Shown here: positions 1 through 34,649 of the stretch, piece by piece
How the letters are laid out: every line of letters begins with the position of its first letter
Position numbering within the stretch: position 1 is the stretch's first letter
NCBI GenBank assembly: GCA_964415965.1
Contig: CAYQCK010000003.1
Span: 131,426-166,074, forward strand
Source: an uncultured Gammaproteobacteria bacterium
GTDB taxonomy: Bacteria; Patescibacteriota; Patescibacteriia; 2-12-FULL-60-25
Direction of reading: 5' to 3'
Length of the DNA stretch: 34,649 bases
Position numbers and translations under genes: made by a program
The notes under the pieces: model-generated
Databases searched by the model: none
Told to the model about the DNA's origin: nothing
Seen by the model: only the letters and a program-made list of their open reading frames with translations

Positions 1-984
1 CAATACTTCACGGGCGACAAGCGCCATAACGTCCTGCTCCGCGAATTCGCTTTGTCGAAAGGCTTCACGCTCAGCGAATACGGCCTGTTCCGGCGGTCGC
101 ATGGCGCTCGGAGCAAGACCCCAAAGCTCGTGGTCTGCAAAACGGAAGACGACATCTACCGAGCACTCGGCCTGGACACTCCCCCGCCCGAAATCCGCGT
201 CGGCGCCGACGAAATCGAGGCGGCTCGCGACCGCGTGCTGCCCGACCTCCTGCCCTACGGCTCGGTGAAAGGCGACCTCCAGGTCCAGACCGACTGGACA
301 GACGGCTCGGCCTCGATCGAAGACATGGCTAAGGCCGCCCAAGCCGCCGGACTCAAGTACCTGGCCGTGACCGACCACACCAAATCACTCGGCTTCATCA
401 ACGGACTGGACGAAAAACGCCTGGCCAAGCAAGGCCGCGAAATCGACGCCCTGAACAAGCGGCTCCGCGGCTTCACCGTCCTGAAAGGCACGGAATGCGA
501 CATCCGCAAGGACGGCTCGCTCGACCTGTCAGACGCCGCGCTGGCGAAATTGGATTGGGTCGGCGTCTCCATCCACTCGGCTTTCCAGCTCCCTCGCGCC
601 GAGCAGACCAAGCGCATCGTCAAAGCCCTCTCGAACCCGAACGTCGATTGCTTCTTCCATCCGACCTGCCGTCTCATCGGCAAACGCGAACCCATCGATT
701 ACGACTTTGACGAGGTGCTGTCAGTGGCCAAGAAGCACCGCGTCGCGCTCGAAATCGACGCCTATCCCGACCGCTCCGACCTGAACGACCGCCACGTCCG
801 CGCAGCGATCAAAGCCGGGGTTCCGCTCGTCATCGACACCGACGCCCATCATCCGGACCACTTCCGCTTCATCCGCTTCGGCGAATCCATCGCCCGACGC
901 GGCTGGGCGACTGAAGCCGACATCCTCAATACGAAATCCGCCAAACGGCTCCTGGGCCACCTGGCCAAAAAACGACGGGGTTGA
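1..984 (+). CDS. polX: DNA polymerase X family protein, C-terminal PHP (polymerase/histidinol phosphatase) domain; 5'-partial, the reading frame is open back to base 1
   Basis: The frame-1 ORF continues upstream of the listed M at 52 with no stop (QYFTGDKRHNVLLREFALSKGFTLSEYGLF...). His/Asp-rich PHP motifs are present (AVTDHT, GTECDI, SIHSAF, DTDAHH), typical of a PolX C-terminus. Confidence 0.75.
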   Translation, partial: QYFTGDKRHNVLLREFALSKGFTLSEYGLFRRSHGARSKTPKLVVCKTEDDIYRALGLDTPPPEIRVGADEIEAARDRVLPDLLPYGSVKGDLQVQTDWTDGSASIEDMAKAAQAAGLKYLAVTDHTKSLGFINGLDEKRLAKQGREIDALNKRLRGFTVLKGTECDIRKDGSLDLSDAALAKLDWVGVSIHSAFQLPRAEQTKRIVKALSNPNVDCFFHPTCRLIGKREPIDYDFDEVLSVAKKHRVALEIDAYPDRSDLNDRHVRAAIKAGVPLVIDTDAHHPDHFRFIRFGESIARRGWATEADILNTKSAKRLLGHLAKKRRG

Positions 985-998
985 TTCAATAGTGGCCC

Positions 999-1874
999 AT
1001 GTCGTCACTCGGACTCGCTTTGGCTTTCGGCGCCCTCTTCGGTTGGGCAGTCGGTGATTTTTTCATCCAACGAGCCACCCGAGCCATCGGCATCACAAAA
1101 AGCCTTTTCTTCATCGGCTTGGCCGGAGCCGTCCTGCTTTTCCCGAACGCTTTGCCCGAGATAGTCCCCGCCTTGACCGACTATGGCCGGTGGCCGCTGT
1201 TGGTTTCCGTATGCGTCATCGTCATCCTGGCCGCCTTCGCCAATTTCCAGGGGCTGAAAAAGGGGAAACTCTCCGTCGTCTTGCCCCTCACCGGCCTTGA
1301 GCTTCCCGTGACCCTTGCCTTGACCACCTTCCTTGGCCGCGAAATCCTCTCCACGGAAACCTATCTCTTCATGGCCGCCACGGCTCTCGGGATTTTCCTG
1401 ACCACCCTGACCGGCTTAAGCGATTTGAGCCGATTGAAATTCGAAAGCGGCACTTTCTATGCCCTTGGCGGCGCCATCGGTTTAGGCATCACCAACTTCC
1501 TCGTCGGCCAAGCTAGCCGGACCTACTCGCCCATCTTTACCCTCTGGCTCACCCACACGGTCGCGTTCTTGGTGGCTGCCGCCTTCCTCTTCAGGTCCGG
1601 AAACCTGCGCCTGGGTTCCCTGGTTTCGGACCTGAAGAAATATCCGGCCACGATCGCCTCGCAAAGCATCTTGGACAACGTCGCCTGGCTGAGCTACGCC
1701 TACTCCACGACGCTCATACCCATCGGCATCGCCGCCACCATCAGCGAATGCTTCATCGTCGTCGGAACCGTTTTCGGCGTCGTATTCAACAAAGAAAAGC
1801 TCCGGTTCCATCAGACCATCGGGATAATCATCGCCTTTTGCGGCATTCTGGCCCTCTCCTCCATGGCGGGATGA
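999..1874 (+). CDS. DMT-superfamily (EamA-like) transporter, ~10 TM helices
   Basis: 291 aa, strongly hydrophobic throughout with two homologous halves, as expected for EamA/DMT permeases. Confidence 0.6.
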   Translation: MSSLGLALAFGALFGWAVGDFFIQRATRAIGITKSLFFIGLAGAVLLFPNALPEIVPALTDYGRWPLLVSVCVIVILAAFANFQGLKKGKLSVVLPLTGLELPVTLALTTFLGREILSTETYLFMAATALGIFLTTLTGLSDLSRLKFESGTFYALGGAIGLGITNFLVGQASRTYSPIFTLWLTHTVAFLVAAAFLFRSGNLRLGSLVSDLKKYPATIASQSILDNVAWLSYAYSTTLIPIGIAATISECFIVVGTVFGVVFNKEKLRFHQTIGIIIAFCGILALSSMAG

Positions 1875-1905
1875 CGAACCCCGGCGCTAGGCCGGGGCTC
1901 TGTTT

Positions 1906-2328
1906 TTATTGGACCTCCTCGAACCATATCTTCTTCTCATGTTCCGCTTCCTCGATATGCGCCAGCCAGAGTTTTACCTCCAGGTCCGGCCATTTGGCTT
2001 TGACGACGTCGCGGGCTTCTTTTAGGTCACCGGTCAGCTTGGCGTATTCGGCTTCATCGCTCTCGAAAGACTTCCGGCCGCCATACGCGCCGCAGTCCAG
2101 GTGATTGACCAGGTTGACCTCTTTCATCTCATGCAAGGTCTTTGAGATTTCGATCTGCCTCAAGGCGAAAGCTTGGGTCTCGGGATTCACGATATTCTTG
2201 GCCGCGCCGGCGAACGACACGAGGTCGCAGTCGTCCATGAGCGAATGCTCGGTCACGAACTCCTTCATCTTGGACCCGAAGCGGAAATCCATGCAGTGCA
2301 TGAGGAGGGATTTGCAGATGTGGGACAT
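1906..2328 (-). CDS. small beta-carbonic-anhydrase-like protein (140 aa)
   Basis: Motifs C-M-D-F-R (CxDxR), CDLVSFAGAAKNIV (compare beta-CA GDLFVVRNAGNIV) and HLDCGAYGG (HxxCG) match the beta-CA zinc-site architecture. The start was moved to the internal ATG at 2328 because the longer ORF overlaps tRNA-Leu. Local GC is lower than the window average. Confidence 0.45.
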   Translation of the reverse strand: MSHICKSLLMHCMDFRFGSKMKEFVTEHSLMDDCDLVSFAGAAKNIVNPETQAFALRQIEISKTLHEMKEVNLVNHLDCGAYGGRKSFESDEAEYAKLTGDLKEARDVVKAKWPDLEVKLWLAHIEEAEHEKKIWFEEVQ

Positions 2329-2358
2329 AATCAGAATCTGGGTAACGTTATTTTTATT

Positions 2359-2442
2359 TGGTGCCCGGGGTGGGACTCGAACCCACATGCCTTGCGGCTA
2401 CGGATTTTAAGTCCGCTGCGTATACCATTCCGCCACCCGGGC
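2359..2442 (-). tRNA. tRNA-Leu (anticodon UAA), class II with long variable arm, CCA encoded
   Basis: Reverse complement reads GCCCGGGUGGCGGAAUGGUAUACGCAGCGGACUUAAAAUCCGUAGCCGCAAGGCAUGUGGGUUCGAGUCCCACCCCGGGCACCA. It has a 7-bp acceptor stem, anticodon loop CUUAAAA and T-loop GGUUCGAGUCC. Confidence 0.9.
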
Positions 2443-2449
2443 GCGAATT

Positions 2450-2797
2450 TCAACTTGCCGACTTGCTTGCCGGTGCCTCCATGTCGCTCAACAAGTCCTC
2501 CAAAACTTCCTTTTCGCCCAGCAGCTCCCCGCGTATCTGTTGCAGCTGGTCGATATTGAATTTCCAACTGTTGCTAAAGACATGGTAAGGCAAAGTGATG
2601 TCCTCCATCACTATCTCATTATGCGGCACCTCGCGCTCCAACCGCGTGAGGTTGTCCGTCCAATCGCCCAGGACGGTTTCGCAATTCTCCAGGCTCTTCT
2701 CGATCTCCCCGAGCCGCTTCCGGATTTCTTCCTTGCTCTTGGGGAGCTCCTTGGACGGATCGCCCGATTCGATCCGCAGATTAATCATCTCCGGCAT
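2450..2797 (-). CDS. hypothetical small acidic protein (115 aa)
   Basis: Balanced, charged composition in contrast to the R/L-rich antisense ORF 2540..3193. Sits in a lower-GC patch next to the tRNA and abuts the next small ORF with a 3-nt gap. Confidence 0.45.
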   Translation of the reverse strand: MPEMINLRIESGDPSKELPKSKEEIRKRLGEIEKSLENCETVLGDWTDNLTRLEREVPHNEIVMEDITLPYHVFSNSWKFNIDQLQQIRGELLGEKEVLEDLLSDMEAPASKSAS

Positions 2798-2800
2798 ATA

Positions 2801-3013
2801 TCAAGAGTTGAGCTGCTGGGCCAGCCAAGCCAGGCGCGAATTGACGTCGTCCGGCATGGAATCAAGCGCTTTCTTGGCGCGCTCTCCCTGGACCTTGAGG
2901 AATTCGATGCGCGAATCGACGGCATGCGCCTTGCTGGCGATGGCCTGCAGGGTCGATGCGCGGTGCGTCTGATGCACCGCCGCGATCTTCCTGACCTGGA
3001 AATTCTGTTGCAT
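2801..3013 (-). CDS. hypothetical small protein (70 aa), apparently co-transcribed with 2450..2797
   Basis: ORF ends 3 nt before the start of the downstream small gene, and composition is protein-like. Confidence 0.35.
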   Translation of the reverse strand: MQQNFQVRKIAAVHQTHRASTLQAIASKAHAVDSRIEFLKVQGERAKKALDSMPDDVNSRLAWLAQQLNS

Positions 3014-3414
3014 ACCGCCGTGAGCTTAACCCAATTTCCGCCAAAAGCAAAGCCCCGAACCAGGTCGGGGCCGAGGTCACAGGTACTCGCCGGATTTTCC
3101 GGCGGTTGCGGCGGGCAAAGTGTAGAGCGGCCTGGCATCGAGCCGTTCTTGGTCCAGATCCGACTCCAGATAAGTGCGGCCGCAGCGCTCTAACGCCGGC
3201 TGGCGCGCCGACGGCGTAGCCGCGGCTTCCTGCCATGAACGATACAGGTATCCGGCCATGAAAGCCGTTATGCCGATGAGCGCGAAGTGGACGGGGCGCA
3301 GATTCTCTTTTCCCTTCCGCATCTTCTCCTCCCTGCGTGTATTTGACGAAAGGACTCGCCGCACTGAACCATGTCCTTCGGGAACAATCAAGGCCGGGAT
3401 GGTAGAATACCGGC

Positions 3415-4668
3415 ATGGTCCACCCTCTGAAGAAAATCTTCGCCCGGCTCGGCCCCGGCTTCATCACCGGCTCGTCGGATGACGACCCGTCGGGCATCGC
3501 CACCTATACCCAAGTCGGGGCGCAATTCGGCCTGAGCCAGCTTTGGACCGTGCCCTTCAACCTGCCGCTCATGCTCGCCATCCAAGAGATGGTCGGCCGC
3601 ATCGGCATGGTCACGGGCCAGGGCCTGACCTCGGTCCTGCGCAAGCATTATTCGAAAATCTTGGTTTGGTTGGTCGTGCTCCTGGTCTTCGTAGCCAACA
3701 CCATCAACCTCGGCGCCGACCTCGGCGCCATGGCCGACTCGACCCGGCTCCTGTTCCCCGCCCTCCCCTTCCCCGCCCTGCTCATCGCCTTCACCGTACT
3801 CATCCTGATACTCGAGATCTTCCTGACCTATCGCACGTATGCCGAAGTGCTCAAATGGTTCGCCCTAAGCCTGCTCGGCTACGCCGTCACGGCCTTCATC
3901 GTCACGGCGGATTGGGGCGCGGTCCTGCGCGACTCTTTCGTGCCGACCTTCTCCCTCGACCGCGATTTCATCACGGCTATCGTCGCCCTGCTCGGGACCA
4001 CCATCTCGCCCTACCTTTTCATCTGGCAGGCGGACGAGGAAGTCGAAGAGGAGATCGCGGCCGGACGCTCGTCCATCGCCCAACGCCGGGGCGCGACCAA
4101 AAAAGAGATTTCGAGCATGCGCCGCGATACCTTCATCGGCATGACGTTCTCGCAGATCATCACCTTCTTCATCATCGTGACCGCGGCCGGCACGTTCTTC
4201 CGCCACGGCCTGCACGACATCCAGACCACGGCCCAAGCCGCCAGCGCGCTCGAACCCTTGGCCGGGCGCTTCGCCGCGCACATCTTCGCCTTGGGAGTCA
4301 TCGGCACCGGCCTCCTGGCTGTGCCCGTACTCTCGGCTTCGGCCTCCTACGCCCTGTCCGAGGCCCTCGGCTGGAAGAATGGCCTGTACAAGAAACTGCG
4401 CGAGGCGCACGGCTTCTACGGCGCCATCACCATCGCCACCTTCATCGGCCTGCTCATCAACTTCGTCGGCGTCAGCCCGATCAAAGCGCTGTATTGGACC
4501 GCGGTCCTGAACGGCGTCATCACGCCCCCGCTCGTCCTCATCATCCTGCTCGTGGCCAACAACAAGAAAATCATGGGCCGCTGGATAAACGGCCGCTGGG
4601 CCAACCTGTTCGGCGGGATTTGCCTCGTGGCGACGACCTTGGCGGTCGCGCTCCTGTTCGTGCTTTGA
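3415..4668 (+). CDS. mntH: NRAMP-family divalent metal (Mn2+/Fe2+) transporter
   Basis: N-terminal GPGFITGSSDDDPSGIATYTQ matches the NRAMP signature GPGFLMSIAYxDPGN. 417 aa, about 11 TM helices. Confidence 0.85.
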   Translation: MVHPLKKIFARLGPGFITGSSDDDPSGIATYTQVGAQFGLSQLWTVPFNLPLMLAIQEMVGRIGMVTGQGLTSVLRKHYSKILVWLVVLLVFVANTINLGADLGAMADSTRLLFPALPFPALLIAFTVLILILEIFLTYRTYAEVLKWFALSLLGYAVTAFIVTADWGAVLRDSFVPTFSLDRDFITAIVALLGTTISPYLFIWQADEEVEEEIAAGRSSIAQRRGATKKEISSMRRDTFIGMTFSQIITFFIIVTAAGTFFRHGLHDIQTTAQAASALEPLAGRFAAHIFALGVIGTGLLAVPVLSASASYALSEALGWKNGLYKKLREAHGFYGAITIATFIGLLINFVGVSPIKALYWTAVLNGVITPPLVLIILLVANNKKIMGRWINGRWANLFGGICLVATTLAVALLFVL

Positions 4669-4756
4669 TTAAGCAAAAAACCCCAGGAGCCTTAACATTT
4701 CGGGCTTTTTTTGCTATATTCCTCAATCTTTTGACATCTGACAAACGGAGGAAGAA

Positions 4757-5500
4757 ATGGCTCCTTACATCGGAATCACCGGCTTCATGTCCGTCCTAGA
4801 AGTCGCCCGCGTCCTGGATGAAGTACCGCCCAACACAGACCGTCGACTCATGGTCGGCGTCCTGGCCAGCAGCAAGACCTTGGCTGGCGGCACCGACAAG
4901 TATCCTGGCCGCTATCCGCCAAGGCAATTCATCAACCCGGTGTTCATGGATGACCCGCGGGCCCTGAACCTCATCCACTACGCCACGGACGACAAGTTGA
5001 CCCTCTCGACGCAGCTCGGCCTTCTCTTGGACATCGGCGGCGAACTGCTCCAGGGTTTTCAGCTCAACGTCGCCTGGCCCGACCCCAAACAGCTCGAAAG
5101 TACCAGGAAGCGTGGTGCGGCATTCGTGCTCCAGGTCGGCGGACGCGCGCTCGAGCTCGTGGACCGCGACCCGGCCAAGCTCTCCGCCCGCGTCGCCGAG
5201 TACGTCGGTCTCATCGACCACGTGCTCCTCGACCCGAGCGGCGGCCGCGGCCAACCGTTCGATCCGGATGCCGCCCGCATCTTCCTGACCGAACTTGCCG
5301 GACGCTTCCCGAATCTGGGGTTGGGCGTCGCCGGCGGACTCTCAGCCCAAATGCTCCACCTGGTCGAACCGCTCGTCCGGCAATTCCCGGAGCTGAACAT
5401 CGACGCCGAAGGCCGGCTGCGCGAGGCCTCCGACGACCACCTGTCGTTGGATCTGGCCCGCGAGTACGTCGCAGCCGCTTTCCGCCTCTTCGCCCACTGA
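4757..5500 (+). CDS. TrpF-like TIM-barrel protein (phosphoribosylanthranilate isomerase family)
   Basis: IGITGF near the N-terminus (compare TrpF ICGIT), and HVLLDPSGGRGQPFD...GVAGGLS (compare TrpF LLDxxxxGGxGxxFDW...LSGGL). GGAGG RBS sits 8 nt upstream, and a terminator follows. Confidence 0.45.
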   Translation: MAPYIGITGFMSVLEVARVLDEVPPNTDRRLMVGVLASSKTLAGGTDKYPGRYPPRQFINPVFMDDPRALNLIHYATDDKLTLSTQLGLLLDIGGELLQGFQLNVAWPDPKQLESTRKRGAAFVLQVGGRALELVDRDPAKLSARVAEYVGLIDHVLLDPSGGRGQPFDPDAARIFLTELAGRFPNLGLGVAGGLSAQMLHLVEPLVRQFPELNIDAEGRLREASDDHLSLDLAREYVAAAFRLFAH

Positions 5501-5506
5501 CCGCTA

Positions 5507-5550
5507 GACCGCCCGGTCCGAACCTTTCGGCCCGGGCGGTTTCCTTTTTC
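5507..5550 (+). terminator. rho-independent terminator after the TrpF-like gene
   Basis: GACCGCCCGG...CCGGGCGGT hairpin followed by TTCCTTTTTCC. Confidence 0.6.
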
Positions 5551-5660
5551 CGGCCTCACCCCGACGGTCTTGGCTTGACAAACGGCAGGTTTCGTCGTAT
5601 CTTACATGGTCGTTCACCTTCTTGTCCTTTGGGATAATCCGAACCTGACGAGGCCAAGCC

Positions 5661-5960
5661 ATGTCGCCCAAACTGAAGACCGCGCTCCGTTCCGTCTCCA
5701 GCCCAGCCGCAGCCGCCGACCGTCAGGTCGAGCCGCCGCCTGTCGGTTCTGTCCCGGTCGCCCCGCTCTACGAGATGCTGGCCGACGGCCAAAGCATCTG
5801 GCGCAACATGTACGATGCCGCTTACGCCTTCTGCACTTCCGATGACCTGGGCCTCGGATCGCGCGTCAAGGATCCCGTGACCGGCGAAATCCGGAACATG
5901 ACGGATGAGGAGAAACGGCACTTCTACGCCGAAGTCCAATCCCTGTCCGACAGGCGCTGA
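5661..5960 (+). CDS. hypothetical protein (99 aa)
   Basis: ORF followed immediately by a perfect intrinsic terminator. Confidence 0.45.
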
Positions 5961-5968
5961 CCCTCTCC

Positions 5969-6003
5969 GGCCGTCCGTATCCTCGCGGACGGCCGTTTTT
6001 TTG
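5969..6003 (+). terminator. rho-independent terminator
   Basis: GGCCGTCCG-tatcctcg-CGGACGGCC followed by TTTTTTT. Confidence 0.8.
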
Positions 6004-6045
6004 CGACCTGGCCATTTCCCGCCCGAACCATTAAGCTCTAGCCAT

Positions 6046-7077
6046 ATGGACGAGGAAGCGCGTCTCATCGCCCCCGAGGCCCAAGCGGCCGAGACCGGTT
6101 TCGACCTGTCTTTGCGTCCCAAAACCCTGGCCGAGTTCATCGGCCAGCCGAAAATCAAAGAGAACCTCAGCGTCTTCCTCCAAGCCGCCAAACAGCGCGG
6201 CGAACCGTGCGAACACGTCATGCTCTACGGCCCGCCCGGCCTGGGCAAGACGACTTTGGCGCACGTCATCGCCCGCGAGATGGACGCCAACATCAAGGTC
6301 ACGAGCGGCCCGGCCCTGGAACGCGTCGGCGATTTGGCCGCCATCCTGACCAACCTCGAGGAAGGCGACATCCTGTTCATCGACGAAATCCACCGCATGA
6401 ACCGGAATATCGAGGAAGTCCTCTATCCGGCCATGGAGGATTACGCTCTCGACATCGTCATCGGCAAGGGGCCGACCGCGCGTACCCTGCGCCTGGACCT
6501 CAAGCGCTTCACCCTCATCGGCGCCACGACCCGCATCAGCTTGATTTCCGGCCCGCTGCGCGACCGCTTCGGTTCGATTTTCCATCTGGATTTCTACGGC
6601 CTCGACGAGATGGCGGCCATCGTGAAGCGCACCGCCGACCTGCTCTCCGTCCCCATCGCGGAAGGCCCGGCCCGCCTCGTCGCCAGCCGCAGCCGCCGCA
6701 CGCCGCGCATCGCCAACCGCCTGCTCAAGCGCGTCCGGGATTACGCCCAGGTCAAAGGCGACGGAGTCATGGATGACCGGACGGTCGATCTGGCCCTGGA
6801 AGCCCTTGAGATAGACCCGCGCGGCCTGGACGAGACCGACCGTCGCGTCCTGCGCCAGCTGATCGAAAAATTCAACGGCGGGCCCATCGGCCTCAACACC
6901 CTGGCCGCGGCTTTGAACGAAGAGATCGCCACGCTCGAGGACGTCATCGAACCCTTCCTGCTGCAGGAAGGGTTCCTCAACCGCACGCCGCGCGGGCGCA
7001 TGGCCACGGACGCCGCTTACGGGCATCTGGGCTACGCCATTCCGAAACGCGACAACCAACCCCCGCTTTCGGTATAA
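6046..7077 (+). CDS. ruvB: Holliday junction branch-migration ATPase RuvB
   Basis: Walker [12 protein letters not shown], Walker [10 protein letters not shown], sensor motifs and C-terminal winged helix. Start trimmed to the ATG at 6046 (MDEEARL) to avoid overlap with the upstream gene and terminator. Confidence 0.92.
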
Positions 7078-7087
7078 TGCTGGACGT

Positions 7088-7351
7088 ATGATTCCACTGC
7101 TCTATTTCCTCATCGCCTGGGGCGCATTTATCCTGATTTTCGGCGTCATGACGCTCTTGGCCATCCTGCAGATGATGCGTTTCGGCATCGCCGGCCTCGG
7201 CACCTATGCCTCGACCTTCCTGTTCATGGCCGTCAGCGTCGTGACCGTCCTGGGCTGCATCGTCTATTTTTCGACGGTCGATTGGAGCCAGGGCGTGAAC
7301 CTCTTCGGCGGCTTGGCCAATTCGCCGTTCTTCAACCCTAGCCCGACCTGA
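7088..7351 (+). CDS. small integral membrane protein (87 aa, 2-3 TM)
   Basis: Hydrophobic ORF 11 nt after ruvB; low-complexity hydrophobic composition. Confidence 0.4.
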   Translation: MIPLLYFLIAWGAFILIFGVMTLLAILQMMRFGIAGLGTYASTFLFMAVSVVTVLGCIVYFSTVDWSQGVNLFGGLANSPFFNPSPT

Positions 7352-7355
7352 ACCT

Positions 7356-7973
7356 ATGCTGGACCTCCATCATCTCCCGGGATCCGACCTTAAGGAACAG
7401 AAGCTTTTGCTGTTCCGCCGGCACCCCATCACCCTCGTCCCCCTGATCCTGACGACCGCGGTGGTCTTGGTCCTGCCGGCGGCCGGATATCTCGCCCTGG
7501 CGTTCCTCAAGCCCGGCTTCCTCGAAGAGCCGGGTTATCTGACGCTGTACGTCCTCGGGGCAAGCGCGTTTTTCCTCTTCGGCCTGCTCTTCGCCTTCCA
7601 GATGTTCATCGAATATTGGCTGGACGTCTTCATCGTCACCGACAAGCGCATCCTCGATATCGACCAGCACGGCCTGTTCAGCCGCACCGTTTCCGAGCTC
7701 AGGCTCTACCGGGCCCAGGACGTGACCGCTGAGGTCAAAGGCATGCTCCATTCCATCATCGACTACGGCGACGTCTACGTGCAGACCGCCGGCGAGATCG
7801 AGCGCTTCCGTTTCGAGGATGTCCCCCACCCCAACCACGTCGCCAAACTCATCCTCGAACTGGCCGAGGAAGACCGCAAAGATCATCTGGAGGCGGCCGT
7901 CGAGGAATTCGCGATGCCGGAAAAAGGAGACTTGCCGAACAAGGAAAAGCTCGCCCGCCGCATCGAGCCGTAG
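7356..7973 (+). CDS. membrane protein with bacterial PH (bPH_2/DUF304, YdbT-like) domain
   Basis: Two N-terminal TM helices followed by a ~120 aa soluble domain (FIVTDKRILDID...TVSELRLYRAQDV...GDVYVQT), typical of bPH_2. Confidence 0.5.
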   Translation: MLDLHHLPGSDLKEQKLLLFRRHPITLVPLILTTAVVLVLPAAGYLALAFLKPGFLEEPGYLTLYVLGASAFFLFGLLFAFQMFIEYWLDVFIVTDKRILDIDQHGLFSRTVSELRLYRAQDVTAEVKGMLHSIIDYGDVYVQTAGEIERFRFEDVPHPNHVAKLILELAEEDRKDHLEAAVEEFAMPEKGDLPNKEKLARRIEP

Positions 7974-8088
7974 CTGGACGACGAACGACAGACCGGGACG
8001 CGCCGAAAAGGCGCGTCCTTTGCGTCTTGGGCGCTTTGACCGGAACCCCTGTCCGTGCTTCAATATCCGCGCTCATTCCGGAGGCACT

Positions 8089-9114
8089 ATGCAGAACAAC
8101 ATCACCGGCCGCTACTTTTCCCAAGGCGACTTCTCGCTCCGCGCCGACGAGGTCCTGGACTTCGTCAGCCGCGAAACCGGGTTCAAGGCGGAACAGGAGA
8201 TCTTCCGCGGCTTCATCTACGACCGCAACAAGGTCGGGAGCCTGATATACCGCGGGATCTGGCGCAACCGGCCGGCCGTACTCAAGCTCCAAGGGCTCAA
8301 ACCGGAACTCGACGAAGGCGCGATCCTGGCGGCATTCGCCGCCCAAAACCGGAGCCGGCTCGTGCGTCTGCCCGAGCTCTACGTCCACGTCCCCTGGTCC
8401 GACGACCTCGGCTGCATGTACCTGATCAGCGAATACGTGGACGCGCCGCATATCTTCGAGCCGCCGACGGCGACCGCGGACCAGACGGCTGACTTCTGCC
8501 GCTTCTACCAGGAATACCGCACCGCCGGCGTGCGCGAACCATGGATTGACGCTCCGGAGGCCAGCGCCCTTGAGGCCACCATGGCCAAGATGCTGCACTG
8601 GCTCAGGATCTGTTCTGACAAAGGTCGGATCGCCCCGGATGTCGTCGCCCCGCGCTTCAGCCGCTTCGCCGCCATCGCCGAAAAGCGCCTGCGCGGCGAA
8701 TCCTTGGTGTTCGGGCACGGCCATCTGACCGCCGACGACATCTTCAAGCCGCCAAGCGGCGGTTACGTCCTGATGTCGAACCTCTTCTGGGGTTGGCGCT
8801 TGCCCTGGTATGACCTGGCGTTCAACCTCTGGTCCTGCAACCTCCGCCTCCGCGACACCGGCATCGACTTCGCTGGCTTCCTCAAGATGCAGGATGCCTG
8901 GCGCGAAGCCTACCGGAGCATCCCCGTCGTCCAGGGCGACCCGGACTTCGACCGCCGCTTCGCTTTCGTGATGCTCGAGCGGACGCTCGGCGCCATCTTG
9001 GCCGACATCGGCGCCGGCGACTTCTTCGGCCGGTCCGAGAACGCCGGCCACTTCCGGCACCTGCTGGAGCTGCATCTCCGCTACTTCGACGACTTGGCCA
9101 GCCAGCTGGCTTGA
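8089..9114 (+). CDS. kinase-like phosphotransferase (APH/choline-kinase fold)
   Basis: FGHGHLTADDIF resembles the HGDxxxxN catalytic loop, and WYDLAFNLWS is DxG-like. Start placed at the ATG at 8089 (MQNNITG) because the longer ORF overlaps the upstream gene. Confidence 0.45.
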   Translation: MQNNITGRYFSQGDFSLRADEVLDFVSRETGFKAEQEIFRGFIYDRNKVGSLIYRGIWRNRPAVLKLQGLKPELDEGAILAAFAAQNRSRLVRLPELYVHVPWSDDLGCMYLISEYVDAPHIFEPPTATADQTADFCRFYQEYRTAGVREPWIDAPEASALEATMAKMLHWLRICSDKGRIAPDVVAPRFSRFAAIAEKRLRGESLVFGHGHLTADDIFKPPSGGYVLMSNLFWGWRLPWYDLAFNLWSCNLRLRDTGIDFAGFLKMQDAWREAYRSIPVVQGDPDFDRRFAFVMLERTLGAILADIGAGDFFGRSENAGHFRHLLELHLRYFDDLASQLA

Positions 9115-9137
9115 CCGGAGTCCGCGTGCCAAACGCA

Positions 9138-9169
9138 AAGCCCACCATTCCGAGGTGGGCTTGTTTTTT
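9138..9169. terminator. bidirectional intrinsic terminator between convergent genes
   Basis: AAAGCCCACC-attccgag-GGTGGGCTT followed by GTTTTTTA; it is A-rich on the opposite strand. Confidence 0.65.
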
Positions 9170-9794
9170 ATGGCGGTCTGACCCGCTCAGAGTCCTTCGA
9201 CGAAGCCTTCAGATCCGCAATCGCCTTCAGGTTTTCCCGGACCGGGACATACGCCTCATCAGACTGCCCCGAGCCCCTGTCGGCCGAATCCCGGACGGCC
9301 TTGGCCGCCTCAGCCTCCATCGAATCCAGATAATCCACGAATGCGTCGGACGGGCGCTTGCCCACGGCGACATCGGCCATGCCGACAGCCACCTCTTCCA
9401 TCCTAGCCGATACCGAAGACTCTTCGGCATTGAGCCGTTCCAGGATCCTTTCCTGCCTTTCGACGAACTCCTTAACCTGCCGATTCACGTTCTCCATGTC
9501 CATGCCGCCGAATATGGTCACTGAACCGATCGGGTTCGCCAGCCGGCTCTTGGCGATGAGGCGCTCTGAAGCCAGGGACGCCAGCCTATCCTTAAGCGGC
9601 TTCATCAACCTCTTTTCGCTGGTCGCCAAATCCTCCATGCCGCGCTCCTCAAGCGTCTTGAGCATCTCTTGGCGCTTGGCATCAAGCACCCCTTCTTTGC
9701 GCTTAAGCTGGCGGTTGTCCGCTTGCCTCCCTTCGGGCGAGGCGAGCGGGACGAATCCCTCTTGGGTGCCTTTTATCATCGTTTGGCGCTGCAT
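9168..9794 (-). CDS. coiled-coil protein, possibly PspA/IM30-like
   Basis: Highly charged, helical composition; AFVDYLDSMEAEAAKA resembles the PspA segment FESFERRIDQMEAEAES. The true start may be an internal Met. Confidence 0.3.
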   Translation of the reverse strand: MQRQTMIKGTQEGFVPLASPEGRQADNRQLKRKEGVLDAKRQEMLKTLEERGMEDLATSEKRLMKPLKDRLASLASERLIAKSRLANPIGSVTIFGGMDMENVNRQVKEFVERQERILERLNAEESSVSARMEEVAVGMADVAVGKRPSDAFVDYLDSMEAEAAKAVRDSADRGSGQSDEAYVPVRENLKAIADLKASSKDSERVRPP

Positions 9795-9816
9795 ATGCCT
9801 GGAGGGCGATGTCCGC

Positions 9817-12261
9817 TTATCTGTATATCTGCCTCAACTCGATACCGGTGTAGAAATGCTTGAGGATCTGGTCATACGTCTTGCCCTCCGCGGCCATCCC
9901 GAGCGCGCCCGTCGCCGACATGCCCACACCATGGCCCCACAAGGTCTTGCCTTGGTCCCACGGGACCGGTACGGACACGAGCCAAGGATACGGGCCGCCG
10001 CCCCAGACTTCGGTCCAAGAGCGGGTCCTGCCATCGGAACGCGAGTAGTACGGTGTGATGGCCAGCTTGCCTCCGTATGTCACGATTTGGCCGCGGGTGG
10101 CGTCGATGGCCGTGACCACATTCGAATCGCGGATCTCGGCACCGTAGCCGCGGTACACCTGGTCATACTTTGCGTCGACCGTATAGAACTCGGCCGCGTG
10201 CTTGGTCCCGCGCTGGACGTGATACATGGCATAGGTCCGGGCAGCGGTCAGCAGCGCGCGCTGGTATTCCTGCGGGCTCGAATTCGAGGTTTCGGCGATG
10301 CCCTTGAGGTACCACTCGATCGGCAACTCGTTGATGATCCACACGACGTCAGTCGACGGGGCGTAGCGCAGTTCAAGCTTGCCCCGGAACTTGTTGTCGT
10401 TCGCTCCCGGCAGCCACGACACCGGCCGCGAGATATCGGTCAATTCGAGCGGCGACAGGCCATCGGCTTGGACCGCGACGTATTGGGTGGACGATTGGAC
10501 GGCGCAGCGCGGACCGTTTGCCTTATACAGCTTGTTCGCACGGTCATATGAGACGGTCAGGATTTCGCCGGCGTTCAGGCTGCAGACGGTCCCGCCGTTC
10601 TGGTTCAGGTTGAAACCGCCGTTGACGCCACGGACCATCATCTGGTCGTCGTCCGTGGCGAACAGGCCGACGCGGATGATCGGTTCGCTCGGCAGGCTCG
10701 AGGCGTCTCCGTTCAGCGGCGCCGCATTGACCGGCTGGCTGACGGCCGGTGTCTGGGTCGTATTTTGGGTGGACGGCGCCGTCACGGCGGGCTTCTCAGG
10801 TTCGATATAGCCGTCGGCCGTCACCGTGACCGGAATCTCGATGGTGCCGTCGTCCAAAGGCTGGCCGTCGGCGTAAAGCTTGAAGCTGGCGACATAATTT
10901 CCGCGTTTCGGGGGCGCCTTGAGCGTGAAGCCGATGAAGCCGATCTGTCCCGGCGCGGTCATCGACTCGCTGCGCGCCGGCTCATTGCCCGTGAGCCATG
11001 ATTCGTCGCGGACCGTCAGGTATTTGGATTCCATGGCCGCCTGGACGCCCGCGATGCGGACCGACAGGTTCTTCCAGATGGCCGAACCCGAATTCTTGAT
11101 GCCGTAAGTCAGGGCCACGCGGCCGTTCCCGAGCAAAGTCAGGCTCTTATGCGAACTCAGCATCAATTGAGCCTTGTAGGCGCCGTTCGAAGCGGTTTGG
11201 CCCGGCTGGAAATTCAGGTTCCCGCCGACTCCGTCGACCATCATCTGTCTCGAAGGCACGACCCGAATCGGCAAATTGACGCTGCCGCCGCTTATCCAGG
11301 CCTTATCCTCGGCCGCCAATTGGAACGATTCCTGGAAAATCGCGGCTTTCTCGGGAGCGCGCAGTTGGAGTTGGAAGTGGCCGATTTGCCCCGGTTTCAC
11401 CTGGGATTCGGCCAATAACACGGCCTGAGAATCGCTCTTCCAGGAAGCGTCCTTGAACAGGCTCTTGCGGTAATCGCGGCCGGTATACAGCGAAACGTAG
11501 TTTTTGCCGTCCCGCGTCCAGGTTTCGCTGCCCGTATTCTTGAAAGCCAGGTTGACCGTGATGCGCTGGCTCGGATCCATCTGCCACTCGCTGCCGCCTT
11601 TGTCTGCGAGCTCAGCCTTCCATCCGCCCGAATCGGCCGATGGTGACTGCGCGGCCTGGGCTTGGACTGTCGTCGCCGGCTGGGTCGCGGCCGCGGTCAC
11701 GACCTGACTGGCGCCGCTGACGGTGTACTTGAGATTGACGACCGAATTTTTCACCCAAGCGTTAGGTCCGTAAGACAACAGGTAGCGCTCCTGGAAAACC
11801 CCGCTGACTTGCGGAGCTTGGATCCAAAACGTGGCTGACGCGACCTGGCCGGGTTTCACCGAGGCCTGGGCAATCACGGCCGGCAGATCATCCTTGAGCC
11901 ATGAAGCATGGCCAAAAAGCGACGACTTGCCGTAAAGGTATACCGCGGTCTTGTTTTGGCCGGCATACCAGGTCTTGGCGCCGCTGTTCTTGAACTTGAG
12001 GGTAATCAACTTCTTCTCCCCGGGCTTGAGCGTCACGGACGCGTTCGTCACCGTCGCCTGATAATCCAGGACGGCGGCGACAGCCGGCTGCGGGAGAGCT
12101 TGGAGAATGAGGCTGCAGGCAACCAAAAAGGACCCGGTCGGCCAAGCCAAAGCTTTGACCCGACTCCGGATCCTGCTGTATGCCTGAGATTTTCCCGTCC
12201 CTCGGCGCGTAGCGGGGCAGACGGTCTTCAAATCTTTCATAGGTTTTCTAAATACCTGCAT
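9817..12261 (-). CDS. secreted SpoIID/LytB-domain protein with N-terminal Ig-like/CARDB-like repeats (814 aa)
   Basis: Signal/anchor FLVACSLILQALPQPAVAA. The C-terminal ~250 aa carry the SpoIID/LytB signature (YLKGIAE...ALLTAARTYAMYH...YYSRSDGRTRSW). Upstream are repeated beta-rich modules (KPGQ...F.L.AP). Confidence 0.75.
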   Translation of the reverse strand: MQVFRKPMKDLKTVCPATRRGTGKSQAYSRIRSRVKALAWPTGSFLVACSLILQALPQPAVAAVLDYQATVTNASVTLKPGEKKLITLKFKNSGAKTWYAGQNKTAVYLYGKSSLFGHASWLKDDLPAVIAQASVKPGQVASATFWIQAPQVSGVFQERYLLSYGPNAWVKNSVVNLKYTVSGASQVVTAAATQPATTVQAQAAQSPSADSGGWKAELADKGGSEWQMDPSQRITVNLAFKNTGSETWTRDGKNYVSLYTGRDYRKSLFKDASWKSDSQAVLLAESQVKPGQIGHFQLQLRAPEKAAIFQESFQLAAEDKAWISGGSVNLPIRVVPSRQMMVDGVGGNLNFQPGQTASNGAYKAQLMLSSHKSLTLLGNGRVALTYGIKNSGSAIWKNLSVRIAGVQAAMESKYLTVRDESWLTGNEPARSESMTAPGQIGFIGFTLKAPPKRGNYVASFKLYADGQPLDDGTIEIPVTVTADGYIEPEKPAVTAPSTQNTTQTPAVSQPVNAAPLNGDASSLPSEPIIRVGLFATDDDQMMVRGVNGGFNLNQNGGTVCSLNAGEILTVSYDRANKLYKANGPRCAVQSSTQYVAVQADGLSPLELTDISRPVSWLPGANDNKFRGKLELRYAPSTDVVWIINELPIEWYLKGIAETSNSSPQEYQRALLTAARTYAMYHVQRGTKHAAEFYTVDAKYDQVYRGYGAEIRDSNVVTAIDATRGQIVTYGGKLAITPYYSRSDGRTRSWTEVWGGGPYPWLVSVPVPWDQGKTLWGHGVGMSATGALGMAAEGKTYDQILKHFYTGIELRQIYR

Positions 12262-12469
12262 CCTTCTATATATCGCTATTTGTTTTTAACGTTACCTTTT
12301 ACTCGCACATAAAGGATACCATTTTTTGGCTTCATTGTCAATAATTTCATCAATTTTACCCCAACTCAGGCAAAATTCCCATGAACAAAATCGTGGTTCG
12401 TTACGCTAAAAACGCCATAAGCTGAATTCGGGCGCCGCTCCCTTTAAACTAATCCCTTTTCATGCCAAA

Positions 12470-13933
12470 ATGGCCGATATGAACGAAACCGGAATCCTGG
12501 CCTGGAACACGGCCGTCCAAGCGGCCGGCAAGATCATCTCGACCGCCCTTGGCGTGGTCATGATCGCGGTCATGACCCGCCAACTCGGCCAGGACGGCTT
12601 CGGCATCTACACCACCGCCGTCAGCTATTTCCAGATCTTCGCCCTGCTCCTGGACCTCGGGATCAACGTCATGTACGTCCAGATGCTGGGCGAGAACAAG
12701 GGCGACCGCGCCGCCGAAGACCGCATCACGAGCGCCGTCTACACCTTCCGCCTCGTGACTTCCTTCGTCCTGCTCACCCTCGCGCCTGTCATCGCCCTGT
12801 TCCTCGGCTATCCCTGGGAACTCAAGCTGACCCTCTTCGCCATCTGGGGCGCATTCCTCTCGACCTGCCTCAACCAGATCGTCATCGGCACCCACCAGCG
12901 CCACCTCAAGATGCACATCGTGGCCGCCGCCGAGGTGGTGGGCCGCATCGTGATGGTCGGCGGCGTGGTCCTGGCCGCGGCCATGGGTTGGGGCATTGTG
13001 CCCATGGCCATCCTCATCTCGCTCGGGAATTTCGCCAACTTCCTGTTCAACTTCTTGGTGGCGCGCCGTTTCGCGAGTTTCGCCTGGAACTGGGACATGC
13101 CGTTCTGGAAGCGCCTGCTCAAGCGCACTTGGCCCATCGGCATCTCGATCATCTTCAATCTCGTCTATTACCGCGCCGATACCCTCATCCTGTCGTTCGT
13201 CCGGCCCATGAGCGAAGTCGGCCTCTACGGCGCCGCCTACCGCGTCCTCGAGATACTGATCGCCTTCCCCTTCATGTACGCCGGGGTGCTTTTGCCGCTC
13301 ATCGCCCACGCCTGGGCCCAGCGCGACCATGAGCGCTTCGACCGGCTCCTCCGCACGAGTTATCTGGCCATGATGCTGGTCGCCGCCCCGCTCGTGGCCG
13401 GCGCCTTGGTCGTGGGCACGCCGCTCATGCAAGCCGTGGCCGGACAGGATTTCACGGCCTCGGGAGACATCCTGAAGATCCTGACCTTGGCGGTAGGCGT
13501 GATTTTCCTGGGGACCGTCTCATCGCATGCCATCGTGGCTCTCGACGCCCAGCGCCGCACCGTGCCGCTCTACGTGGTCGTGGCGGTCCTGACACTGCTT
13601 GGTTATCTCGTCCTCATCCCCCGTTACGGCATGTACGCCGCGGCCTGGCTCACGGTCTTCTCCGAAGCTTGCGTGGCCATCGGTACGACCGTCATCTCAC
13701 TCAGCCGTTCGCGCACCCGCTTGCCCTGGATGCAGCTCGCCAAATGCCTGGCCGCCGCCGGCATCATGGCTCTCGTCATCTGGCCGTTGCGCGGGCTTTG
13801 GCTGCCGGCGACCATCGTCCTGGGCGGGCTGGTCTATTTCGGCTTCGTCATGATCTTCGGCGCCGTCACCGAGAAATCCATCAAGGAGCTGGTCTTCTTG
13901 CGCCAAGGCGCCCCGCCAGTCGACTCGCTTTGA
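12470..13933 (+). CDS. polysaccharide/O-unit flippase (Wzx-like, MOP superfamily)
   Basis: 487 aa, about 12-14 TM helices, with the N-terminal pattern typical of polysaccharide biosynthesis flippases. Confidence 0.7.
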   Translation: MADMNETGILAWNTAVQAAGKIISTALGVVMIAVMTRQLGQDGFGIYTTAVSYFQIFALLLDLGINVMYVQMLGENKGDRAAEDRITSAVYTFRLVTSFVLLTLAPVIALFLGYPWELKLTLFAIWGAFLSTCLNQIVIGTHQRHLKMHIVAAAEVVGRIVMVGGVVLAAAMGWGIVPMAILISLGNFANFLFNFLVARRFASFAWNWDMPFWKRLLKRTWPIGISIIFNLVYYRADTLILSFVRPMSEVGLYGAAYRVLEILIAFPFMYAGVLLPLIAHAWAQRDHERFDRLLRTSYLAMMLVAAPLVAGALVVGTPLMQAVAGQDFTASGDILKILTLAVGVIFLGTVSSHAIVALDAQRRTVPLYVVVAVLTLLGYLVLIPRYGMYAAAWLTVFSEACVAIGTTVISLSRSRTRLPWMQLAKCLAAAGIMALVIWPLRGLWLPATIVLGGLVYFGFVMIFGAVTEKSIKELVFLRQGAPPVDSL

Positions 13934-13952
13934 CCCCGCCTGACGGAAGGAT

Positions 13953-15200
13953 ATGGACTACCTGCCTTTCTTAGCCGCCTTAGCCTGGGGCATCCTGGCC
14001 TGGTCCAAGCCGCGCTGGGCCGTCTTGGCCTTGCCCGCGCTGCTGCCGGCTTACGTCTGGCGCACGCATCTCGGGCCTTTGCCGACCACGGCACTGGAAC
14101 TCCTGTTCGCGGCGACGGCCCTCGGCGCGACCTTAAAACTCGGATTGAAGCCCTGGCTCGACGGCTGGCGCTCCTCGGCCGCCTGGAGCTGGCCCATGCT
14201 GGCGTGGATCGCCGCAACGCTCCTCGCCGTCTGGATCGCCCCGGACCATCTGGCCGCGATGGGCCTCTGGCGCGCTTTCGTGCTCGAACCTCTCGCCTAC
14301 TTCATCTTGCTCAACGCTTTCCTTAAAAAAGACGAAGACCGCCGAATCGTCGTCCACGCGCTCGCCGCTTCGGCGATTTCAGTCTTCATCTGGTGCCTTA
14401 TCCAATATCTGACCGGCTACGGCATCCCGCACCCATGGGACACCGGCTTCCTGACCCGCCGCGCCACCGGCCCATTCCCCTTCCCCAACGCCGTCTCGCT
14501 CTACTGCGCCCCTCTGGCCGCTTTATTTTTTGGCCTAGCCCTCACCCGAGCTACCAGCCACCAGATACCAGCTACCAGAACCCTACTCTGGCTCGCTTTC
14601 GCCTCAGCGACGCTGGCCACGCTCCTCGCCAAAAGCGTCGGCGGCACGCTCGGCATCCTGGCGGCCGTGTTTCTCTGGCTCGTCTGGAACAAGCGGACCC
14701 GTTGGTTCGCGGTCGGGACGCTCGTCATCGCGGTCACATTCATCTTCGCCGTCCCGCAACTGCGCAACCCGACCGTCAAAACCCTGACCTTCGACGGCTG
14801 GTCGGGTCGGGTCCGCGTCTGGATGTGGCAGGAGACTTGGCAGATGCTCAAAGACCGGCCCATCTTCGGTGCCGGGTTGGGCGCCTATCCGGAAGTCTTC
14901 AAGCCCTACCACAAAAAGACGTTCATCGAGATTTTCCAGTATCCGCACAACATCGTCCTTAACCTCTGGAGCGAAACCGGCCTCCTCGGCCTGTTCGTCT
15001 TCGCATGGATCTTCGCGACCTGGATCCGGCTCGCGTGCCTTCCCCGAGCTACCAGCTACCAGCTACCAGCTATCCTCCTCCCCCTCCTCGCCGTCCTGGT
15101 CCAAGGCCTGGTCGACGTGCCGTATTTCAAGAACGATCTGGCCTTCACTTTTTGGATCCTGGCCGCGCTGGCCAGCCCCTTGCCGCAGACGAAGGCTTAA
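13953..15200 (+). CDS. O-antigen ligase/polymerase family (Wzy_C) membrane protein
   Basis: 415 aa polytopic protein with a large periplasmic loop near the C-terminal third, as in the WaaL/Wzy family. Contains two internal GCTACCA-type heptamer repeat tracts. Confidence 0.65.
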   Translation: MDYLPFLAALAWGILAWSKPRWAVLALPALLPAYVWRTHLGPLPTTALELLFAATALGATLKLGLKPWLDGWRSSAAWSWPMLAWIAATLLAVWIAPDHLAAMGLWRAFVLEPLAYFILLNAFLKKDEDRRIVVHALAASAISVFIWCLIQYLTGYGIPHPWDTGFLTRRATGPFPFPNAVSLYCAPLAALFFGLALTRATSHQIPATRTLLWLAFASATLATLLAKSVGGTLGILAAVFLWLVWNKRTRWFAVGTLVIAVTFIFAVPQLRNPTVKTLTFDGWSGRVRVWMWQETWQMLKDRPIFGAGLGAYPEVFKPYHKKTFIEIFQYPHNIVLNLWSETGLLGLFVFAWIFATWIRLACLPRATSYQLPAILLPLLAVLVQGLVDVPYFKNDLAFTFWILAALASPLPQTKA

Positions 15201-15217
15201 CCTGTATAATCCGAAAT

Positions 15218-15661
15218 ATGCGAAACAAACACTTCCTTCCTGCCTTCTGCCTCGTCCTGGCAGCCTCGCTCATCGGCGCGGGCTGCGAGCTCCCCGCGGC
15301 CGAGGACGGCGGCGCCGTAACCCAAACCGAAACCGCAACCTCGACCGAAACCGTCACGGCCAAACCCACGGTCATCGAGCTCTACACCAGCGAAACCTGT
15401 CCGCACTGCCACAACGTCAAAAACCAAATCGCGGCTAACGGCTGGGACAAGCTGATGCCCATCGGACAGAAGCCGCTGGAGGACCAAGCGAACCTGAAAC
15501 TCGTCACGGAACGGGCGAAAACCTGCCGCCTGGCGCTCGATAAGCTCCAGGTACCCATGCTCTGGAACGGCCAACGCTGCCTGACCGGCGACGGCCCCAT
15601 CCTGGGCTATCTGACCCAGCTCTCCAAACTCTATGAGACTTCGACATCTACTTCCCGTTAG
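15218..15661 (+). CDS. thioredoxin-fold lipoprotein (glutaredoxin/NrdH-like, CPHC active site)
   Basis: Lipobox LIGAGC, then ELYTSETCPHCHNV...VPMLW...G, which is a Trx-fold signature. Start trimmed to the ATG at 15218. Confidence 0.6.
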   Translation: MRNKHFLPAFCLVLAASLIGAGCELPAAEDGGAVTQTETATSTETVTAKPTVIELYTSETCPHCHNVKNQIAANGWDKLMPIGQKPLEDQANLKLVTERAKTCRLALDKLQVPMLWNGQRCLTGDGPILGYLTQLSKLYETSTSTSR

Positions 15662-16139
15662 CGCGCTCGGTCTGGTCCTGGCCCTGCCGGCCAAAGCCGT
15701 CTGCCCGGTCTGCACCATCGCGGTCTGCGCCGGCCTCGGGCTCTCGCGCTGGCTCGGCATCGACGACACCGTCAGCGGCGTCTGGATCGGCGGAGTCACC
15801 TTCTCGCTCATCGCCTGGACCAAAAGCTGGCTTGACCGCAAACGCATCCGCTTTCCGGGCCGGCCCATCCTGATCGCCGCAGCCTATTACGCCTTGGTCC
15901 TCGGTCCGCTCTTCTGGCTCGACATCATCGGCCATCCGCAAAACGTGCTCTGGGGCATGGACAAGCTCCTCCTCGGCACGCTCTTCGGCAGCGTCGGCTT
16001 CGCCCTGGCGGCTTCGCTCTACGAACCGCTCAAGCGCCGCAACGGCGACAAGCCCCACTTCCCTTTCCAGAAGGTCGCCATGCCGGTCGGCGCCTTGGTC
16101 ATCTTGAGCTTATTCTTCTATTTCCTCACCCGCACCTGA
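15633..16139 (+). CDS. integral membrane protein with N-terminal CxxC...C cysteines (168 aa)
   Basis: AVCPVCTIAVCAG followed by 3-4 TM segments. Overlaps the upstream Trx-fold gene by 29 nt. Confidence 0.45.
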   Translation: MRLRHLLPVSALGLVLALPAKAVCPVCTIAVCAGLGLSRWLGIDDTVSGVWIGGVTFSLIAWTKSWLDRKRIRFPGRPILIAAAYYALVLGPLFWLDIIGHPQNVLWGMDKLLLGTLFGSVGFALAASLYEPLKRRNGDKPHFPFQKVAMPVGALVILSLFFYFLTRT

Positions 16140-16140
16140 T

Positions 16141-16671
16141 ATGCCCAACGACATCGCCAAGCTCGACGAATTCATCCGCAAAGTGGATGACATGAAGAAA
16201 GAGAACAAGCTGGACCTGTCCGCCGACCAGGACCTGTCCCTCGCGGTCATGAATCTGGTCAGCATCGAGGAGCACTTCTTCTTCACCGGCGCCAAACTCG
16301 GCAAACCGGAATATTATGACCTCTTGGCCGAAGTCCGCGAGATGCGCAAAGGCCTGCTCAAGAAGCTCGTCGGCGAAACCGAAGGCGAGGTCTGGTGCAT
16401 CTCCAAGCACCTCTTGGCCGCTTCGATGCGCCTCATGGAGGTCGGCACCAAGCAGCAAGGCCTAGGCAAAAAAGACGAGGCCCGCGAGCTGTTCCAAAAA
16501 TCCTACGACCTCTACTCTTTGTTCTGGGGCCTGAACATGAAGCTCATTAGCGTTCCGGACGTCAAAGCCGTTGACGAACAGGCTGTAAACCGCCACGACA
16601 CCGAAAAAACCGGCTTCATGGGCAAACTCGGCCAACTGGTAAAAAAAGCCATCGACTGCTGCCTGGAATAA
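16141..16671 (+). CDS. hypothetical cytoplasmic protein (176 aa)
   Basis: Starts 2 nt after the previous stop and is followed by a terminator hairpin. Confidence 0.5.
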   Translation: MPNDIAKLDEFIRKVDDMKKENKLDLSADQDLSLAVMNLVSIEEHFFFTGAKLGKPEYYDLLAEVREMRKGLLKKLVGETEGEVWCISKHLLAASMRLMEVGTKQQGLGKKDEARELFQKSYDLYSLFWGLNMKLISVPDVKAVDEQAVNRHDTEKTGFMGKLGQLVKKAIDCCLE

Positions 16672-16689
16672 AATATTTTGAAACGCGAC

Positions 16690-16716
16690 AAAAGGAGCCC
16701 ATTGGCTCCTTTTTCA
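16690..16716 (+). terminator. intrinsic terminator
   Basis: AAAAGGAGCC-cattg-GCTCCTTTTT followed by CATTT. Confidence 0.7.
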
Positions 16717-16726
16717 TTTAGCGACG

Positions 16727-16870
16727 CCCCACTTCGCAAGTGACCCCGGGGGTCTGGGGGTCCGCGCCAAGCGTGGTGGCAGGATAACTAACGTCGGCGA
16801 CACCGAGAGCGGCATCGCGGACCCCCAGGACTTTTGCTACTTTTGGTCACAAAAGTAGATAGGAGGGCTT
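16727..16870 (+). repeat. copy A of the conserved structured element (core only; lacks the 5' GGATTCCAGC...GCTGGAATGAC module)
   Basis: CACTTCGCAAGTGAC...GGGGGTCCGCG...GACACCGAGAGCGGCATCGCGGACCCCC...CTACTTTTGGTCACAAAAGTAGATAGGAGGGCTTT. Its 3' end overlaps the stop codon of the convergent HD gene. Confidence 0.85.
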
Positions 16871-17785
16871 TCACTCTCTGATCATCGCCTTGGTCAGCTC
16901 TTCTTCCGAAGATTCAAGCACCGCGATGACGCGTCGATAGTCTTCTTTGGACTTGTCAGGCAAATCTTTCTGTCCGTCCACGATTTTCCGCAGTTGCGCG
17001 ATGGCGCCGGCGTGATCCAGCCCGCCGCGGCCACGGAACGCCTGGTACTTGTCGATGACGGCCAAAACCCCGTACCTCTCCATGAGTTCCAGGACCTTTG
17101 AACCGGGATGGATATCATCCAAGGGCACACGGGCCGGGTTCCGTCCCTCCAGGATGTGGTGCGTCGCGGCGATGACGACGACTTCGTCGTCTATCGCCCC
17201 GCCGCGGTTGCGCTGCAGCACTTCATACGTCCAGTCGGCATGGTCGCGCCAGAACTCCAACATCGGTTTGGTCTCGACATCCACGCCCAGCTCCTGGGCC
17301 AGCACCGACCTGATGCCGACGGGATCCCGCGTTTCCGTCTCACGCATGAACTCGGCGACCGTCTTCGGGACCGGCTTGCCGCCGACCGTCCTGAACGGAT
17401 TGAACGGCATCTTGGGCGTGGCGAACAGCGTCTTGATGGCCGCCCGCAAGGCTGGCGACTTGGTTTCCGGACCAGACTTCCCGATGTCGTGCAGCAGGGC
17501 GCAAAGCATCAGCTTTTCACGCGTCATGCCCCGGATGTCGAGCTTGGGCCAGATTGCCCCGACCATCCGCGCCATGCAGATCGCGTCCTCCAGGTGTTCC
17601 CCCGTCTCGATTAGGCGTTCCCGCAACTCCGGACGTTCCTCCAGCCTGAAGTCCAACCCCAGCTTGGCGACCTGCTCCAATACGCGTTGCCTGGCGGCTT
17701 CCTCCGGAGGCGTTTCGGACGGCATGGGCATTCTCGGTTCAGGCATACTTGGGCTATAGGATAGCCGTCCCAGGGCATTTGGCAA
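16871..17785 (-). CDS. HD-domain phosphohydrolase
   Basis: LLHDIGK, the HD motif, with further conserved His/Asp (ATHHILEG). Confidence 0.65.
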   Translation of the reverse strand: MPNALGRLSYSPSMPEPRMPMPSETPPEEAARQRVLEQVAKLGLDFRLEERPELRERLIETGEHLEDAICMARMVGAIWPKLDIRGMTREKLMLCALLHDIGKSGPETKSPALRAAIKTLFATPKMPFNPFRTVGGKPVPKTVAEFMRETETRDPVGIRSVLAQELGVDVETKPMLEFWRDHADWTYEVLQRNRGGAIDDEVVVIAATHHILEGRNPARVPLDDIHPGSKVLELMERYGVLAVIDKYQAFRGRGGLDHAGAIAQLRKIVDGQKDLPDKSKEDYRRVIAVLESSEEELTKAMIRE

Positions 17786-17791
17786 ATCCCG

Positions 17792-18163
17792 TTAACCAGT
17801 CAGGGCCCGCAGGGCCTCTTCCGTGCTGCCGACGAAAAACGTTTGGCCGCCCCGGTTGCTTTCGCGGATCAGCGCCTGCAGGCTCTCGCTTTGATAGCCC
17901 GAGAAGTCGCCCACGATAGCCAACTGGACGTGATACGTGACGGACTTCTGCAGGATCTCGCCGGCTAAGCCAGTGCGCAGATCGAAAAAATCCGGATTGA
18001 TGTTATCCGCGTGCAGGATGATCTTCTTGGGCGACTGGACGGCGGGATGCGCCATCAGGTCCAAGGCATCGCCGGCCGTCCGGATGACGATGCCGTCCGC
18101 CAAGACCTCCGCGACCTTCTGCCCATCGTATTCATGCGTTTTGATTTCCATGCCGGGAAGCAT
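17792..18163 (-). CDS. DUF4180-like small protein (123 aa)
   Basis: ORF 6 nt downstream of the HD gene on the same strand. Composition is protein-like; family assignment is from memory of the DUF4180 pattern. Confidence 0.4.
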   Translation of the reverse strand: MLPGMEIKTHEYDGQKVAEVLADGIVIRTAGDALDLMAHPAVQSPKKIILHADNINPDFFDLRTGLAGEILQKSVTYHVQLAIVGDFSGYQSESLQALIRESNRGGQTFFVGSTEEALRALTG

Positions 18164-18197
18164 AGCACAAAACCCGGGTATTGCCCGGGTTTTGTGC

Positions 18198-18287
<90 letters not shown>

Positions 18288-18486
18288 ATGCTCGGCCTTG
18301 CGACCTTCGTTCCGTTCACGCCTGCTGGCGCTCACCGCACTTCCGGTCGGGGCCTGCGCTCCCCATTCGCCCGCTGGCGAACGAGGGCCCCACCACATCG
18401 GATGCGCGGACAGCGTAACCGATTGAGGCTTGACGGTCAACCCGGGGCATTGTAAGGCGCCGGATTATTCCTTAATCTATGGATAT

Positions 18487-18690
18487 ATGTCGACTCCCGA
18501 CACCCTGCGCGCCCTGTGCTTCGATGAAGCCGGAGCCGCGCGCCCCAAGAACGACTGCCGCGCCAGCATCATCAACCATCTCATCTTGGAGGAAGGTTTG
18601 GATATCGACGAAGCCGAGGACCTGGCCGAGCAGACGCTCCGCCAAGCCAACCTCTGGCCGGAGAATCCGACGGCACAACCGCTGCCGTAA
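18487..18690 (+). CDS. possible small acidic protein (67 aa)
   Basis: ORF with plausible composition, followed by a highly structured non-coding stretch. No strong RBS. Confidence 0.25.
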   Translation: MSTPDTLRALCFDEAGAARPKNDCRASIINHLILEEGLDIDEAEDLAEQTLRQANLWPENPTAQPLP

Positions 18691-19062
18691 ACAAGATCCC
18701 GGGTCGCGCTCCGCTTGCCCGGGATGCCTCGCCACGCGAGGCACTTATCCACCGTTGCGCTCTTGACGCGGTCCATGCGGCATGAGAAGAAATAGCCATG
18801 CAAGTCGGTAACGTCTCCGTCGCGACATCCGCAGTCCGCTCCGCAGTTTGCGCTGAGCGCCAGGTTCGACTCCCCCACGTCTGATCCCAGGTGGGTTTTT
18901 TCGTTCGCCGTCCGGCGTCGGATACCGATTCGACGCGGTCCGGTGAGCGGGGCAGGACTCATTGAGTCTCTCCCCTTCCAACATCGCGTTGGCTCACGGG
19001 ATCCCAGATGCGGGTGTCGCCGTTCCCATGCTTGGCGGCGACGCAGCATCGCCAGGAGGAAA

Positions 19063-19095
19063 CCCCTCCCCCTCACCGGGGAGGGGTTTTCGTTT
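19063..19095 (+). terminator. intrinsic terminator, + strand
   Basis: CCCCTCCCC-ctcacc-GGGGAGGGG followed by TTTTCGTTT. Confidence 0.7.
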
Positions 19096-19101
19096 GCCCA
19101 G

Positions 19102-19331
19102 CCATGAACTCCAGCTGGAGCTTACCCCAGCCACCGAGCCGGGGCTGGAATGACAGGTGGGTTAGTTGGGTCGGTTGGGTTAAAGAGTCCCACTTCGCAA
19201 GTGACACGGGGGACCGGGGGTCCATGCTAAGCGTGGCGCACAGGATAACAGACGTCGGCGACACCGAGAGCGCATCATGGACCCCCGGAACTTTTGCTAC
19301 TTTTGGTTACAAAAGTAGATAGGATGGCTTT
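19102..19331 (+). repeat. copy B of the conserved structured element (full length, with 5' module)
   Basis: CCATGAACTCCAGC-[hairpin]-GCTGGAATGACA, a GT-rich spacer, then core CACTTCGCAAGTGAC...GATAGGATGGCTTT. Confidence 0.85.
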
Positions 19332-19336
19332 TGGTA

Positions 19337-19377
19337 AAAGAAAAGCCCCCTCACACCAAAGTTTCTGATGTGAGGGG
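19337..19377 (-). terminator. intrinsic terminator for the - strand lipoprotein operon
   Basis: - strand reads CCCCCCTCACATCAGAAACTTTGGTGTGAGGGGG followed by CTTTTCTTTT. Confidence 0.75.
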
Positions 19378-19395
19378 GGGCAGAGGTTTCGCCAG

Positions 19396-20154
19396 CTACC
19401 GGTGCATCCGGAAGTATGCAGAAGCAGTGTTCTGGCGGTGGGGTTCGCCGTTGTTGCGCGGAACCCCGAACATCCGAGTCATGGTCCCGACTTCGATGCC
19501 CGGGATGCCAGGGGCGCCGGGGTTGGTGACGAGGGCGAAGTCGACCTGAACTTTGCCTACGCCACCGTTGTGGGGAAGGAAGACGTACCGGACGATCATG
19601 CCCGGCGGAACCAACGCTACGCGGTCGACGCGGCCGTTGCGGCGCGTGACGTCCACGTACACCAGCTTCTCCCCTTCGCAATCCAGCGGCTTGATGTGCC
19701 CGCTCGCCCTGACCTCGACCATGAAGGTCTTGTTCAGGCTGTTGTCCACCACGAGGGTGAGCGCGGGATCAGCTCCGCAGAAGGGGCCGGCGTACTCGGG
19801 GGAGATGATGACGTTCGCCGGAGGCACTGCCATCGGCGGCTGGCCCTGAGGCACGGCTGCCGTCGGCATGAGCGGGGGCTGGCCGGTCACCGGAGGAGCG
19901 GCCTGGGTCGGCACCGCTGCGGTCTGGGCCGGCACGCTAGTCGGCTTGGCCCGCGCTTCCCGACGGTCGCTCTCCATCTTCTCCAGGCAGGCCAGGTAGA
20001 CCTCCTGAGAGGGGCTCTTCTGCCGGTCGCAGGTATCGCTGGATGAGTCGTACGCGCCTCTCCAGTCGGCGCCGGTCTTGATGGTCGCTCCGCACGCGCT
20101 GGTGAGGATCGAGACGATGATGACGAACGCTACGTACACGAGAGAACTCTTCAT
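19396..20154 (-). CDS. secreted lipoprotein (252 aa), paralog family with shared Y-x-x-CLEK motif
   Basis: Lipobox ILTSAC, Pro/Ala/Gln-rich linker, beta-rich C-terminal domain. GGAGG RBS upstream of the ATG at 20154. Confidence 0.6.
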   Translation of the reverse strand: MKSSLVYVAFVIIVSILTSACGATIKTGADWRGAYDSSSDTCDRQKSPSQEVYLACLEKMESDRREARAKPTSVPAQTAAVPTQAAPPVTGQPPLMPTAAVPQGQPPMAVPPANVIISPEYAGPFCGADPALTLVVDNSLNKTFMVEVRASGHIKPLDCEGEKLVYVDVTRRNGRVDRVALVPPGMIVRYVFLPHNGGVGKVQVDFALVTNPGAPGIPGIEVGTMTRMFGVPRNNGEPHRQNTASAYFRMHR

Positions 20155-20300
20155 TGGATTCCTCCACATTGGCGACTTGGTCGCCGTCTAGTCGATGGTT
20201 TTGGCTCGGCCCCACCCTTGCGGACGGGGCCGTCACCGGTCAACGGTTCAGCTCCACATGGCGAACTCCGAAAGAATTTCGAGTAGGGCCACCATAGCCG

Positions 20301-20879
20301 CTACTTCCTCCCCGAGTTGCCGCTGGTGCAGCAAATCGGATCCTTGGGGTTCGCCCGGCAGATCGCGTCGTGCTGGGCCTTGGTCGCCCTGGCGAGGTCC
20401 GCGACGTCCTGGTCGCTCGCTCCGCCCGACGCTCCCGGCGTGACGTAGATGCGCGCGCCGCCCGAGCTGCGCTCCATGGCGACCGCGCCGTACGGCGTCG
20501 AGTCGGGGATGATGGCCGGAGCGCAGGCCGGGGAACCCGGCAAGCACGTCCTGACCATTCCCGGCGACCCGTATCCGTATCCGCCGTATCCGTATCCGCC
20601 GTAACCAGGCATCGCTCCCGGCATGCCCCCGCCGGACGTCTGTCCGCGGCAGTACATGTCGGCCTGCGAGCTGCCCATGGTCGGCGAGTTGCGCTTGATG
20701 CACTCGTCGAACTGGGCGCGGCTGTTGATGACCGTGTCGGTCGAGGTGTTGTACGGCCCGCGGGTCGTCGTCGTCCGGCTGTAGCCGTTCGGCGTGTTGA
20801 CCTCGGTGGTCGCGCTCACCGTCCTGCAGCCCATCGTGGCGAGAACCAATGCAACCAGCACCAATACGAGCTTGCTCAT
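20301..20879 (-). CDS. Cys-rich lipoprotein with Gly/Tyr repeats (192 aa)
   Basis: Lipobox LVLATMGC, a GYGGYGYGGYGYG tract, 10 Cys, GGAG RBS, driven by the TTGACAAGA-N-TATATT promoter. Confidence 0.6.
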   Translation of the reverse strand: MSKLVLVLVALVLATMGCRTVSATTEVNTPNGYSRTTTTRGPYNTSTDTVINSRAQFDECIKRNSPTMGSSQADMYCRGQTSGGGMPGAMPGYGGYGYGGYGYGSPGMVRTCLPGSPACAPAIIPDSTPYGAVAMERSSGGARIYVTPGASGGASDQDVADLARATKAQHDAICRANPKDPICCTSGNSGRK

Positions 20880-20973
20880 GTGATGATCTCCTTCGGGCTA
20901 TGCCCGATTTTCGGTTGTCGAAGCCGTCCCAGCTGAAGTTTCGCACTTGGCTACACCTTCAGTAGAACAAACA

Positions 20974-21002
20974 AATATAACACAAAAAGCCATTCTTGTC
21001 AA
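20974..21002 (-). promoter_or_regulatory. sigma70-like promoter (TTGACA-17-TATATT) for the 20879 gene
   Basis: - strand reads CTTGACAAGAATGGCTTTTTGTGTTATATTTGTTTGTTC. This is near-identical to the promoters at 24867-24895, 22008-22036 and 34465-34493. Confidence 0.6.
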
Positions 21003-21083
21003 GCCCCACCAGACAAAAAATATAGCTCAACAGAGCCCAATAATAGTGGCTTAACTAAGCCAATAAACCGAGAATATACGGCT

Positions 21084-21298
21084 TGGATTCCAGCTAGAGT
21101 CCACCCTGGCCACCGAGCCGGGGCTGGGATGACAGGACAAGGAAGCGAAAGAACCTCGTTTCGCAAGTGACCACGGGGGTCTGGGGGTCCGCGCCAAGCG
21201 TGGTGGCAGGATAACTAACGTCGGCGACACCGAGAGCGGCATCGCGGACCCCCAGGACTTTTGCTACTTTTGGTCACAAAAGTAGATAGAAAGGCTTT
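21084..21298 (+). repeat. copy C of the conserved structured element
   Basis: TTGGATTCCAGC-[hairpin]-GCTGGGATGACA...CGTTTCGCAAGTGACC...GATAGAAAGGCTTT. Confidence 0.85.
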
Positions 21299-21305
21299 CA
21301 ATTTT

Positions 21306-21520
21306 ATGACCAACCATGGATTCCAGCTTTCGCTGGAATGACACGTGGGTTAGTTGGGTCGGTTAGGTTAAAGAGTCCCACTTCGCAAGTGACAAGGGGG
21401 ACCGGGGGTCCGCGCCAAGCGTGGTACGCAAAAACGCAAACGCCCGCGACACCGAGAGCGGCATCGCGGACCCCCGGAACTTTTGCTACTTTTGGTTACA
21501 AAAGTAGAGAGAAGGGCTTT
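21306..21520 (+). repeat. copy D of the conserved structured element, in tandem with C
   Basis: ATGACCAACCATGGATTCCAGC-tttc-GCTGGAATGACA...CACTTCGCAAGTGAC...GAGAGAAGGGCTTTT. Confidence 0.85.
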
Positions 21521-21537
21521 TGCCGACAATATAGATA

Positions 21538-21570
21538 AAGCCGCGGAAACAAGTGTCTCCGCGGCTTTGC
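21538..21570. terminator. bidirectional intrinsic terminator
   Basis: AAAGCCGCGGAAACAAGTGTCTCCGCGGCTTT with a T-run on both strands. It ends the - gene 21590..21940 and any + transcript covering C-D. Confidence 0.7.
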
Positions 21571-21589
21571 GTGGCGGGAAGCGCTGGGC

Positions 21590-21940
21590 TTAGTAGCCGT
21601 ACGGCCGGCCGGGTGAGGACCAGCGGTTGTAGCCCGGGGTGCCGTAGTTGCCGTAGCTCGGGTAGTAGCCTCCGGCCTGGTACACCGGCAGCTGTCCGGG
21701 ACGACCCGCGCGGATCCAGTAGCCGCACTCTTCGGCGGCGCCCGGATAGCCCGCGTTCTTCTCCAGACACAGCTGGTAGGCCGACTTCTCGGCCGTGTCT
21801 GAAGTGACCTCGGTCGAGAACAAACCAACATCAGATCTGCGTGCATGCGCCATTTCCGGCGTCGTATCACGCACCGTGGTCGTGTGGCCGCAGCCAGCGA
21901 GGGCGAACGCCAACATCATGGTAATGAGCAAAGGCTTCAT
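21590..21940 (-). CDS. small secreted lipoprotein (116 aa) with the AYQLCLEK motif
   Basis: Start trimmed to MKPLLITMMLAFALAGC (lipobox) with GGAGAG RBS. Tyr/Gly/Pro-rich C-terminus. Confidence 0.6.
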   Translation of the reverse strand: MKPLLITMMLAFALAGCGHTTTVRDTTPEMAHARRSDVGLFSTEVTSDTAEKSAYQLCLEKNAGYPGAAEECGYWIRAGRPGQLPVYQAGGYYPSYGNYGTPGYNRWSSPGRPYGY

Positions 21941-22007
21941 CTCAACTCTCCCAGACAGCCAGAGTGGCCGTCTTTTCTTGATGGTTTGAAGATTCGGGGA
22001 ACGTATA

Positions 22008-22036
22008 TGTATACCATTTTTCCGTGTTTTTGTCAA
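22008..22036 (-). promoter_or_regulatory. sigma70-like promoter (TTGACA-17-TATACA)
   Basis: - strand reads GGGTTGACAAAAACACGGAAAAATGGTATACAT. Confidence 0.55.
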
Positions 22037-22057
22037 CCCTCCAGGGTATTTTCCGGC

Positions 22058-22096
22058 AAAGAAAAACCCCCTCGCCTGCGAGTGCAGGGAGGGGGT
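22058..22096 (-). terminator. intrinsic terminator after the VirB6-like gene
   Basis: - strand reads CCCCCTCCCTGCACTCGCAGGCGAGGGGG followed by TTTTTCTTT. Confidence 0.7.
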
Positions 22097-22134
22097 TGAG
22101 AGCCGCGTTGCGCGGCCCAAGGAGCGGCCTGACG

Positions 22135-23823
22135 TCACTTGCAGACGTCAGGATGCCTGGCGCAGTACGCGTCCAGGCCGGGGTTGCCCGAGCAGTTGCC
22201 GTTAGGGCAGTTCCGGACCACGACCGGAGGGGTCGTCGAGGTGGGCGGGGGCGCCACGCTCTTGTCCGGGACCTTGACCAGCACTTCCTGGCTCAGCTCG
22301 GTCTCGCCCGAAGCGTAGACCGCAGCCACGCGGTAAGCGTAGGTCGTGCCCGCGACCACCGTCGCGTCGTCGTAGTGGGTGACGCCGTTGGCCAGCGCGT
22401 TGAACGCCGTCCAATTCGTCTCGCCCACTGCCCGGCGCTCGTAACGGTAGCCCTTGGCTGCCTTCGGGATCTCGGGGTAGGTCAGCCTGACCTTGCCGTC
22501 GACGATGTTCGCCTGGGGCGCGAACATCTTCGAGAGCGAAGTGCCTTCCTTCAGGTTGAAGGTGTCGGCCTTGCCCCACGAGAAGATCGTGATGCACAGG
22601 CTGCCGATGGCCAGGAACATCATGAGGATGAACGACGCGGCCAGCAGCTGGCGGGCGCGCCGCGGGGCTCCCGTGGCGTCCTCGTCCGGCCAGCACATCC
22701 AGCCGACGAACCCGGTGAACAGGGCGCCGCAGAGCGCCGCGTACCACGGGAACCCGACGAACTTCTTGTCGCCGATGCCGAGGACCCACTTGATGGCGCC
22801 GATGGCCACGTCCACGATGCCGCCCAGGAGCGCGCCGATCTGGATGACCAGAGCGTCGAACTTGACCTGCAGCGGAGGGAAGAAGACCACGAGCGCGAGG
22901 AGCACGAGGAGCGCGTACCCGGCGTACACCAGGGAGCGCGCCGCCCGCTGCCGCCAGCTGAGCGTGTCGATGCCGTTGTTCTCCGCGTTCTCGAAGGAGA
23001 GGTAGGAGAAGATCCCGGCCAGCGTCGTCAGTACGAGCACCGACGGGAAGGGCATGAGCACGCCGATGGCGAGGACCGGCAAGAGCGCCGAATTGATCCG
23101 CGCTTTGGCCCGCTTGATGGCCGGTTTGAACATCTCCTGGTCGGCCAGGTTGATGTCCACGTTCGCCAGGCCCCTGAGGCCGGCCGTGATGAGCGTCTTC
23201 GCGATGCTCACGATGGCGTTGCTCGAGCCTTCGGCGAAGTCCACGCCCAGCTTGGCCATGTGCGCCACCAGGTCCACGACCATGAACAGCACTTCGCGGG
23301 CCATCAGGATGTACACCACCCCGAGGACGGCCAGCATGCGCGCGTCCATGAGCGGAGCCAGGTTGACCGGATCGGCGACCACGTTCCCGACCGCCAGATG
23401 CGCGGCCAGGAAGAACCAGACGCCGAGCGAGAGCAGGCCGAGGAATGAAGCCGAAATCACGGTCATGACCGAGAAGTCGTCCAGCGGACGGAGTCCGTTC
23501 ACGACAATCCAGGCCGAGAAACCGCTGGCGATCAGCAGCCCGACGATCCACGCCGACTGCGGCACGGTCGTACCGAGCGCGAGGAGCATGGCGCCGAAGA
23601 CGCCGACGAACAGCACGCCGACCACGACCCAGCCGATCCGGCGGAACGCCGGAGCGATGAGCGTGTCGTACGCCAGTCCCGCCAGGTCGACGAGCGCCTG
23701 GCCGGTCGCGGCGAACATGTTGCCGATGGCCGTCAGGAGCGCGCCGCCGCCCAGGAACTGGACGACCGCCACGAAGCCGACGAGCACGACGATCGAAAGC
23801 AATACCACTACCATGAGCTGCAT
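22135..23823 (-). CDS. VirB6/TrbL-like polytopic membrane protein with C-terminal FN3-like domain and Cys-rich tail
   Basis: About 10 TM helices across 430 aa, then a soluble C-terminus (TYPEIPKAAKGYRYERRAVGETNWTAF...YAYRVAAVYASGETELS) and CPNGNCSGNPGLDAYCARHPDVCK. Start trimmed to the ATG at 23823. Confidence 0.45.
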   Translation of the reverse strand: MQLMVVVLLSIVVLVGFVAVVQFLGGGALLTAIGNMFAATGQALVDLAGLAYDTLIAPAFRRIGWVVVGVLFVGVFGAMLLALGTTVPQSAWIVGLLIASGFSAWIVVNGLRPLDDFSVMTVISASFLGLLSLGVWFFLAAHLAVGNVVADPVNLAPLMDARMLAVLGVVYILMAREVLFMVVDLVAHMAKLGVDFAEGSSNAIVSIAKTLITAGLRGLANVDINLADQEMFKPAIKRAKARINSALLPVLAIGVLMPFPSVLVLTTLAGIFSYLSFENAENNGIDTLSWRQRAARSLVYAGYALLVLLALVVFFPPLQVKFDALVIQIGALLGGIVDVAIGAIKWVLGIGDKKFVGFPWYAALCGALFTGFVGWMCWPDEDATGAPRRARQLLAASFILMMFLAIGSLCITIFSWGKADTFNLKEGTSLSKMFAPQANIVDGKVRLTYPEIPKAAKGYRYERRAVGETNWTAFNALANGVTHYDDATVVAGTTYAYRVAAVYASGETELSQEVLVKVPDKSVAPPPTSTTPPVVVRNCPNGNCSGNPGLDAYCARHPDVCK

Positions 23824-23881
23824 TTTCAATCTCCTTCTGTCCGGGCCCGATTCCGGGCCCGGACCGGTTGTCAGACGCTCG

Positions 23882-24769
23882 CTACCATTCCCGCCGAGCT
23901 TTCGCCCGACGGGCTGCGATCTTGGAGCGGACACCGTCGACCGCTCCCGTGAGGCTGTCCACTCCAGTGGCCATCTCCTTCAGGGCCGCATCAGGCTTGT
24001 CGACGAGCTCCTCAGCCTTCTTGCCGAAGGCGCCGAAGAACTTCTTCTTGGCCTTCTCGAGCGTGCCCATGATGCCTCCGGCTTCCGGCGGCTTGATGTC
24101 GCCGTAGGCCAGCTTGAGGTGGGCGATCCAGGTGTCCTTGTCGAGGTCGATGAGGGTGAGCATGAGGTTGAAAAGTTCCCACCTGTTGCCCACGATCTTT
24201 GCCCGATACGTCTCGAACGCCTTCTTGTCCTCTTCGGACAGGCTGGCGTGCTTGGCTTGGAACGCCCTCTGCCGCGCGACCTCGAGCGAGAGCAGCGCCG
24301 AGCTGAACGTCGCGCTCTCGAGCAGGAGACTCCGGGCCTTTTCCTTGGCCTCGGCCGTCGCCTTGCTCAGGTCCTGCTCCGTGATCTTGCCCTTGGTCCG
24401 CTGGGCATGTCCCAGCCCGTGGATGAAGCTATCGATCGCCTCGTCCAACAGGCTGATGTACTCCTCGGGGACGCCGAGCGACTTGAGGCCGGTGCGGACA
24501 AGCTTGGGGTTCTGGATGAGCGCCGCGGCTCCGGCTGTCACCAGGCCTGCGGCATGGGTGCCGATGAGGCTCTCGACCGCGTCGAGGCCGCGCGACATCC
24601 ACGGCTGGTTGGCCACTCGGCCGCCCAACCCGCCCGCCACGACCTGCACCAGGTTCGAGAAGAACCTGACGTAGAACCGCGGATCGGACGCCATATCCTT
24701 GGCTTCTTCCTTGCCCTTCTTGCCGCGCCTGCCGCCACCAGAGTCATCCCTGCCCGTATCTTCTGGCAT
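23882..24769 (-). CDS. hypothetical protein (295 aa), first gene of the VirB6-like operon
   Basis: GGAGAAGGA RBS upstream of the trimmed start. Helical, Lys/Ala/Glu-rich C-terminal half. Confidence 0.5.
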   Translation of the reverse strand: MPEDTGRDDSGGGRRGKKGKEEAKDMASDPRFYVRFFSNLVQVVAGGLGGRVANQPWMSRGLDAVESLIGTHAAGLVTAGAAALIQNPKLVRTGLKSLGVPEEYISLLDEAIDSFIHGLGHAQRTKGKITEQDLSKATAEAKEKARSLLLESATFSSALLSLEVARQRAFQAKHASLSEEDKKAFETYRAKIVGNRWELFNLMLTLIDLDKDTWIAHLKLAYGDIKPPEAGGIMGTLEKAKKKFFGAFGKKAEELVDKPDAALKEMATGVDSLTGAVDGVRSKIAARRAKARREW

Positions 24770-24866
24770 GTTCGTTTCCTTCTCCCCCGTTTGGGGGTTC
24801 TTCTGTTGCCGAAGTTGCCGCTCCTTGGGCGCGTCCCCGAATGGGACACTCCTCAAAGAACAAACA

Positions 24867-24895
24867 AATATAGCACAAAACCCCCTTTTTGTCAA
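24867..24895 (-). promoter_or_regulatory. sigma70-like promoter (TTGACA-17-TATATT)
   Basis: - strand reads CTCTTGACAAAAAGGGGGTTTTGTGCTATATTTGTTTGTTC. The first ~25 nt of the transcript are near-identical to the 20974 promoter transcript. Confidence 0.6.
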
Positions 24896-25021
24896 GAGTG
24901 CCATTAACAAAAATGTCGCTCAACTGAGCCATTTTTTACCCAAATTATTTGGCTTTGTTGAGCGATTTATTCTAAGCGCCGTTAAGAAAATGGTGGATAT
25001 GTGCTTTTTAGCCATGACCAG

Positions 25022-25213
25022 CCATGGATTCCAGCTTGCACTGTAATGACAGCGGGGGGGCGGAAGAGTCACACTTCGCAAGTGACCTCGGGGGTCTGGG
25101 GGTCCGCGCCAAGCGTAGCGGCAAGATGACTGACGTCGGCGACACCGAGAGCGGCATCGCGGACCCCCAGGACTTTTGCTACTTTTGGTCACAAAAGTAG
25201 ATAGGAGGGCTTT
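25022..25213 (+). repeat. copy E of the conserved structured element (degenerate 5' module)
   Basis: CCATGGATTCCAGCTTGCACTGTAATGACA...CACTTCGCAAGTGACC...GATAGGAGGGCTTT. Confidence 0.85.
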
Positions 25214-25220
25214 CTGTTTT

Positions 25221-25458
25221 ATGGCCAACCATGGATTCCAGCTGGAGTTTACCCCGGCCACCAAGCCGGGGCTGGAATGACGGATGGATCAGGTGGGTTA
25301 GGTGGGTCAAAGAGCCCCGTTTCGCAAGTGACACGGGGGACCGGGGGTCCATGCTAAGCGTGGCGCACAGGATAACCCGCATTCGCGACACCGAGAGCGC
25401 ATCATGGACCCCCGGAACTTTTGCTACTTTTGGTCACAAAAGTAGATAGGATGGCTTT
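25221..25458 (+). repeat. copy F of the conserved structured element, in tandem with E
   Basis: ATGGCCAACCATGGATTCCAGC-[hairpin]-GCTGGAATGAC...CGTTTCGCAAGTGAC...GATAGGATGGCTTT. Confidence 0.85.
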
Positions 25459-25469
25459 ATGCCTTTTAC

Positions 25470-27071
25470 CTACAGCCTAACTTCAAAAGTCACGCCATCT
25501 TCAGTCTCCTTAAGTTTCAGAAACCGAGGATCCGATTCGATGAGCTTCAGGAATTGCCTATGGATTTCACGCTTGCTAATGAAAACGAATCTCGAGTCGA
25601 GCCGATCATGGATCAATTCCCAAGCTTGCTCCTTGGTCGTGCTCGTCATGCCCCAGGTGAGGTTCCTGACATCGTCCGACAAAGTCGAGGACGCGACGTA
25701 GAGGAAAGTCGGGTCCATGCCTGAGACATAACGCAATCGGTCATCGGCCGCGAACAGCATCGGGAACTCGTCCCAGCTCGAATGGAACACGCGGTCTCCC
25801 GGTTGCGCCAACTTCGCGACGGCTTCAAAGCTGCCGCGATAAGCTGTGTCCGGATAGTTCGCCGGGTGCAGGCTCCGCCAGATGCCTTGGACCTCGCGCC
25901 CGGCCAAACCAAGCGCCAAAACGCCCACAAGAATCAGCAAGGCCGATAGCCCGCGCTTCCCCAACACCCTGAGGCTATCCTTGGCCTCGGCCGCCAAACG
26001 GCGCGCGTCGACCATGCTCCAGATTGCGCCGCACCAGATGGCCACGGCCGGCGCCAGATATTCGGTCGTGCGTCGGCTCTTGAGGGTCAAGGCGAAAAAA
26101 GCCGCCACTAATAAGCCAGAAGACAGGCATAAAGCCGCCTTCTCGCGGTCCGCCGGACGGCGCGGCGCCAGCGCCAGCCCGGCCAGGCCCAGCAGCAAAT
26201 CGATGATCCAGGGCGCATACGCCGTGACCAAATGCGTGGCTTCAGGCGGCAGCCACTCGGTGCCCATGACAACCTTGCCCATGGGCGTGCCCAGGCCGAT
26301 GATGAAAACCTGCGTCCAGCTGAACAAGAAATTCTCCGGGAAATTCGGATGGACAAGCATCCCGAACAGTCCCCCGGCCAGGACCGCCGCGACCTCCTTC
26401 CACAGCCCGTGCTTCAAGGCCTGGACGAACCGCATCCCGCCCAAATCCCTGTCGGCGACCAAACGACCGAAGGCCAGGACCGTCGCCGCACCGGCCAGAT
26501 AGGGCCAACCGCCGTGCGACAACGCATAGGTCGCCGCGATGGCGAACGCCGCCCACGGCCGCCGTCGCCACACGGCCAGGATGCCGAGCAGGAACAACGC
26601 GATAGCCAAGGGCGAAGCCTTGCCCAACAGGATCCGCGTCACGAACGGCTGGGTCACGGCCAACACGGTCACCCAAATCCCCGGCCTCCAGACCCCGAAC
26701 GCGCGCAAAACGGCATACGCCGCCGCCAGGCAGGCCGCAGCCAAAGCCACGCTCGCGATGCGCAATCCCTGGAATGGGCCGAAAACCGCCGTGGCCGGCG
26801 CGACCAGGACATGGAACAGGAAATGCAGGTCCGCGTAATGCTGTCCGACGGACGTCAGATCAAGCCAGGGAAATGTATTCAACGGCCCATGCGCCCAAAG
26901 CAACGCCGACGTTTTGGCGTGGTAAAAAGCATCCGGGTCATTGAACCCGTCCCAAGGCATCAGGACCGAGAAATACGCCAGGCCGAACAAAAAAACCCCG
27001 ACAGCCCTCTTCAAACCATCGACTCTCGACTCACGAATACATGCCTTGATCACCCCCGAACTATAACACAA
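25470..27071 (-). CDS. polytopic membrane protein, probable GT-C-type glycosyltransferase (ArnT/PMT-like) with C-terminal soluble domain
   Basis: About 12 TM helices over 400 aa plus a ~130 aa C-terminal domain, last gene of the galU-pilin operon. Family call is tentative. Confidence 0.4.
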   Translation of the reverse strand: MCYSSGVIKACIRESRVDGLKRAVGVFLFGLAYFSVLMPWDGFNDPDAFYHAKTSALLWAHGPLNTFPWLDLTSVGQHYADLHFLFHVLVAPATAVFGPFQGLRIASVALAAACLAAAYAVLRAFGVWRPGIWVTVLAVTQPFVTRILLGKASPLAIALFLLGILAVWRRRPWAAFAIAATYALSHGGWPYLAGAATVLAFGRLVADRDLGGMRFVQALKHGLWKEVAAVLAGGLFGMLVHPNFPENFLFSWTQVFIIGLGTPMGKVVMGTEWLPPEATHLVTAYAPWIIDLLLGLAGLALAPRRPADREKAALCLSSGLLVAAFFALTLKSRRTTEYLAPAVAIWCGAIWSMVDARRLAAEAKDSLRVLGKRGLSALLILVGVLALGLAGREVQGIWRSLHPANYPDTAYRGSFEAVAKLAQPGDRVFHSSWDEFPMLFAADDRLRYVSGMDPTFLYVASSTLSDDVRNLTWGMTSTTKEQAWELIHDRLDSRFVFISKREIHRQFLKLIESDPRFLKLKETEDGVTFEVRL

Positions 27072-27119
27072 CCCCCGCTGGTTGGCGGGGGCTGCATCTG
27101 TTCGTTGCGCAACGAACTC

Positions 27120-27503
27120 CTATCCCTGTCCGGTCGCGTTGATGAGCGAACCCATCACGAAACTCGAGATGGCGTAAGCCGCGACGATGATTATCAAGCC
27201 GATGATGGCCTGGGTAAGCATGTCTTTGGCCTTCTTGACCTTGCTGTCGTCGCCCTGCGCCGTCATCCAGAGGAAACCGGCGTAAAGCGTCAGGACGAGG
27301 AAGACGATGCCCAGGAAGCCGAGGAAAATATTGATCAGGTTACCGATCATCTCGGTCAGCCCTCCTTCAGTTTTAATCCCGGCCGTCTCACCGACTTTTC
27401 CGACCATCTCCTGCCCTTTCTGGAACGGATTCTCAGCCAGGACCTGCAGCGGCGCCATCAGCGCCAAGCCGGCTCCGGCGATGTATGTCTTTAGGTTCTT
27501 CAT
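27120..27503 (-). CDS. VirB2/TrbC-like (T4SS-pilin-like) small membrane protein, paralog F
   Basis: Signal peptide, short ectodomain, TM1 ending LYAGFLWMTAQGDDSKVKKAKDM, then TM2 LTQAIIGLIIIVAAYAISSFV. Confidence 0.6.
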   Translation of the reverse strand: MKNLKTYIAGAGLALMAPLQVLAENPFQKGQEMVGKVGETAGIKTEGGLTEMIGNLINIFLGFLGIVFLVLTLYAGFLWMTAQGDDSKVKKAKDMLTQAIIGLIIIVAAYAISSFVMGSLINATGQG

Positions 27504-27538
27504 AACGATATTAGCTTCGTGGCTCACGTTTATGCTTA

Positions 27539-27961
27539 TTAGCCTCCTTCTCCGCCTCCGCCGCCGACATCGCCCGTGCCTCCGCTTGTCGCGTTGCCGA
27601 GCGAGCCGATGACGAAATCCGCGATCGCATAGGCCGCGACGATGATGACCAAGCCGATGACGGCCTGGGTTATCATGTCCTTGGCTTTCTTGACCTTGGA
27701 CTCGTCTCCCTGCGCCGTCATCCAGAGGAAACCGGCATAGATCAGGATGGCCAACAGGACCAACCCGAGCAGCCCCAGGGCTTGGCCGATCAAGGAACCG
27801 ACGATCCGCGTCAGATCCGTGGGCCCTTGGTCGTACCCGGACGGTCTGGCCGCAGCGCTCAAGCCTGTCCGCATCGAATCCGCCGGGGCGGCTACGGCTG
27901 GCAAAGCCAAAACCGCGGCCAAACCTACGGCCAAACTCGTGCAAGCGATGAATTTCCTCAT
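27539..27961 (-). CDS. VirB2/TrbC-like small membrane protein, paralog E (Gly-rich tail)
   Basis: IYAGFLWMTAQGDESKVKKAKDMITQAVIGLVIIVAAYAIADFV; start at MRKFIAC (an alternative ATG lies at 27970). Confidence 0.6.
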   Translation of the reverse strand: MRKFIACTSLAVGLAAVLALPAVAAPADSMRTGLSAAARPSGYDQGPTDLTRIVGSLIGQALGLLGLVLLAILIYAGFLWMTAQGDESKVKKAKDMITQAVIGLVIIVAAYAIADFVIGSLGNATSGGTGDVGGGGGEGG

Positions 27962-27996
27962 GTGATGCATAACGATGGTTACAAGCGGACCGCGGG

Positions 27997-28395
27997 CTAG
28001 GCGTCCTGCGTCGCGGTGATCAAACGTGAAATGACGAAGCTGGTGATCGCCCATGCCGACAAGATGATGGCCAAACCGATAATGCCTGAAACGATAAGTT
28101 TCTTGGCTTCTCCGGTCTTTTCATCGTTCCCTCCGGCGATCATCCATTTGAAACCGCCGAGCAGCACGATGACCACGGCGACGATGCCGAGGAAACCGAG
28201 CGCGACGTTGATGATGCGGGCTGCGGTCTGGCGGACATCGCCTGAACCGAGCTTGATCGTCGACTGGATGGCCCCTACGCCCAGATCGTTCTGGTTGAGG
28301 TCATCGGCGGCGAACACCACGGCCGGGGCGGCCAAAACGGCGGCCAGACCGAGGGTCGTGGCGAAGGCTGCAGCTTTCTTAAGACGTTGCGTCAT
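27997..28395 (-). CDS. VirB2/TrbC-like small membrane protein, paralog D
   Basis: Signal peptide, then LLGGFKWMIAGGNDEKTGEAKKLIVSGIIGLAIILSAWAITSFV. Confidence 0.55.
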   Translation of the reverse strand: MTQRLKKAAAFATTLGLAAVLAAPAVVFAADDLNQNDLGVGAIQSTIKLGSGDVRQTAARIINVALGFLGIVAVVIVLLGGFKWMIAGGNDEKTGEAKKLIVSGIIGLAIILSAWAITSFVISRLITATQDA

Positions 28396-28492
28396 GTCAT
28401 GTGTCACCTCCTTTCGGTTTGGGATACACGCTTTACGTGTCGGTGGGAAGTTTAGCAGATGCGCCGTCCGGAGTCGAATCCCCAAGCGGCCT

Positions 28493-28954
28493 TCAGGGCA
28501 CGGCTTGGCCGGTCGTTTCCGGGTTTCCGGCCTGGCTCGTCGGGGCGTTGTTCGGGGGCGTCGCGCCGGACAGCGTGCTCCCGAGTCTCGTGATGATGTT
28601 GAACACCAAGACGTAAGCCAACGACACGATCGCCAGGCCGATGACCGCGTTCTTGAGCGTCGTGGTCGCCTTCTTCACCCGGTCGCTTTCGCCTGACGCC
28701 GTCATGTACATGACTCCGCCCCAGATGAACATGGCCAAAAACAGCGAGCCGACCAAGGGCAGTACCCAACTGATGATGCGGGCCACGAGTTCGGGCACGC
28801 TCTTGCCGCCCATCGGGTCCTGCAGGCCGTAACTCTGGAAACCGGCCGGCGCCGGGCTCGGTTGCGACGCCGCCGAGACGGGCAGGGTGATGGCCAGGAC
28901 GACCAGGCAAGCGACAACGGCCGAAACGGTCAAAAGGGTTTGTTTGTTTTTCAT
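28493..28954 (-). CDS. VirB2/TrbC-like small membrane protein, paralog C
   Basis: FIWGGVMYMTASGESDRVKKATTTLKNAVIGLAIVSLAYVLVF, with a Pro/Thr-rich C-terminal tail. Confidence 0.55.
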   Translation of the reverse strand: MKNKQTLLTVSAVVACLVVLAITLPVSAASQPSPAPAGFQSYGLQDPMGGKSVPELVARIISWVLPLVGSLFLAMFIWGGVMYMTASGESDRVKKATTTLKNAVIGLAIVSLAYVLVFNIITRLGSTLSGATPPNNAPTSQAGNPETTGQAVP

Positions 28955-28961
28955 AGCGGTG

Positions 28962-29657
28962 TCACGAGCCTTGCGGCACGGCGTAGCCCGTCGTCTCCGG
29001 CGGTGGCTTCGGGACATCTGAAGTCAAAGCCTTGAAGAAGAAGTCCACCAGGACATAGGCGAACATGATGAGCGCCAAACCGATGATGGCGTACTTCATC
29101 GTGTCCGTCGCCTGCTTCACCCGGTCGCTCGAACCGGCCGTCATGTACATGATGCCGGCGTAGATGAACACGATCAGGGCCAAGGCCCCGACCATGCCGA
29201 TGAACGCGGCCACGAACCGGCCGATAAGGGCGTTCAACGTCACGCAATCGGCCTTGCCCGTCGGACACAGCGGATTCGCCAACGTCATCGGCGAACCGGC
29301 CGATACGCCCGCCGAGGCCTGCGTGGCCGAAGCGGCGCGCGCCAGACAGGTCGGATCATTCGGGTTCTTCTTGCACAGGTCTTCGATAAGGGGCTCGAGG
29401 GCGGGACCAACCGCTTTCTGCGCCTGTTTGTTCTTGCAGCATGCCGCATTTACGGTCTTGACGCACGTTCCGAGCTTATCCTGGTTCATCTCGCAATCGT
29501 CGCTCACCAGGTTGCAGCTCCCGCCCTGCTTCGTGCAATCCTGGGGAGTCATGGCCGCGGCCGACTCCGCTTGGACAAAAAACAGGCTAAACGCGACCAT
29601 AAGACCGGTAATGGCCGGCAGGATTTTCTTGTATGTTTGCTTGGCCATATGGTTCAT
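28962..29657 (-). CDS. VirB2/TrbC-like membrane protein, paralog B, with ~150 aa Cys-rich ectodomain
   Basis: 12 Cys in the ectodomain, then IYAGIMYMTAGSSDRVKQATDTMKYAIIGLALIMFAYVLVDFF. ATGA overlap with paralog A. Confidence 0.55.
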   Translation of the reverse strand: MNHMAKQTYKKILPAITGLMVAFSLFFVQAESAAAMTPQDCTKQGGSCNLVSDDCEMNQDKLGTCVKTVNAACCKNKQAQKAVGPALEPLIEDLCKKNPNDPTCLARAASATQASAGVSAGSPMTLANPLCPTGKADCVTLNALIGRFVAAFIGMVGALALIVFIYAGIMYMTAGSSDRVKQATDTMKYAIIGLALIMFAYVLVDFFFKALTSDVPKPPPETTGYAVPQGS

Positions 29658-30043
29658 TGGCTAATCACTATCCCGGCCACGTAGCGGACGATGGTCCAGG
29701 CGCTCATCACGATGAGCATGCCGATGGCCCCGCCTTTCATGGCCTGCGTCCCCTTCTGCACCCAGTCGGCCTTGCCGAACGACAGCAGATACCGGGCTCC
29801 GCCGTAGACGAAGGTAGCGAAGAACAGGGCGGCCGAAATCTCCATCAGCATGTTGCCGAACGCCGCCGCCGTCCTGACGATGTCATCCAGGCTGCAGTCC
29901 CCGGAGGCCATGCATTTTTTCTGCACACCTGTCTTATCCATTTCGGCCGTCAGCGACTGCGCCCAAGCCGCGGTCGGCAAGAGCCACGCGCCGAGCGTGG
30001 CGGCCAATGCGGCCAAAGGACGTTTTAGGTTCGGCATAAACAT
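29654..30043 (-). CDS. VirB2/TrbC-like small membrane protein, paralog A
   Basis: Signal peptide, then FVYGGARYLLSFGKADWVQKGTQAMKGGAIGMLIVMSAWTIV. Its ATG overlaps the stop of the upstream SBP gene (TGATG). Confidence 0.5.
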   Translation of the reverse strand: MFMPNLKRPLAALAATLGAWLLPTAAWAQSLTAEMDKTGVQKKCMASGDCSLDDIVRTAAAFGNMLMEISAALFFATFVYGGARYLLSFGKADWVQKGTQAMKGGAIGMLIVMSAWTIVRYVAGIVISQ

Positions 30044-31494
30044 CAGAAATTGTAGGGTATGGTCTGCGAAATCTTGCTGGCCGCGTTGCTGAAGACCTGC
30101 GAGAGTTTCTCCGGATCCGTGACCCGGACGTCATCGATCAGGGTGACGAGCGCGTCCTCCATGGTCTTCGGGTCGTTCCCTTTATACCAGGAGCGCGCCG
30201 TCAGGACCTGCGACGAGAACACCCCGATCTGCTCGTTCTCGAGCTGGCCGGGCAATTGGGACTTCAGGGCCGCCGGCCGCAGCGCCACATCCAGGTATTT
30301 CTTGTTCTCATCCGGCTTGCGCATGAAATTCAGCAGGTTCCATGACAGGTCCACGGATTTGGTCTTCTTGGACACGGTCCAGGCCCAATAGTTGGCGTAG
30401 TTCACGACCGGATTGCCCGTTATCTGCGGCATCTTGGCCATGGCCAGGTTCAGCTTGGGCGCGCGGGCGCGGATGACCGGCAGATGGTAGCTGTAGCCGA
30501 AAAAGAACGCGACCTTGCCCTGGATGAAGGCGTCGAGCGAATTCGGCTGCTGGTCGTTCCAGGTATAGACGTCTTTCCCGGGATTGGCGAAGTCGGTGTA
30601 GAAAGTCAGGGCTTGGTACGCCGGAGGCGTGTCGCGTTGGCCGGACAGGGCGGCCGGTATCTGGTTGAAGGTCGGCGAACCGTCGGCGGCGGCCATCTCG
30701 GCGCCGTTCTGCATCATGAGCGCCGCCACGATGTCCGGCGAGCGTTCGACGTTCTTGCCCGTGCCCAACGCGGCCCCAGCCTGCAGGATGGCTCCGGTAT
30801 CGTCGGTTTTGACCAGCTTCTTGACCGCGGTCTGGAAATCGTCCCAGTTCTCCGGGATGTTCGCGATGCCCGCCGCGTTCAGCAAGTCCTTGTTGACGTA
30901 CATGGCCAGCGTATCCACCGACATCGGCACAGCCACCACGCGCTGCTGCCAATCCTTCTTTTCCTTGTCGGTCGACACATTGACGGTCCGGATGAAGTCG
31001 TTCGCCACCACATCCGGGTAATCGCTCTTGAATTGGCGGATGGAGACCGTCGGTTCGGTCTGGAGCGTCCAGACCAGCTCTTTCTTGAGCGTGCCCTGGA
31101 CGGACTGCGACGCCGTTTTGGTCTGGAGCGGCATGGGCAGGAGCTTGCTCATGTATTTGCCGACCCAGGTGTTGTGGATCATGAAGATGTCCGGTCCGCG
31201 GTCCTCGGCCAGCGCGTTCAGGAGCTCGTTCTCGTATTCCTCCAGGCGGAAACGCCGGTAGTTCAACGTCGCGTTGGGGTGGAGCTTGCGGTAATCGCTC
31301 AATATCGCCTGATACGCGTCGTTGTCGTCGATCACGCCCCAGATGTTGATCTCCGCCTTCTTGGAAGCGGCCTGGGTCGCGGCATCCGGCCCCTTGGTGC
31401 AGCCGGCGGCCAAAGTCGCGGTCGCCACCAAAGCCCACATGAGCTTCAGGGCTAATGAACGGGTTTTCTTGGAGTTTTGCATACCTGACGCCAT
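30043..31494 (-). CDS. lipoprotein extracellular solute-binding protein (family-1 SBP, sugar type)
   Basis: Lipobox LAAGC and MalE-like SBP features (NIWGVIDD..., ...FFGYSYH...). Co-transcribed between galU and the pilin-like genes. Confidence 0.65.
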   Translation of the reverse strand: MASGMQNSKKTRSLALKLMWALVATATLAAGCTKGPDAATQAASKKAEINIWGVIDDNDAYQAILSDYRKLHPNATLNYRRFRLEEYENELLNALAEDRGPDIFMIHNTWVGKYMSKLLPMPLQTKTASQSVQGTLKKELVWTLQTEPTVSIRQFKSDYPDVVANDFIRTVNVSTDKEKKDWQQRVVAVPMSVDTLAMYVNKDLLNAAGIANIPENWDDFQTAVKKLVKTDDTGAILQAGAALGTGKNVERSPDIVAALMMQNGAEMAAADGSPTFNQIPAALSGQRDTPPAYQALTFYTDFANPGKDVYTWNDQQPNSLDAFIQGKVAFFFGYSYHLPVIRARAPKLNLAMAKMPQITGNPVVNYANYWAWTVSKKTKSVDLSWNLLNFMRKPDENKKYLDVALRPAALKSQLPGQLENEQIGVFSSQVLTARSWYKGNDPKTMEDALVTLIDDVRVTDPEKLSQVFSNAASKISQTIPYNF

Positions 31495-31495
31495 T

Positions 31496-32368
31496 TTACA
31501 CTTTCGACAGCTTTTTAACGAGTGCCCGCGCTTCTTGGCGCATATCCGGTCTGTTCAGGGCGATTTCCAGGTTGGCCTTCAACCAGCCGATCTTGGAGCC
31601 GGTGTCGTAATACGTCCCTTCGACAAGCTTGGCGTACACCGGACGCTTCTTCATGAGCCCAAAGATGGCGTCCAGCAGGACCAGCTCCCCGCCATGCCCC
31701 TTCTTGGTCTTTTCGATGGCCTCGAAGATGTCCGGCGTCAGGACATAGGCCCCGAGCGAGGCCAAGCGCGACGGCGCCTTGTCCGGTCCCGGTTTCTCGA
31801 CCACTCCTTTGAGCTGGTACACGCCTTTTTCGACCTCGGCCGCCGGGTCGATGATGCCGTAACGCTTCGTGTCCTCATCCCCCACCTTGGTGGTGAACAG
31901 CACCGGATCCCGGTATTTCTCGAACACCTCGATCATCTGCTTGAGCCGTGGCTTCTTGCTGACCATGAAATCGTCGCCGAACAGCACGGCGAACGGTTCG
32001 TCGCCGATGACTTCCCTGGCGTTCAGCACCGGGGTGGCGTTGCCGTACGGCCCTTTCTGGCGGATATAGATGAAATTCGCCATGTGCCCGATGGCCCGGA
32101 TCTCCTCGAGCTGCTCCTTTTTGCCCGTGGCCTTAAGCCAGGCCTCAAGCGTCTGGTTGTCGTCGAAATGGTCCTCGACCGCCCGTTTGCTGATATTCGT
32201 GACCAAGATGATGTCCGTGATGCCCGAGGCGACCGCCTCCTCGACCACGTATTGGATGACCGGCTTGTCGATGACCGGCAGCATCTCTTTGGGCATGGCT
32301 TTGGTCGCCGGCAAGAACCGCGTCCCGAATCCCGCCACCGGGATGACCGCTTTGCGTACTTTTTGCAT
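31496..32368 (-). CDS. galU: UTP--glucose-1-phosphate uridylyltransferase
   Basis: KAVIPVAGFGTRFLPATKAMPKEMLPVIDKPVIQYVVEEA is the canonical GalU N-terminus; 290 aa. Confidence 0.9.
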   Translation of the reverse strand: MQKVRKAVIPVAGFGTRFLPATKAMPKEMLPVIDKPVIQYVVEEAVASGITDIILVTNISKRAVEDHFDDNQTLEAWLKATGKKEQLEEIRAIGHMANFIYIRQKGPYGNATPVLNAREVIGDEPFAVLFGDDFMVSKKPRLKQMIEVFEKYRDPVLFTTKVGDEDTKRYGIIDPAAEVEKGVYQLKGVVEKPGPDKAPSRLASLGAYVLTPDIFEAIEKTKKGHGGELVLLDAIFGLMKKRPVYAKLVEGTYYDTGSKIGWLKANLEIALNRPDMRQEARALVKKLSKV

Positions 32369-32428
32369 ATACCTGGATTATACCCGTCCCGAAGGCAGAT
32401 AAAAAAGACCGCCGATTTTTGCCGGCGG

Positions 32429-32643
32429 ATGGATTCCGGGGGATTTTGCCCGGCCCCAAACCGGGGCTGGAATGACGGGTTGGGTTATCGGACAAAAAAG
32501 CCCCACTTCGCAAGTGACAAGGGGGGGGTCCGGGGGGCCGCGTGGCGTGGCGCACAGAATCTCTAACGTCAGCGACACCGAGAGCGCATAGCGGACCCCC
32601 GGAGCTTTTGCTACTTTTGGCTACAAAAGTAGATAGAAGGTTT
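32429..32643 (+). repeat. copy G of the conserved structured element (most divergent copy)
   Basis: ATGGATTCCGGGGG...CCGGGGCTGGAATGAC...CACTTCGCAAGTGAC...GACACCGAGAGCGCATAGCGGACCCCC...CTACTTTTGGCTACAAAAGTAGATAGAAGGTTT. Confidence 0.8.
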
Positions 32644-32663
32644 AAAATATTTAGGACGCGGCC

Positions 32664-32690
32664 GTGGATTCCAGCTTCCGCTGGAATGAC
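32664..32690 (+). repeat. isolated 5' module (H) of the element family
   Basis: GTGGATTCCAGC-ttcc-GCTGGAATGAC with no core following. Confidence 0.6.
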
Positions 32691-32744
32691 GGTCGTCCTG
32701 GGTTTCTCCACGCGCTTCGCTCGGTCGAAATGACGGCGCGGTGT

Positions 32745-33839
32745 TTACGCCCCAACCCTGAAAAAGCACGTATCCCCGTCTTTCATCACGTAATCTTTCC
32801 CCTCGATGCGCGTCAGCCCTTTCTCGCGGCACCCGACCTCTCCCCCATTGTCCAAAAGATCCTTCCAATTCGTGATTTCCGCGCGGATGAACGTCTTTTC
32901 GAAATCCGTGTGGATGACGCCCGCCGCCTGCGGCGCTTTGGCGCCTTTTTTGACGGTCCAGGCGCGAGTCTCCATCTCGCCCGTGGTGATGAAGGTGATG
33001 AGCCCGAGCACGTCGTAGGCCTCCTTGATAAGCCGGTCCAAACCGGATTCGGCCAAACCCATGGACTCGAGGTATTCCTTCTTCTCGTCCGGCGACATCG
33101 AGGCGAGCTCAGCCTCCATCTTCACGCACACCGGCACGATGCGGCAGGTGGCGGAAACGGCCAGCTTACCCAACCGCTCCTTCCACGAACCGTCCTGGAT
33201 CTGTGCCTCGCTGACGTTGACCGTGTAAAGCATAGGCTTGAGCGTTAGCAATTGGAGCTGCTTCAGCTCTTTGAGTTCATCCTCTGTCCATTGCAGATCC
33301 CTAAGCTGGACGCCCTTTTCGAGTTCGGATTTTGACCGTTCGAGCGCCGCTTGGAGCGTTTCGAGTTCTTTGGTCCGCCCGGCCTTGAGCTGTCGCGAGA
33401 CGCTCTCGAGCCGTTTATTCACGGTTTCGAGGTCGGCCAACGCCAGCTCGATGCCGATGGTCTCGGCGTCGCGTTCCGGGTTGATGGTGCCGTCCACGTG
33501 GATGACGTTCTCGTCCTCGAAGGCCCGCAGCACCTGGGCGATGGCGTCGCACTCGCGGATGTTGGCCAGGAACTTGTTGCCCAGGCCCTGCCCTTCGGAT
33601 GCGCCTTTGACCAGGCCGGCGATATCCACGAACTCGATGGTCGTAGGCACGATACGGCCCGACTTCGACATCTCGGCCAGGGGCGCCAGCCGCTCGTCCG
33701 GGACCTCCACGACACCCACGTTCGGGTCGATGGTGCAGAACGGGAAATTGGCGCAATCCACCGCCTTCTTGGTGATGGCCGAAAACAGGGTGGATTTACC
33801 CACGTTAGGGAGCCCGACGATGCCGATTTGGAGAGGCAT
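32745..33839 (-). CDS. ychF: redox-regulated ribosome-binding ATPase YchF (Obg-family GTPase)
   Basis: [16 protein letters not shown]1 motif, TGS-like C-terminus. Start trimmed to MPLQ. Confidence 0.9.
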
Positions 33840-33937
33840 AAAGTAAAGAGAGACTACCTGCAAACCCGAAGAGCGTCAACGGCCGCAAACAAGAAAACCG
33901 GCCGCGACAGGATATCGCAAGCCGGCTTTTCCGAGGT

Positions 33938-34435
33938 TCAACGCGGCAGCGTGGCCGCGCCGTTGAAGTAGTAAGGACCGGGCGTCGACTGCGGTCCGAC
34001 ACCGTTCGACCTAAGGTCGTATGGAATCGACATGCCGCCGATCGTCATGTCCAGGGTGCCGACCTGGTGGCCGTTGCCGCCGCACGGTCGGACAGGCGAC
34101 AGGTCAAACGTCCAGCAATAGCCTCCGCCGGCATCCGCTCTGGCATACCTGACCGCGAAGACCGCCTGGCTACCGGCCGGAATCCCGAACTCACAGGCGT
34201 AGCCGCCGTCCACCGTCTTCATGGCGCACAATGTCTGCCATGGGTGGACGTTCCCGTTCGGATCCGAGAAGTAACCCTCGAGATTGACCGGGCCGGTCGG
34301 GATGTGGCTCGGATCAGGCGTCCAGAGCACCGACAGGACGGATTGCCTGGGAGGCTGCGGCGCTAGCCGCTTTCCGCAGCATCCGCCAAGGGCCAACGCG
34401 AGGCTGCAGGCTACCGCAAACACCATCTTGTTCAT
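33938..34435 (-). CDS. secreted lipoprotein (165 aa)
   Basis: Lipobox LALGGC, AGGAGGAG RBS, TTGACAAAAAGG-N-TATAAA promoter just upstream. Confidence 0.55.
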   Translation of the reverse strand: MNKMVFAVACSLALALGGCCGKRLAPQPPRQSVLSVLWTPDPSHIPTGPVNLEGYFSDPNGNVHPWQTLCAMKTVDGGYACEFGIPAGSQAVFAVRYARADAGGGYCWTFDLSPVRPCGGNGHQVGTLDMTIGGMSIPYDLRSNGVGPQSTPGPYYFNGAATLPR

Positions 34436-34464
34436 TCAGCTCCTCCTGTTGAAGGGACCGTCAT

Positions 34465-34493
34465 TTATATCAAATTTTTGCCTTTTTGTCAAG
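34465..34493 (-). promoter_or_regulatory. sigma70-like promoter (TTGACA-17-TATAAA)
   Basis: - strand reads TCCTTGACAAAAAGGCAAAAATTTGATATAAATG. Confidence 0.55.
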
Positions 34494-34539
34494 GATTGAC
34501 GGGTCTTTCTTTCTATGGCAATCTACTGCCACAAACCGA

Positions 34540-34649
34540 GGGCCTTTAGCTCAGCTGGCTAGAGCGTCCCGATAGGCATCGGGAAGGTCATGGGTTCAAG
34601 TTCACAACAGCTGCTATATTTCGGGCCTTTAGCTCAGCTGGCTAGAGCG
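34540..34649 (+). other. tandem tRNA-like units (83-nt period; second copy truncated by the window end), non-canonical or pseudo-tRNA
   Basis: GGGCCUUUAGCUCAGCUGGCUAGAGCG (canonical acceptor and D-arm) and GGGUUCAAGU (T-loop-like). No matching 3' acceptor strand, and the anticodon arm has an 8-nt loop. Confidence 0.35.

Follow-up and report, generated by a model that had tools for sequence, protein, structure and literature searches.

Heptanucleotide arrays in two loops of a Wzy_C-family gene from a Patescibacteria lineage: a proposed slippage-prone hot spot and, at most, a weak contingency locus

The window—i.e. the whole stretch of 34,649 nucleotides analyzed here—comes from a Patescibacteria, Uhrbacteria-like bacterium. 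It carries a gene for a Wzy_C-family membrane protein with two heptanucleotide tracts inside it, preceded by a flippase gene of the same conserved gene row and followed by a gene for a glutaredoxin-like lipoprotein. The features are as follows:

12470..13933, + strand: Wzx/MurJ-like flippase gene, upstream, same conserved gene row (Pfam Polysacc_synt, E 3.8e-26)
13953..15200, + strand: ORF of the Wzy_C-family (O-antigen ligase/polymerase-like) membrane protein, predicted WaaL-like fold, 415 aa
14522..14596, + strand: hyperdivergent block 1, centred on tract 1, from the alignment of alleles A and B of near-identical strains
14545..14558, + strand: first copy of the 14-nt direct repeat CCCGAGCTACCAGC, made up of 5 non-periodic bases and the array start
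14550..14577, + strand: tract 1, degenerate array GCTACCA GCCACCA GATACCA GCTACCA, encoding ATSHQIPAT (loop aa 197-208)
15025..15088, + strand: hyperdivergent block 2, same strain pair, around tract 2; allele B has 33 extra nt
15043..15056, + strand: second copy of CCCGAGCTACCAGC, 498 nt (166 codons) downstream of the first
15048..15075, + strand: tract 2, perfect (GCTACCA)x3 followed by GCTATCC, encoding ATSYQLPAI (loop aa 362-367)
15218..15661, + strand: glutaredoxin-like lipoprotein gene, 147 aa, downstream (gene calls in L001; weak Glutaredoxin match)

The 415-aa product matches Pfam PF04932 (Wzy_C) at aa 215-351, spanning profile positions 2-149 of 149 (E 5.9e-22, 78.5 bits vs a gathering cut-off of 31.7). 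Its AF2 model (pLDDT 86.9, pTM 0.89) has the O-antigen ligase WaaL (PDB 7TPG) as the best Foldseek match (TM 0.66, E 3e-6), which is also the sole PDB match at E ≤ 0.001. Fold and Wzy_C domain are thus common to both proteins, whereas their sequence identity is 13% and the host here is a Patescibacteria lineage. A sequence-profile search of solved structures returned no match, and WaaL was found by the fold search only. No NCBIfam equivalog (RfaL, IctB, and TfpM) reached its cut-off (best 25-51 bits vs cut-offs of 188-600), and the protein is assigned to none of the functional subfamilies considered (RfaL/WaaL ligase, IctB, TfpM/PglL O-oligosaccharyltransferase, and Wzy polymerase). The gene belongs to the Wzy_C superfamily, with a modeled polytopic WaaL-like fold, and it is at this superfamily level that the O-antigen ligase/polymerase label of an earlier note on this DNA is right.

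Direct reading of tract 2 gives GCTACCA at 15048-15054, 15055-15061, and 15062-15068, then GCTATCC at 15069-15075, as the earlier note had described, and TRF agrees (15047-15072, period 7, 3.7 copies, 100% match). The degenerate array at tract 1 is also real, but it occupies 14550-14577 and not 14549-14578 as first given, the start being off by one. TRF reports it at 14552-14579 (period 7, 4.0 copies, 76% match), with an alternative of period 14 (2.0 copies, 92% match). The peptides encoded are those claimed before (TRATSHQIPATR and PRATSYQLPAI), as is the presence of one and the same 14-nt sequence at the head of both tracts, which includes the non-periodic flank CCCGA. By contrast, neither tract lies "near the C-terminal third": tract 1 is mid-protein (aa 200-209) and tract 2 is in the last 12% (aa 366-374 of 415).

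This two-tract pattern is not a product of chance. The heptamer GCTACCA occurs 7 times in the window vs 1.7 expected, a count reached in 0/100 shuffles, and the 21-mer with up to 3 mismatches finds matches at the two tracts only (0.00 expected). The two tracts are also the only period-7/14 arrays in the whole 34.6 kb. The 14 nt are the longest string common to loop 1 and loop 2 of the window gene, and strings of at least 12 nt are common to the two loops in 0.06% of cross-gene pairings. Tract 1 is old, because an array of the same type is present in homologs of 75% and 58% identity (L091 and L092), and tract 2 is young, because it is missing from the closest other lineages, where loop 2 is longer and different. 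Most likely, tract 2 was recently copied from tract 1 via the common CCCGAGCTACCAGC. An in-frame deletion between the two 14-mers, also proposed earlier, did not hold up: the simulated product has 249 aa, and no such homolog is present among the matches listed.

Both tracts lie within the only stretches between conserved helices that vary in length and sequence, and both loops show low model confidence and no conservation. For example, the tract 1 loop is a low-pLDDT segment of the AF2 model, between helices 178-196 and 209-225. The two loops are probably cytoplasmic, because they are K/R-rich and just one helix separates them from conserved loops that are presumably periplasmic, and on this predicted topology the tracts would not vary an exposed, antigenic peptide. 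Given this most likely cytoplasmic position, diversifying selection on surface-exposed antigenic loops was rejected.

At both tracts, a unit not divisible by three lies inside an ORF, as in SSR contingency loci, and in simulations, adding or removing one unit at tract 1 or tract 2 costs the protein its Wzy_C domain or the DVPYFKND motif, which is invariant at the C-terminus. At tract 2, the simulated gain results in an in-frame read into the downstream glutaredoxin-like gene—i.e. a 571-aa fusion. A precedent is Neisseria pglE, which encodes a phase-variable glycosyltransferase of pilin/protein glycosylation and also has a repeated 7-nt unit inside a surface-glycan ORF, where gaining or losing units alters the reading frame (PMC7157529). 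Such properties would be expected from an efficient programmed phase-variation switch, in which tract 2 and/or tract 1 often gains or loses a unit and toggles a surface glycan in the window's species, and the perfect state of tract 2 and a one-unit OFF allele derived from a 4.3-unit array in an ortholog (see below) point the same way. However, tract lengths are the same and the frame is intact in all 15 contigs of this species (8 protein variants, at least 8 samples), with no unit-number change and no frameshifted allele at either tract in these consensus assemblies, which cannot reveal minority subpopulations. Likewise, no truncated or fused high-identity product is present among the best matches listed in a search of 5.8 billion proteins. 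The tracts are also short, with 3.7 perfect units in tract 2 and 4 units at 76% in tract 1, compared with the 13-24 units at which Haemophilus influenzae hmw1A is studied (PMC8262952), although an array of 4.3 units did slip in L064/L094. We consider a switch of this kind improbable. What survives of the phase-variation switch proposed earlier is a plausible mechanism, with a one-unit frameshift case in an ortholog, together with array polymorphism and enrichment, while the strain comparison suggested as its check gave constant tract lengths.

The differences from pglE are substantial. The Neisseria switch is experimentally established, with variable expression states among isolates (PMC7157529), whereas the window gene has ~4 units, shows no variation in its species, and encodes a polytopic Wzy_C/WaaL-fold enzyme. 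Its orthologs also depart from pglE, as some have several arrays per gene and the unit sequence changes between lineages.

Divergence among protein variants of the window's species reaches 2-3% for allele A and 10% for allele B, and in the allele B class both loops are replaced by another heptamer. The two tract loops are the sole hyperdivergent blocks in 5.8 kb, with 36 differences in 14500-14599 and 62 in 15000-15099 vs a background of 0-7 per 100 nt, and the tract peptides are wholly different between strains that are 98-99% identical elsewhere. In the alignment, the difference between alleles A and B also resembles an import of diverged DNA, the flanks being saturated with synonymous changes. 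A diversity-generating retroelement, or other targeted mutagenesis of the loops, was rejected given the indels, the presence of all substitution types, and the synonymous changes in the flanks. The A unit (CTACCAG) and the B unit (CTATCGA) are three transitions apart, but their unit-by-unit similarity is weak and we make no claim of homology. A JGI metagenome scan for strain variants returned two loci at 71% identity, which are uninformative on the window's species.

The window's tracts are part of a clade-wide period-7 pattern that is concentrated in this gene. Among 81 species-level representatives of the gene and its flanks, 26 period-7 arrays lie in the gene and 10 in the flanks, while the other periods from 4 to 15 have 0-3 each. 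The density of period-7 arrays is ~9-fold higher in the gene than in the flanks, and an independent TRF run assigns periods 7, 14, or 21 to 39/60 genic arrays. By comparison, codon-shuffled genes have 0 arrays and flippase homologs, taken as a control, have none of period 7 across 61 kb. Across five contexts (21-35 kb each), the 6.9 kb of this gene hold ~16 well-preserved arrays and the other ~113 kb hold ~4, an estimate that comes partly from loci picked for being array-rich. All 81 orthologs are in frame. In the comparison of tract copy number among orthologs that had been suggested earlier, arrays are polymorphic in some lineages, and most loci (61/81) have no period-7 array.

Seven nucleotides is the main tandem-repeat period of this lineage, as in other bacteria with heptameric SSRs (e.g. 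the STRR heptamers of Calothrix/Nostoc and the GGGAATC repeats of Xanthomonas), for which one report describes 7-nt units as the dominant long SSR class in certain lineages, length and sequence changes between close relatives, and polymerase slippage as the proposed cause (PMC4692102). Those repeats are mostly intergenic, G-rich, and made of one or few units per genome in many copies. The arrays found here are not dispersed in this manner: both window arrays and 26/36 in the 81 loci lie in this one gene, and the arrays are short, in frame, and made of many different units, even within a gene.

The genic arrays are found in six non-conserved loops or termini (reference aa 1-11, 62-81, 122-132, 199-216, 248-254, and 359-376). 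Their units vary from lineage to lineage, and one genome often has the same unit at several sites. Unit distances of 1 or less are found in 5/27 within-locus pairs vs 14/603 between-locus pairs, and loops 1 and 2 have a string of at least 10 nt in common in 8/81 genes vs 0.66% of cross-gene pairs. One could propose that the repeats are kept for the peptide they encode or as sites of a DNA/RNA-binding factor, similar to ribbon-helix-helix heptad operators, given that loops 1 and 2 match in unit in the window, allele B, P0004, and P0012, each time with a different unit. We view this as highly improbable, because units are unrelated across lineages, the peptides of near-identical strains have nothing in common, arrays decay and are missing from most loci, and the loops are unconserved with low model confidence.

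The lengths of perfect genic arrays center on 29-30 nt, the sum of a seed of 8-9 nt and 21 nt, and two sites each in L060 and L052 have the same array in the same phase. This length mode, the identical 30-nt arrays at two sites in L060/L098, the ACTCGAT x4.3-4.4 arrays in two different genes of L052/L099, and the CCCGA flank before both window tracts could all stem from copy-paste instead of stepwise slippage in situ, with ready-made blocks inserted either as a tiny element of ~30 nt (4.3 units), mobile or made by an enzyme, or through microhomology-mediated template switching. Yet no associated enzyme, terminal structure, or target-site duplication is seen, the frame constraint (seed plus 21 nt) predicts the same mode, intergenic arrays are more spread (25-47 nt), and many arrays in one gene have unrelated units, all of which makes this mechanism decidedly improbable.

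Changes in unit number are found in orthologs of related species. L094 and L064 are identical over 1130 nt except for the loss of one CTACATA unit in L094, from the 4.3-unit array of L064, which shifts the frame and leaves a product of 298 of 495 aa. This natural case, together with the simulations, bears out the earlier claim that a one-unit change frameshifts the protein. It is the only natural frameshift allele, carried by two contigs, and it may represent a deleterious variant or, with lower probability, an error of assembly. Within the P0004 lineage, arrays of 5.4 units (P0004) and 11.4 units (P0129) are both in frame, and P0128 has its unit variants in another order. Degenerate arrays in two other lineages show no variation. 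Two further candidates were set aside: P0148 (392 aa) is not a second frameshift allele of the L064 gene, as the DNA shows no difference and the discrepancy is confined to the annotated start, and the split gene P0137/P0138 is not counted because its break is away from any heptamer array.

The L094 case may also be read as an accident. In a tentative alternative, which we regard as possible but on the unlikely side, the arrays are neutral passengers of a genome-wide 7-nt tandem-duplication bias that leaves them at any unconstrained site, the cytoplasmic loops of this protein being no less permissive than intergenic DNA, with frameshifts being deleterious accidents and no selection for mutability. 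Period 7 is also the main period outside the gene, and an excess of heptameric SSRs, explained by polymerase slippage, is described for many bacteria (PMC4692102). In addition, the arrays are confined to non-conserved loops, unrelated in-frame insertions occur in the same loops of orthologs, every species representative is in frame, and many arrays are decaying, with copy numbers that are minimal (~4). On the other hand, whole-gene array density equals intergenic density and is, by estimate, several-fold higher if the loops alone are counted, while the adjacent flippase, also multi-span, is without arrays. Of the intergenic arrays, 7/9 precede either this gene or the flippase gene, and 5 of these 7 are within 8 nt of a start codon. 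Finally, single-unit steps to 4.3 copies must pass through null states.

We give an even chance to a reading in which these are slippage-prone heptamer microsatellites in loops of a putative envelope-glycan ligase/polymerase, which would make the gene a low-rate, contingency-type hot spot and at most a rare switch in the window's species. Slipped-strand mispairing, along with copying from one site to another close by, would create the arrays and drive their turnover; slippage with frameshift is plausible and is documented in an ortholog. Consensus genomes would keep frame-preserving states only, through net changes of 3 units (21 nt), and the main visible effect would thus be hypervariable loop sequence and length. 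A one-unit slip would produce a null allele, and it is this that would turn the gene into a contingency-type mutational hot spot, possibly with some adaptive value. Since neither the 3.7 perfect units nor the 4 degenerate units vary in number in the window's species, and the frame is kept, the tracts would act as a rare switch at most. We thus read the locus as a slippage-prone hot spot that mainly makes loops hypervariable, and as a weak contingency locus at most. The enrichment of arrays in this gene could also reflect an unusual tolerance of its loops, since these same loops host in-frame insertions of palindromic elements in some orthologs.

CPR/Patescibacteria are ultra-small bacteria, for the most part uncultured, and their cell surface is believed to mediate host attachment and phage exposure. 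To our knowledge, almost nothing is known about how they vary this surface, and in a non-exhaustive literature search no paper turned up that connects Patescibacteria with phase variation or heptanucleotide repeats. In the present case, frame-breaking 7-nt microsatellites have colonized a conserved WaaL-fold gene repeatedly and independently, with unit-number polymorphism and a knock-out allele in nature, which offers a concrete hypothesis: that CPR bacteria lose and regain an envelope glycan stochastically. Even if neutral, the pattern shows a 7-nt slippage bias that strongly shapes protein loops in compact genomes. It also calls for caution: a hypervariable loop block that separates near-identical strains is not necessarily a sign that an exposed epitope is under selection.

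A broader proposal, which we hold to be rather doubtful, is that the flippase-Wzy_C pair of Uhrbacteria and related Patescibacteria is under microsatellite control, through ON/OFF switching in the loops, tuning at start codons, and seeding by copy-paste of ~30 nt. Were this true, CPR bacteria would gain their first described contingency-locus system, with the window's tracts as a short example. Some orthologous loci do have heptamer arrays that abut the start codon of the gene or of the preceding flippase gene. Such pre-start-codon arrays recall hmw1A, where the heptanucleotide SSR that controls a surface factor is an intergenic promoter (ATCTTTC)n repeat that grades transcription (PMC8262952), whereas the window's tracts are coding and have ~4 units.

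The Wzy_C-family gene that carries both heptamer arrays follows a flippase gene directly, and the relevant features of the window are as follows.

9817-12261, - strand: SpoIID-domain gene (814 aa, three N_BRCA1_IG-like Ig domains), upstream of and divergent from the flippase-Wzy_C pair
12470-13933: Wzx/MurJ-like flippase gene, directly before the Wzy_C gene in gene order
13953-15200, + strand: Wzy_C-family gene with both tracts, 415-aa ORF
14545-14558 and 15043-15056: CCCGAGCTACCAGC direct repeat, 498 nt apart, preceding both tracts
14550-14577, in ORF 13953-15200 (+): tract 1, GCTACCA GCCACCA GATACCA GCTACCA
15048-15068, in ORF 13953-15200 (+): tract 2, (GCTACCA)x3, then GCTATCC

Direct reading of 14400-15200 recovers tract 2 and the shared CCCGAGCTACCAGC ahead of both tracts as the earlier note had described them; the degenerate tract 1 is also present, but starts at 14550, one base later than the 14549 claimed. 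Both tracts are about 4 units long. Tandem Repeats Finder (TRF) reports 15047-15072 as period 7 (3.7 copies, 100% match) and 14552-14579 as period 7 with a 76% match or, alternatively, period 14 with 92%. GCTACCA occurs 7 times compared with 1.7 expected, a count reached in no shuffle, and a search for the 21-mer that allowed up to 3 mismatches hit only tracts 1 and 2 (expected 0.00). No further period-7 or period-14 array was found in the 34.6-kb window.

The expectation that gain or loss of one unit would frameshift the gene held when slips were simulated at both tracts.

Products of simulated slips and of deletion
+1 unit, tract 2: 571 aa, wild type through aa 373, running in frame into the downstream glutaredoxin-like lipoprotein gene
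-1 unit, tract 2: 492 aa, wild type through aa 371
+1 unit, tract 1: 338 aa, wild type through aa 202
-1 unit, tract 1: 275 aa, wild type through aa 201
Deletion between the two 14-mers: 249 aa, wild-type extent not applicable

Both tract 2 slips lose the invariant DVPYFKND region, and both tract 1 slips lose the Wzy_C domain. Over 15048-15661, the +1 frame after tract 2 is open through the whole downstream 147-aa glutaredoxin-like lipoprotein gene (CPHC motif), so a one-unit gain gives a 571-aa fusion, not a short truncation.

The 415-aa protein matches Pfam Wzy_C at aa 215-351 (E 5.9e-22). Its AlphaFold2 model, built with 27 homologs as input (pLDDT 86.9), has a single significant match among solved structures, the WaaL O-antigen ligase 7TPG (TM 0.66, E 3e-6). 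Scores against the NCBIfam equivalogs RfaL, IctB, and TfpM are nowhere near cut-off, and we therefore assign no substrate. The homologs are Patescibacteria, many labelled Candidatus Uhrbacteria, and the SpoIID-domain/flippase/Wzy_C neighborhood recurs in relatives at 58-98% identity.

In the 27-homolog alignment, the tract-encoded stretches are the two most variable in length and sequence, flanked by well-conserved helices, and in the model they form short low-confidence loops (aa 197-208 and 362-367). Each is separated by one transmembrane helix from a highly conserved loop, i.e. aa 155-177 (RRATGPFPFPNA), aa 268-333 (YPHN and others), or aa 388-393 (DVPYFKND). By analogy with WaaL these conserved loops should face the periplasm, and both tract loops, one helix away and rich in Arg and Lys, would thus be cytoplasmic.

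We find that these loops are hypervariable within the window's own species (a 90%-identity cluster of 8 protein sequences, 15 contigs, and at least 8 sequencing runs). In allele A (6 variants, 415 aa), the lengths of both tracts are constant, and in one variant the fourth tract 2 unit reads GCTACC rather than GCTATC. Over 5.8 kb, allele B (2 variants, 426 aa) shares 98-99% identity with the window outside two tract-centered blocks, where the differences number 36 and 62 per 100 nt compared with 0-7 elsewhere. Both of its loops carry another heptamer with the core ATCGA, loop 1 reading CTATCGA CAATCGA CCATCGA (TRF period 7, 3.6 copies). In the codons of the helices flanking the tract loops, A/B differences are mainly synonymous; the pattern looks like imported diverged DNA or very old alleles.

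The 15 contigs and 8 protein variants show no unit-number change or OFF allele, and the best 120 protein-search matches include no truncated or fused product more than 74% identical. Switching at the window's own tracts, as the earlier note had proposed, is therefore not supported in this species. An efficient switch there is further argued against by the size of the tracts, about 4 units compared with the 13-24 at which the H. influenzae hmw1A promoter repeat (ATCTTTC)n is studied (PMC8262952), by the degeneracy of tract 1, and by the intact frame of all species representatives.

Two more distant homologs, L091 (75% identity) and L092 (58%), carry GCTACCA-type arrays in loop 1, while their loop 2 is longer and different, akin to allele B and to the lineage of P0004, a 71%-identical homolog. 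Tract 1 thus appears to be old and decaying, and tract 2 younger. Five non-periodic bases ahead of the array (CCCGA) are common to both tracts and tract 2 is perfect; most simply, tract 2 would be a recent intragenic copy of tract 1.

Across the clade, for which the locus was taken from 80 species-representative genomes, every representative is in frame through loops 1 and 2. A tandem-repeat scan (periods 4-15) gave the following densities.

Period-7 arrays in ortholog loci
Wzy_C gene: 102 kb total, 26 arrays, 0.256 per kb
Flanks: 343 kb total, 10 arrays, 0.029 per kb

All other periods yielded 0-3 arrays each, codon-shuffled genes none, and flippase homologs none in 61 kb. In a separate TRF run, periods 7, 14, or 21 accounted for 39 of the 60 arrays within the gene. 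Taken together, five contexts of 21-35 kb, three picked for being array-rich, hold ~16 well-preserved arrays in Wzy_C genes (6.9 kb) compared with ~4 elsewhere (~113 kb). The arrays sit at the N-terminus and in non-conserved loops (reference aa 1-11, 62-81, 122-132, 199-216, 248-254, and 359-376). Units include GCTACCA, GAAGTAC, GAGTTAC, CTACTTA, AGTATCC, ACTCGAT, AAATTCC, and others, varying by lineage. Unit pairs at a distance of 1 or less are 5 of 27 within genomes compared with 14 of 603 between genomes, and loops 1 and 2 have strings of at least 10 nt in common in 8 of 81 genes compared with 0.66% of cross-gene pairings. Locus L060 carries the same 30-nt array twice, in identical phase, and L052 has ACTCGAT (4.3-4.4 copies) both in the Wzy_C gene and in an adjacent membrane-protein gene. 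Perfect genic arrays peak at 29-30 nt (4.3 units), the length expected if a seed of 8-9 nt grew by 21 nt, the least gain that keeps the frame.

Outside the ORF, arrays tend to stop 4-8 nt ahead of a start codon, with no Shine-Dalgarno-like sequence visible between array and ATG in these loci:

L027 2406-2438: before the Wzy_C gene start
L082 2436-2460: before the Wzy_C gene start
L038 949-975: before the flippase gene start
L057 936-982: before the flippase gene start
L063 995-1026: before the flippase gene start
L055 4825-4855: before a lipoprotein gene start
L080 2408-2434: in the flippase-Wzy spacer, which is largely two heptamer arrays

Unit number does change in relatives. P0004 has (CGACTCA)3.7 in loop 1 and 5.4 copies of CGACTCA in loop 2, and the 98%-identical P0129 has 11.4 copies, a gain of 6 units (14 aa) that keeps the frame. 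In P0128 (locus L089), two unit variants are reordered at unchanged total length; in two other lineages, degenerate arrays are invariant. The slippage mechanism itself is sound and documented in an ortholog, even though an active switch at the window's tracts is unsupported. Specifically, in contig L094, which comes from a different assembly, 1130 nt of the gene match L064 (Uhrbacteria RIFCSPHIGHO2_02_FULL_46_47) in full apart from the loss of exactly one CTACATA unit (4.3 to 3.3 copies), and the frameshifted product stops at 298 of 495 aa. This truncated type occurs on 2 contigs and the intact one on at least 24.

Four observations fit what is expected of contingency loci: frame-breaking arrays are concentrated in the Wzy_C gene, they have originated repeatedly and independently, in several species arrays stop 4-8 nt ahead of Wzy_C or flippase start codons, and a null allele exists in nature. 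Alternatively, a 7-nt slippage bias, reported for other bacteria (PMC4692102), could act neutrally on unusually permissive loops, a reading supported by the unrelated in-frame insertions that these loops hold in some orthologs. Because the contingency-like features stand beside this neutral alternative and the facts against an efficient switch, we adopt an intermediate reading, in which the tracts are slippage-prone microsatellites whose main effect would be to make the loops hypervariable, with an occasional knock-out of the Wzy_C gene. Adaptive switching by heptamer arrays is unproven, and the window's tracts taken alone are weak evidence; it is the pattern across the family, together with the natural knock-out by loss of one unit, that yields a hypothesis on CPR surface variation testable with raw reads.

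In function, the closest analogues are the heptanucleotide repeat within the coding sequence of Neisseria pglE (PMC7157529) and the hmw1A promoter repeat; in description, the closest are the heptameric SSRs over-represented in cyanobacteria and Xanthomonas (PMC4692102). Unlike all of these, the arrays described here are short, keep the frame, come in many unit types, lie in loops of one conserved polytopic gene clade-wide in the CPR, and often have the same unit in two loops of that gene. In non-exhaustive literature searches, we found no account of heptanucleotide repeats or SSR-based phase variation for Patescibacteria.

The in-frame insertions in the Wzy_C loops of some orthologs (L064, L060, L073, L081, L035, L014, and L077) are palindromic and MITE-like. 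One at L064 ~2630-2680 (gene nt ~210-260), AACCCCTCCTCACCTCCCCTTAACTTAAGGGGAGGCAGGGTAGGGTT, encodes NPSSPPLNLRGGRVGL, others encode RHSERSEES and PRFARNDN, and the related GGGAGGGCAGGGTGGGTT lies directly ahead of the L064 start codon. In the L064 species, the Wzy_C gene is followed directly by a free-standing LAGLIDADG endonuclease ORF and an NYN-domain gene (L096/L097/L100, ~12468-12917). On one 61-kb JGI contig of the P0054 cluster, the ortholog is split by a frameshift after aa 244 (P0137, 272 aa; P0138, 117 aa), with no recognizable heptamer array at the break; this may be a pseudogene or an assembly error. In the P0004 lineage, the ortholog is followed ~9 kb downstream by three T4SS_pilin genes (PF18895) in tandem (L093 20172-21344). 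In the window, a degenerate CCGAAA-like hexanucleotide repeat (15315-15353; 6.5 copies, 72% match) encodes a T/E/A-rich linker, TQTETATSTETVT, behind the lipobox of the lipoprotein downstream of the Wzy_C gene, and a perfect 15-nt repeat, CCGTATCCGTATCCG (20569-20603; 2.3 copies), translates as PYPYPPYPYPP (+ strand) or GYGYGG (- strand).

Follow-up and report, generated by a model that had tools for sequence, protein, structure and literature searches.

Why should every copy of a structured non-coding repeat in a Patescibacteria contig run opposite to the genes around it, and does this make the copies antisense regulators of those genes? Within the window (the whole 34.6-kb stretch of DNA analysed), a covariance model and sequence comparison identified seven core copies of ~150 nt each. 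A motif count added seven REP-like hairpins (module 1, GGATTCC...GGAATGAC), palindromic units of 25 to 53 nt with a conserved GGAATGAC tail (Table 1). The earlier note had placed all copies on the + strand and the genes from 19.4 to 34.4 kb on the − strand, and had taken the elements for cis-antisense or 3′-end-overlapping regulatory RNAs. We confirmed the layout: 7/7 cores and 7/7 module-1 hairpins are on +, the flanking genes are on −, and the convergent stop codons lie where described (that of the HD-domain gene within the tail of copy A, that at 25470 lying 12 nt past the end of copy F at base 25458, and that of ychF ~54 nt past module H). The “GT-C” label that the earlier note gave to the gene ending past copy F is putative; the genes at 19396-27071 gave no Pfam match. 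The window copies are intergenic, with gene contact only at A (5 nt). Separately, the repeats give rise to false gene calls, such as a 58-aa gene called within copy E.

Table 1. Repeat copies and transcription-related sites in the window
Feature	Position	Strand	Description
Copy A	16719..16875	+	Core alone, without module-1 hairpin; covariance-model match 175 bits
Copy A tail, GGGCTTTCA	16871-16873		Holds complement of HD-domain gene stop codon; read from sequence
Copy B	19095..19335	+	Long module-1 hairpin 19105-19157, G/T-rich linker, core 19180-19335
Copy C	21084..21302	+	Long module-1 hairpin 21084-21136, core 21146-21302
Copy D	21305..21524	+	Short module-1 hairpin 21317-21343, linker, core 21368-21524; tandem with C
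Copy E	25014..25217	+	Short module-1 hairpin 25025-25051, core 25061-25217
Copy F	25222..25462	+	Long module-1 hairpin 25232-25284, linker, core 25307-25462; tandem with E
Copy G (32.4-kb copy)	32427..32649	+	Module-1 hairpin 32430-32479, core 32493-32649
Module H	32665..32691	+	Solo short module-1 hairpin GGATTCCAGCTTCCGCTGGAATGACG, ~54 nt from ychF stop codon (32745)
Sigma-70-like promoter, strong	24867..24895	−	TTGACA, 17 nt, TATATT, upstream TG; next operon left of E/F
Sigma-70-like promoter, strong	20974..21002	−	− strand operon left of C/D
Intrinsic-terminator-like site	19346..19378	−	Gene 19396-20169; between gene and copy B
Intrinsic-terminator-like site	21537..21568	−	Gene 21590-22138; between gene and copy D
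Terminator-like hairpins past A, E+F and the 32.4-kb copy	16715-16691, about 24975-24925, 32430-32400	−	
Hairpin CCGCCGGCAAAAATCGGCGG then TCTTTTTT	32400..32430	−	Directly past reverse complement of 32.4-kb copy; read from sequence
Two-way terminator-like hairpin AAAAGGAGCCCATTGGCTCCTTTTT	16691..16715	.	Directly 5′ of copy A; read from sequence

Read on the + strand, the core has two G-runs after a small 5′ hairpin; then follow P1, a GC-rich long-range helix that covaries, and a U-tract, UUUUGCUACUUUUG. This tract also supplies the 5′ strand of an invariant AU hairpin. The stretch enclosed by P1 is a structured insert of 49 nt in the window copies. Inside P1 lies a conserved internal loop (CUGUUUGAG, or GCGAGUU in AT-rich members). 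In an alignment of 21 sequences, 13 of the 14 P1 pairs had changes on both sides, and 84.7% of P1 cells were paired. For the whole structure, 88% of the cells were paired, compared with 41 to 56% when partners were slid by 1 to 3 columns, and the covariation score was 0.40 compared with 0.08 to 0.15 for slid partners. The window copies alone have compensatory changes at 3 P1 pairs. At the copy beside ychF in a second species (L162), the 3′ hairpin is preserved via three double changes and the outer part of P1 via CC/GG to UU/AA. These compensatory substitutions show that the core fold is conserved as a single-stranded structure, either RNA or ssDNA.

The earlier note had also argued that differences inside stems give G-U pairs on +. 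All of the variants cited for this are present (CGTTT/AAGTG in C and F, CCCTGGC/GCCGGGG in C, and ATTCCGG/CTGGAAT in the 32.4-kb copy), and copy C has two G:T pairs in module 1. The list was selective, however: it omitted module 1 of copy B, where ACTCCAGC/GCTGGAAT has a C-A mismatch and CCCCAGC/GCCGGGG an A-C mismatch, each of them G-U if read on −. In P1 and the 3′ hairpin, the sole wobble difference among the window copies is a U-G at the outer P1 end in A, C, and E. Wobble support within the window is roughly equal for both strands, because a strand-symmetric helix count gave 41 G:T versus 40 A:C, copy B carries its two mismatches, and the RNAalifold energies of the seven cores are similar (−51.9 kcal/mol, and −47.6 kcal/mol for the reverse complement, which has G-U pairs of its own).

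Counted over the wider family, the claimed excess does appear in P1, with 6 (symmetric search) to 9 (alignment) G:U versus 0 to 1 A:C among ~20 independent members, but not in the window copies. Copies C and F and the ychF-adjacent copy of L162 all show the double change CACTT to CGTTT, which pairs as tandem G-U/U-G on + and leaves two mismatches on −. In short-loop relatives, the P1 equivalent and a TTTTG tract form a canonical intrinsic terminator on the element’s + strand, and two such sites in L170 (7811-7844 and 3067-3088) are top-listed by the terminator scan. Minimum free energy was lower on + in 20 of 24 members; z-scores against dinucleotide shuffles showed no strand difference (mean difference, −0.13; P = 0.79). 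The + strand reading is therefore weakly favoured by evidence from outside the window, namely, the P1 wobble asymmetry, the recurring CGTTT/AAGTG, and the terminator-like layout of the short-loop relatives.

Of 27 copies, 22 face a convergent gene as their nearest downstream neighbour (~16 of 19 independent loci), and this orientation bias is real, family-wide, and far above chance. Such an arrangement would suit a + strand small-RNA gene whose transcript heads for, or enters, the 3′ end of each convergent gene and works there as a cis-antisense RNA. The element’s 3′ end lies 0 to 17 nt from a stop codon in A, F, L021, and L162, and the wobble asymmetry of P1 in the wider family, the terminator-like polarity on +, and the structure held at the ychF locus by compensatory change in two species all suit such a gene. 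Action in trans is conceivable too, on − strand mRNAs whose 3′UTRs contain reverse-complement copies, and the presence of only one or two copies in some genomes fits an ordinary small-RNA gene as well. Against it, a scan of 16.5 to 25.7 kb found no sigma-70-like promoters on + and five on −, although non-canonical promoters could escape the scan; the promoters of this genome are canonical (TTGACA-N17-TATAtT) and on the − strand. Nor was there a promoter at a fixed distance upstream of the core in 28 family members. The copies extend no more than 5 nt into coding sequence, and termination at P1 and the U-tract, if real, would stop the RNA short of the gene. Terminators intervene between gene and element at B, D, L007, and L010. 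Moreover, seven near-identical copies within 35 kb, absent beside ychF in three relatives and from a block whose gene order is kept in L164, look like proliferation and not like a set of seven regulators. We consider a small-RNA gene unlikely, and the regulatory interpretation of the earlier note is not supported, in view of the lack of a + promoter in the scan, the overlap of ≤5 nt, the − strand terminators at B and D, and the apparently recent insertion of the copies.

If the functional strand were instead −, the reverse complement could serve as a 3′UTR stabiliser or processing module of the upstream − strand gene. REP sequences are mRNA 3′-end stabiliser and processing elements in enterobacterial mRNAs. 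That would account for the constant orientation that the element shows towards the gene at whose 3′ end it sits. The reverse complements of A, E+F, and the 32.4-kb copy do each follow a − strand stop codon and precede the next terminator-like hairpin on that strand. The AAAAGGAGCCCATTGGCTCCTTTTT hairpin lies past the + strand gene at 16141-16671 and, on −, past the HD-domain gene and the reverse complement of A. If the hairpin at 32400-32430 terminates ychF, the 32.4-kb copy is located in the ychF 3′UTR, antisense. The core folds equally well on −, since P1 and the 3′ hairpin are Watson-Crick in the window copies bar the outer U-G, and composition-corrected fold scores are equal between the strands. 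On this strand, however, the P1 mismatches of the wider family become C-A in 6 to 9 cases and G-U in 0 to 1, and the CGTTT variant breaks the small hairpin. Copies B, D, L007, and L010 would be outside the mRNA because a terminator intervenes, and a same-strand gene lies upstream in 13 of 29 copies. These points make a − strand module quite unlikely.

Comparison with relatives bears on how the copies arose. The repeat after ychF is absent from L160 (85% ychF identity), L166 (87%, with a 59-nt spacer), and L164 (79%), with synteny conserved. Homologs of the genes from 22135 to 27071 are found in L164 in the same order without any repeat there. In L162, a diverged copy occupies the same place as the 32.4-kb copy. 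Strain contigs within the species all carry copy A, and no truly empty allele was seen among them. This pattern suggests a recent insertion of the copies, specific to the lineage, within a block of syntenic genes. The compensatory changes between the window and L162 at one locus could reflect host-level function rather than selfish spread. Short-read assemblies break at these repeats, with same-species contigs ending inside the copies.

Our preferred reading, to which we assign a probability of roughly 45%, sees in the copies a modular, structured interspersed element that is non-autonomous and has inserted in a lineage-specific way. Its unit would be built from the REP-like hairpin, an optional G/T-rich linker, and the ~150-nt core, which on + would be arranged like the 3′ end of an RNA, with P1 closing an insert of ~50 nt ahead of the U-tract. 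The unit would spread with the help of an enzyme encoded elsewhere, through an intermediate that is single-stranded and strand-specific. Once inserted, it would at most serve the ends of operons as a terminator or insulator in the + direction, and it is probably no antisense regulator dedicated to each gene beside it.

Neither 289 flanking ORFs nor ORF clustering revealed a recurrent transposase, reverse transcriptase, or nuclease. With 63.5 kb of this genome available, a RAYT (Y1 transposase) gene was found neither in the window nor among the 289 flanking ORFs elsewhere, and those ORFs likewise included no Y1 transposase or TnpB. Terminal inverted repeats are lacking, the ends of a copy are not linked by any helix, and the window copies show no visible target-site duplications or flanking direct repeats. 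The element thus lacks both hallmarks of a MITE.

An IS200/IS605-type PATE or a REP/RAYT-type derivative of a single-stranded DNA transposon would have its hairpins recognised on one DNA strand by a Y1/HUH transposase encoded elsewhere and its orientation set by the direction of replication. Several traits agree with this origin: strand-specific hairpins that tolerate G:T, the tandems C-D and E-F, head-to-head pairs or alternating core arrays in L004, L012, and L100, and left flanks that, read directly, frequently end in TTTWG. Only the 3′ hairpin module is common to otherwise very different repeat bodies; it also occurs in repeats of Clostridia and other bacteria. In L007, module-1 hairpins occur in both orientations. 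The two end hairpins are dissimilar, however, and the flanking ORFs lack the enzymes named above. The active strand of IS608 is on the lagging-strand template and is therefore co-directional with most genes; the bias here is the opposite. GC skew on + is negative across the whole window, which on the usual reading would make the leading-strand template the strand that folds. We regard such a derivative as decidedly unlikely. An IS200/IS605 end-derived element or omega RNA is not supported, as the Rfam IS605-orfB and HEARO families gave no match and no tnpA, tnpB, or iscB lies beside the copies.

The fold antisense to co-oriented genes (with no Pfam match for genes 19396-27071) and the position of the elements at stop codons also recall attC-type sites bounding the cassettes of a one-way, integron-like array. 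Yet L164 keeps the inter-repeat genes in synteny without the repeats, a unit holds one to three genes, and two units have their own promoter-like site. The element does not form one imperfect hairpin whose ends pair, GTTRRRY motifs are confined to the 5′ linker, the window has no integrase, and other genomes have single copies beside housekeeping genes. The L164 synteny and the non-pairing ends largely refute an integron attC site, leaving it highly improbable.

By sequence comparison, the core is part of a wider, uncatalogued family in several Patescibacteria lineages. Rfam gave no match at the gathering threshold or at E ≤ 10, and we found no paper quoting the hairpin sequence. The element resembles REP/BIME, BOX, ERIC, and Correia-type repeats in being short, non-coding, multi-copy, and modular or mosaic, with stable hairpins, in lying at gene 3′ ends or near terminators, and in its assembly breaks and lineage-specific expansion. 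It differs from them in its longer core (~150 nt), with a covarying long-range helix kept across Patescibacteria lineages, and in having 14/14 window modules on one strand, without terminal inverted repeats or any RAYT or partner IS seen. With IS200/IS605 omega RNAs, PATEs, and HEARO it shares a structured body of ~150 nt, a conserved end hairpin, many ORF-less copies, and strand specificity, but it lacks a TnpB, IscB, or TnpA nearby and an Rfam match; its gene-relative orientation bias runs counter to the one that IS608-type elements should show. Like cis-encoded antisense RNAs, it lies opposite to neighbouring genes and is aimed at their 3′ ends; unlike them, it is multi-copy and recently inserted, with no promoter found and essentially no gene overlap.

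As in intrinsic terminators, a GC-rich helix on + is followed by a U-rich tract 2 to 5 nt on. In contrast to them, the window helix closes a structured insert, the U-tract is paired in the downstream AU hairpin, and conservation extends upstream to a second G-run and the 5′ hairpin. P1 of the window copies was not flagged by the terminator scan: stem and U-tract are present, with the 49-nt insert as the “loop.” Given this insert, the window copies are no more than candidate terminators.

It is also possible, though somewhat doubtful, that the core represents an undescribed class of structured RNA, either multiplying through an RNA or ssDNA intermediate without an adjacent enzyme or recruited by the host as a one-way terminator or insulator that would shield gene 3′ ends from antisense transcription. 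If so, a shared recognition factor would be implied, since unrelated non-coding elements that are multi-copy in Clostridia and other phyla carry the same 3′ module.

Patescibacteria genomes are small and streamlined, at about 1 Mb, so seven non-coding copies of 150 to 240 nt within 35 kb are a notable load. To our knowledge, almost nothing is known about transcription in Patescibacteria. The repeats have the practical effect of fragmenting short-read assemblies and yielding spurious gene calls. The element combines clear covariation and a strongly non-random orientation relative to genes with the lack of an Rfam family or an adjacent protein. If it is mobile, it would represent an unrecognised way of moving DNA in Patescibacteria; if it is a host terminator, insulator, or small RNA, it would add a regulatory part to their repertoire.

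The window carries seven cores of about 150 nt and seven REP-like hairpins (GGATTCC(N)GGAATGAC), every one on the + strand. A full unit consists of the REP-like hairpin (module 1), an optional G/T-rich linker, and the core, in that order. The window is contained in the JGI contig Ga0248168_1000578 (63.5 kb), and the host is a high-GC member of the Patescibacteria (GC, ∼0.60) whose YchF is 78 to 89% identical to proteins from Patescibacteria and Uhrbacteria genome bins. The described gene contacts also held: the stop codon of the HD-domain gene (16871–16873) falls within the tail of copy A, the stop at 25470 lies 12 nt past copy F, the ychF stop lies ∼54 nt past the last hairpin, and the − strand carries the genes of the region from 19.4 to 34.4 kb. 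The genes at 19396–27071 all lack a Pfam match, so the label "GT-C" given to one gene could not be confirmed.

Coordinates of repeat copies, terminator-like sites, and REP-like hairpins (window positions unless another sequence is named)
Feature	Position	Strand	Remark
Core copy A	16719–16875	+	core alone
Core copy B	19180–19335	+	
Core copy C	21146–21302	+	tandem pair with D
Core copy D	21368–21524	+	tandem pair with C
Core copy E	25061–25217	+	tandem pair with F
Core copy F	25307–25462	+	tandem pair with E
Core of the 32.4-kb copy (G in the earlier note)	32493–32649	+	
Solo REP-like hairpin (H in the earlier note)	32665–32691	+	
Terminator-like site	19378–19346	−	parts copy B from the gene it faces
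Terminator-like site	21568–21537	−	parts copy D from the gene it faces
REP-like hairpin examples elsewhere	L160 12300–12400; L007 4786–4869; L024 ∼60–95; L039		

On inspection, module 1 was rejected as a small open reading frame (ATGACCAACCATGGATTCC...TGA) because its frame and stop vary among copies. Open reading frames or public gene calls of 38 to 104 aa lie wholly within repeat copies (window 19008–19322 and, in other sequences, L159 1497–1613 and L138 16625–16801, the latter equivalent to window 25024–25200, + strand); these are almost certainly spurious genes to which the GC-rich repeat gives rise.

The core has a small hairpin on its 5′ side, CACTT CGC AAGTG, and contains two G-runs and an invariant GCGACACCGAGAGC. 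A long-range helix, P1 (GGGGGTCCGCG ... CGCGGACCCCC), encloses ∼49 nt, and the 3′ part has TTTTG and then the hairpin CTACTTTTG-GNNA-CAAAAGTAG, which is invariant. The seven window copies show three compensatory pairs in P1. Scanning for the 3′-hairpin pattern returned 17 loci in species-representative genomes (Magasanikiibacteriota, Falkowbacteria, CPR2, unclassified Patescibacteria, and two Clostridia bins) and more than 120 in metagenomes; the whole architecture of the window copies is common to about 20 independent sequences. In an alignment of 21 sequences, 13 of the 14 P1 pairs had changes on both sides, and 84.7% of P1 cells were paired. Over the whole structure, 88% of cells were paired, versus 41 to 56% with slid partners, and the covariation score was 0.40, versus 0.08 to 0.15. 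The core fold is a conserved single-stranded structure. Rfam searches of the window and 28 other loci, at gathering and permissive thresholds, returned only tRNAs and chance matches, BLAST with copy F found nothing similar in plasmid and phage collections, and literature searches by topic and by hairpin sequence yielded nothing relevant and no paper quoting the hairpin.

In AT-rich members (L007, L010, L023, L024, L085, L104, L116, and L119), the P1-closed loop has conserved strands, CUGUUUGAG and GCGAGUU, around a small covarying helix, with a kink-turn-like tandem G-A arrangement; the window-copy counterparts of these strands are AAGCGUGG and CCGAGAGC.

Wobble pairs had been put forward as evidence that the + strand is the RNA strand. 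Within the window they do not discriminate between strands; it is the wider family that leans to +. P1 and the 3′ hairpin are entirely Watson-Crick in the window copies except for a U-G at the outer end of P1 in A, C, and E. Module 1 contains four G:T pairs (copy C and the 32.4-kb copy), and in copy B it has a C:A and an A:C that are missing from the note's list. RNAalifold gave similar energies, −51.9 kcal/mol for the + strand versus −47.6 kcal/mol for the reverse complement, which has its own set of G-U pairs. A strand-symmetric brute-force helix count gave 41 G:T versus 40 A:C, a tally that is uninformative because chance helices dominate it.

Counting G-U against C-A pairs in a larger family alignment, a check that the earlier note had suggested, favors + in P1. 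Mismatches flanked by Watson-Crick pairs were G:T in six members (L012 [−], L014, L077, L085, L104, and L116) and A:C in none, and the count in alignment register was 9 versus 1. If they acted at all here, the mutation biases usual for replication and transcription would yield A:C on the + strand. The double change from CACTT to CGTTT recurs in copies C and F and in the copy beside ychF in the relative L162; it makes tandem G-U/U-G pairs on +, whereas − would have two mismatches. The element's + strand bears a canonical intrinsic terminator, made up of the second G-run, the C-run, and the TTTTGGTTCTTTTG tract, in the short-loop relatives L170, L168, L109, L051, L076, and L069; such sites take the first two places in the list of terminator-like sites for L170. 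Free energy was lower on + in 20 of 24 members, which is a composition effect: dinucleotide-shuffle-corrected z-scores did not differ between strands. A fuzzy search for imperfect 3′ hairpins, run to tally wobbles, found them almost always perfectly Watson-Crick, and most of its additional matches came from the reverse strand of the palindrome itself. We put the probability that + is the folding strand at roughly 65 to 70%; the assignment is plausible and draws on evidence from beyond the window.

The orientation bias of the copies is real, also beyond the window. Across 32 copies, the nearest downstream gene was convergent in 22 cases and codirectional in 5; among independent loci with inverted pairs left out, the counts were ∼16 versus 3 (binomial P ∼ 0.004, computed from these counts). 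Upstream genes showed no orientation bias (16 opposite versus 13 same). As for the copies being cis-antisense regulators, as the earlier note had proposed, this reading is not supported, and its defining parts are missing. Between 16.5 and 25.7 kb, no promoter-like site was found on + and all five were on −, two of them strong (TTGACA-N17-TATATT). In 28 family members, no promoter was found at a constant spacing from the core, and − strand terminator-like sites part copies B and D from the genes that they face. A rival explanation is a true small-RNA gene. Another rival holds that the repeat is a 3′ untranslated region (UTR) element of the − strand. The reverse complements of A, E plus F, and the 32.4-kb copy are each bracketed by a − strand stop codon and the terminator-like hairpin that comes next on that strand, and transcription probably takes these copies along in 3′ UTRs as antisense passengers.

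A 30-nt repeated motif, family D11, occurs at window 24867–24895, 20974–21002, 22007–22036, 34463–34492, and 12312–12341; the first two are canonical − strand promoters (TTGACA-N17-TATAtT) with an upstream TG. GC skew on the + strand is ∼−0.13 in the part with + strand genes (1–16700) and ∼0 in the part with − strand genes (16700–34649). This pattern is consistent with a coding-strand effect superimposed on a replication skew that stays negative throughout; the window may therefore fall within a single replichore, + being the lagging strand. Short tandem repeats of the ACCAGCT type (CCAGCTACCAGCTACCAGCTA) at 14540–14588 and 15038–15072 lie within or beside an O-antigen-ligase-like gene (13953–15200).

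The gene order ychF, NTP-transferase, solute-binding protein, and T4SS-pilin paralogs is kept in relatives. L162 (ychF, 89% identical) carries a diverged core in the same place and orientation as the window copy. The 3′ hairpin of this core has three double changes and ends 4 nt away from the stop codon of ychF, and the outer P1 pairs have changed from CC/GG to UU/AA. No element was found in the 59-nt ychF spacer of L166 (87%) or beside ychF in L160 (85%) and L164 (79%; 1.08-Mb contig). L164 has homologs of the genes at 22135–27071, termed accessory in the earlier note; their order is unchanged and no repeat lies among them. Same-species short-read contigs terminate inside copies. Together, these comparisons indicate that the copies are lineage-specific additions to a syntenic block and not cassette boundaries. 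No empty allele was found within the species; each strain contig either contains copy A or ends within one of the copies. An integron-cassette reading was rejected because the gene order is syntenic with L164. Five adjacent T4SS_pilin (PF18895) paralogs on the − strand (27120–30043) are the source of the direct-repeat families D5, D7, D10, and D13, and this array with its flanks (solute-binding protein, NTP-transferase, and ychF) is syntenic in four relatives.

Related repeats occur elsewhere. In Clostridia from rumen and duodenum, a multicopy repeat of >300 nt (L001, L005, L013, L015, L017 [bin RGIG577], L016, L102, and L129) adjoins dnaN/recF, trigger factor, and ypeB; it has CCCCGAGAGCGAGG and the exact hairpin AACTTTTGCTACTTTTGGTTACAAAAGTAG in common with the Patescibacteria core, so that the 3′ module occurs in more than one phylum. 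A conserved noncoding element of at least 500 nt is present in at least 24 copies beside unrelated genes (L019, L035, L121, L127, L128, L132, and L137 and about 20 further Ga0307379/Ga0307380 contigs). Close to its 3′ end it has a pair of TTTTG-hairpin modules in tandem, and ∼50 nt farther on comes a defined 3′ boundary; in L128 it had no Rfam match. Cores also form head-to-head inverted pairs, in which the hairpin is of two subtypes (GTTC and CTAC), at L004 5081–5426, L012 6119–6450, and L100 3320–4699, and L100 has six cores in an alternating array beside a tRNA gene. REP-like hairpins (GTCATTCC or GTCATCCTGAGCG ... GGAATGAC) recur in many Patescibacteria contigs in both orientations, often within 30 to 200 nt of a core, and appear to form a repeat family of their own that is associated with the core.

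The copy number suggests proliferation. A further rival makes the element a derivative of a single-stranded-DNA transposon. The left-flank sequence TTTWG is a candidate insertion target. All-against-all clustering of 752 open reading frames near hairpin matches recovered housekeeping genes only and no associated protein, as did Pfam scans of the 289 nearest frames and selected neighbors, which likewise recovered housekeeping genes only; neither approach found a transposase, reverse transcriptase, or nuclease recurring beside hairpin-bearing loci. Taken as a whole, the original observation is partly confirmed: the copies, their positions, and the fold are real, the wobbles within the window do not discriminate between strands, and the proposed cis-antisense regulation is unsupported. 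The best-supported reading is a non-autonomous, structured, strand-biased interspersed element with a terminator-like layout on the + strand, belonging to an uncatalogued family of the Patescibacteria.

Follow-up and report, generated by a model that had tools for sequence, protein, structure and literature searches.

The four similar minus-strand promoters in this 34,649-nucleotide stretch of DNA (the window) are best explained as real, conserved housekeeping-type promoters of CPR envelope genes. Their common look is mostly generic, and a palindrome upstream of two of them, pA and pB, is a putative operator. We give this reading a probability of about 65%. The four split into two classes, with extra cis elements common to pA and pB only. 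The window comes from the chromosome of a Patescibacteria (CPR) bacterium resembling Candidatus Uhrbacteria and includes housekeeping genes (RuvB, YchF, GalU, PolX, Nramp, Wzx/Wzy, tRNAs). The four promoters precede orphan envelope genes of this ultra-small bacterium, and the units of pA, pC and pB make up a conserved module of envelope genes beside an array of VirB2-like pilins.

Promoter detection and conservation

A preliminary description had claimed four near-identical minus-strand promoters with a 17-nt spacer. A pattern scan for TTGACAAAAA-N13-TATA with at most one mismatch indeed returned exactly four minus-strand matches in the window and 0 in 100 dinucleotide-preserving shuffles of it (0 expected versus 4 observed). 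The spacer is exactly 17 nt at every site, the -35 is a perfect or near-perfect TTGACA and the -10 matches at 4–5 of 6 positions. An extended -10 (TGn), missed in that description, is present at all four as well. Class 1 comprises pA (24867–24895; TTGACA-17-TATATT with TGTG in the -16 region, then TGTTTGTTCT) and pB (20974–21002; TTGACAAGAA..TTTTTGTGT TATATT, then also TGTTTGTTCT), each with 11 of 12 hexamer matches plus the TG. Class 2 comprises pC (22008–22036; TTGACAAAAA..GGAAAAATGG TATACA), which has no upstream palindrome, and p34466 (TTGACAAAAAGGCAAAAATTTGA TATAAA), which has a short leader. The first three positions are as originally given; the fourth, given as 34465–34493, is shifted by one base and reads 34492–34464 (34464..34492). 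Two further sites of this type, both weaker, had been overlooked, at 12341–12313 and, on the plus strand, at 5575–5603. The former, pD (12313–12341, minus strand; TTGACAATGA...TGGTATCCT), is of the same generic type and precedes a SpoIID-like 814-aa gene (9817–12261).

All four sites are intergenic, and each has a downstream ORF with a Shine-Dalgarno sequence. The distance is 94 nt from pB to g20301 (20301–20879), 67 nt from pC to g21590 (21590–21940), 97 nt from pA to g23882 (23882–24769), after which comes g22135 (22135–23823), and 28 nt from p34466 to g33938 (33938–34435). In relatives, pA, pC and pB keep their places relative to the genes of the module, and each has a conserved spacer of its own. 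Promoter pA is conserved in L009, L010, L011, L018, L019, L022 and L071, the pC spacer GGAAAA(T/G)NG is conserved in L009, L010, L011, L015, L018 and L019, and the L009 ortholog of p34466 is TTGACC-17-TATTAA. A scan of genome contigs matched the pA/pB pattern in 13 MAGs, mostly labelled as Ca. Uhrbacteria, Parcubacteria or Patescibacteria.

The four sites are almost certainly genuine, functional promoters of the housekeeping (sigma-70/sigma-A) type, since they are kept at orthologous positions in relatives with proteins only 25–79% identical. Promoter activity and start sites are inferred. Chance can also produce promoter-like sequence, and the general caveat that a consensus match does not prove function speaks for that alternative. 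Its probability is nevertheless negligible: besides the empty shuffles and the intergenic positions at the right spacing to genes with Shine-Dalgarno sequences, the conservation of the sites effectively refutes it.

A generic consensus

To characterize the phylum's strong promoters, we used 51 unselected, non-redundant TTGACA-N17-TAnnnT sites from related loci. At the three positions after TTGACA, 67, 65 and 51% of these sites have A (background A, 24%), A+T reaches 74–94% at spacer positions 14–18 and TG is present in 27 (53%). Such promoters also precede the SpoIID-like gene, a TruD pseudouridine synthase gene and many non-secreted orphan proteins. The common look of the four sites is mostly this general strong-promoter consensus of the phylum, roughly TTGACAAAA-N5-(A/T)5-N-TGn-TATAwT. 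The TTGACA with its A-run, the 17-nt spacer and TATAxx had been taken as the signature of a regulon; because they are generic and also occur before unrelated genes, they are no sign of a common regulator. From the consensus traits alone, we infer high, largely constitutive expression via the primary sigma factor. The only tRNA promoter that could be read, that of tRNA-Ser (TTGACC-N17-TACGCT), has neither A-run nor TG, so the generic consensus fits strong promoters rather than all promoters.

Bacillus subtilis promoters for sigma-A, a member of the sigma-70 family, can have an extended -10 or '-16 region', TRTGnTATAAT. The sites described here resemble Gram-positive sigma-A promoters in the TTGACA -35, the 17-bp spacer, the TGn before a TATAAT-like -10 and the A/T-rich spacer and flanks, and pA and pB further share the TGTG of the '-16 region'. 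They differ in the lineage-typical A-run right after the -35 (TTGACAAAA), in a phased A- or T-tract in the spacer and in a GTTC about 6 nt past the -10. The literature searched contained no experimental sigma-factor or TSS study in this lineage.

Transcription units and locus

Each promoter would head its own short transcription unit on the minus strand. The pA unit would consist of g23882, a 295-aa cytoplasmic-looking orphan with no match in a Pfam search, and g22135, which encodes a polytopic membrane protein (562 aa) that has an FN3 domain at its C terminus as well as a Cys-rich tail. The pC unit would be g21590 alone, a 116-aa lipoprotein (lipobox LAGC) and short paralog of g20301. The pB unit would pair g20301, encoding a 192-aa lipoprotein-like protein (TMGC) with a GY-rich tract, with g19396 (19396–20154; 252 aa, lipoprotein-like, TSAC), which lacks its own promoter and is probably co-transcribed from pB. 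The g19396 product has a small N-terminal domain with YLACLEK, which a Pro-rich linker joins to a C-terminal beta-sandwich. Promoter p34466 would drive g33938, which encodes a 165-aa lipoprotein (LGGC), and perhaps also ychF. Hairpin-plus-T-run terminators are predicted to end the pA unit (22062–22095; CCCCCTC...GAGGGGG plus TTTTT, read from sequence), the pC unit (21537–21568) and the pB unit (19346–19378; a strong hairpin of 15 pairs plus T-run), all on the minus strand.

The products of g20301, g21590 and g33938 carry lipobox-type signal peptides, in agreement with the preliminary description, and the motifs AYQLCLEKN, VYLACLEKM and GYGGYGYGGYGYG are present as claimed; the 10 Cys attributed to g20301 count as 8. 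The proposed paralogous family reduces to one pair. By profile comparison, g20301 and g21590 are the only demonstrable paralogs (hhalign probability 97.8%, E 1e-12). The kinship of g19396 through YxxCLEK is weak (probability 66–76%, driven largely by the signal peptide), and g33938 has no kinship with the remaining lipoproteins.

Directly upstream of the module is an array of six VirB2-like pilin genes in tandem (PF18895; 27120–30043, minus strand). The gene order pilins-g25470-g23882-g22135-g21590-g20301-g19396 is kept in L009, L010, L011, L019, L022, L018 and L015, over which g22135 identity falls from 79% to 25%, and the module with pA, pC and pB is conserved down to 25–49% protein identity. 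The locus had been described as an accessory or host-interaction locus; given its housekeeping-gene flanks, even GC content and synteny across deep relatives, it is instead a conserved core chromosomal module.

These results make it improbable that the four promoters form one regulon for a paralogous family of surface lipoproteins within an accessory locus for host interaction. Such a regulon would account for the strong likeness of the four sites, the lipobox signal peptides on three of the four first genes and the paralogy of g20301 and g21590. It would also fit the observation that lipoproteins are commoner downstream of class-1 promoters elsewhere (12 of 52 families) than among control ORFs (67 of 628; p about 0.01), a modest enrichment obtained with a crude lipobox criterion. 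However, the features on which it was based are generic, pC and p34466 lack the elements common to pA and pB, g33938 stands apart from the other lipoproteins, and the synteny, flanks and GC content are those of a core locus.

The upstream palindrome

A 14-bp palindrome, GGCTyAnnTrAGCC, is found in two copies each at pA and pB and nowhere else in the window. The proximal copies, GGCTCAGTTGAGCG at pA (24917–24930) and GGCTCTGTTGAGCT at pB (21024–21037), both have their centre 28.5 bp ahead of the -35 start, at about -63.5. The pA proximal copy has the same distance in other genomes. The distal copies have their centres 52.5 or 62.5 bp ahead of the -35 (about -87.5/-97.5): at pB a perfect palindrome, GGCTTAGTTAAGCC (21048–21061; 52.5 bp), and at pA a palindrome-like site, CGCTCAACAAAGCC (24951–24964), 34 bp from the proximal one. 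With tandem spacings of 24 or 34 bp, the copies are not all on one helix face.

Among 69 non-redundant class-1 promoters from metagenome and genome loci, which were gathered via class-1 promoters and are thus a biased sample of these genomes, 19 have a palindrome by the stringent definition in the 100 nt upstream, compared to 0.22 expected from shuffles (maximum 3 in 500 shuffles). A relaxed definition gives 32 of 69 versus 2.8 expected, so that only 28–46% of class-1 promoters have a recognisable palindrome; flanking control regions have it in 0/64 and 1/66. The palindrome was not included in the pattern that gathered the loci. Measured from the -35, the distances fall into clusters at 28, 52, 42 and 62 bp, most palindromes being centred 28 bp before it, and a strong promoter follows 34 of 50 palindromes (all loci) versus 74 of 2000 random positions.

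We read the palindrome as the operator of a putative regulator. Two-fold symmetric sites and tandem arrays are typical of dimeric helix-turn-helix proteins, for example at the lambda operators. Like the operators of such proteins, the palindrome is 14 bp long and 2-fold symmetric, with half-sites one helical turn apart. Class I CRP/FNR sites lie near -61.5 and cooperative lambda CI operators are about 24 bp apart; the fixed position here (about -63.5) and the second site often present another 24 bp upstream are similar. We know of no nameable operator that matches GGCTTAnnTAAGCC. A hypothetical dimeric DNA-binding protein may bind the palindrome and would co-regulate the units of pA and pB together with a broader set of genes, leaving pC and p34466 outside its control. 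Unlike at promoters with dimeric helix-turn-helix operators, the core promoter here is already consensus, and a promoter so near to consensus would not obviously require an activator.

The palindromes could alternatively be a structural part of an extended promoter: UP-element-like, bend-inducing or weak insulating hairpins. In the UP-element-like or bend-inducing version, the contact partner would be RNA polymerase or a nucleoid protein. A structural role would suit a core promoter that needs no activator, an A- or T-run usually follows the palindrome, and its A/T-rich surroundings at about -45 to -100 are the UP-element zone. Such a role is still unlikely for a GC-cored, 2-fold symmetric 14-bp element with half-sites 10 bp apart that forms tandem arrays with a spacing of 23–24 bp and is missing from more than half of class-1 promoters; its stems of only 4–5 bp are too weak for termination.

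Promoters pA and pB share a cassette of about 200 nt: two palindromes, a T-tract spacer with TGTG, the TATATT -10, TGTTTGTTCT as a conserved start region, and structured leaders related to each other. The pA leader (24770–24860, minus strand; about 90 nt) has a GTTCT start, a hairpin, a CTTCGGCAACAGAAG hairpin and a CCCCC-N4-GGGGG hairpin abutting the Shine-Dalgarno sequence, and it is conserved among pA/pB orthologs only. The likeness could come from a duplicated or gene-converted promoter-leader cassette carrying the palindromes as non-regulatory passengers. Consistent with copying, pA and pB are alignable across about 130 nt, leader included, and in L009 the leader of pB belongs to the pA type, a sign of conversion between them. 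Yet we consider copying a doubtful explanation of the palindromes, which occur at the same distances before many different, non-orthologous genes in many other Patescibacteria genomes of 37 to 64% GC. Moreover, in orthologs the palindrome and promoter block is near-invariant (the pA proximal copy included) while sequence further upstream diverges, which argues for selection rather than recent copying.

The pilin array and g22135

The pA unit had been called a secreted-system operon with a VirB6-like gene. A membrane-protein operon it is, and g22135 does resemble VirB6/TrbL in being polytopic, about 560 aa long and encoded near pilin genes. The VirB6-like assignment has no support in sequence or fold: a Pfam search relaxed to E<=5 gave no match for g22135, and only the C-terminal FN3 domain of its low-confidence structure model (pLDDT 61) matches solved structures. 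Only 8 homologs were found among 5.8 billion proteins. The subset of window ORFs scanned against Pfam contained no VirB4, VirB3, VirB6 or VirD4 homologs. In Patescibacteria, 441 VirB2-like pilin arrays of 2–11 pilins each have been reported (Quinonero-Coronel et al., 2025; PMC12102498); that paper does not describe the g25470 to g19396 module or its promoters, and the word 'promoter' is absent from its text. The six tandem, divergent PF18895 pilin genes here are chromosomal and resemble the arrays reported there.

Promoter sites

We searched the window with the pattern TTGACAAAAA-N13-TATA, allowing at most one mismatch. The pattern has exactly four matches, all on the minus strand, against none in 100 dinucleotide-preserving shuffles, which confirms the four near-identical promoter sites reported in a preliminary description of this DNA. 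They are pB (21002-20974, -10 hexamer TATATT), pC (22036-22008, TATACA), pA (24895-24867, TATATT) and p34466 (34492-34464, TATAAA). Three of the positions reported before were right, and the fourth, p34466, was shifted by one base. All four sites match TTGACA at 6/6 positions of the -35 hexamer and have a spacer of 17 nt; the -10 hexamers match TATAAT at 5/6 (TATATT), 4/6 (TATACA) and 5/6 (TATAAA) positions. An extended -10 (TGn), previously missed, is present in 4/4 sites. In these traits, and in lying between genes, the four sites fit a sigma-70/sigma-A housekeeping-type promoter. The distance to the start codon is 94 nt for pB, 67 nt for pC, 97 nt for pA and 28 nt for p34466, and each start has a Shine-Dalgarno sequence. 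Two weaker sites of the same type lie at 12341-12313 on the minus strand (pD, before a SpoIID-like gene of 814 aa) and at 5575-5603 on the plus strand. We refer to the pA/pB type as class 1 and to pC and p34466 as class 2, and name open reading frames by their first coordinate (g19396 and so on).

Core promoter features in related loci

The shared -35 element, A-run, spacer length and -10 element had been read as the signature of a regulon. To compare them with other promoters, we used about 930 kb of related loci from a genome scan and a metagenome scan (71 loci, GC 37–64%). The genome scan, with one genome per species and the pA/pB pattern, gave matches in 13 metagenome-assembled genomes (MAGs), most of them titled Candidatus Uhrbacteria, Parcubacteria or Patescibacteria group; two are TPA bins labelled Gammaproteobacteria. 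We therefore regard the window as DNA of a Uhrbacteria-like member of the Patescibacteria (CPR); by an exact GalU match, its source is the 63.5-kb metagenome contig JGI 3300022666 Ga0248168_1000578. Our unselected set consists of the 51 non-redundant TTGACA-N17-TAnnnT sites in these loci that were picked by neither search pattern. In this set, the three bases 3' of TTGACA are A at 67, 65 and 51% (background A 24%), spacer positions 14–18 are 74–94% A+T, TG precedes the -10 in 27/51 sites, and G/T/T/C is enriched from 6 nt past the -10. In every close relative such a promoter stands before the SpoIID-like gene; elsewhere, they precede the gene for TruD pseudouridine synthase and those for many orphan proteins without a signal peptide. 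Because these generic features stand before unrelated genes, the A-run, exact spacer and TATAxx suggest that the primary sigma factor recognizes these sites strongly, and do not suggest a dedicated regulator. We regard them, from sequence comparison, as the general strong-promoter consensus of the phylum, and they do not support the reading as a regulon signature. In its original wording, the finding is for the most part unremarkable, with highly expressed envelope genes behind consensus promoters.

The consensus covers strong promoters and not all promoters, since the tRNA-Ser promoter, the only readable tRNA promoter, is TTGACC-N17-TACGCT with neither A-run nor TG, a form conserved in L009 (with L010 and L011, a close syntenic relative of the window). 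In the window (18288-18440) about 120 nt separate this promoter from the tRNA, versus 17 nt in L009, which indicates an insertion of about 100 nt in the window leader. At galU (32369-32430), a terminator-like hairpin and a T-run are followed by GGGTATAAT 9 nt before the ATG, and TTGACA is lacking. The start seems to be of a -10-only type with almost no leader, unlike the long leaders of pA and pB.

Gene regulation in Patescibacteria is almost uncharted, and the consensus, usable as it stands, could aid genetic tools and expression cassettes. A limited literature search for a Patescibacteria promoter consensus or regulon motifs returned nothing relevant, which is not proof of novelty.

Conservation of the gene module

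Orthologous promoter sites were found in the related loci L009–L011, L015, L018, L019 and L022, and the pA, pC and pB positions hold promoters in every compared syntenic locus. The spacers are also kept across loci: GGAAAA(T/G)NG before TATA(C/A)A at pC, and a T-tract followed by TGy and TATATT at pA and pB. When the four closest loci are aligned, the sequence around pA hardly varies between about -75 and +45, unlike the sequence farther upstream. The units of the module are bounded by hairpin and T-run terminators at 22062-22095, 21537-21568 and 19346-19378. The 146-nt gap between g20301 and g19396 holds no separate promoter for g19396, and this gene is probably co-transcribed from pB. In a comparison across loci, the conserved promoter positions and spacers strongly support functional promoters and a division of the module into three transcription units (g23882 and g22135 from pA, g21590 from pC, g20301 and g19396 from pB). 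The earlier picture is right in part: strong promoters, conserved in relatives, stand before envelope proteins, two of which are paralogs.

Only eight homologs of g22135 were found among 5.8 billion proteins. The gene order on their contigs is (YchF, GalU,) solute-binding protein, six pilins, a membrane protein of about 500 aa, g23882, g22135, g21590, g20301 and g19396, followed by Wzy/Wzx and then the SpoIID-like gene. Amino acid identity of g22135 is 49% in L019 (a Ca. Uhrbacteria MAG), 33% in L022 and 25% in L018. Genomes of the scan that are more distant likewise retain the core order, g25470 to g19396; L015 has part of it. Ordinary chromosomal genes lie in the window (PolX, EamA, Nramp, RuvB, Wzx/Wzy, SpoIID-domain protein, DUF4180, solute-binding lipoprotein, GalU, YchF, tRNA-Leu and tRNA-Ser), and GC content is even at 56–66%. 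Synteny in distant relatives, the surrounding genes and the even GC content argue for a core module instead of an accessory one. One outcome of our analysis is the conserved three-promoter layout of an orphan envelope module adjoining a VirB2-like pilin array.

Between Wzy and tRNA-Ser (15200-18163), the window has four genes (two orphans, an HD-domain protein and DUF4180) and one copy of an intergenic repeat. The four genes are missing from the syntenic L009, L010 and L011, indicating a small insertion beside the tRNA.

A palindrome upstream of class-1 promoters

A cis element beyond the core promoter, as expected of a regulon, is shared by two of the four sites. pA and pB can be aligned across about 130 nt, and each has two 14-bp palindromes of the form GGCTyA-NN-TrAGCC. 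The pB palindromes lie at 21024-21037 (proximal) and 21048-21061 (distal, a perfect GGCTTAGTTAAGCC), 24 bp apart, and the pA palindromes at 24917-24930 (proximal) and 24951-24964 (distal), 34 bp apart. In both, the proximal palindrome is centred 28.5 bp upstream of the start of the -35 (about -63.5). These four are the only intergenic matches in the window, and neither the window search nor listings anchored on the promoters found a palindrome upstream of pC, p34466 or pD.

The palindrome is absent from both search patterns used to collect the loci. With a stringent definition (at least 7/8 core bases and at least 5/6 A/T in the middle), it occurs within 100 nt upstream of 19/69 non-redundant class-1 promoters, compared to 0.22 expected from shuffles (maximum 3 in 500). 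A relaxed definition finds it at 32/69 against 2.8 expected. Control regions give 0/64 (-400 to -300) and 1/66 (+40 to +140). Distances from palindrome to -35 cluster at 28 bp (about 15 sites in 26–29), then at 52, 42–43 and 62 bp. In the reverse direction, a strong promoter follows 12–110 nt after 34/50 palindromes in all loci versus 74/2000 random positions, and several of these promoters were not chosen by the search patterns. The proximal palindrome at 28 bp is retained in deep orthologs of pA (L018, L019, L071) and of pB (L015, L022, L074).

Operators of dimeric helix-turn-helix proteins are 2-fold symmetric, have half-sites one helical turn apart, sit at a fixed distance from the promoter and are often in tandem. 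The palindromes are likewise often in tandem, 23–24 bp apart. From the symmetry, the helical-turn spacing of half-sites, the fixed distance and the tandem arrangement, we infer a candidate operator of a dimeric regulator. A putative regulator would bind the palindrome and co-control the pA unit, the pB unit and other genes. The combination of palindrome and class-1 promoter (TTGACAAAA..TTTTnTGyTATATT-TGTTTGTTC) may mark a conserved and widespread Patescibacteria regulon run by such a putative regulator, a reading to which we assign a probability of roughly 35%. Cys-rich lipoproteins and the FN3 membrane-protein operon by the pilin array would belong to this regulon, which could therefore switch functions of the cell surface or of host contact in these episymbionts.

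Other origins of the palindromes were considered. Terminators are ruled out: stems of 4–5 bp are too weak, and A-runs follow as often as T-runs. Relics of a tRNA D-arm, an idea prompted by the tRNA-Ala upstream of p34466, were set aside after direct sequence comparison, as were LexA (Cheo box), CIRCE and SinR sites. A search for an autoregulated transcription factor detected no DNA-binding Pfam domain among the small proteins encoded downstream of palindrome-bearing promoters. The presence of the palindrome in pA, pB and many class-1 promoters across Patescibacteria goes beyond the ordinary and is worth following up, and as a candidate operator motif it could serve to define a regulon and to search for its regulator.

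Upstream of pD (12342-12400) is a different inverted repeat, CCAyGA-TTTTGT-TCATGG within ACGAACCA..GTTCATGGGAATTTTG, conserved in each of the four close relatives and possibly a regulatory site in its own right.

Leaders of pA and pB

The pA and pB leaders both begin with GTTCT, contain a small hairpin that displays CAAC (stems CTTC/GAAG, CTTT/AAAG or TTCG/CGAA) and have a GC hairpin directly adjoining the Shine-Dalgarno sequence. Their first hairpins are unlike each other in the window, L010 and L011. In L009 (12479-12620), the pB leader belongs to the pA type (about 85% identity by eye), which indicates that the pA and pB cassettes exchanged sequence at least once by gene conversion. Concerted evolution thus contributes to the similarity of pA and pB. 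We discarded the CAAC-loop hairpin (CTTY-GRCAACA-RAAG) as a general class-1 RNA motif, since in-register pairing over 60 CAAC sites was no better than in shifted controls; it was seen only in pA/pB orthologs and is a feature of that lineage. An Rfam search of 18250-25500 at E ≤ 1 returned nothing relevant for the leaders or for the repeats.

Lipoprotein-like proteins

The preliminary description proposed an HMM search of the lipoproteins and described them as a paralogous family. In Pfam scans, no family matched g19396, g20301, g21590 or g33938, nor g22135, g23882 or g25470, and a rescan at E ≤ 5 (g19396, g22135, g23882, g25470 and g33938) still gave none. Lipoboxes were assessed at the level of a regular expression ([LVI][ASTVI][GAS]C). 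The lipobox is canonical in g21590 (LAGC), near-canonical in g33938 (LGGC) and atypical at position -3 in both g20301 (TMGC) and g19396 (TSAC). Orthologs keep the lipobox Cys, with the variants LVGC, AMGC, VTGC and VSAC.

Paralogy holds for g20301 and g21590. They are 28% identical over 118 residues by BLASTP, and profile–profile comparison of the orthologous groups gives a probability of 97.8% (E 1e-12, about 110 residues). Common traits are the lipobox, a TTP/NTPNG segment, the motif [YF]xxC[LMI]..N...A..C, PGxMP and a Gly/Tyr-rich tract. Searched with full HMMER, a joint profile of the two recovers only 49 representative clusters among 1.84 billion, in long and short forms. By these comparisons, g20301 and g21590 are paralogs in a small, lineage-restricted orphan family. 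The C-terminal end of g20301 carries a conserved CRxNPxDPxCC motif, and the protein has 8 Cys, not the 10 counted before.

The family does not extend to g33938, which has no similarity to the other three lipoproteins. For g19396, the comparison with g20301 or g21590 reaches a probability of 66–76% and spans the signal peptide and YxxCLE only, so the YxxCLEK link drawn between g21590 and g19396 is weak; yet Y-x-A-C-L-E is invariant among g19396 orthologs. In the model of g19396, a disordered linker rich in Pro connects a small N-terminal helical domain, which holds this motif, to a C-terminal beta-sandwich (pLDDT 80–90); no solved structure matches significantly (best E-value 0.013).

We also scored the preference of class-1 promoters for lipoproteins with a crude lipobox test. 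Of the reading frames downstream of class-1 promoters, 22/74 look like lipoproteins versus 67/628 control frames (Fisher p 3e-5), but many of the 22 are g20301 orthologs, and at the family level the count is 12/52 versus 10.7% (p ~0.01). This is a modest tendency, which fits abundant envelope proteins having strong promoters and is not decisive for a lipoprotein regulon.

The g22135 protein and the pilin array

The second gene behind pA, g22135, encodes a polytopic membrane protein of 562 aa that had been labelled VirB6-like. The label is unsupported: no Pfam family, TrbL/VirB6 included, matches at E ≤ 5, the AlphaFold model has a pLDDT of 61, and Foldseek matches in the PDB cover the C-terminal FN3 domain only. 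No VirB4 was detected among the window reading frames scanned. The evidence tilts against a VirB6 assignment. At the C-terminus (22135-22520), the FN3 domain is followed by a Cys-rich tail (CPNGNCSGNPGLDAYCARHPDVCK) kept in all homologs; disulfide-rich extracellular tails seem typical of the module.

Six tandem T4SS_pilin genes (PF18895, VirB2-like) lie at 27120-30043. All six carry PF18895 in the precomputed contig annotation, and two of them score 45.1 and 39.5 bits against a gathering cutoff of 26.6. VirB2-like pilin arrays of 2–11 genes are a known feature of Patescibacteria (PMC12102498). The six pilins are mutually divergent. In the near-identical strain L002 (4158-5430; GalU identical), the fifth and sixth pilins are 109 and 136 aa compared to 171 and 127 aa, which suggests variation at strain level.

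Intergenic repeat and tRNA surroundings

A structured intergenic repeat has seven copies in the window (16718-16901, 19095-19331, 21084-21328, 21367-21550, 25014-25243, 25222-25458 and 32427-32691). Its core of about 140 nt consists of CTACTTTTGTGACCAAAAGTAG and then a 13-bp stem GGGGGTCCGCG...CGCGGACCCCC, with compensatory changes (GCG/CGC to ATG/CAT), and hairpins of the form GTCATTCCAGC-N-GCTGGAATCC often flank the repeat. All seven copies lie just downstream of minus-strand genes and are oriented like those genes; two copies in tandem precede pA, and two precede pB. L009–L011, the syntenic relatives, lack the repeat, and no Rfam family matched it. Possible identities are a MITE/REP-like element and a 3'-UTR element.

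Immediately upstream of p34466, the opposite strand encodes tRNA-Ala(GGC), in a region (6686-7290 of L001, a locus on the same contig) that overlaps 34535-34649 and runs past the window end. A tRNA-Ala(UGC)-like gene is present beside it as a split copy and as three partial copies in tandem, and a small putative GIY-YIG-type nuclease reading frame, recognized by eye from the sequence, is inserted between the duplicated tRNA 3' halves. The arrangement of tRNA-Ala(GGC) and p34466 is also conserved in L009.

Follow-up and report, generated by a model that had tools for sequence, protein, structure and literature searches.

Paralogous promoter cassettes with a predicted operator pair at two operons of an Uhrbacteria-like bacterium

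Several kinds of well-described bacterial systems resemble parts of the unit discussed here. The rRNA promoters of Bacillus subtilis and Escherichia coli are housekeeping (sigma-70/sigma-A) promoters with a TRTG ("-16") extended -10 element and an A/T-rich upstream UP element. Dimeric helix-turn-helix regulators bind sites such as the class I CRP site near -61.5, or paired operators arranged in helical phase. Structured intergenic repeat families include ERIC/IRU, the pneumococcal BOX, the neisserial Correia elements and REP/BIME, and among multicopy small-RNA families and transposon-associated guide RNAs are the omega RNA of TnpB/IscB and the bridge RNA of IS110. We analyzed a DNA window of 34,649 nt in which two upstream regions are paralogous copies of one cis-regulatory cassette, kept at two operons of a conserved locus. 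In gene direction, the cassette consists of two 12-bp GCT-N6-AGC boxes 24 or 34 bp apart, a T tract, a near-consensus housekeeping promoter of the form TTGACA, 17 bp, TRTG-n-TATATT, the start region TGTTTGTTC and a leader of ~90 nt. It is an ordinary kind of regulatory unit, yet well defined for a lineage in which gene regulation is barely known.

The host of the window is an uncultivated Uhrbacteria-like bacterium, and the clade that carries the locus is related to Candidatus Uhrbacteria. The conserved gene order of the locus is ychF, galU, a gene for a solute-binding protein, six PF18895 pilin-like genes, a ~500-aa gene, a cassette, genes of ~300, ~570 and ~115 aa, a second cassette and two lipoprotein genes. 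The window was compared with the syntenic loci of five related genomes (L026, L027/L028, L029, L010 and L031; 20-42 kb inspected per genome), giving 10 cassettes from 6 genomes; these share descent, and their invariance represents fewer independent events than is apparent. On the window side, sequence patterns were searched in 41.8 kb and promoters were scanned in 16.6 kb. A search for a regulator gene near the locus found none.

Pattern search and promoter scan recovered the feature on which the original prediction was built, a 24-nt block spanning the -10 element and spacer (AGAACAAACAAATATA[A/G]CACAAAA, 20964-20987 and 24857-24880) adjoining a TTGACA -35 element in both regions. The two blocks were identical at 23 of 24 positions, and no further match with up to 3 mismatches was present in 41.8 kb (0 matches expected from shuffles), which bears out the claim that the promoter and leader regions are homologous beyond mere likeness to a consensus. 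Both promoters are on the - strand, read TTGACA-17-TATATT with a TG before the -10 element (11/12 match to a sigma-70-type promoter) and were the two best sigma-70-type matches in the DNA scanned. Promoter 1 (20964-21002, - strand) has its -35 TTGACA at 20997-21002, an extended -10 TGTG at 20981-20984 and the -10 TATATT at 20974-20979; in promoter 2 (24857-24895, - strand) these elements are at 24890-24895, 24874-24877 and 24867-24872. Judging from the -10 elements, the - strand transcripts would have their 5' ends near 20967-20968 and 24860-24861. The start region of promoter 1, TGTTTGTTC, was invariant across cassettes. From -35 to +8, the two promoters were identical at 33 of 38 positions, and promoter 2 matched its L029 counterpart at 36 of 38; promoter 1 shared 34-36 of 38 positions with its orthologues. 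Without gaps, the two upstream regions agreed at 56 of 83 positions from about -75 to +10 and at 31 of 36 between -35 and -10, and 42 of 43 positions from the box of the second region to the -35 element were the same in the window and L029. A T tract, seen as ATTTTT(T)GT in 10/10 cassettes, lies upstream of -35: tract 1 (21015-21020, - strand) is a T6 between the proximal box and the -35 element at about -53 to -48, and tract 2 (24909-24913, - strand) is a T5. It would serve either as a UP-element-like sequence or as the U tract of a hairpin terminator. Other promoters of the window that begin with TTGACAA form a separate class (AAAAATGGTAT).

Leaders of the same architecture are predicted downstream of both promoters, with a 5'-terminal stem-loop, a small RCAAC-loop hairpin and a GC hairpin beside the ribosome-binding site. 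The common - strand start that had been noted, GTTTGTTCT, is present in both (GTTTGTTCTACTGAAGGTGT and GTTTGTTCTTTGAGGAGTGT individually). Leader 1 (89 nt, 20880-20968, - strand), delimited by folding, an alignment of nine leaders and a start placed from the -10 element, contains the 5'-terminal stem-loop at 20926-20968, a small hairpin with an ACAAC loop at 20910-20922, the GC hairpin at 20893-20907, in which 4 of 5 pairs showed changes on both sides in the nine-leader alignment, and a Shine-Dalgarno sequence AGGAG at about 20888-20892. Leader 2 (92 nt, 24770-24861, - strand), with a predicted fold of -45 kcal/mol (z = -5.5), has its 5' stem-loop at 24820-24861, a GGCAACA-loop hairpin at 24800-24814, the GC hairpin at 24784-24797 and the Shine-Dalgarno sequence at about 24777-24783. 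It is kept, with pair-preserving changes, in L026, L027, L029 (both loci), L010 and L031. The two loci of L029 carry the same leader type, and their leaders are identical at 75 of 91 positions (82%).

Upstream of the promoters, GCTCAAC[A/T]GAGCC occupies 21025-21037 and 24918-24930; in either region its centre lies 31.5 nt from that of the -35 element. The looser pattern GCTNAACNNAGC had 4 matches in 41.8 kb, every one inside the two upstream regions, where chance would give ~0.3 by our own reckoning from how many bases the pattern specifies. The additional copies occupy 21049-21060 (+) and 24952-24963 (-). As strandless features, proximal box 1 (21025-21037, GCTCAACAGAGCC on the + strand) has a GCT-N6-AGC core centred at about -64, and distal box 1 (21048-21061, GGCTTAACTAAGCC), a 6+2+6 dyad, lies 24 nt from it; proximal box 2 is at 24918-24930 (GCTCAACTGAGCC on +), and distal box 2 (24951-24963, GGCTTTGTTGAGC on +), inverted with respect to it, is 33-34 nt away. 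The difference between the 24- and 34-bp spacings is about one helical turn. Across the cassettes, C2, T3, A10 and G11 of the box were invariant in 20/20 boxes, and the proximal box stood at a constant distance from the -35 element, to within 1 nt (10/10 cassettes, 6 genomes), although only 10 of the 22 spacer positions were identical between paralogues. In L031, the centre of the proximal box has the opposite orientation; GCT-N6-AGC and the register are kept, so that the dyad site is preserved while pairing between the boxes is destroyed (7/12). The original prediction had described a regulator-binding box at -45 to -60. Its span is instead about -58 to -70 (centre about -64), and with its constant register it behaves like a conserved cis element, be it a protein site or one arm of an RNA hairpin. 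In the DNA available, the box is not part of a longer repeat at many unrelated loci, because copies A, B and G of the repeated element described below do not contain it. We consider the box pair most likely to be an operator.

The genes downstream share far less than their promoters. Operon 1 starts with a gene for a 192-aa lipoprotein (20301-20879, - strand, from gene calls), whose translation has the signal MSKLVLVLVALVLATMGC and no Pfam match, followed by a gene for a 252-aa lipoprotein (19396-20154, called on the source contig); orthologues of the 192-aa gene in L026, L027 and L029 have 56-82% nucleotide identity. Operon 2 starts with a 295-aa protein (23882-24769, - strand) whose translation lacks a signal peptide; the next gene (22135-23823) encodes a 562-aa protein with no Pfam match that, from a reading of its sequence, is called a membrane protein. 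A lipoprotein or secreted product had been expected from both first genes, but the signal is present in the 192-aa product only. The 295-aa protein evolves fast (26-47% amino-acid identity to orthologues), and comparison of the 192-aa and 295-aa proteins showed no similarity; the two genes are not paralogues. Between genomes, the cassette was 80-98% identical and the downstream genes merely 43-81%; for the window and L029, adjacent genes showed 43%, 56% and 67% nucleotide identity, with the first protein 26% identical.

On the other side of each cassette is a tandem pair of + strand elements belonging to a multi-copy, intergenic, strongly folded repeat family that is modular (an optional 5' hairpin and a core) and causes assembly breaks. 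A covariance model found 7 copies in the window and one in L029 (8632-8786, at the position equivalent to copy F); L026, L027/L028, L010 and L031 had none next to their cassettes. Copy A (16722-16878, +) is a core without the 5' hairpin, and copy B (19095-19338, +) occupies a site that is empty in L026. The first pair comprises C (21084-21305, +; 173 bits), with a long 5' hairpin and a type-1 core at 21149-21305, and D (21306-21527, +; 167 bits), with a short 5' hairpin and a type-2 core at 21371-21527, both also delimited by alignment. In the second pair, E (25014-25220, +; 169 bits) has a short 5' hairpin and a type-1 core at 25064-25220, and F (25221-25465, +; 161 bits) a long 5' hairpin and a type-2 core at 25310-25465; the 3' end of F abuts the stop codon of a convergent 496-aa gene. 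Folding of 25014-25225 (copy E) gave z = -3.55 for the + strand RNA and -4.09 for the - strand. Copy G (32430-32652) and a solitary 5' hairpin H (32654-32700) lie downstream of ychF (32430-32700, +); L003 and L010 also have a copy at this locus, and L026 and L029 an empty site. The conserved pair junctions that had been reported are present (GGCTTTCAATTTTATGACCAACCATGGATTCC at C/D and GGCTTTCTGTTTTATGGCCAACCATGGATTCC at E/F), but C and E are 90% identical and D and F 79%, with the 5' hairpins swapped (long/short vs short/long), which does not fit a simple duplication of the pair. The "GCCATG lead-in", taken earlier for a promoter-region box, is a piece of the repeat's 5' hairpin module. Rather than forming a plain palindrome, the core contains unpaired stretches that do not vary (UUCGCAAGUGAC, GCGACACCGAGAGCG), along with strand-specific G-U pairs (45 vs 8) and compensatory changes between genomes. 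Neither terminal inverted repeats nor target duplications were seen, no Rfam match was obtained (HEARO included), and a search for promoters and terminators found none assignable to the elements. We regard them as an unclassified strand-specific structured repeat family and a candidate ncRNA. Because they are absent beside the cassette in 4/5 relatives and have filled and empty sites at B and ychF, the tandem elements are variable insertions outside the cassette unit.

Taken as a whole, the explanation that we consider rather probable is a paralogous cassette with an operator pair and strong, co-regulated promoters, from which the elements are separate. Both operons would be strongly transcribed from the cassette promoters and regulated together. 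The box pair would be bound by a dimeric regulator at a site centred near -64 and an auxiliary site near -88 or -98, on the same helix face; the T tract probably works as a UP element, and the leader's role is probably to set how stable the mRNA is or how well it is translated. The structured repeats, a separate family, have accumulated in this genome within the variable stretch that separates the upstream operon from the cassette. The start sites, the activity of the promoters and their co-regulation are predictions from sequence. A near-consensus promoter with an extended -10 element needs no activator, which speaks against an activator role, and a simple repressor would be unusual at -64. 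The original prediction held that a whole unit, the gene with its promoter and leader plus a type-1/type-2 pair of elements, was duplicated or is under common control, and that the box co-regulates the mRNA and the divergently transcribed pair. Common control of the two operons is plausible. Duplication of the whole unit, weakened by the comparative data, seems quite improbable: the parts do have the same order in both regions, both pairs run from a type-1 to a type-2 core across a conserved junction, and L003 and L010 have a single copy back to back with a divergent promoter, but of the downstream proteins, which are unrelated, just one is a lipoprotein, the elements are missing beside cassettes of relatives that keep the boxes (the one exception, L029, has a single copy), and the two pairs differ in the identities and hairpin order given above. 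Furthermore, 47 nt separate the boxes from the first element in one region and 95 nt in the other, no + strand promoter is common to both, and element-leader complementarity was not above shuffled controls (z -0.35 to +1.27). That two strong promoters, without shared ancestry or special regulation, merely converged on the consensus of the organism is very hard to believe and already contradicted. Both are near-consensus and other window promoters also begin with TTGACAA, but these are of the different class noted above, and the identity extends to non-consensus positions (spacer, box and exact box-to-promoter distance), to 10/10 positions after the -10 element and to the two L029 leaders.

The main rival of the operator reading is a terminator hairpin. 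In 9/10 cassettes the boxes are inverted repeats of each other, an observation against an operator, and on the sense strand they could pair into a hairpin (-8 to -19 kcal/mol) with the T tract behind it, which also fits a terminator. The boxes would then be the two arms of an mRNA-sense (- strand) hairpin that, with its U tract, acts as an intrinsic terminator or insulator and, just ahead of the next promoter, keeps transcripts of the upstream operon from reading through; the cassette would be a terminator-promoter-leader unit; we rate this as possible but unlikely. Pairing between the boxes covers 9-11 of 12 positions in 9/10 cassettes, with compensatory changes (for example, C-G of the window is A-U in L010 at two positions), an excess of G-U over A-C pairs (14 vs 6) that favours the sense strand, and, in 6 of the 8 cassettes that could be compared, greater stability of the sense hairpin than of its antisense counterpart. 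L010 and L026 could form a 14-15-bp stem with a 4-5-nt loop, a T5-6 tract lies 3-4 nt past the stem in all cassettes, the 10-nt indel between spacing types is located in the loop, L010 has no other terminator-like structure between the upstream stop codon and -35, and a simple scan marked both boxes of the first region as weak terminator-like sites. Against these stand the direct-repeat boxes of L031, with 7/12 pairing and a hairpin of about -4 kcal/mol although box ends and register are kept, and the distal arms of L026 and L027, which decay without compensation while the proximal arm is fixed. The stem is A/U-rich, with a 12-20-nt loop in most copies and a 3-4-nt gap before the U tract, whereas canonical GC-rich terminators are in use in these genomes, one of them after the upstream gene at the first locus (21537-21568), and a terminator has no need of a fixed 22-nt distance to -35.

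Among known systems, pre-promoter intrinsic terminators of compact genomes also have an inverted repeat and then a T tract just upstream of -35, but differ in the A/U-rich stem, large loop and spacer before the U tract, and in the loss of the inverted repeat in L031. Like helix-turn-helix operators, the cassette has a 12-bp dyad near -64 in a fixed register to -35 and a second site one or two helical turns upstream; unlike them, it has no cognate regulator found nearby, and its promoter looks strong unaided. We know of no named motif that matches the box sequence. The repeat elements share a size of about 155 nt, structure and several copies per genome with small- and guide-RNA families, but the annotation of the 41.8 kb surrounding the copies lists no gene for TnpB, IscB, IS110 or a reverse transcriptase, and Rfam gave no match. 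With ERIC, BOX, Correia and REP they share a multi-copy, intergenic, modular and strongly folded nature, presence or absence at orthologous sites and the causing of assembly breaks; the non-palindromic core with its invariant unpaired stretches, the lack of visible terminal inverted repeats and target duplications, the strand-specific G-U pairs, the compensatory changes and the copy at the same ychF locus in three genomes set them apart, and in all these features they look more like an RNA gene. As in rRNA-type promoters, the cassette combines TTGACA, a 17-bp spacer, TGTG or TATG separated from TATATT by one base and, at about -53 to -48, a T tract. It differs from them in that its host is an uncultivated CPR bacterium and its promoter activity is a sequence-based prediction, and in that its start region and spacer are conserved far past what a promoter is known to need.

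The window lies within a metagenomic contig of 63.5 kb (JGI Ga0248168_1000578). Its source is a high-GC bacterium, to which Candidatus Uhrbacteria MAGs were the nearest named relatives among the collections. Near 16700-16900, gene orientation flips from mostly + to all -, and from ~16.9 kb onward every gene lies on the - strand. Read in the direction of transcription, the series starts with ychF, the genes for an NTP-transferase and a solute-binding protein, six PF18895 genes and a 496-aa gene; it continues with region 2, the genes for a 295-aa protein, a 562-aa protein and a 116-aa lipoprotein, region 1, and the genes for 192-aa and 252-aa lipoproteins. Regions 1 and 2, located upstream of the 192-aa gene (20301-20879) and the 295-aa gene (23882-24769), respectively, are intergenic regions that share what we call the cassette: a pair of boxes, a T tract, a promoter and a transcribed leader. 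The original prediction described secreted-protein genes at both regions; this held for the 192-aa lipoprotein but not for the 295-aa product, which has no signal peptide. The 562-aa product had no Pfam match; its sequence, read by eye only, suggests a membrane protein. The six tandem paralogous PF18895 (T4SS_pilin) genes, recognized by domain matches, occupy 27120-29657 on the - strand; the paralogues have internal DNA repeats in common (families D5, D7, D10 and D13), and the array is kept in the relatives L026, L027 and L029 and probably in L010.

The shared promoter block with its -10 and -35 elements, an upstream box and conserved junctions of the adjoining element pairs had all been predicted for regions 1 and 2, and each was found in its place, except that the box, assigned to -45 to -60, actually spans about -58 to -70. 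The 24-mer AGAACAAACAAATATA[A/G]CACAAAA occurred at 20964-20987 and 24857-24880 only, with up to 3 mismatches allowed, against a chance expectation of 0. Both promoters are of the form TTGACA-17-TATATT on the - strand (11/12), with TG preceding the -10 element, and they were the top two sigma-70-type matches within the 16.6 kb scanned. From promoter position, transcription is predicted to start at ~20967-20968 and ~24860-24861 (- strand), and such near-consensus promoters would be expected to transcribe both operons strongly and in a constitutive-type manner. In both regions, the centre of the box GCTCAAC[A/T]GAGCC is 31.5 nt upstream of that of the -35 element. A looser form, GCTNAACNNAGC, had four matches in 41.8 kb, all of them within these regions, two per region. 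Without gaps, regions 1 and 2 are identical at 56/83 positions from ~-75 to +10 and at 31/36 positions over the promoter core. Identities of the conserved blocks with sigma-54, LexA or IHF-like sites were rejected, as none fitted the known consensus sequences by eye. The window also has a second promoter-like class, TTGACAA...AAAAATGGTAT(A/C)C, unlike the cassette promoters, at 12313-12341, 22007-22036 and 34463-34492 (- strand), where it precedes a SpoIID-like gene, the 116-aa lipoprotein gene and a 165-aa gene.

Syntenic loci were found through homologues of the 562-aa protein in the relatives L026, L027/L028, L029 and L031 (75%, 76%, 60% and 62% amino-acid identity, respectively), and L010, which was obtained via the RNA element discussed below, spans the same locus and provides a fifth relative. 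The cassette was present upstream of the orthologous operons in all of them, giving 10 cassettes in 6 genomes, with two only per locus in the 20-42 kb inspected per genome. In the mRNA-sense direction, it begins with a pair of 12-bp boxes, GCT-N6-AGC, 24 or 34 bp apart. The dyad of this core is present in 17-20 of the 20 boxes, and C2, T3, A10 and G11 are invariant (20/20). A spacer containing ATTTTT(T)GT follows, whose length is constant to within 1 nt, such that the gap between proximal box and -35 element varies by no more than 1 nt in 10/10 cassettes; the spacer sequence itself has diverged between the paralogues. The promoter consists of CTTGACAA, a spacer ending in TTTT[G/A]TG, and [C/T]TATATT; extended -10 elements of this TRTG type are known from Bacillus. 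The sequence T[G/A]T[T/A]TGTTC is invariant around the predicted start, and a leader of ~90 nt, ending with a ribosome-binding site, completes the unit.

From -35 to +8, 33-36/38 positions were identical across cassettes. Between the window and L029, identity was 42/43 from the proximal box to -35, 36/38 from -35 to +8 and 72/92 in the leader, and the adjacent genes were 43%, 56% and 67% identical in nucleotide sequence, the first protein being only 26% identical. Selection on the cassette is much stronger than on the envelope-protein genes downstream. Since the L029 leaders of loci 1 and 2 are identical at 75/91 positions, the two cassettes are paralogous, leader included; the leader of the first locus in the window diverged later, in its 5' stem-loop. 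The original prediction went further, taking gene, promoter and element pair to have been duplicated as a whole or to be under common control. However, the downstream genes are not paralogous (BLASTP of the 192-aa versus the 295-aa protein, E = 5.1), and the element pair is no part of the unit: an element, in one copy, stands beside only one cassette of L029, and none does so in L026, L027/L028, L010 or L031. A homologue search with the 295-aa protein returned a single near-identical cluster as its sole match; region 2 on the contigs of this cluster is the same as in the window, which is weak evidence because divergence is patchy along the locus. When 21493-25103 of the window was compared with the sister strain L023, there were 0 to 14 differences per 100 nt, patchily distributed and mostly within the 295-aa gene, a pattern that suggests recombination or diversifying selection acting on this protein.

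The leader contains several structures that have outlasted changes in sequence. Its 5' end forms a 42-nt stem-loop whose pairs persist through such changes; a small hairpin with an RCAAC loop has a covarying stem (CUUC/GAAG, CUUU/AAAG, UUCG/CGAA); and in a GC hairpin, 4/5 pairs are altered on both sides between leader types. Rfam had no family for either leader (E <= 10, 20800-21700 and 24700-25500). The leader probably acts on mRNA stability, via the 5' stem-loop, and on translation. On the + strand (20893-20907 and 24781-24797), a T-rich run comes after each GC hairpin; both hairpins were flagged as terminator-like, and in this orientation they could halt antisense transcription leaving the operons.

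Boxes and leader are conserved far beyond the needs of a promoter and must therefore have an additional function. For the boxes, we tentatively favor, with slightly less than even confidence, a role as candidate sites for a dimeric DNA-binding regulator, because the box ends form a dyad, because their register to the -35 element is fixed despite divergence of the intervening sequence, and because the difference between the 24- and 34-bp spacings is close to one helical turn. The main rival, which we consider less likely, is that the boxes are the two arms of a sense-strand RNA hairpin that, together with the T tract, stops read-through from upstream. Complementarity of the arms (9-11/12 positions in 9/10 cassettes, with compensatory and G-U changes) argues for such a hairpin, as do the usually greater stability of the sense-strand fold and the absence from L010 of any other terminator-like structure ahead of the promoter. 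In 9/10 cassettes the predicted hairpin reaches -8 to -19 kcal/mol and is accompanied by T5-6; its stem, however, is A/U-rich, its loop measures 12-20 nt in most cassettes, and 3-4 nt separate the stem from the T tract.

L031 departs from this pattern: it lacks the hairpin, as the flipped centre of its proximal box abolishes pairing with the distal box, yet this box holds its ends and its position, which is a further reason to prefer a regulator. No helix-turn-helix or other regulator domain was detected in the ORFs scanned in the window and in the conserved small neighbours. The roles of regulator site and terminator hairpin are compatible and not mutually exclusive.

A second feature of the window is a family of RNA-like repeats. 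The window contains seven full + strand copies (A-G, with C-D beside region 1 and E-F beside region 2) and a solitary 5' hairpin (H). All eight are on the + strand, and none lies to the left of the switch in gene orientation (~16700-16900). The core of ~155 nt opens with a small hairpin (CACUU-CGC-AAGUG), followed by a long interrupted helix, GGGGGUCCGCG/CGCGGACCCCC, with an outward extension, as well as an inner hairpin, an unpaired invariant GCGACACCGAGAGCG and a terminal hairpin, CUACUUUUG/CAAAAGUAG. A 5' hairpin, GGAUUCCAGC...GCUGGAAUGAC, is an optional module with short and long forms that is missing from copy A and from every copy in other genomes; the GCCATG lead-in, which the original prediction had tied to the promoter region, belongs to this module. 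The box, for its part, is independent of the repeat, being absent from the flanks of copies A, B and G. Identity among window copies is 77-91%, compared with 62-76% to most foreign copies; copies A, C and E group as one subtype, B and F as another.

An alignment of 12 copies, comprising the seven in the window and five from an Uhrbacteria MAG, a 1.36-Mb metagenomic contig and a 4.7-kb contig, supported this structure. Paired cells amounted to 90.8%, compared with 33-54% when the partner columns were slid, and 7 pairs had changes on both sides. The covariation score was 0.217 versus 0.149 in shuffles, and 0/500 shuffles reached 0.217; the covariation evidence as a whole comes from few sequences (9-12), which are related. 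G-U pairs outnumbered A-C pairs (45 versus 8), indicating that the + strand is the structured one. At gathering scores, Rfam identified two tRNAs only in the whole window, and at E <= 10 there was no match to the element core (20800-21700 and 24700-25500); weak matches (E 1.4-8.5), far below gathering, fell on the box pair, a 5' hairpin and an element tail. The elements had no + strand promoter match, no upstream motif in common and no assignable terminator. The 5' hairpin was also considered as a conserved small ORF (MTNHGFQLSLE-like); this was rejected, as neither its start codons nor its frame are conserved and the hairpin accounts for the conservation. Pairing between element and leader was likewise discarded, the complementarity being no better than in shuffled controls. 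Our literature search returned nothing relevant on a CPR/Uhrbacteria RNA motif or on the conserved strings.

Scans for the element outside the window revealed two real loci and one chance match in the genome collection, three real loci and nine chance matches (within one unrelated gene) in the metagenomes, and none in viral contigs. With the covariance model, the L029 copy was found in the same position relative to its cassette as copy F, and no copy adjoined the cassettes of the other four relatives. There is nearly no spacer upstream of the cassette in L010. Ahead of the cassette in L026 (8393-8600), L027 (4349-4740) and L031 (1-30), the spacer contains arrays of REP-like palindromic hairpins (...GTCGTCCTGAACGGAGCG...CGCTCAGGAYGACRG) and no RNA element. 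In architecture, the REP-like motif of L026 and L027 resembles the 5' hairpin found in the window elements, GGATTCCAGC...GCTGGAATGACRG, but the latter has the opposite orientation to the genes.

Individual sites were found both occupied and empty. The site of copy B, a 245-nt element at 19095-19338, is empty in L026, where 14170-14200 reads uninterrupted (...GGGGGTTTTCTTTATGCGAAAACCCCTCCCC...), and in L029 (14165-14225) it holds half of a 5' hairpin only, GCGAAAGCTGGAATCCACGGCTGG; no clear target duplication was seen when the window was compared with these two. The ychF site carries a copy in the window, L003 and L010 and none in L026 and L029. The coreless hairpin H (32654-32700) immediately follows copy G in the interval separating ychF from the NTP-transferase gene. 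Beyond copy G, at 32409-32428, the - strand has a terminator-like hairpin, and a ychF transcript would therefore cross H and G antisense before ending. As to an origin as IS200/IS605-derived or other MITEs, the elements show filled/empty polymorphism and T-rich 5' flanks, but their ends are fuzzy, they have no target duplication, and no transposase was annotated in 41.8 kb. The short-read Logan contigs L017, L023 and L024, from near-identical strains, stop inside elements, with truncated covariance-model matches at the contig ends, showing that the repeats fragment assemblies of this lineage.

Another possible RNA adjoins copy B. The ~400 nt between this element and tRNA-Ser are highly conserved among the window (18685-19092, - strand), L026 (14195-14625) and L029 (14201-14610). 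The alignment of the three genomes contains frame-breaking indels of 1-2 nt, and RNAalifold predicted 122 pairs, 13 with compensatory changes. No Rfam match was obtained at E <= 10 (18150-19150), and there was no tmRNA call. The region has the appearance of a large, unclassified structured RNA, and the ORF of 199 aa at 18477-19076 is probably not a real gene.

To our knowledge, almost nothing is known about gene control in CPR/Patescibacteria, because no member of the clade is in pure culture. The regulatory cassette that boxes, promoter and leader form, common to two operons adjoining a pilin-like cluster, is now delimited to the base and offers a concrete target for further work on CPR regulation. 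A more ambitious joint reading, which we regard as doubtful, is that the ~155-nt core represents a new class of structured ncRNA, multi-copy, restricted to Uhrbacteria-like CPR and with gains and losses at precise intergenic positions, and that the cassette is the first defined unit of operator, promoter and riboregulatory leader of a CPR regulon, driving envelope operons linked to pilin-like genes. Within this joint reading, gain and loss at precise sites suggest a mobile or recombination-prone RNA gene. RNA element and cassette might also interact, for example if sense read-through crossed the antisense of the RNA and ended at the box hairpin.

In kind, the cassette is ordinary: a bacterial housekeeping promoter with a structured leader and, on its upstream side, operator-like sites (or else an adjacent terminator), duplicated at two operons. 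Its value lies in the unusually sharp limits set by phylogenetic footprinting in a lineage with unexplored regulation, and in its separation from an unrelated neighbour, the less ordinary of the two. That neighbour, which has expanded to seven copies in 16 kb in the window, is a family of structured repeats or ncRNAs that is unclassified, strand-specific and polymorphic for insertion. Its behaviour is like that of ERIC, BOX and Correia-type repeats, and its pattern of conservation is like that of an RNA gene.

Follow-up and report, generated by a model that had tools for sequence, protein, structure and literature searches.

The analysed window is a stretch of 34,649 nucleotides, in which the gene studied here, t562, is found on the minus strand within a cluster of similarly oriented genes (Table 1). 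Upstream of it are located a gene for a family-1 solute-binding lipoprotein, six VirB2-like pilin genes, the gene of the polytopic protein m533 and the h295 gene, and downstream three genes for probable lipoproteins, l116, l192 and l257. A distance of 3.3 kb separates the pilin array from the start codon of t562.

Table 1. Genes, protein regions and predicted signals of the t562 cluster, in the direction of transcription.
Feature	Positions in the window	Strand	Remarks
Family-1 solute-binding lipoprotein gene	30043-31494	minus	last base (30043) shared with the start of the first pilin gene
Six VirB2-like pilin genes (PF18895, T4SS_pilin)	27120-30043	minus	each orthologous, by position, to the gene of the same rank in related loci
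m533	25470-27071	minus	533-aa polytopic protein; C-terminal soluble domain; DPDxxYH motif after the first helix
Promoter-like site TTGACA-N17-TATATT	24867-24895	minus	upstream of h295; TG before -10; 11/12 consensus matches
h295	23882-24769	minus	295 aa; directly upstream of t562; orphan family
t562	22135-23823	minus	562 aa; ATG at 23823, stop codon ends at 22135
t562 membrane domain (residues 1-416)	22576-23823	minus	hydropathy and AlphaFold2 model, conservation
t562 FN3 domain (residues about 437-520)	22264-22515	minus	profile and structure searches; predicted extracytoplasmic
t562 Pro/Ser/Thr-rich linker (residues 521-538)	22210-22263	minus	sequence and length differ among homologues
t562 C-terminal cysteine motif C539-x4-C544-x9-C554-x6-C561 and stop codon	22135-22209	minus	family alignment
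l116	21590-21940	minus	116-aa probable lipoprotein (lipobox LAGC); Gly/Tyr-rich C-terminus; 194 nt after t562, gap without predicted terminator
Terminator-like hairpin after l116	21537-21568	minus	predicted end of transcription unit
Second TTGACA-N17-TATATT copy	20974-21002	minus	upstream of l192; TG motif as in the first copy
l192	20301-20879	minus	192-aa probable lipoprotein; paralogue of l116; GYGGYGYG tract
l257	19396-20169	minus	257-aa probable lipoprotein; kept downstream in all longer related loci
Terminator-like hairpin after l257	19346-19378	minus	

A reading made from the letters of this DNA without database searches (the sequence-only reading) had described t562 as the second gene of a two-gene operon behind a shared promoter. 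The promoter was borne out, the motif being present in two copies, upstream of h295 and of l192, and the region around the first copy was found to be 88% identical over 40 nt to positions 20964-21003. The operon had to be enlarged, as the predicted transcription unit contains three genes, h295, t562 and l116, with promoter and terminator at its ends. No terminator-like hairpin was detected in this unit before the one at 21568-21537, which follows l116. The conserved unit is larger than the predicted transcript and comprises h295, t562 and three lipoprotein genes. Rfam scans of the intergenic regions gave no credible family. It was also observed that the C-terminal cysteine loop of l192 (DAICRANPKDPICC) resembles the C-terminus of t562.

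The 295-aa frame that had been placed before t562 is present and was found to be conserved in synteny, with identities of 24-43%. The encoded protein displays neither a signal peptide nor a transmembrane helix, and its N-terminus is charged and disordered. Searches for h295 returned no family or PDB match, and no signalling domain could be recognised. Proteins of this type are fast-evolving, have 280-350 aa and no export signal, and are always encoded directly before the t562 gene. When h295 was compared with the 302-aa gene of the distant locus L004, an hhalign probability of 97.9% was obtained.

The t562 protein was assigned a length of 562 aa, since its homologues begin with MQLM and P0001 has 562 aa. 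The open reading frame agrees with that of the sequence-only reading, whose length of 563 aa results from the addition of the preceding Lys codon. About 10 hydrophobic helices were located in residues 1-416 by hydropathy and an AlphaFold2 model, in line with the approximately 10 transmembrane helices counted before. The model of this domain was of moderate confidence (pLDDT 66, pTM 0.49). A positive-inside count over 15 homologues yielded 220 K+R residues in the odd loops versus 56 in the even loops, which points to an N-out/C-out topology. A cytoplasmic location is predicted for the large basic loop of residues 191-244, in which the most conserved motifs of the family are found, LGVDxAEGSSN and ADQExFxPA.

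No internal repeat (5+5) was found in the membrane domain of t562, and no family matched it in Pfam, NCBIfam and PDB profile searches. The Pfam scan of the entire protein gave 0 matches at E ≤ 1. Searches of Pfam, NCBIfam and PHROGs with t562 and h295 produced nothing beyond weak FN3-type PHROG matches, and PDB sequence and profile searches with t562, its membrane domain, h295 and m533 returned FN3 matches only. Family scans at lax thresholds, carried out with 12 t562-family membrane domains and 9 h295 homologues, resulted in scattered single matches.

The tail of t562 comprises residues 417-562 and ends in ...CPNGNCSGNPGLDAYCARHPDVCK. This C-terminal sequence is the one quoted before, whereas the earlier length of about 130 aa was replaced by 146 aa. 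Based on the positive-inside count, the tail is probably extracytoplasmic, as had been supposed. Its FN3-like character was confirmed by both profile and structure searches, in agreement with the FN3 profile and with a beta-sandwich of seven strands; the Pfam fn3 model gave no match to t562 at E ≤ 1. Fold and profile match those of the FN3 domains of titin, bacterial glycoside hydrolases and surface proteins. In contrast to those proteins, t562 has a single copy, fused C-terminally to a membrane domain of ten helices, and a short cysteine loop comes after it. The linker between domain and loop showed pLDDT values below 50 in both models, and model confidence was also low at the cysteine-containing C-terminus.

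In a cystine knot, six cysteines are joined in three disulfides, and one of these passes through the ring that the other two form. The C-terminus of t562 had been labelled as knot-like, which was ruled out because it contains four cysteines (539, 544, 554 and 561). Only the last pair (C554 and C561) is conserved, being nearly invariant in the family, and the first pair (C539 and C544) is missing, both at once, in three distant homologues. Such a paired loss or gain is what two separate disulfides would lead one to expect.

Five of the six tandem pilin genes matched PF18895 with E-values from 1e-11 to 1.4e-9, and one gene also matched TrbC at 0.0026. The sixth gene (27120-27503) was assigned by its signal peptide and two-helix pattern and by 77% identity to the PF18895-annotated sixth gene of locus L001. 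The genes thus form a patescibacterial VirB2-like pilin array, i.e. at least two tandem T4SS_pilin/TrbC genes (PF18895/PF04956). The correspondence of the six paralogues by position across lineages speaks for six fixed roles and against a variable repertoire; pilin 4 retains 82-93% identity across the related loci. A cysteine-loop motif thought to be shared by pilin 2 was dropped, as it is not conserved in the orthologues. Among the VirB2-like arrays of Patescibacteria, that of Southlakia epibionticum also consists of six tandem, divergent and chromosomal PF18895 genes (PMC10633639, PMC12857230, PMC12102498). In that organism the six pilins are essential and are encoded within a T4SS locus (PMC12857230, PMC10633639), whereas the flanks of the present array contain the solute-binding lipoprotein and orphan membrane proteins instead of VirB4, VirB6 and VirB8. 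The m533 gene is kept immediately upstream of the h295-t562 pair at 48-72% identity, and its versions in relatives have 520-530 aa.

The t562 family was found to be small. Eight close homologues were recovered among 5.8 billion proteins, together with about nine more distant full-length cluster representatives. An alignment scan of the GTDB species representatives gave one match, a Candidatus Uhrbacteria MAG, while a single-protein scan of the same genome collection with t562 gave nothing, and a word-index search with the membrane-domain profile added one new protein only. Judging from these searches, t562 represents an orphan family with about a dozen clusters, limited to Candidatus Uhrbacteria-like Patescibacteria (class ABY1).

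The h295-t562 pair was present in every locus with a readable upstream flank (L001, L002, L003, L004, L005, L008, L009, L011, L012 and L013), and lipoprotein genes, usually three, follow t562 or are adjacent to it. The full cluster of solute-binding protein, six pilins, m533, h295 and t562 is conserved in the window, L001, L002, L003 and L012/L013. In L012/L013 the 13-gene order is kept even though the identity of t562 is just 28%, so that the synteny comparison proposed in the sequence-only reading showed linkage to the VirB2-like array down to this value. In L011 the pair is present and the 10 kb preceding it are free of pilin genes. L004, L005, L008 and L009 give no view of what precedes m533 and bear neither way on pilin linkage. 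The view that distant relatives lack the array was withdrawn: their contigs break off before m533 or within it, and the full cluster is present in L012/L013. A prophage origin was ruled out as well, since the cluster sits in the chromosome amid housekeeping genes and has been conserved.

In the sequence-only reading t562 was regarded as a VirB6/TrbL-like protein. The Pfam model PF04610 detected the control proteins TrwI of R388 (4.9e-50) and PrgH of the Gram-positive plasmid pCF10 (1e-6), but none of 12 t562-family members at E ≤ 10, and NCBIfam and PDB profile searches retrieved no VirB6 for t562. Genes for VirB4, VirD4, VirB3 and VirB8 were found neither in the 34.6-kb window nor within ±10 kb of the cluster in L001, L002 and L012. 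When the t562, m533 and h295 profiles were aligned by hhalign with T4SS proteins of R388 and pCF10 (VirB2, B3, B5, B6, B8, PrgD-L and Tn916 Orf15), the probabilities were below 1%; this low-power test was given little weight, since the pilin profile likewise misses TrwL. The VirB6/TrbL label was not supported, as no profile signal (PF04610, NCBIfam, PDB) and no T4SS core genes nearby were found, and t562 is, as far as its sequence can tell, not a recognisable homologue of this family. Regarding the atypical secretion or pilus apparatus that had been suggested, the nearby pilin-like array is real, with six genes whose linkage to t562 is conserved in relatives, whereas the other T4SS genes are missing from the window and from ±10 kb in the relatives.

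We propose, with a probability of roughly 40%, that t562 is a surface-exposed, membrane-embedded scaffold of a lineage-specific cell-envelope complex, which is possibly related to the pilins. The basic cytoplasmic loop, the best conserved part of the protein, would contact h295. The tail with its FN3 domain and cysteine loop would point outwards and contact the co-encoded lipoproteins, the pilin-like proteins or a partner cell, and through such contacts t562 may act as a platform of the pilin array in the manner of VirB6. No ATPase is encoded in the cluster. A scaffold is the default reading for a membrane protein devoid of a catalytic signature, and a transport or enzymatic role is also possible. 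A physical link of t562 with pilins and lipoproteins is suggested by synteny, and in small gene-dense genomes inertia is one reason why gene order is kept. It is distinctly unlikely that the cluster as a whole, i.e. the solute-binding lipoprotein, six fixed pilins, m533, t562, h295 and three Gly/Tyr-rich lipoproteins with no local ATPase, represents a surface appendage or host-contact apparatus that has not been described before in ABY1 Patescibacteria, with t562 as a non-homologous VirB6 analogue that nucleates or anchors a pilin structure.

To our knowledge, nobody knows what VirB2-like pilin arrays build in Patescibacteria, and such arrays are essential in the sole genetically studied member of the group. 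The six-pilin array described here is conserved gene for gene over deep divergence, and its neighbours are orphan membrane proteins and lipoproteins in place of T4SS ATPases. Should t562 and its partners prove to handle or anchor the pilins, the epibiont-host interface would gain new components, and concrete targets would be at hand for structure prediction and cryo-electron tomography. Otherwise, the analysis has still done away with an attractive VirB6 label that lacks support, and has defined a small orphan family with a clear domain layout and topology.

Three other roles of t562 were weighed against the scaffold. The protein could be a very divergent extended VirB6, serving as platform for the six pilins with VirB4 and further components encoded elsewhere. 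The 'extended' VirB6 proteins are polytopic and carry large hydrophilic domains (PMC12857230); t562 is likewise polytopic, has a C-terminal hydrophilic extension outside the membrane and is conserved beside a VirB2-like array with as many members as the essential one of S. epibionticum. In Patescibacteria, VirB2-like pilin genes lie away from virB4 in about 40% of the assemblies having them (1135/1948 near virB4), and in some classes VirB6 is rare or goes undetected, which the authors attributed to divergence (PMC12102498). However, the standard MPF_T profile finds most Patescibacteria VirB6 homologues (PMC12102498), and PF04610, which recognises TrwI and PrgH, does not recognise the t562 family. 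The about 10 helices of t562 agree with a minimum of 4-6 hydrophobic helices for VirB6, but a typical VirB6 has 4-6 (PMC12857230) and those of t562 are tightly packed. The most faithful partners of t562 are h295, an orphan protein without export signal, and the lipoproteins, not the pilins, and VirB4, VirD4, VirB3 and VirB8 are missing from the window and the flanks of its relatives. This makes a divergent VirB6 very doubtful. A function in glycosylation was considered unlikely. In this case t562 would be a transporter, flippase or membrane glycosyltransferase, modifying the pilin-like proteins and the Ser/Thr-rich lipoproteins together with m533 and a polyprenyl-phosphate sugar synthase. Pilin-adjacent glycosyltransferases, TfpO and TfpW, are known for type IV pilins, and three-part surface glycosylation systems (GtrABC, CsbB/GtcA/YfhO) combine a GT2 polyprenyl-phosphate sugar synthase, a flippase and a GT-C transferase. 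Similarly, a GT2 gene was found directly upstream of h295 in L005, L008 and L009, in L008 and L009 between m533 and h295, and its best matches were the polyprenyl-phosphate glycosyltransferases AglJ and PpgS and a dolichyl-phosphate hexose transferase. Genes for sugar activation and polysaccharide synthesis (sugar-1-phosphate nucleotidyltransferase, Wzy_C, Wzx-like) flank the cluster in several lineages. The shape of m533, with many helices, an invariant DPDxxYH motif after helix 1 whose DPD is acidic, and a C-terminal soluble domain, is GT-C-like, from which we can only infer that it might be a GT-C glycosyltransferase; no significant match was found in Pfam, NCBIfam or PDB, the best being archaeal STT3 at E = 0.16. 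Unlike the three-part systems, the cluster of the window has no GT2 gene, and neither m533 nor t562 matches a GT-C or flippase family. For t562, models of Wzx, MurJ, GtrA, Wzy and GT-C gave no match, and an internal repeat of the kind common in transporters is lacking. Its predicted outside loops contain no invariant acidic residue, its conserved residues being in the predicted cytoplasmic loop, and an invariant acidic residue is likewise absent from the loop after helix 1 (residues 24-61), which is placed in the cytoplasm by the positive-inside count.

It is also conceivable, if unlikely, that t562 and h295 constitute a self-contained surface receptor, adhesin or signalling pair, the FN3 domain binding a ligand outside and h295 responding inside, and that they share with the pilins their gene order only. 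The pair of L011, which has no pilins nearby, and the frequent use of FN3 domains as binding modules would fit such a role. Against it, the whole 13-gene order is kept at 28% t562 identity, ten membrane helices are far beyond the needs of an anchor and h295 has no recognisable signalling domain. At the same distance, t562, h295 and the lipoproteins showed about 27-35% identity, compared with 38-82% for the pilins, the solute-binding protein and m533, and this much faster evolution, which would favour the receptor pair, is typical of surface proteins under diversifying pressure.

On the minus strand of positions 22135-24769, two open reading frames with a strong third-position GC bias were found, corresponding to a membrane protein (t562) and the protein encoded just upstream of it (h295). 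All t562 homologues start with MQLM, and P0001, a close homologue with 99% identity, is likewise 562 aa long. The sequence-only reading had recognised a real reading frame but counted the preceding Lys codon, giving 563 aa. With such small corrections, its observation was confirmed. As it had proposed, t562 has about ten transmembrane helices: hydropathy displayed about ten hydrophobic segments over residues 1-416, and AlphaFold2 placed helices at matching positions. The last 146 residues comprise a beta-rich domain (~437-520), a Pro/Ser/Thr linker and the C-terminus CPNGNCSGNPGLDAYCARHPDVCK. Neither a signal peptide nor a membrane helix was found in h295, whose N-terminus is charged.

Coordinates of the features of the t562 region
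Feature	Position	Strand	Remarks
t562	22135-23823	-	562 aa; ATG at 23823, stop codon ending 22135
h295	23882-24769	-	295 aa
l116, probable lipoprotein	21590-21940	-	
l192, probable lipoprotein	20301-20879	-	
m533, polytopic protein	25470-27071	-	L008 1-975, L009 3-884, L004 5630-7219
Six VirB2-like pilin paralogues	27120-30043	-	compared with L001 4064-6976, L012 4254-7323
First pilin gene	29654-30043		
Solute-binding lipoprotein gene	30043-31494		
Promoter upstream of h295	24895-24867	-	near-consensus, TTGACA - 17 nt - TATATT, TG before -10
Second promoter copy, upstream of l192	21002-20974	-	within an 88%-identical 40-nt repeat
Terminator-like hairpin	21568-21537		
Hairpin	19378-19346		
t562-l116 gap	21941-22134		194 nt
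Cysteine-closed loop of l192	20301-20360	-	
Cysteine-closed loop of t562	22138-22209	-	
Repeat, five aligned copies	~25458-25221, 25220-25011, 21522-21306, 21305-21081, 19333-19095	-	210-240 nt each
Repeat, further core matches	16837-16858, 32611-32632	-	total copies seven
Small opposite-strand ORF	18493-18657	+	

The FN3-like nature of the tail was upheld, since the family profile matched titin FN3 domains in the PDB (E = 5.9e-6). When 1.84 billion representatives were searched exhaustively, positions ~437-535 of the profile also matched thousands of FN3-repeat proteins. Pfam's own fn3 model did not reach E ≤ 1 on t562. The suggested Cys-knot-like C-terminus did not hold: there are only four cysteines (539, 544, 554 and 561), and among 15 homologues the last pair is nearly invariant, unlike the first. 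The first pair is missing in three distant members, always with the loss of both cysteines, the pattern that two independent disulfides would give. In the 15 aligned homologues, Lys and Arg amounted to 220 in loops 1, 3, 5, 7 and 9 versus 56 in loops 2, 4, 6 and 8. Given ten helices, the positive-inside rule predicts an inside location for the long, conserved loop 191-244, with the FN3 tail and the N-terminus both on the outside. The lipoprotein l192 and t562 end in similar short cysteine-closed loops, DAICRANPKDPICC and DAYCARHPDVCK. Most orthologues of both retain a C-terminal cysteine loop; the likeness in sequence is closest in L001 and L002, two of the related loci carrying t562 homologues.

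The t562 family is small. Eight close homologues were found among 5.8 billion proteins, the exhaustive search added about nine cluster representatives of more distant full-length relatives, and the gene was found in a single genome among the species representatives, a Candidatus Uhrbacteria MAG; Uhrbacteria are placed in class ABY1 (tables of PMC12102498). An h295 homologue precedes t562 at every locus with a readable upstream flank (24-43% identity within the h295 family; hhalign probability of 97.9% for the most distant pair). Three probable lipoprotein genes, l116, l192 and l257, lie downstream, the first two being paralogues with Gly/Tyr-rich tracts. These tracts are of low complexity (GYGGYGYGGYGYG; YYPSYGNYGTPGYN...PGRPYGY) and their types are kept across relatives; Ser/Thr-rich segments directly follow the lipobox in both proteins. 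Immediately 5' of the h295-t562 pair lies m533, a polytopic protein of 520-550 aa with 48-72% identity between lineages. It is a conserved orphan with an invariant DPDxxYH past the first helix and a soluble domain at the C-terminus; L004 has a 24%-identical paralogue downstream.

The common gene order was YchF, NTP transferase, solute-binding protein, six PF18895 pilins, m533, h295, t562 and the three small lipoprotein genes. It was seen in the window, L001 (NTP transferase uncalled), L002, L003 and the distant L012/L013, where t562 is only 28% identical yet the order is still kept. Over the span from the window to the distant locus, identity was ~27-35% for t562, h295 and the lipoproteins, 48% for m533 and 66% for the solute-binding protein.

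Across loci, each pilin was best matched by its counterpart of equal rank, except for pilin 5, which in L012 best matched the neighbouring pilin 6. Pilin 4 is 82-93% identical across loci and the others 38-77%. Such same-rank matching indicates that the six paralogues of the array form a constant set and not a repertoire that varies; it favours six fixed roles over antigenic variation. Six-member VirB2-like arrays are already known from Patescibacteria; that of Southlakia epibionticum is essential and lies within a T4SS locus (PMC10633639, PMC12857230). What is new is that the six pilins are orthologous by position and that the array keeps conserved company: a solute-binding protein, three lipoproteins, two polytopic orphans and an orphan partner free of export signals. 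The question of what Patescibacteria pilin arrays build could reasonably be approached from this locus. The solute-binding lipoprotein gene and the first pilin gene overlap by one stop/start base, an arrangement suggestive of coupled translation; the window ORFs that were scanned include neither an ABC permease nor an ATPase gene.

Assignment of t562 to VirB6/TrbL is not supported, and the label should be dropped, in view of the negative profile searches and the lack of T4SS genes nearby. No Pfam or NCBIfam family was reached at E ≤ 1. Membrane domains excised from 12 family members (23-100% identical to t562) matched neither PF04610 nor any T4SS model at E ≤ 10, despite working controls: PF04610 found R388 TrwI at 4.9e-50 and Gram-positive pCF10 PrgH at 1e-6, thus spanning the known breadth of the family. 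PDB profile searches did not find VirB6. Comparison by hhalign with TrwI, PrgH and other T4SS proteins was negative, this being a low-power test that also misses the pilin profile against TrwL. In the fold comparison, where the membrane domain was not separable, the matches listed were nearly all FN3 domains, plus a few generic helical bundles. VirB4, VirD4, VirB3 and VirB8 were absent from the 34.6-kb window and from the ±10 kb flanks of relatives. The window does hold genes of housekeeping or envelope type (PolX-like, EamA, Nramp, RuvB, SpoIID, Wzx-like flippase, Wzy_C, HD, DUF4180, NTP transferase and YchF).

The architecture, the FN3 fold, the pairing with h295 and lipoproteins and the six-pilin linkage point to an envelope complex specific to this lineage, with t562 as its membrane scaffold, a tentative reading with a probability of about 0.4. 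On this view h295 would contact the conserved basic loop of t562 on the cytoplasmic side; on the outer side, the FN3 and cysteine-loop tail would reach lipoproteins encoded in the cluster, the pilin-like proteins or a partner cell. That t562 is an extended VirB6 diverged past detection, serving a T4SS encoded elsewhere, seems improbable. A survey of Patescibacteria detected most of its 480 VirB6 homologues by the ordinary MPF_T VirB6 profile; it also catalogued arrays of 2-11 pilins in 383 assemblies, and pilin genes are often distant from virB4 (PMC12102498).

A transporter or enzyme acting with m533 and a GT2 enzyme in surface glycosylation is rather unlikely. A GT2 gene resembling polyprenyl-phosphate glycosyltransferases lies directly upstream of h295 in L005, L008 and L009, in the last two between m533 and h295, and m533 is a suspected GT-C enzyme; these three contigs stop short of any region where pilins could show. 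A receptor or adhesin pair of t562 and h295 without a tie to the pilins is also unlikely. In L011 the pair adjoins l192-like and l257-like genes and no pilin gene was found within 10 kb upstream. Linkage to the pilin array, whose position 4 kb away had been noticed earlier, is conserved in the window, L001, L002, L003 and L012/L013.

The two-gene operon behind a shared promoter was right as to the promoter, present in two copies, but not as to the genes. The first copy is followed by h295, t562 and l116 before the first terminator-like hairpin, and a predicted three-gene unit within a larger conserved cluster is the better description. The second precedes l192 and l257, a predicted unit also ending at a hairpin. 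The t562-l116 gap, 127-255 nt in relatives, has no predicted terminator; its single Rfam match, sub-threshold and on the opposite strand, is probably due to chance.

A repeat occurs in seven copies, of which the five aligned ones are intergenic, in gene orientation and just 3' of minus-strand genes. These five share 81% identity; their fold combines a long GC-rich stem with a 9-bp hairpin (CTACTTTTG...CAAAAGTAG), and five predicted pairs are maintained through changes on both sides. The repeat had no match in Rfam and was not found in L001-L007; a REP/MITE-like element specific to this genome and a structured RNA are both possible identities. The small opposite-strand ORF is ~51-56% identical to conserved proteins of 76-81 aa whose genes occupy the corresponding position in L001, L002 and L004; L012/L013 have a gene of similar size there.

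Follow-up and report, generated by a model that had tools for sequence, protein, structure and literature searches.

A positionally conserved array of six VirB2/TrbC-like pilin genes coupled to a solute-binding lipoprotein gene in an Uhrbacteria-like Patescibacterium

Results

Organization of the locus

The window, by which we mean the whole stretch of 34,649 nucleotides of DNA analyzed here, carries six tandem pilin-like genes on the minus strand at positions 27120-30043, referred to below as pilins A to F (Table 1). They are preceded by galU and by a gene for a solute-binding (SBP) lipoprotein, and followed by a gene for a GT-C-like membrane glycosyltransferase. The galU and lipoprotein assignments had already been made in the initial annotation and are upheld by a score of 332.1 bits against TIGR01099, for which the equivalog cut-off is 326.8 bits, and by the combination of an SBP_bac_1 domain with a lipobox. 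No ABC permease or ATPase gene adjoins the SBP gene in the window, and the only ABC genes seen nearby belong to an ABC-2 exporter pair located more than 30 kb away, past the start of the window. The GC content is uniform. The only Rfam matches in the window are two tRNAs.

Table 1. Genes and sequence elements at the pilin locus, listed in the direction of transcription.
Feature	Position	Strand	Characteristics
Terminator-like hairpin between ychF and galU	32409..32428	-	7-pair stem with 6 GC pairs, then TCTTTTTTAT
galU, UTP-glucose-1-phosphate uridylyltransferase	31496..32368	-	TIGR01099; PF00483; first gene of the unit
SBP_bac_1 lipoprotein (SBP fold)	30043..31482	-	PF01547, E=5.9e-31; lipobox LAAGC
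Pilin A	29654-30043	-	129 aa; coupled to the SBP gene; ectodomain with a C-x6-C pair; PF18895, 39.5 bits
Pilin B	28962-29657	-	231 aa; ectodomain of ~110 aa with 10 Cys; PF18895, 45.1 bits
Pilin C	28493-28954	-	153 aa; Pro/Thr-rich C-terminal tail; PF18895, 43.1 bits
Pilin D	27997-28395	-	132 aa; slowly evolving; PF18895, 40.8 bits
Pilin E	27539-27961	-	140 aa; sequon N-A-T in the C-terminal tail; PF18895, 38.9 bits
Pilin F	27120-27503	-	127 aa; last gene of the array; C-terminal tail GSLINATGQG; PF18895, 43.1 bits
18-nt perfect palindrome, then GC-rich hairpin and T-rich tail	27061..27116	-	Just past the stop codon of F; read from the sequence
STT3/AglB-like GT-C membrane glycosyltransferase	25470..27014	-	514 aa; no Pfam family; candidate pilin-glycosylating enzyme

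The stop codon of the SBP gene and the start codon of pilin A have one base in common (TGATG), and a 4-nt overlap (ATGA) joins pilins A and B, so the translational coupling proposed earlier for these junctions is borne out by the coordinates as well as by the sequence. All six pilin genes are contained in one tightly packed transcription unit, and nothing in the array points to silent copies or invertible elements. The hairpin between ychF and galU is probably the upstream boundary of the operon. At the other end, the GC-rich hairpin and T-rich tail that follow the stop codon of pilin F span positions 27061-27092, with a weak match at 27069-27084 in a hairpin scan, and the palindrome and hairpin are kept in the related strain L002. 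This element is likely to be a leaky terminator, and because of it the glycosyltransferase gene may represent a separate transcription unit. Thus, the order galU, SBP gene and six pilin genes stands as it was first described, whereas the extension of a single operon into the glycosyltransferase gene is doubtful.

Family membership and architecture of the pilins

All six genes exceed the gathering threshold of the T4SS_pilin family PF18895, with 38.9-45.1 bits against 26.6 bits, in accordance with the precomputed annotation in the database, and given the distance of these scores from the cut-off the family match is not a product of chance. Likewise, 141 of 144 SBP-linked relatives match PF18895. 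The T4SS-pilin assignment of the initial annotation is thereby confirmed through PF18895, one of the two profiles it had named; for the other, TrbC PF04956 (gathering threshold 27.9 bits), all six genes in the window fall below the threshold, with best scores of 18.8 bits for E and 16.2 bits for B, although 32 of the 144 relatives match this TrbC/VirB2 profile at E<=0.01 (best E 7.5e-9). Pilins D and F were also scored against NF045849, the profile for the Mbov_0395 pilin-like conjugal transfer protein, which has a cut-off of 40 bits; F lies above it (44.2 bits) and D below (34.4 bits). For a Firmicute member of NF045849, in Pontibacillus, a VirB4-like CD1110 ATPase is encoded at a distance of 4 kb. 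The family scores, together with conservation in 71 genomes, rule out spurious open reading frames.

Each pilin starts with a basic N-terminus, a hydrophobic signal segment and an A-x-A-type cleavage site, followed by a variable region and by a core in which two hydrophobic segments of about 25-30 aa are linked by a charged loop of 7-12 aa. The hydropathy of all six proteins thus agrees with the signal peptide, variable ectodomain and two membrane helices described before, and the Cys-rich ectodomain of paralog B was also recovered. The loop, however, is not Lys-rich as had been claimed, but of mixed charge, with 1-3 K/R and 2-3 D/E. We considered whether the N-terminal Cys-rich region of pilin B is the “CCKxK” tail module found at the C-terminus of pilin 1 in relatives, and rejected this because an HMM of the tail does not match B; both are simply Cys-rich outer regions.

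The paralogs are 17-46% identical in pairwise comparisons over their full length and 21-69% in the core (mean ~25%), with E and F as the closest pair, and only five columns are invariant in the alignment of all six. In an AF2 model of pilin D, residues 52-131 fold into a helical hairpin whose core has block-mean pLDDT values of mostly 85-93. A Foldseek search with this model returned no solved conjugative pilin, the best match being ATP synthase subunit c (E 0.5) and the others generic helical hairpins, a fold too simple to be discriminating. Searching the PDB sequences with a profile of the six paralogs yielded only noise.

Conserved gene order and unequal rates of evolution

Every paralog has an orthologue at the same position in about 25 related genomes. 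In the comparison with the closest of these, L013, identity is 86% for D, 71% for F, 64% for A, 55% for E, 52% for C and 42% for B, as compared to 89% for the housekeeping protein YchF and 77% for the SBP lipoprotein. By this measure, pilin D evolves about as slowly as YchF (86 vs. 89%) and is among the most conserved proteins of the locus. More than 3000 homologues of D were found, and the best 120 clusters all share at least 73% identity with it and, with few exceptions, measure 127-135 aa. Pilin B is the fastest-evolving paralog, and C, A and E are also fast. Judged from these orthologues, the array is old and fixed in gene order, not hypervariable. The suggestion that the paralogs are rapidly diverging to provide subunit diversity is therefore not supported, since the positions of the array are orthologous among the genomes, D is slow and fast evolution is confined to B, C, A and E.

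Differences between strains are concentrated in E and F. The most variable gene is E, with 91.3% nucleotide identity and 13 non-synonymous codons. Furthermore, E and F share 85% nucleotide identity over 149 nt, the core of E having been partly homogenized with F through gene conversion. The additional divergence between strains spans the region from E into the downstream glycosyltransferase gene and includes many synonymous changes, a pattern that fits an imported recombinant segment better than cassette diversification.

In 71 of 76 genomes, the gene directly after the SBP homologue encodes a pilin, the median gap between the two being 6 nt, and by this count the gene pair is near-universal. 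In Falkowbacteria-like loci, a single pilin gene follows the SBP gene. In about half of the related loci, galU immediately precedes the SBP gene, and the synteny with the housekeeping gene ychF and galU is stable in many genera. Compared with strain L002, the SBP gene contains 11 synonymous and no non-synonymous codon differences, indicative of strong purifying selection on the lipoprotein.

An oligosaccharyltransferase-like protein and a C-terminal sequon

The structure comparison places a glycosyltransferase of the STT3/AglB fold just downstream of the array: the modeled GT-C membrane fold of the 514-aa protein is closest to the catalytic subunits STT3/AglB of oligosaccharyltransferases (OSTs), and it includes a small C-terminal globular domain of the AglB/OST type. 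The match came from the structure alone. No family was found at the sequence level with Pfam (E<=5), NCBIfam, phmmer against the PDB or a profile search of the PDB, and none of 61 members of this OST-like family matched a Pfam family, STT3 included. As read from the sequence, D26-P-D28, a candidate for the acidic D-x-D of the first external loop in OSTs, is invariant and W414-D415 nearly invariant within S-W-D-E-F, which is what is present of the degenerate WWDYG motif.

The last pilin has an N-x-S/T sequon on its outer C-terminal tail in 15 of the 15 loci with an adjacent OST-like gene. Both the sequon and the gene are present at 15 loci, neither at 14, the sequon only at 5 and the gene only at none, counts that are confounded by shared ancestry. 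The sequon follows immediately after the second membrane helix and may be too near the membrane for an OST. We infer from the co-occurrence of sequon and gene that there is circumstantial support for N-glycosylation of the pilins, and thus for the glycosylated filament suggested in the initial annotation.

Host organism and search for a secretion machinery

The best relatives of the SBP lipoprotein are in metagenome-assembled genomes of Candidatus Uhrbacteria, which identifies the organism as an ultrasmall Patescibacterium (CPR) closest to Candidatus Uhrbacteria. To our knowledge, a pilus of this type has not been seen in these organisms. The region read for T4SS genes comprised about 50 kb around the array, 8 kb of which were supplied by a sister contig. 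Neither VirB4, VirD4, VirB6 or VirB11 nor a relaxase, coupling protein or integrase is encoded within these ~50 kb, so that the reported lack of VirB4, VirD4 and VirB11 in the window extends to its flanks. Nor is there a T4SS ATPase among the 15 Walker-A open reading frames of at least 550 aa that lie within 10 kb of the SBP gene, or between it and the end of the contig, in 76 genomes. With no such ATPase nearby, the link to a secretion machine rests on homology and on the literature only. Distance from virB4 is normal in this phylum, in that about 40% of the Patescibacteria assemblies with both VirB4 and pilins have the pilins located away from virB4 (PMC12102498).

Discussion

Our findings make it probable that the region is a chromosomal operon of an Uhrbacteria-like Patescibacterium, composed of galU, the SBP lipoprotein gene and pilins A-F, and that it encodes six distinct, non-interchangeable pilins of the VirB2/TrbC superfamily (PF18895), a judgment that includes the steps of assembly and glycosylation proposed here. 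We hypothesize that Sec exports the pre-pilins, that signal peptidase cleaves them and that the mature pilins would reside in the membrane, the two termini facing outward and the short charged loop facing inward. A VirB4-type T4SS encoded elsewhere in the genome could then extract the subunits and assemble them into a surface filament or an envelope-spanning conduit, which the cell may use for contact with its host. Pilin D would be the bulk or core subunit and is our candidate for the major pilin, with the other five serving as minor, exposed subunits. The lipoprotein may be a physical partner of the first pilin, for ligand binding or anchoring, and the OST-like enzyme may N-glycosylate the last pilin, or the last two, at the exposed C-terminal N-x-S/T, with glycan sugars that are possibly derived from glucose via GalU.

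A more far-reaching hypothesis is that a single conserved surface module of ABY1/Paceibacteria-type Patescibacteria is made up of the SBP lipoprotein, the VirB2-like pilins and the STT3/AglB-like enzyme. In this module, a conjugation-type pilin would be N-glycosylated on its exposed C-terminal tail, and the SBP-fold protein would be the ligand-binding partner of the first pilin. We put this forward tentatively and think of it as possible rather than probable. If true, the module would include the first VirB2-type filament in Bacteria that is glycosylated and represent a new use of the SBP fold. Glycosylation, if real, would add a new bacterial phylum to those with N-linked protein glycosylation, as well as a filament class for which it has no prior description (PMC9905601).

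We also considered the possibility that the two-helix proteins are not pilus subunits but membrane partners of the SBP lipoprotein in an unconventional complex for uptake, anchoring or receptor function, one that operates without a T4SS ATPase. Such a complex would be consistent with the SBP-pilin pair in 71 of 76 genomes, the genes of which overlap or nearly do so, with the single pilin of the Falkowbacteria-like loci, with the lack of a T4SS ATPase among the large Walker-A open reading frames near any of the loci in the 76 genomes, with an SBP gene that has no adjoining ABC permease or ATPase gene in the window and with the strong purifying selection on the SBP. However, TrbC/VirB2 and the pilin-like protein of a monoderm conjugation cluster are homologues of this family, a homologous array in Southlakia is located inside an essential T4SS cluster (PMC10633639), and the separation of pilins from virB4 in about 40% of the Patescibacteria assemblies that have both (PMC12102498) takes weight from the missing ATPase. 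We therefore regard a complex of this kind as unlikely.

Another explanation, which we find more improbable still, is that the array consists of interchangeable and fast-diversifying variant cassettes for antigenic or host-range switching, as has been proposed for VirB2 in Bartonella and Anaplasma; the idea is also raised in PMC12102498. The presence of an own orthologue for each position in about 25 genomes, the placement of D among the most conserved proteins of the locus and the single packed transcription unit, in which silent copies and invertible elements were not seen, all speak against switching, despite paralog identities of only 17-46%, the fast evolution of the B and C ectodomains and the E/F gene conversion. 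Strain differences do cluster in E and F, and E alone has 13 non-synonymous codons, but the divergence from E to the OST-like gene, with its many synonymous changes, is better explained by an imported recombinant segment. Finally, the family name and the homology to the pilin-like protein of Mycoplasma ICEs could be taken to mean that the genes are part of an integrated conjugative element for DNA transfer. This we consider very improbable and have rejected, because a relaxase, coupling protein, VirB4 and integrase are all absent from the ~50 kb and many genera keep a stable synteny with the housekeeping genes ychF and galU; the uniform GC content and the rarity of relaxases in Patescibacteria (PMC12102498) also argue against it. 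We thus favor the hypothesis of an operon that encodes a fixed set of six pilins with different roles.

The Patescibacteria account for a considerable part of bacterial diversity, and they live attached to other cells. For a large group of them, our analysis shows that the pilins make up a fixed kit of six parts rather than a variable one, that this kit is tied to a lipoprotein of the sugar-binding type and that a previously uncatalogued OST-like enzyme and a conserved sequon are found beside it. These three features of the locus provide testable handles on how a host-touching structure is built and decorated. In the one species tested, the pilin-bearing T4SS of Patescibacteria is essential (PMC10633639).

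Comparison with known systems

Tandem arrays of this kind have already been described in Patescibacteria, and the core finding is thus of a known kind: 441 arrays of 2-11 VirB2-like pilins with a mean identity of ~25% have been reported (Quinonero-Coronel et al., 2025; PMC12102498), and Southlakia epibionticum ML1 has an essential array of six pilins within its T4SS cluster (Wang et al., 2023; PMC10633639). The present array resembles these in its family (PF18895), phylum and tandem layout, in a copy number of six that falls within the range of 2-11 and in a paralog identity of ~25%. It differs in that it is neither in nor near a virB4 cluster, and in that it is coupled to an SBP lipoprotein gene and galU and followed by an OST-like GT-C gene; none of these features is mentioned in PMC12102498 or in PMC10633639. 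The positional conservation and the one very slow paralog described here are further additions to the published arrays.

With the TrbC/VirB2/TraA pilins of diderm T4SS (PF04956), the six proteins have in common the cleaved signal peptide, the two-helix hairpin, the short charged loop and the small size, and the profile similarity is weak but detectable, with all six genes below the PF04956 threshold. Unlike these pilins, they belong to a monoderm host and comprise six different subunits, and they have longer N-terminal ectodomains, which reach ~110 aa in this array and exceed 1000 aa in relatives. Furthermore, TrbC/VirB2 pilins are encoded together with VirB3/VirB4/VirB6 and mating-pair-formation genes, none of which is present in the window or its extensions. 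The Mbov_0395/MMCAP2_0565 protein of Mycoplasma ICEs and Firmicute elements (NF045849) is similar enough for F to pass the cut-off and D nearly so, but it is encoded by single genes in mobile conjugation clusters, whereas the array described here is a chromosomal set of six genes with no ATPase nearby.

The 514-aa protein resembles the OSTs STT3, AglB and PglB in its GT-C fold and in a small C-terminal domain of the AglB type, but differs from them in that its sequence matches neither OSTs nor Pfam STT3 and in its degenerate WWDYG motif. As in the N-glycosylated archaeal pilins and archaellins, its presumed substrate would be a filament subunit with an N-x-S/T sequon; for bacterial conjugative pili, glycosylation has not been described (PMC9905601). 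The multi-copy VirB2 genes of Bartonella and Anaplasma likewise consist of several divergent copies side by side. Those copies are thought to serve antigenic variation, whereas the copies described here are old, ordered and unequally constrained.

Results

Organization of the Locus

The initial annotation had placed six tandem small genes at 27120-30043; they lie on the minus strand. The ORF list and the sequence confirmed each of them, as did independent gene calling on the source, a 63.5-kb JGI metagenome contig. The genes for these proteins, pilins A to F, are closely packed behind galU and the gene for a solute-binding lipoprotein, with one base common to the lipoprotein stop and the pilin A start (TGATG) and a 4-base overlap between pilins A and B (ATGA). 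Terminator-like hairpins are located between ychF and galU and directly 3' of pilin F, and the likely transcription unit thus runs from galU through the lipoprotein gene to pilin F. The downstream gene for an STT3/AglB-like membrane protein, here called the OST-like enzyme, is possibly transcribed apart from the array.

A perfect 18-nt palindrome (GTTCGTTGCGCAACGAAC) directly after the pilin F stop and before the GC-rich hairpin is also kept in the near-identical strain L002, and could either bind a protein or contribute to the terminator. Two types of repeat unit (about 184 and 237 nt; 65-91% identity among copies), with no match to an Rfam family, are interspersed in the intergenic regions, and one copy separates the OST-like gene from the next gene. 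The two genes that follow have kept their order in the five closest genomes; neither product belongs to a Pfam or NCBIfam family, the 562-aa protein having about ten membrane helices and an Fn3-like C-terminal domain, and the 295-aa protein being helical. A 110-nt direct repeat with 98% identity straddles the high end of the window.

Features of the locus, with identity to the closest related genome (L013) and codon differences from strain L002 (97.9% identical)
Feature	Position	Strand	Identity to L013 (%)	Synonymous/non-synonymous differences from L002
ychF (upstream of galU)		minus	89	
galU (upstream of array)	31496-32368	minus	82	1/0
Lipoprotein gene (upstream of array)	30043-31482	minus	77	11/0
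Pilin A	29654-30043	minus	64	4/4
Pilin B	28962-29657	minus	42	
Pilin C	28493-28954	minus	52	
Pilin D	27997-28395	minus	86	3/0
Pilin E	27539-27961	minus	55	12/13
Pilin F	27120-27503	minus	71	11/4
OST-like gene (downstream of array)	25470-27014			27/19
295-aa protein gene	23882-24769	minus		
562-aa protein gene	22135-23823	minus		
Flippase and Wzy_C-like genes	12470-15200	plus		
Hairpin, ychF-galU	32409-32428			
Hairpin, 3' of pilin F	27061-27092			
Palindrome	27099-27116			
Intergenic repeats	16718-16901, 19095-19331, 21145-21550, 25060-25458			
Direct repeat	34540-34649 and next 110 nt (7094-7202 in the extension L001)			

Family and Topology of the Pilins

All six proteins start with a basic N-terminus and a hydrophobic signal segment that terminates in an A-x-A-type site. 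The variable region behind it is, in pilin B, an ectodomain of 110 residues with ten cysteines. Two hydrophobic segments of 25-30 residues each come next, separated by a charged loop of 7-12 residues. Any two of the pilins share 17-46% identity across the whole protein and 21-69% within the core, with E and F the closest pair.

The assignment to the VirB2/TrbC-like pilins of type IV secretion systems (T4SS) proved correct, as all six proteins scored 38.9-45.1 bits against T4SS_pilin (PF18895), compared to the curated Pfam threshold of 26.6. Pilin F also exceeded the cut-off of NF045849 in NCBIfam (Mbov_0395 family pilin-like conjugal transfer protein). TrbC/VirB2 (PF04956) gave only sub-threshold scores in the window, for pilins E (18.8 bits) and B (16.2 bits). 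Among 144 related small ORFs from other genomes, 141 matched PF18895 and 32 matched TrbC/VirB2 at E<=0.01 (best 7.5e-9). Homology to conjugative pilins is therefore supported by these profiles at the level of the family, although the window genes themselves miss the TrbC threshold.

AF2 models pilin D as a helical hairpin whose core has block-mean pLDDT values of mostly 85-93, and for this model a Foldseek search retrieved no conjugative pilin and no match better than E 0.5, making the test uninformative; searches of the six pilins against PDB sequences found nothing. The sole plasmid match of the pilin F core was an NF045849 member on a Pontibacillus megaplasmid, located 4 kb upstream of a VirB4-like CD1110-family ATPase (11701-18015 in L089, from NZ_CP062975.1). 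It is commonly stated that Gram-positive T4SSs are without VirB2 homologs, a view with which a pilin-like gene in this Firmicute sits uneasily.

Pairing of the Lipoprotein and the First Pilin

The lipoprotein is a member of SBP_bac_1 with a lipobox, and no ABC permease or ATPase gene adjoins its gene in the window. Its closest genomic relatives are in Candidatus Uhrbacteria MAGs (77-64% identity), which identifies the host as a Patescibacterium (CPR), followed by Falkowbacteria, Buchananbacteria, Kerfeldbacteria and other lineages of the Parcubacteria group. In 71 of 76 genomes, the lipoprotein gene is followed by a pilin-core gene in the same orientation. As these genomes were selected via the lipoprotein, the count demonstrates a pilin partner for almost every lipoprotein, but not the converse. 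The median gap is 6 nt, in 65 genomes it is no more than 150 nt, and three of the five exceptions are interrupted by a contig end. Falkowbacteria-like genomes have a single pilin after the lipoprotein, and in two of them (L058, L062) a seven-gene pilin array is located 4-7 kb further on. The pair is thus separable from the multi-gene array, and the conserved unit is the lipoprotein with the first pilin.

In some relatives, the first "pilin" is a giant of about 900-1300 aa (L079, 11175-15104; L036, 1688-4438; L043, 2908-5631) with the two-helix core confined to the C-terminus, where it may anchor large ectodomains for display. In at least 15 loci (including L020, L021, L023-L025, L028-L032, L036, L039, L040 and L043), the second helix of the first or a nearby pilin leads into a Cys-rich module of about 55 aa, which has six cysteines and terminates in CC plus mostly K/P/R (often as CCKxK). 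Its identity with the N-terminal Cys-rich region of pilin B was rejected, as the tail HMM had no match there.

Age and Order of the Array

An HMM of the six pilin cores, run against all ORFs of the 76 related loci, identified arrays of six or seven genes in about 25 Uhrbacteria-like genomes. The array is thus old and its order fixed: the best matches of pilins A, B, C and D fall at the same positions, and those of F at the last. Pilin D has more than 3,000 homologs, and in the best 120 clusters identity never falls below 73% and length is nearly always 127-135 residues. Pilin E is the exception to the positional matching, its core resembling the position-6 proteins. Over a stretch of 149 nt, the E and F cores (27588-27736 and 27133-27281) are 85% identical in nucleotide sequence, far more so than the other paralog pairs, a sign of gene conversion or of partial duplication in the recent past. 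Divergence from L002 is raised from pilin E onward, in what looks like a recombination tract.

The OST-Like Enzyme and a Candidate Substrate

The OST-like enzyme had no match in Pfam, NCBIfam or PDB sequences, singly or as a 112-sequence profile, and none of 61 family members matched a Pfam glycosyltransferase. AF2 modeled it with very high confidence (pLDDT 96.7, pTM 0.94), and the best eight Foldseek matches were all STT3 subunits (E about 3e-8). Among the residues invariant in the family are E253, R315 and, in the first external loop, D26 and D28, while W414-D415 is nearly invariant within an S-W-D-E-F motif that recalls WWDYG. JGI lists one homolog under the name "asparagine N-glycosylation enzyme membrane subunit Stt3." We conclude that the protein represents an uncatalogued family of GT-C enzymes, of the OST-like type that glycosylates proteins, its precise activity being inferred. 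Two adjacent genes at a distance of 12 kb from the array encode a Wzx-type flippase (Polysacc_synt) and a Wzy_C/O-antigen-ligase-like protein, which could supply the OST-like enzyme with lipid-linked glycan.

The six pilins contain exactly two N-x-S/T sequons, one each in E (GSLGNATS) and F (GSLINATG), at an equivalent place in the extracellular tail, immediately behind helix 2. The last pilin has a sequon in all 15 loci with an adjoining OST-like gene, as N-[AVI]-[ST] at or beside the same position, or in one case N-G-T. Both are absent from 14 other loci, five have the sequon only and none the enzyme only, a suggestive association when counted without correction for shared ancestry. In the tier of 49-58% lipoprotein identity, the numbers are five with both, four with neither and one with the sequon only, and at least one or two joint losses are suggested. 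The nearness of the sequon to the membrane is a concern that counts against N-glycosylation there.

Discussion

By analogy with VirB2/TraA pilins, the pre-pilins would be inserted by Sec and cleaved, after which they would wait in the membrane with both termini outside until a VirB4-type machine encoded elsewhere extracts them into a filament or conduit. Our comparisons suggest that pilin D would be the main subunit and that pilin A would dock the lipoprotein, while B, C and E may present fast-evolving surfaces and E and F may be N-glycosylated.

The main alternative is that the six proteins never leave the membrane, where they would partner the lipoprotein and be unrelated to any secretion ATPase. 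The window had been described as lacking VirB4, VirD4 and VirB11 ATPases, which the Pfam scan of its likely genes bore out, and none were found in the scans of 7 kb beyond its high end and 8 kb beyond its low end. Across the 76 related loci, the 15 Walker A ORFs of at least 550 residues were all SMC/RecN, FtsH, UvrA or ABC-F. Of the 1,948 Patescibacteria assemblies with both virB4 and a pilin gene, only 1,135 had the two close together (Quinonero-Coronel et al., PMC12102498). We consider this alternative unlikely.

The array could also be read as a set of variant cassettes. The paralogs are divergent, and the initial annotation had suggested that such an array could provide subunit diversity. 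A pool of interchangeable variants does not fit the positional orthology and the unequal constraint (D 86%, B 42%); we regard this reading as quite improbable. The conservation pattern fits six specialized subunits with D as the strongly constrained core. It is more improbable still that the array belongs to a mobile element: the same Pfam scans of the window and its extensions identified neither relaxase nor integrase. We favor the hypothesis of a pilin array served by a distant secretion machine.

For conjugative pili of bacteria, no description of glycosylation exists according to Beltran et al. (PMC9905601), and a literature search on Patescibacteria and oligosaccharyltransferase together retrieved a single paper, with a title on archaeal bundling pili. 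Pilin arrays are known in the Patescibacteria: a search of 3,035 genomes with PF18895 and PF04956 recovered, from 383 assemblies, 441 arrays with 2-11 genes for VirB2-like pilins and a mean identity of 25% (Quinonero-Coronel et al., PMC12102498). The T4SS cluster of Southlakia epibionticum encodes a series of essential predicted pilins (Wang et al., PMC10633639), described in a 2025 review as six structurally conserved, sequence-divergent VirB2-like pilins (PMC12857230). The association of lipoprotein and pilin is absent from both studies of the Patescibacterial T4SS (PMC12102498; PMC10633639). The core of our finding is thus a further example of a described kind of array, and its gene context, with a lipoprotein partner, an OST-like neighbor and a conserved sequon, appears to be unreported so far and is open to experimental testing.
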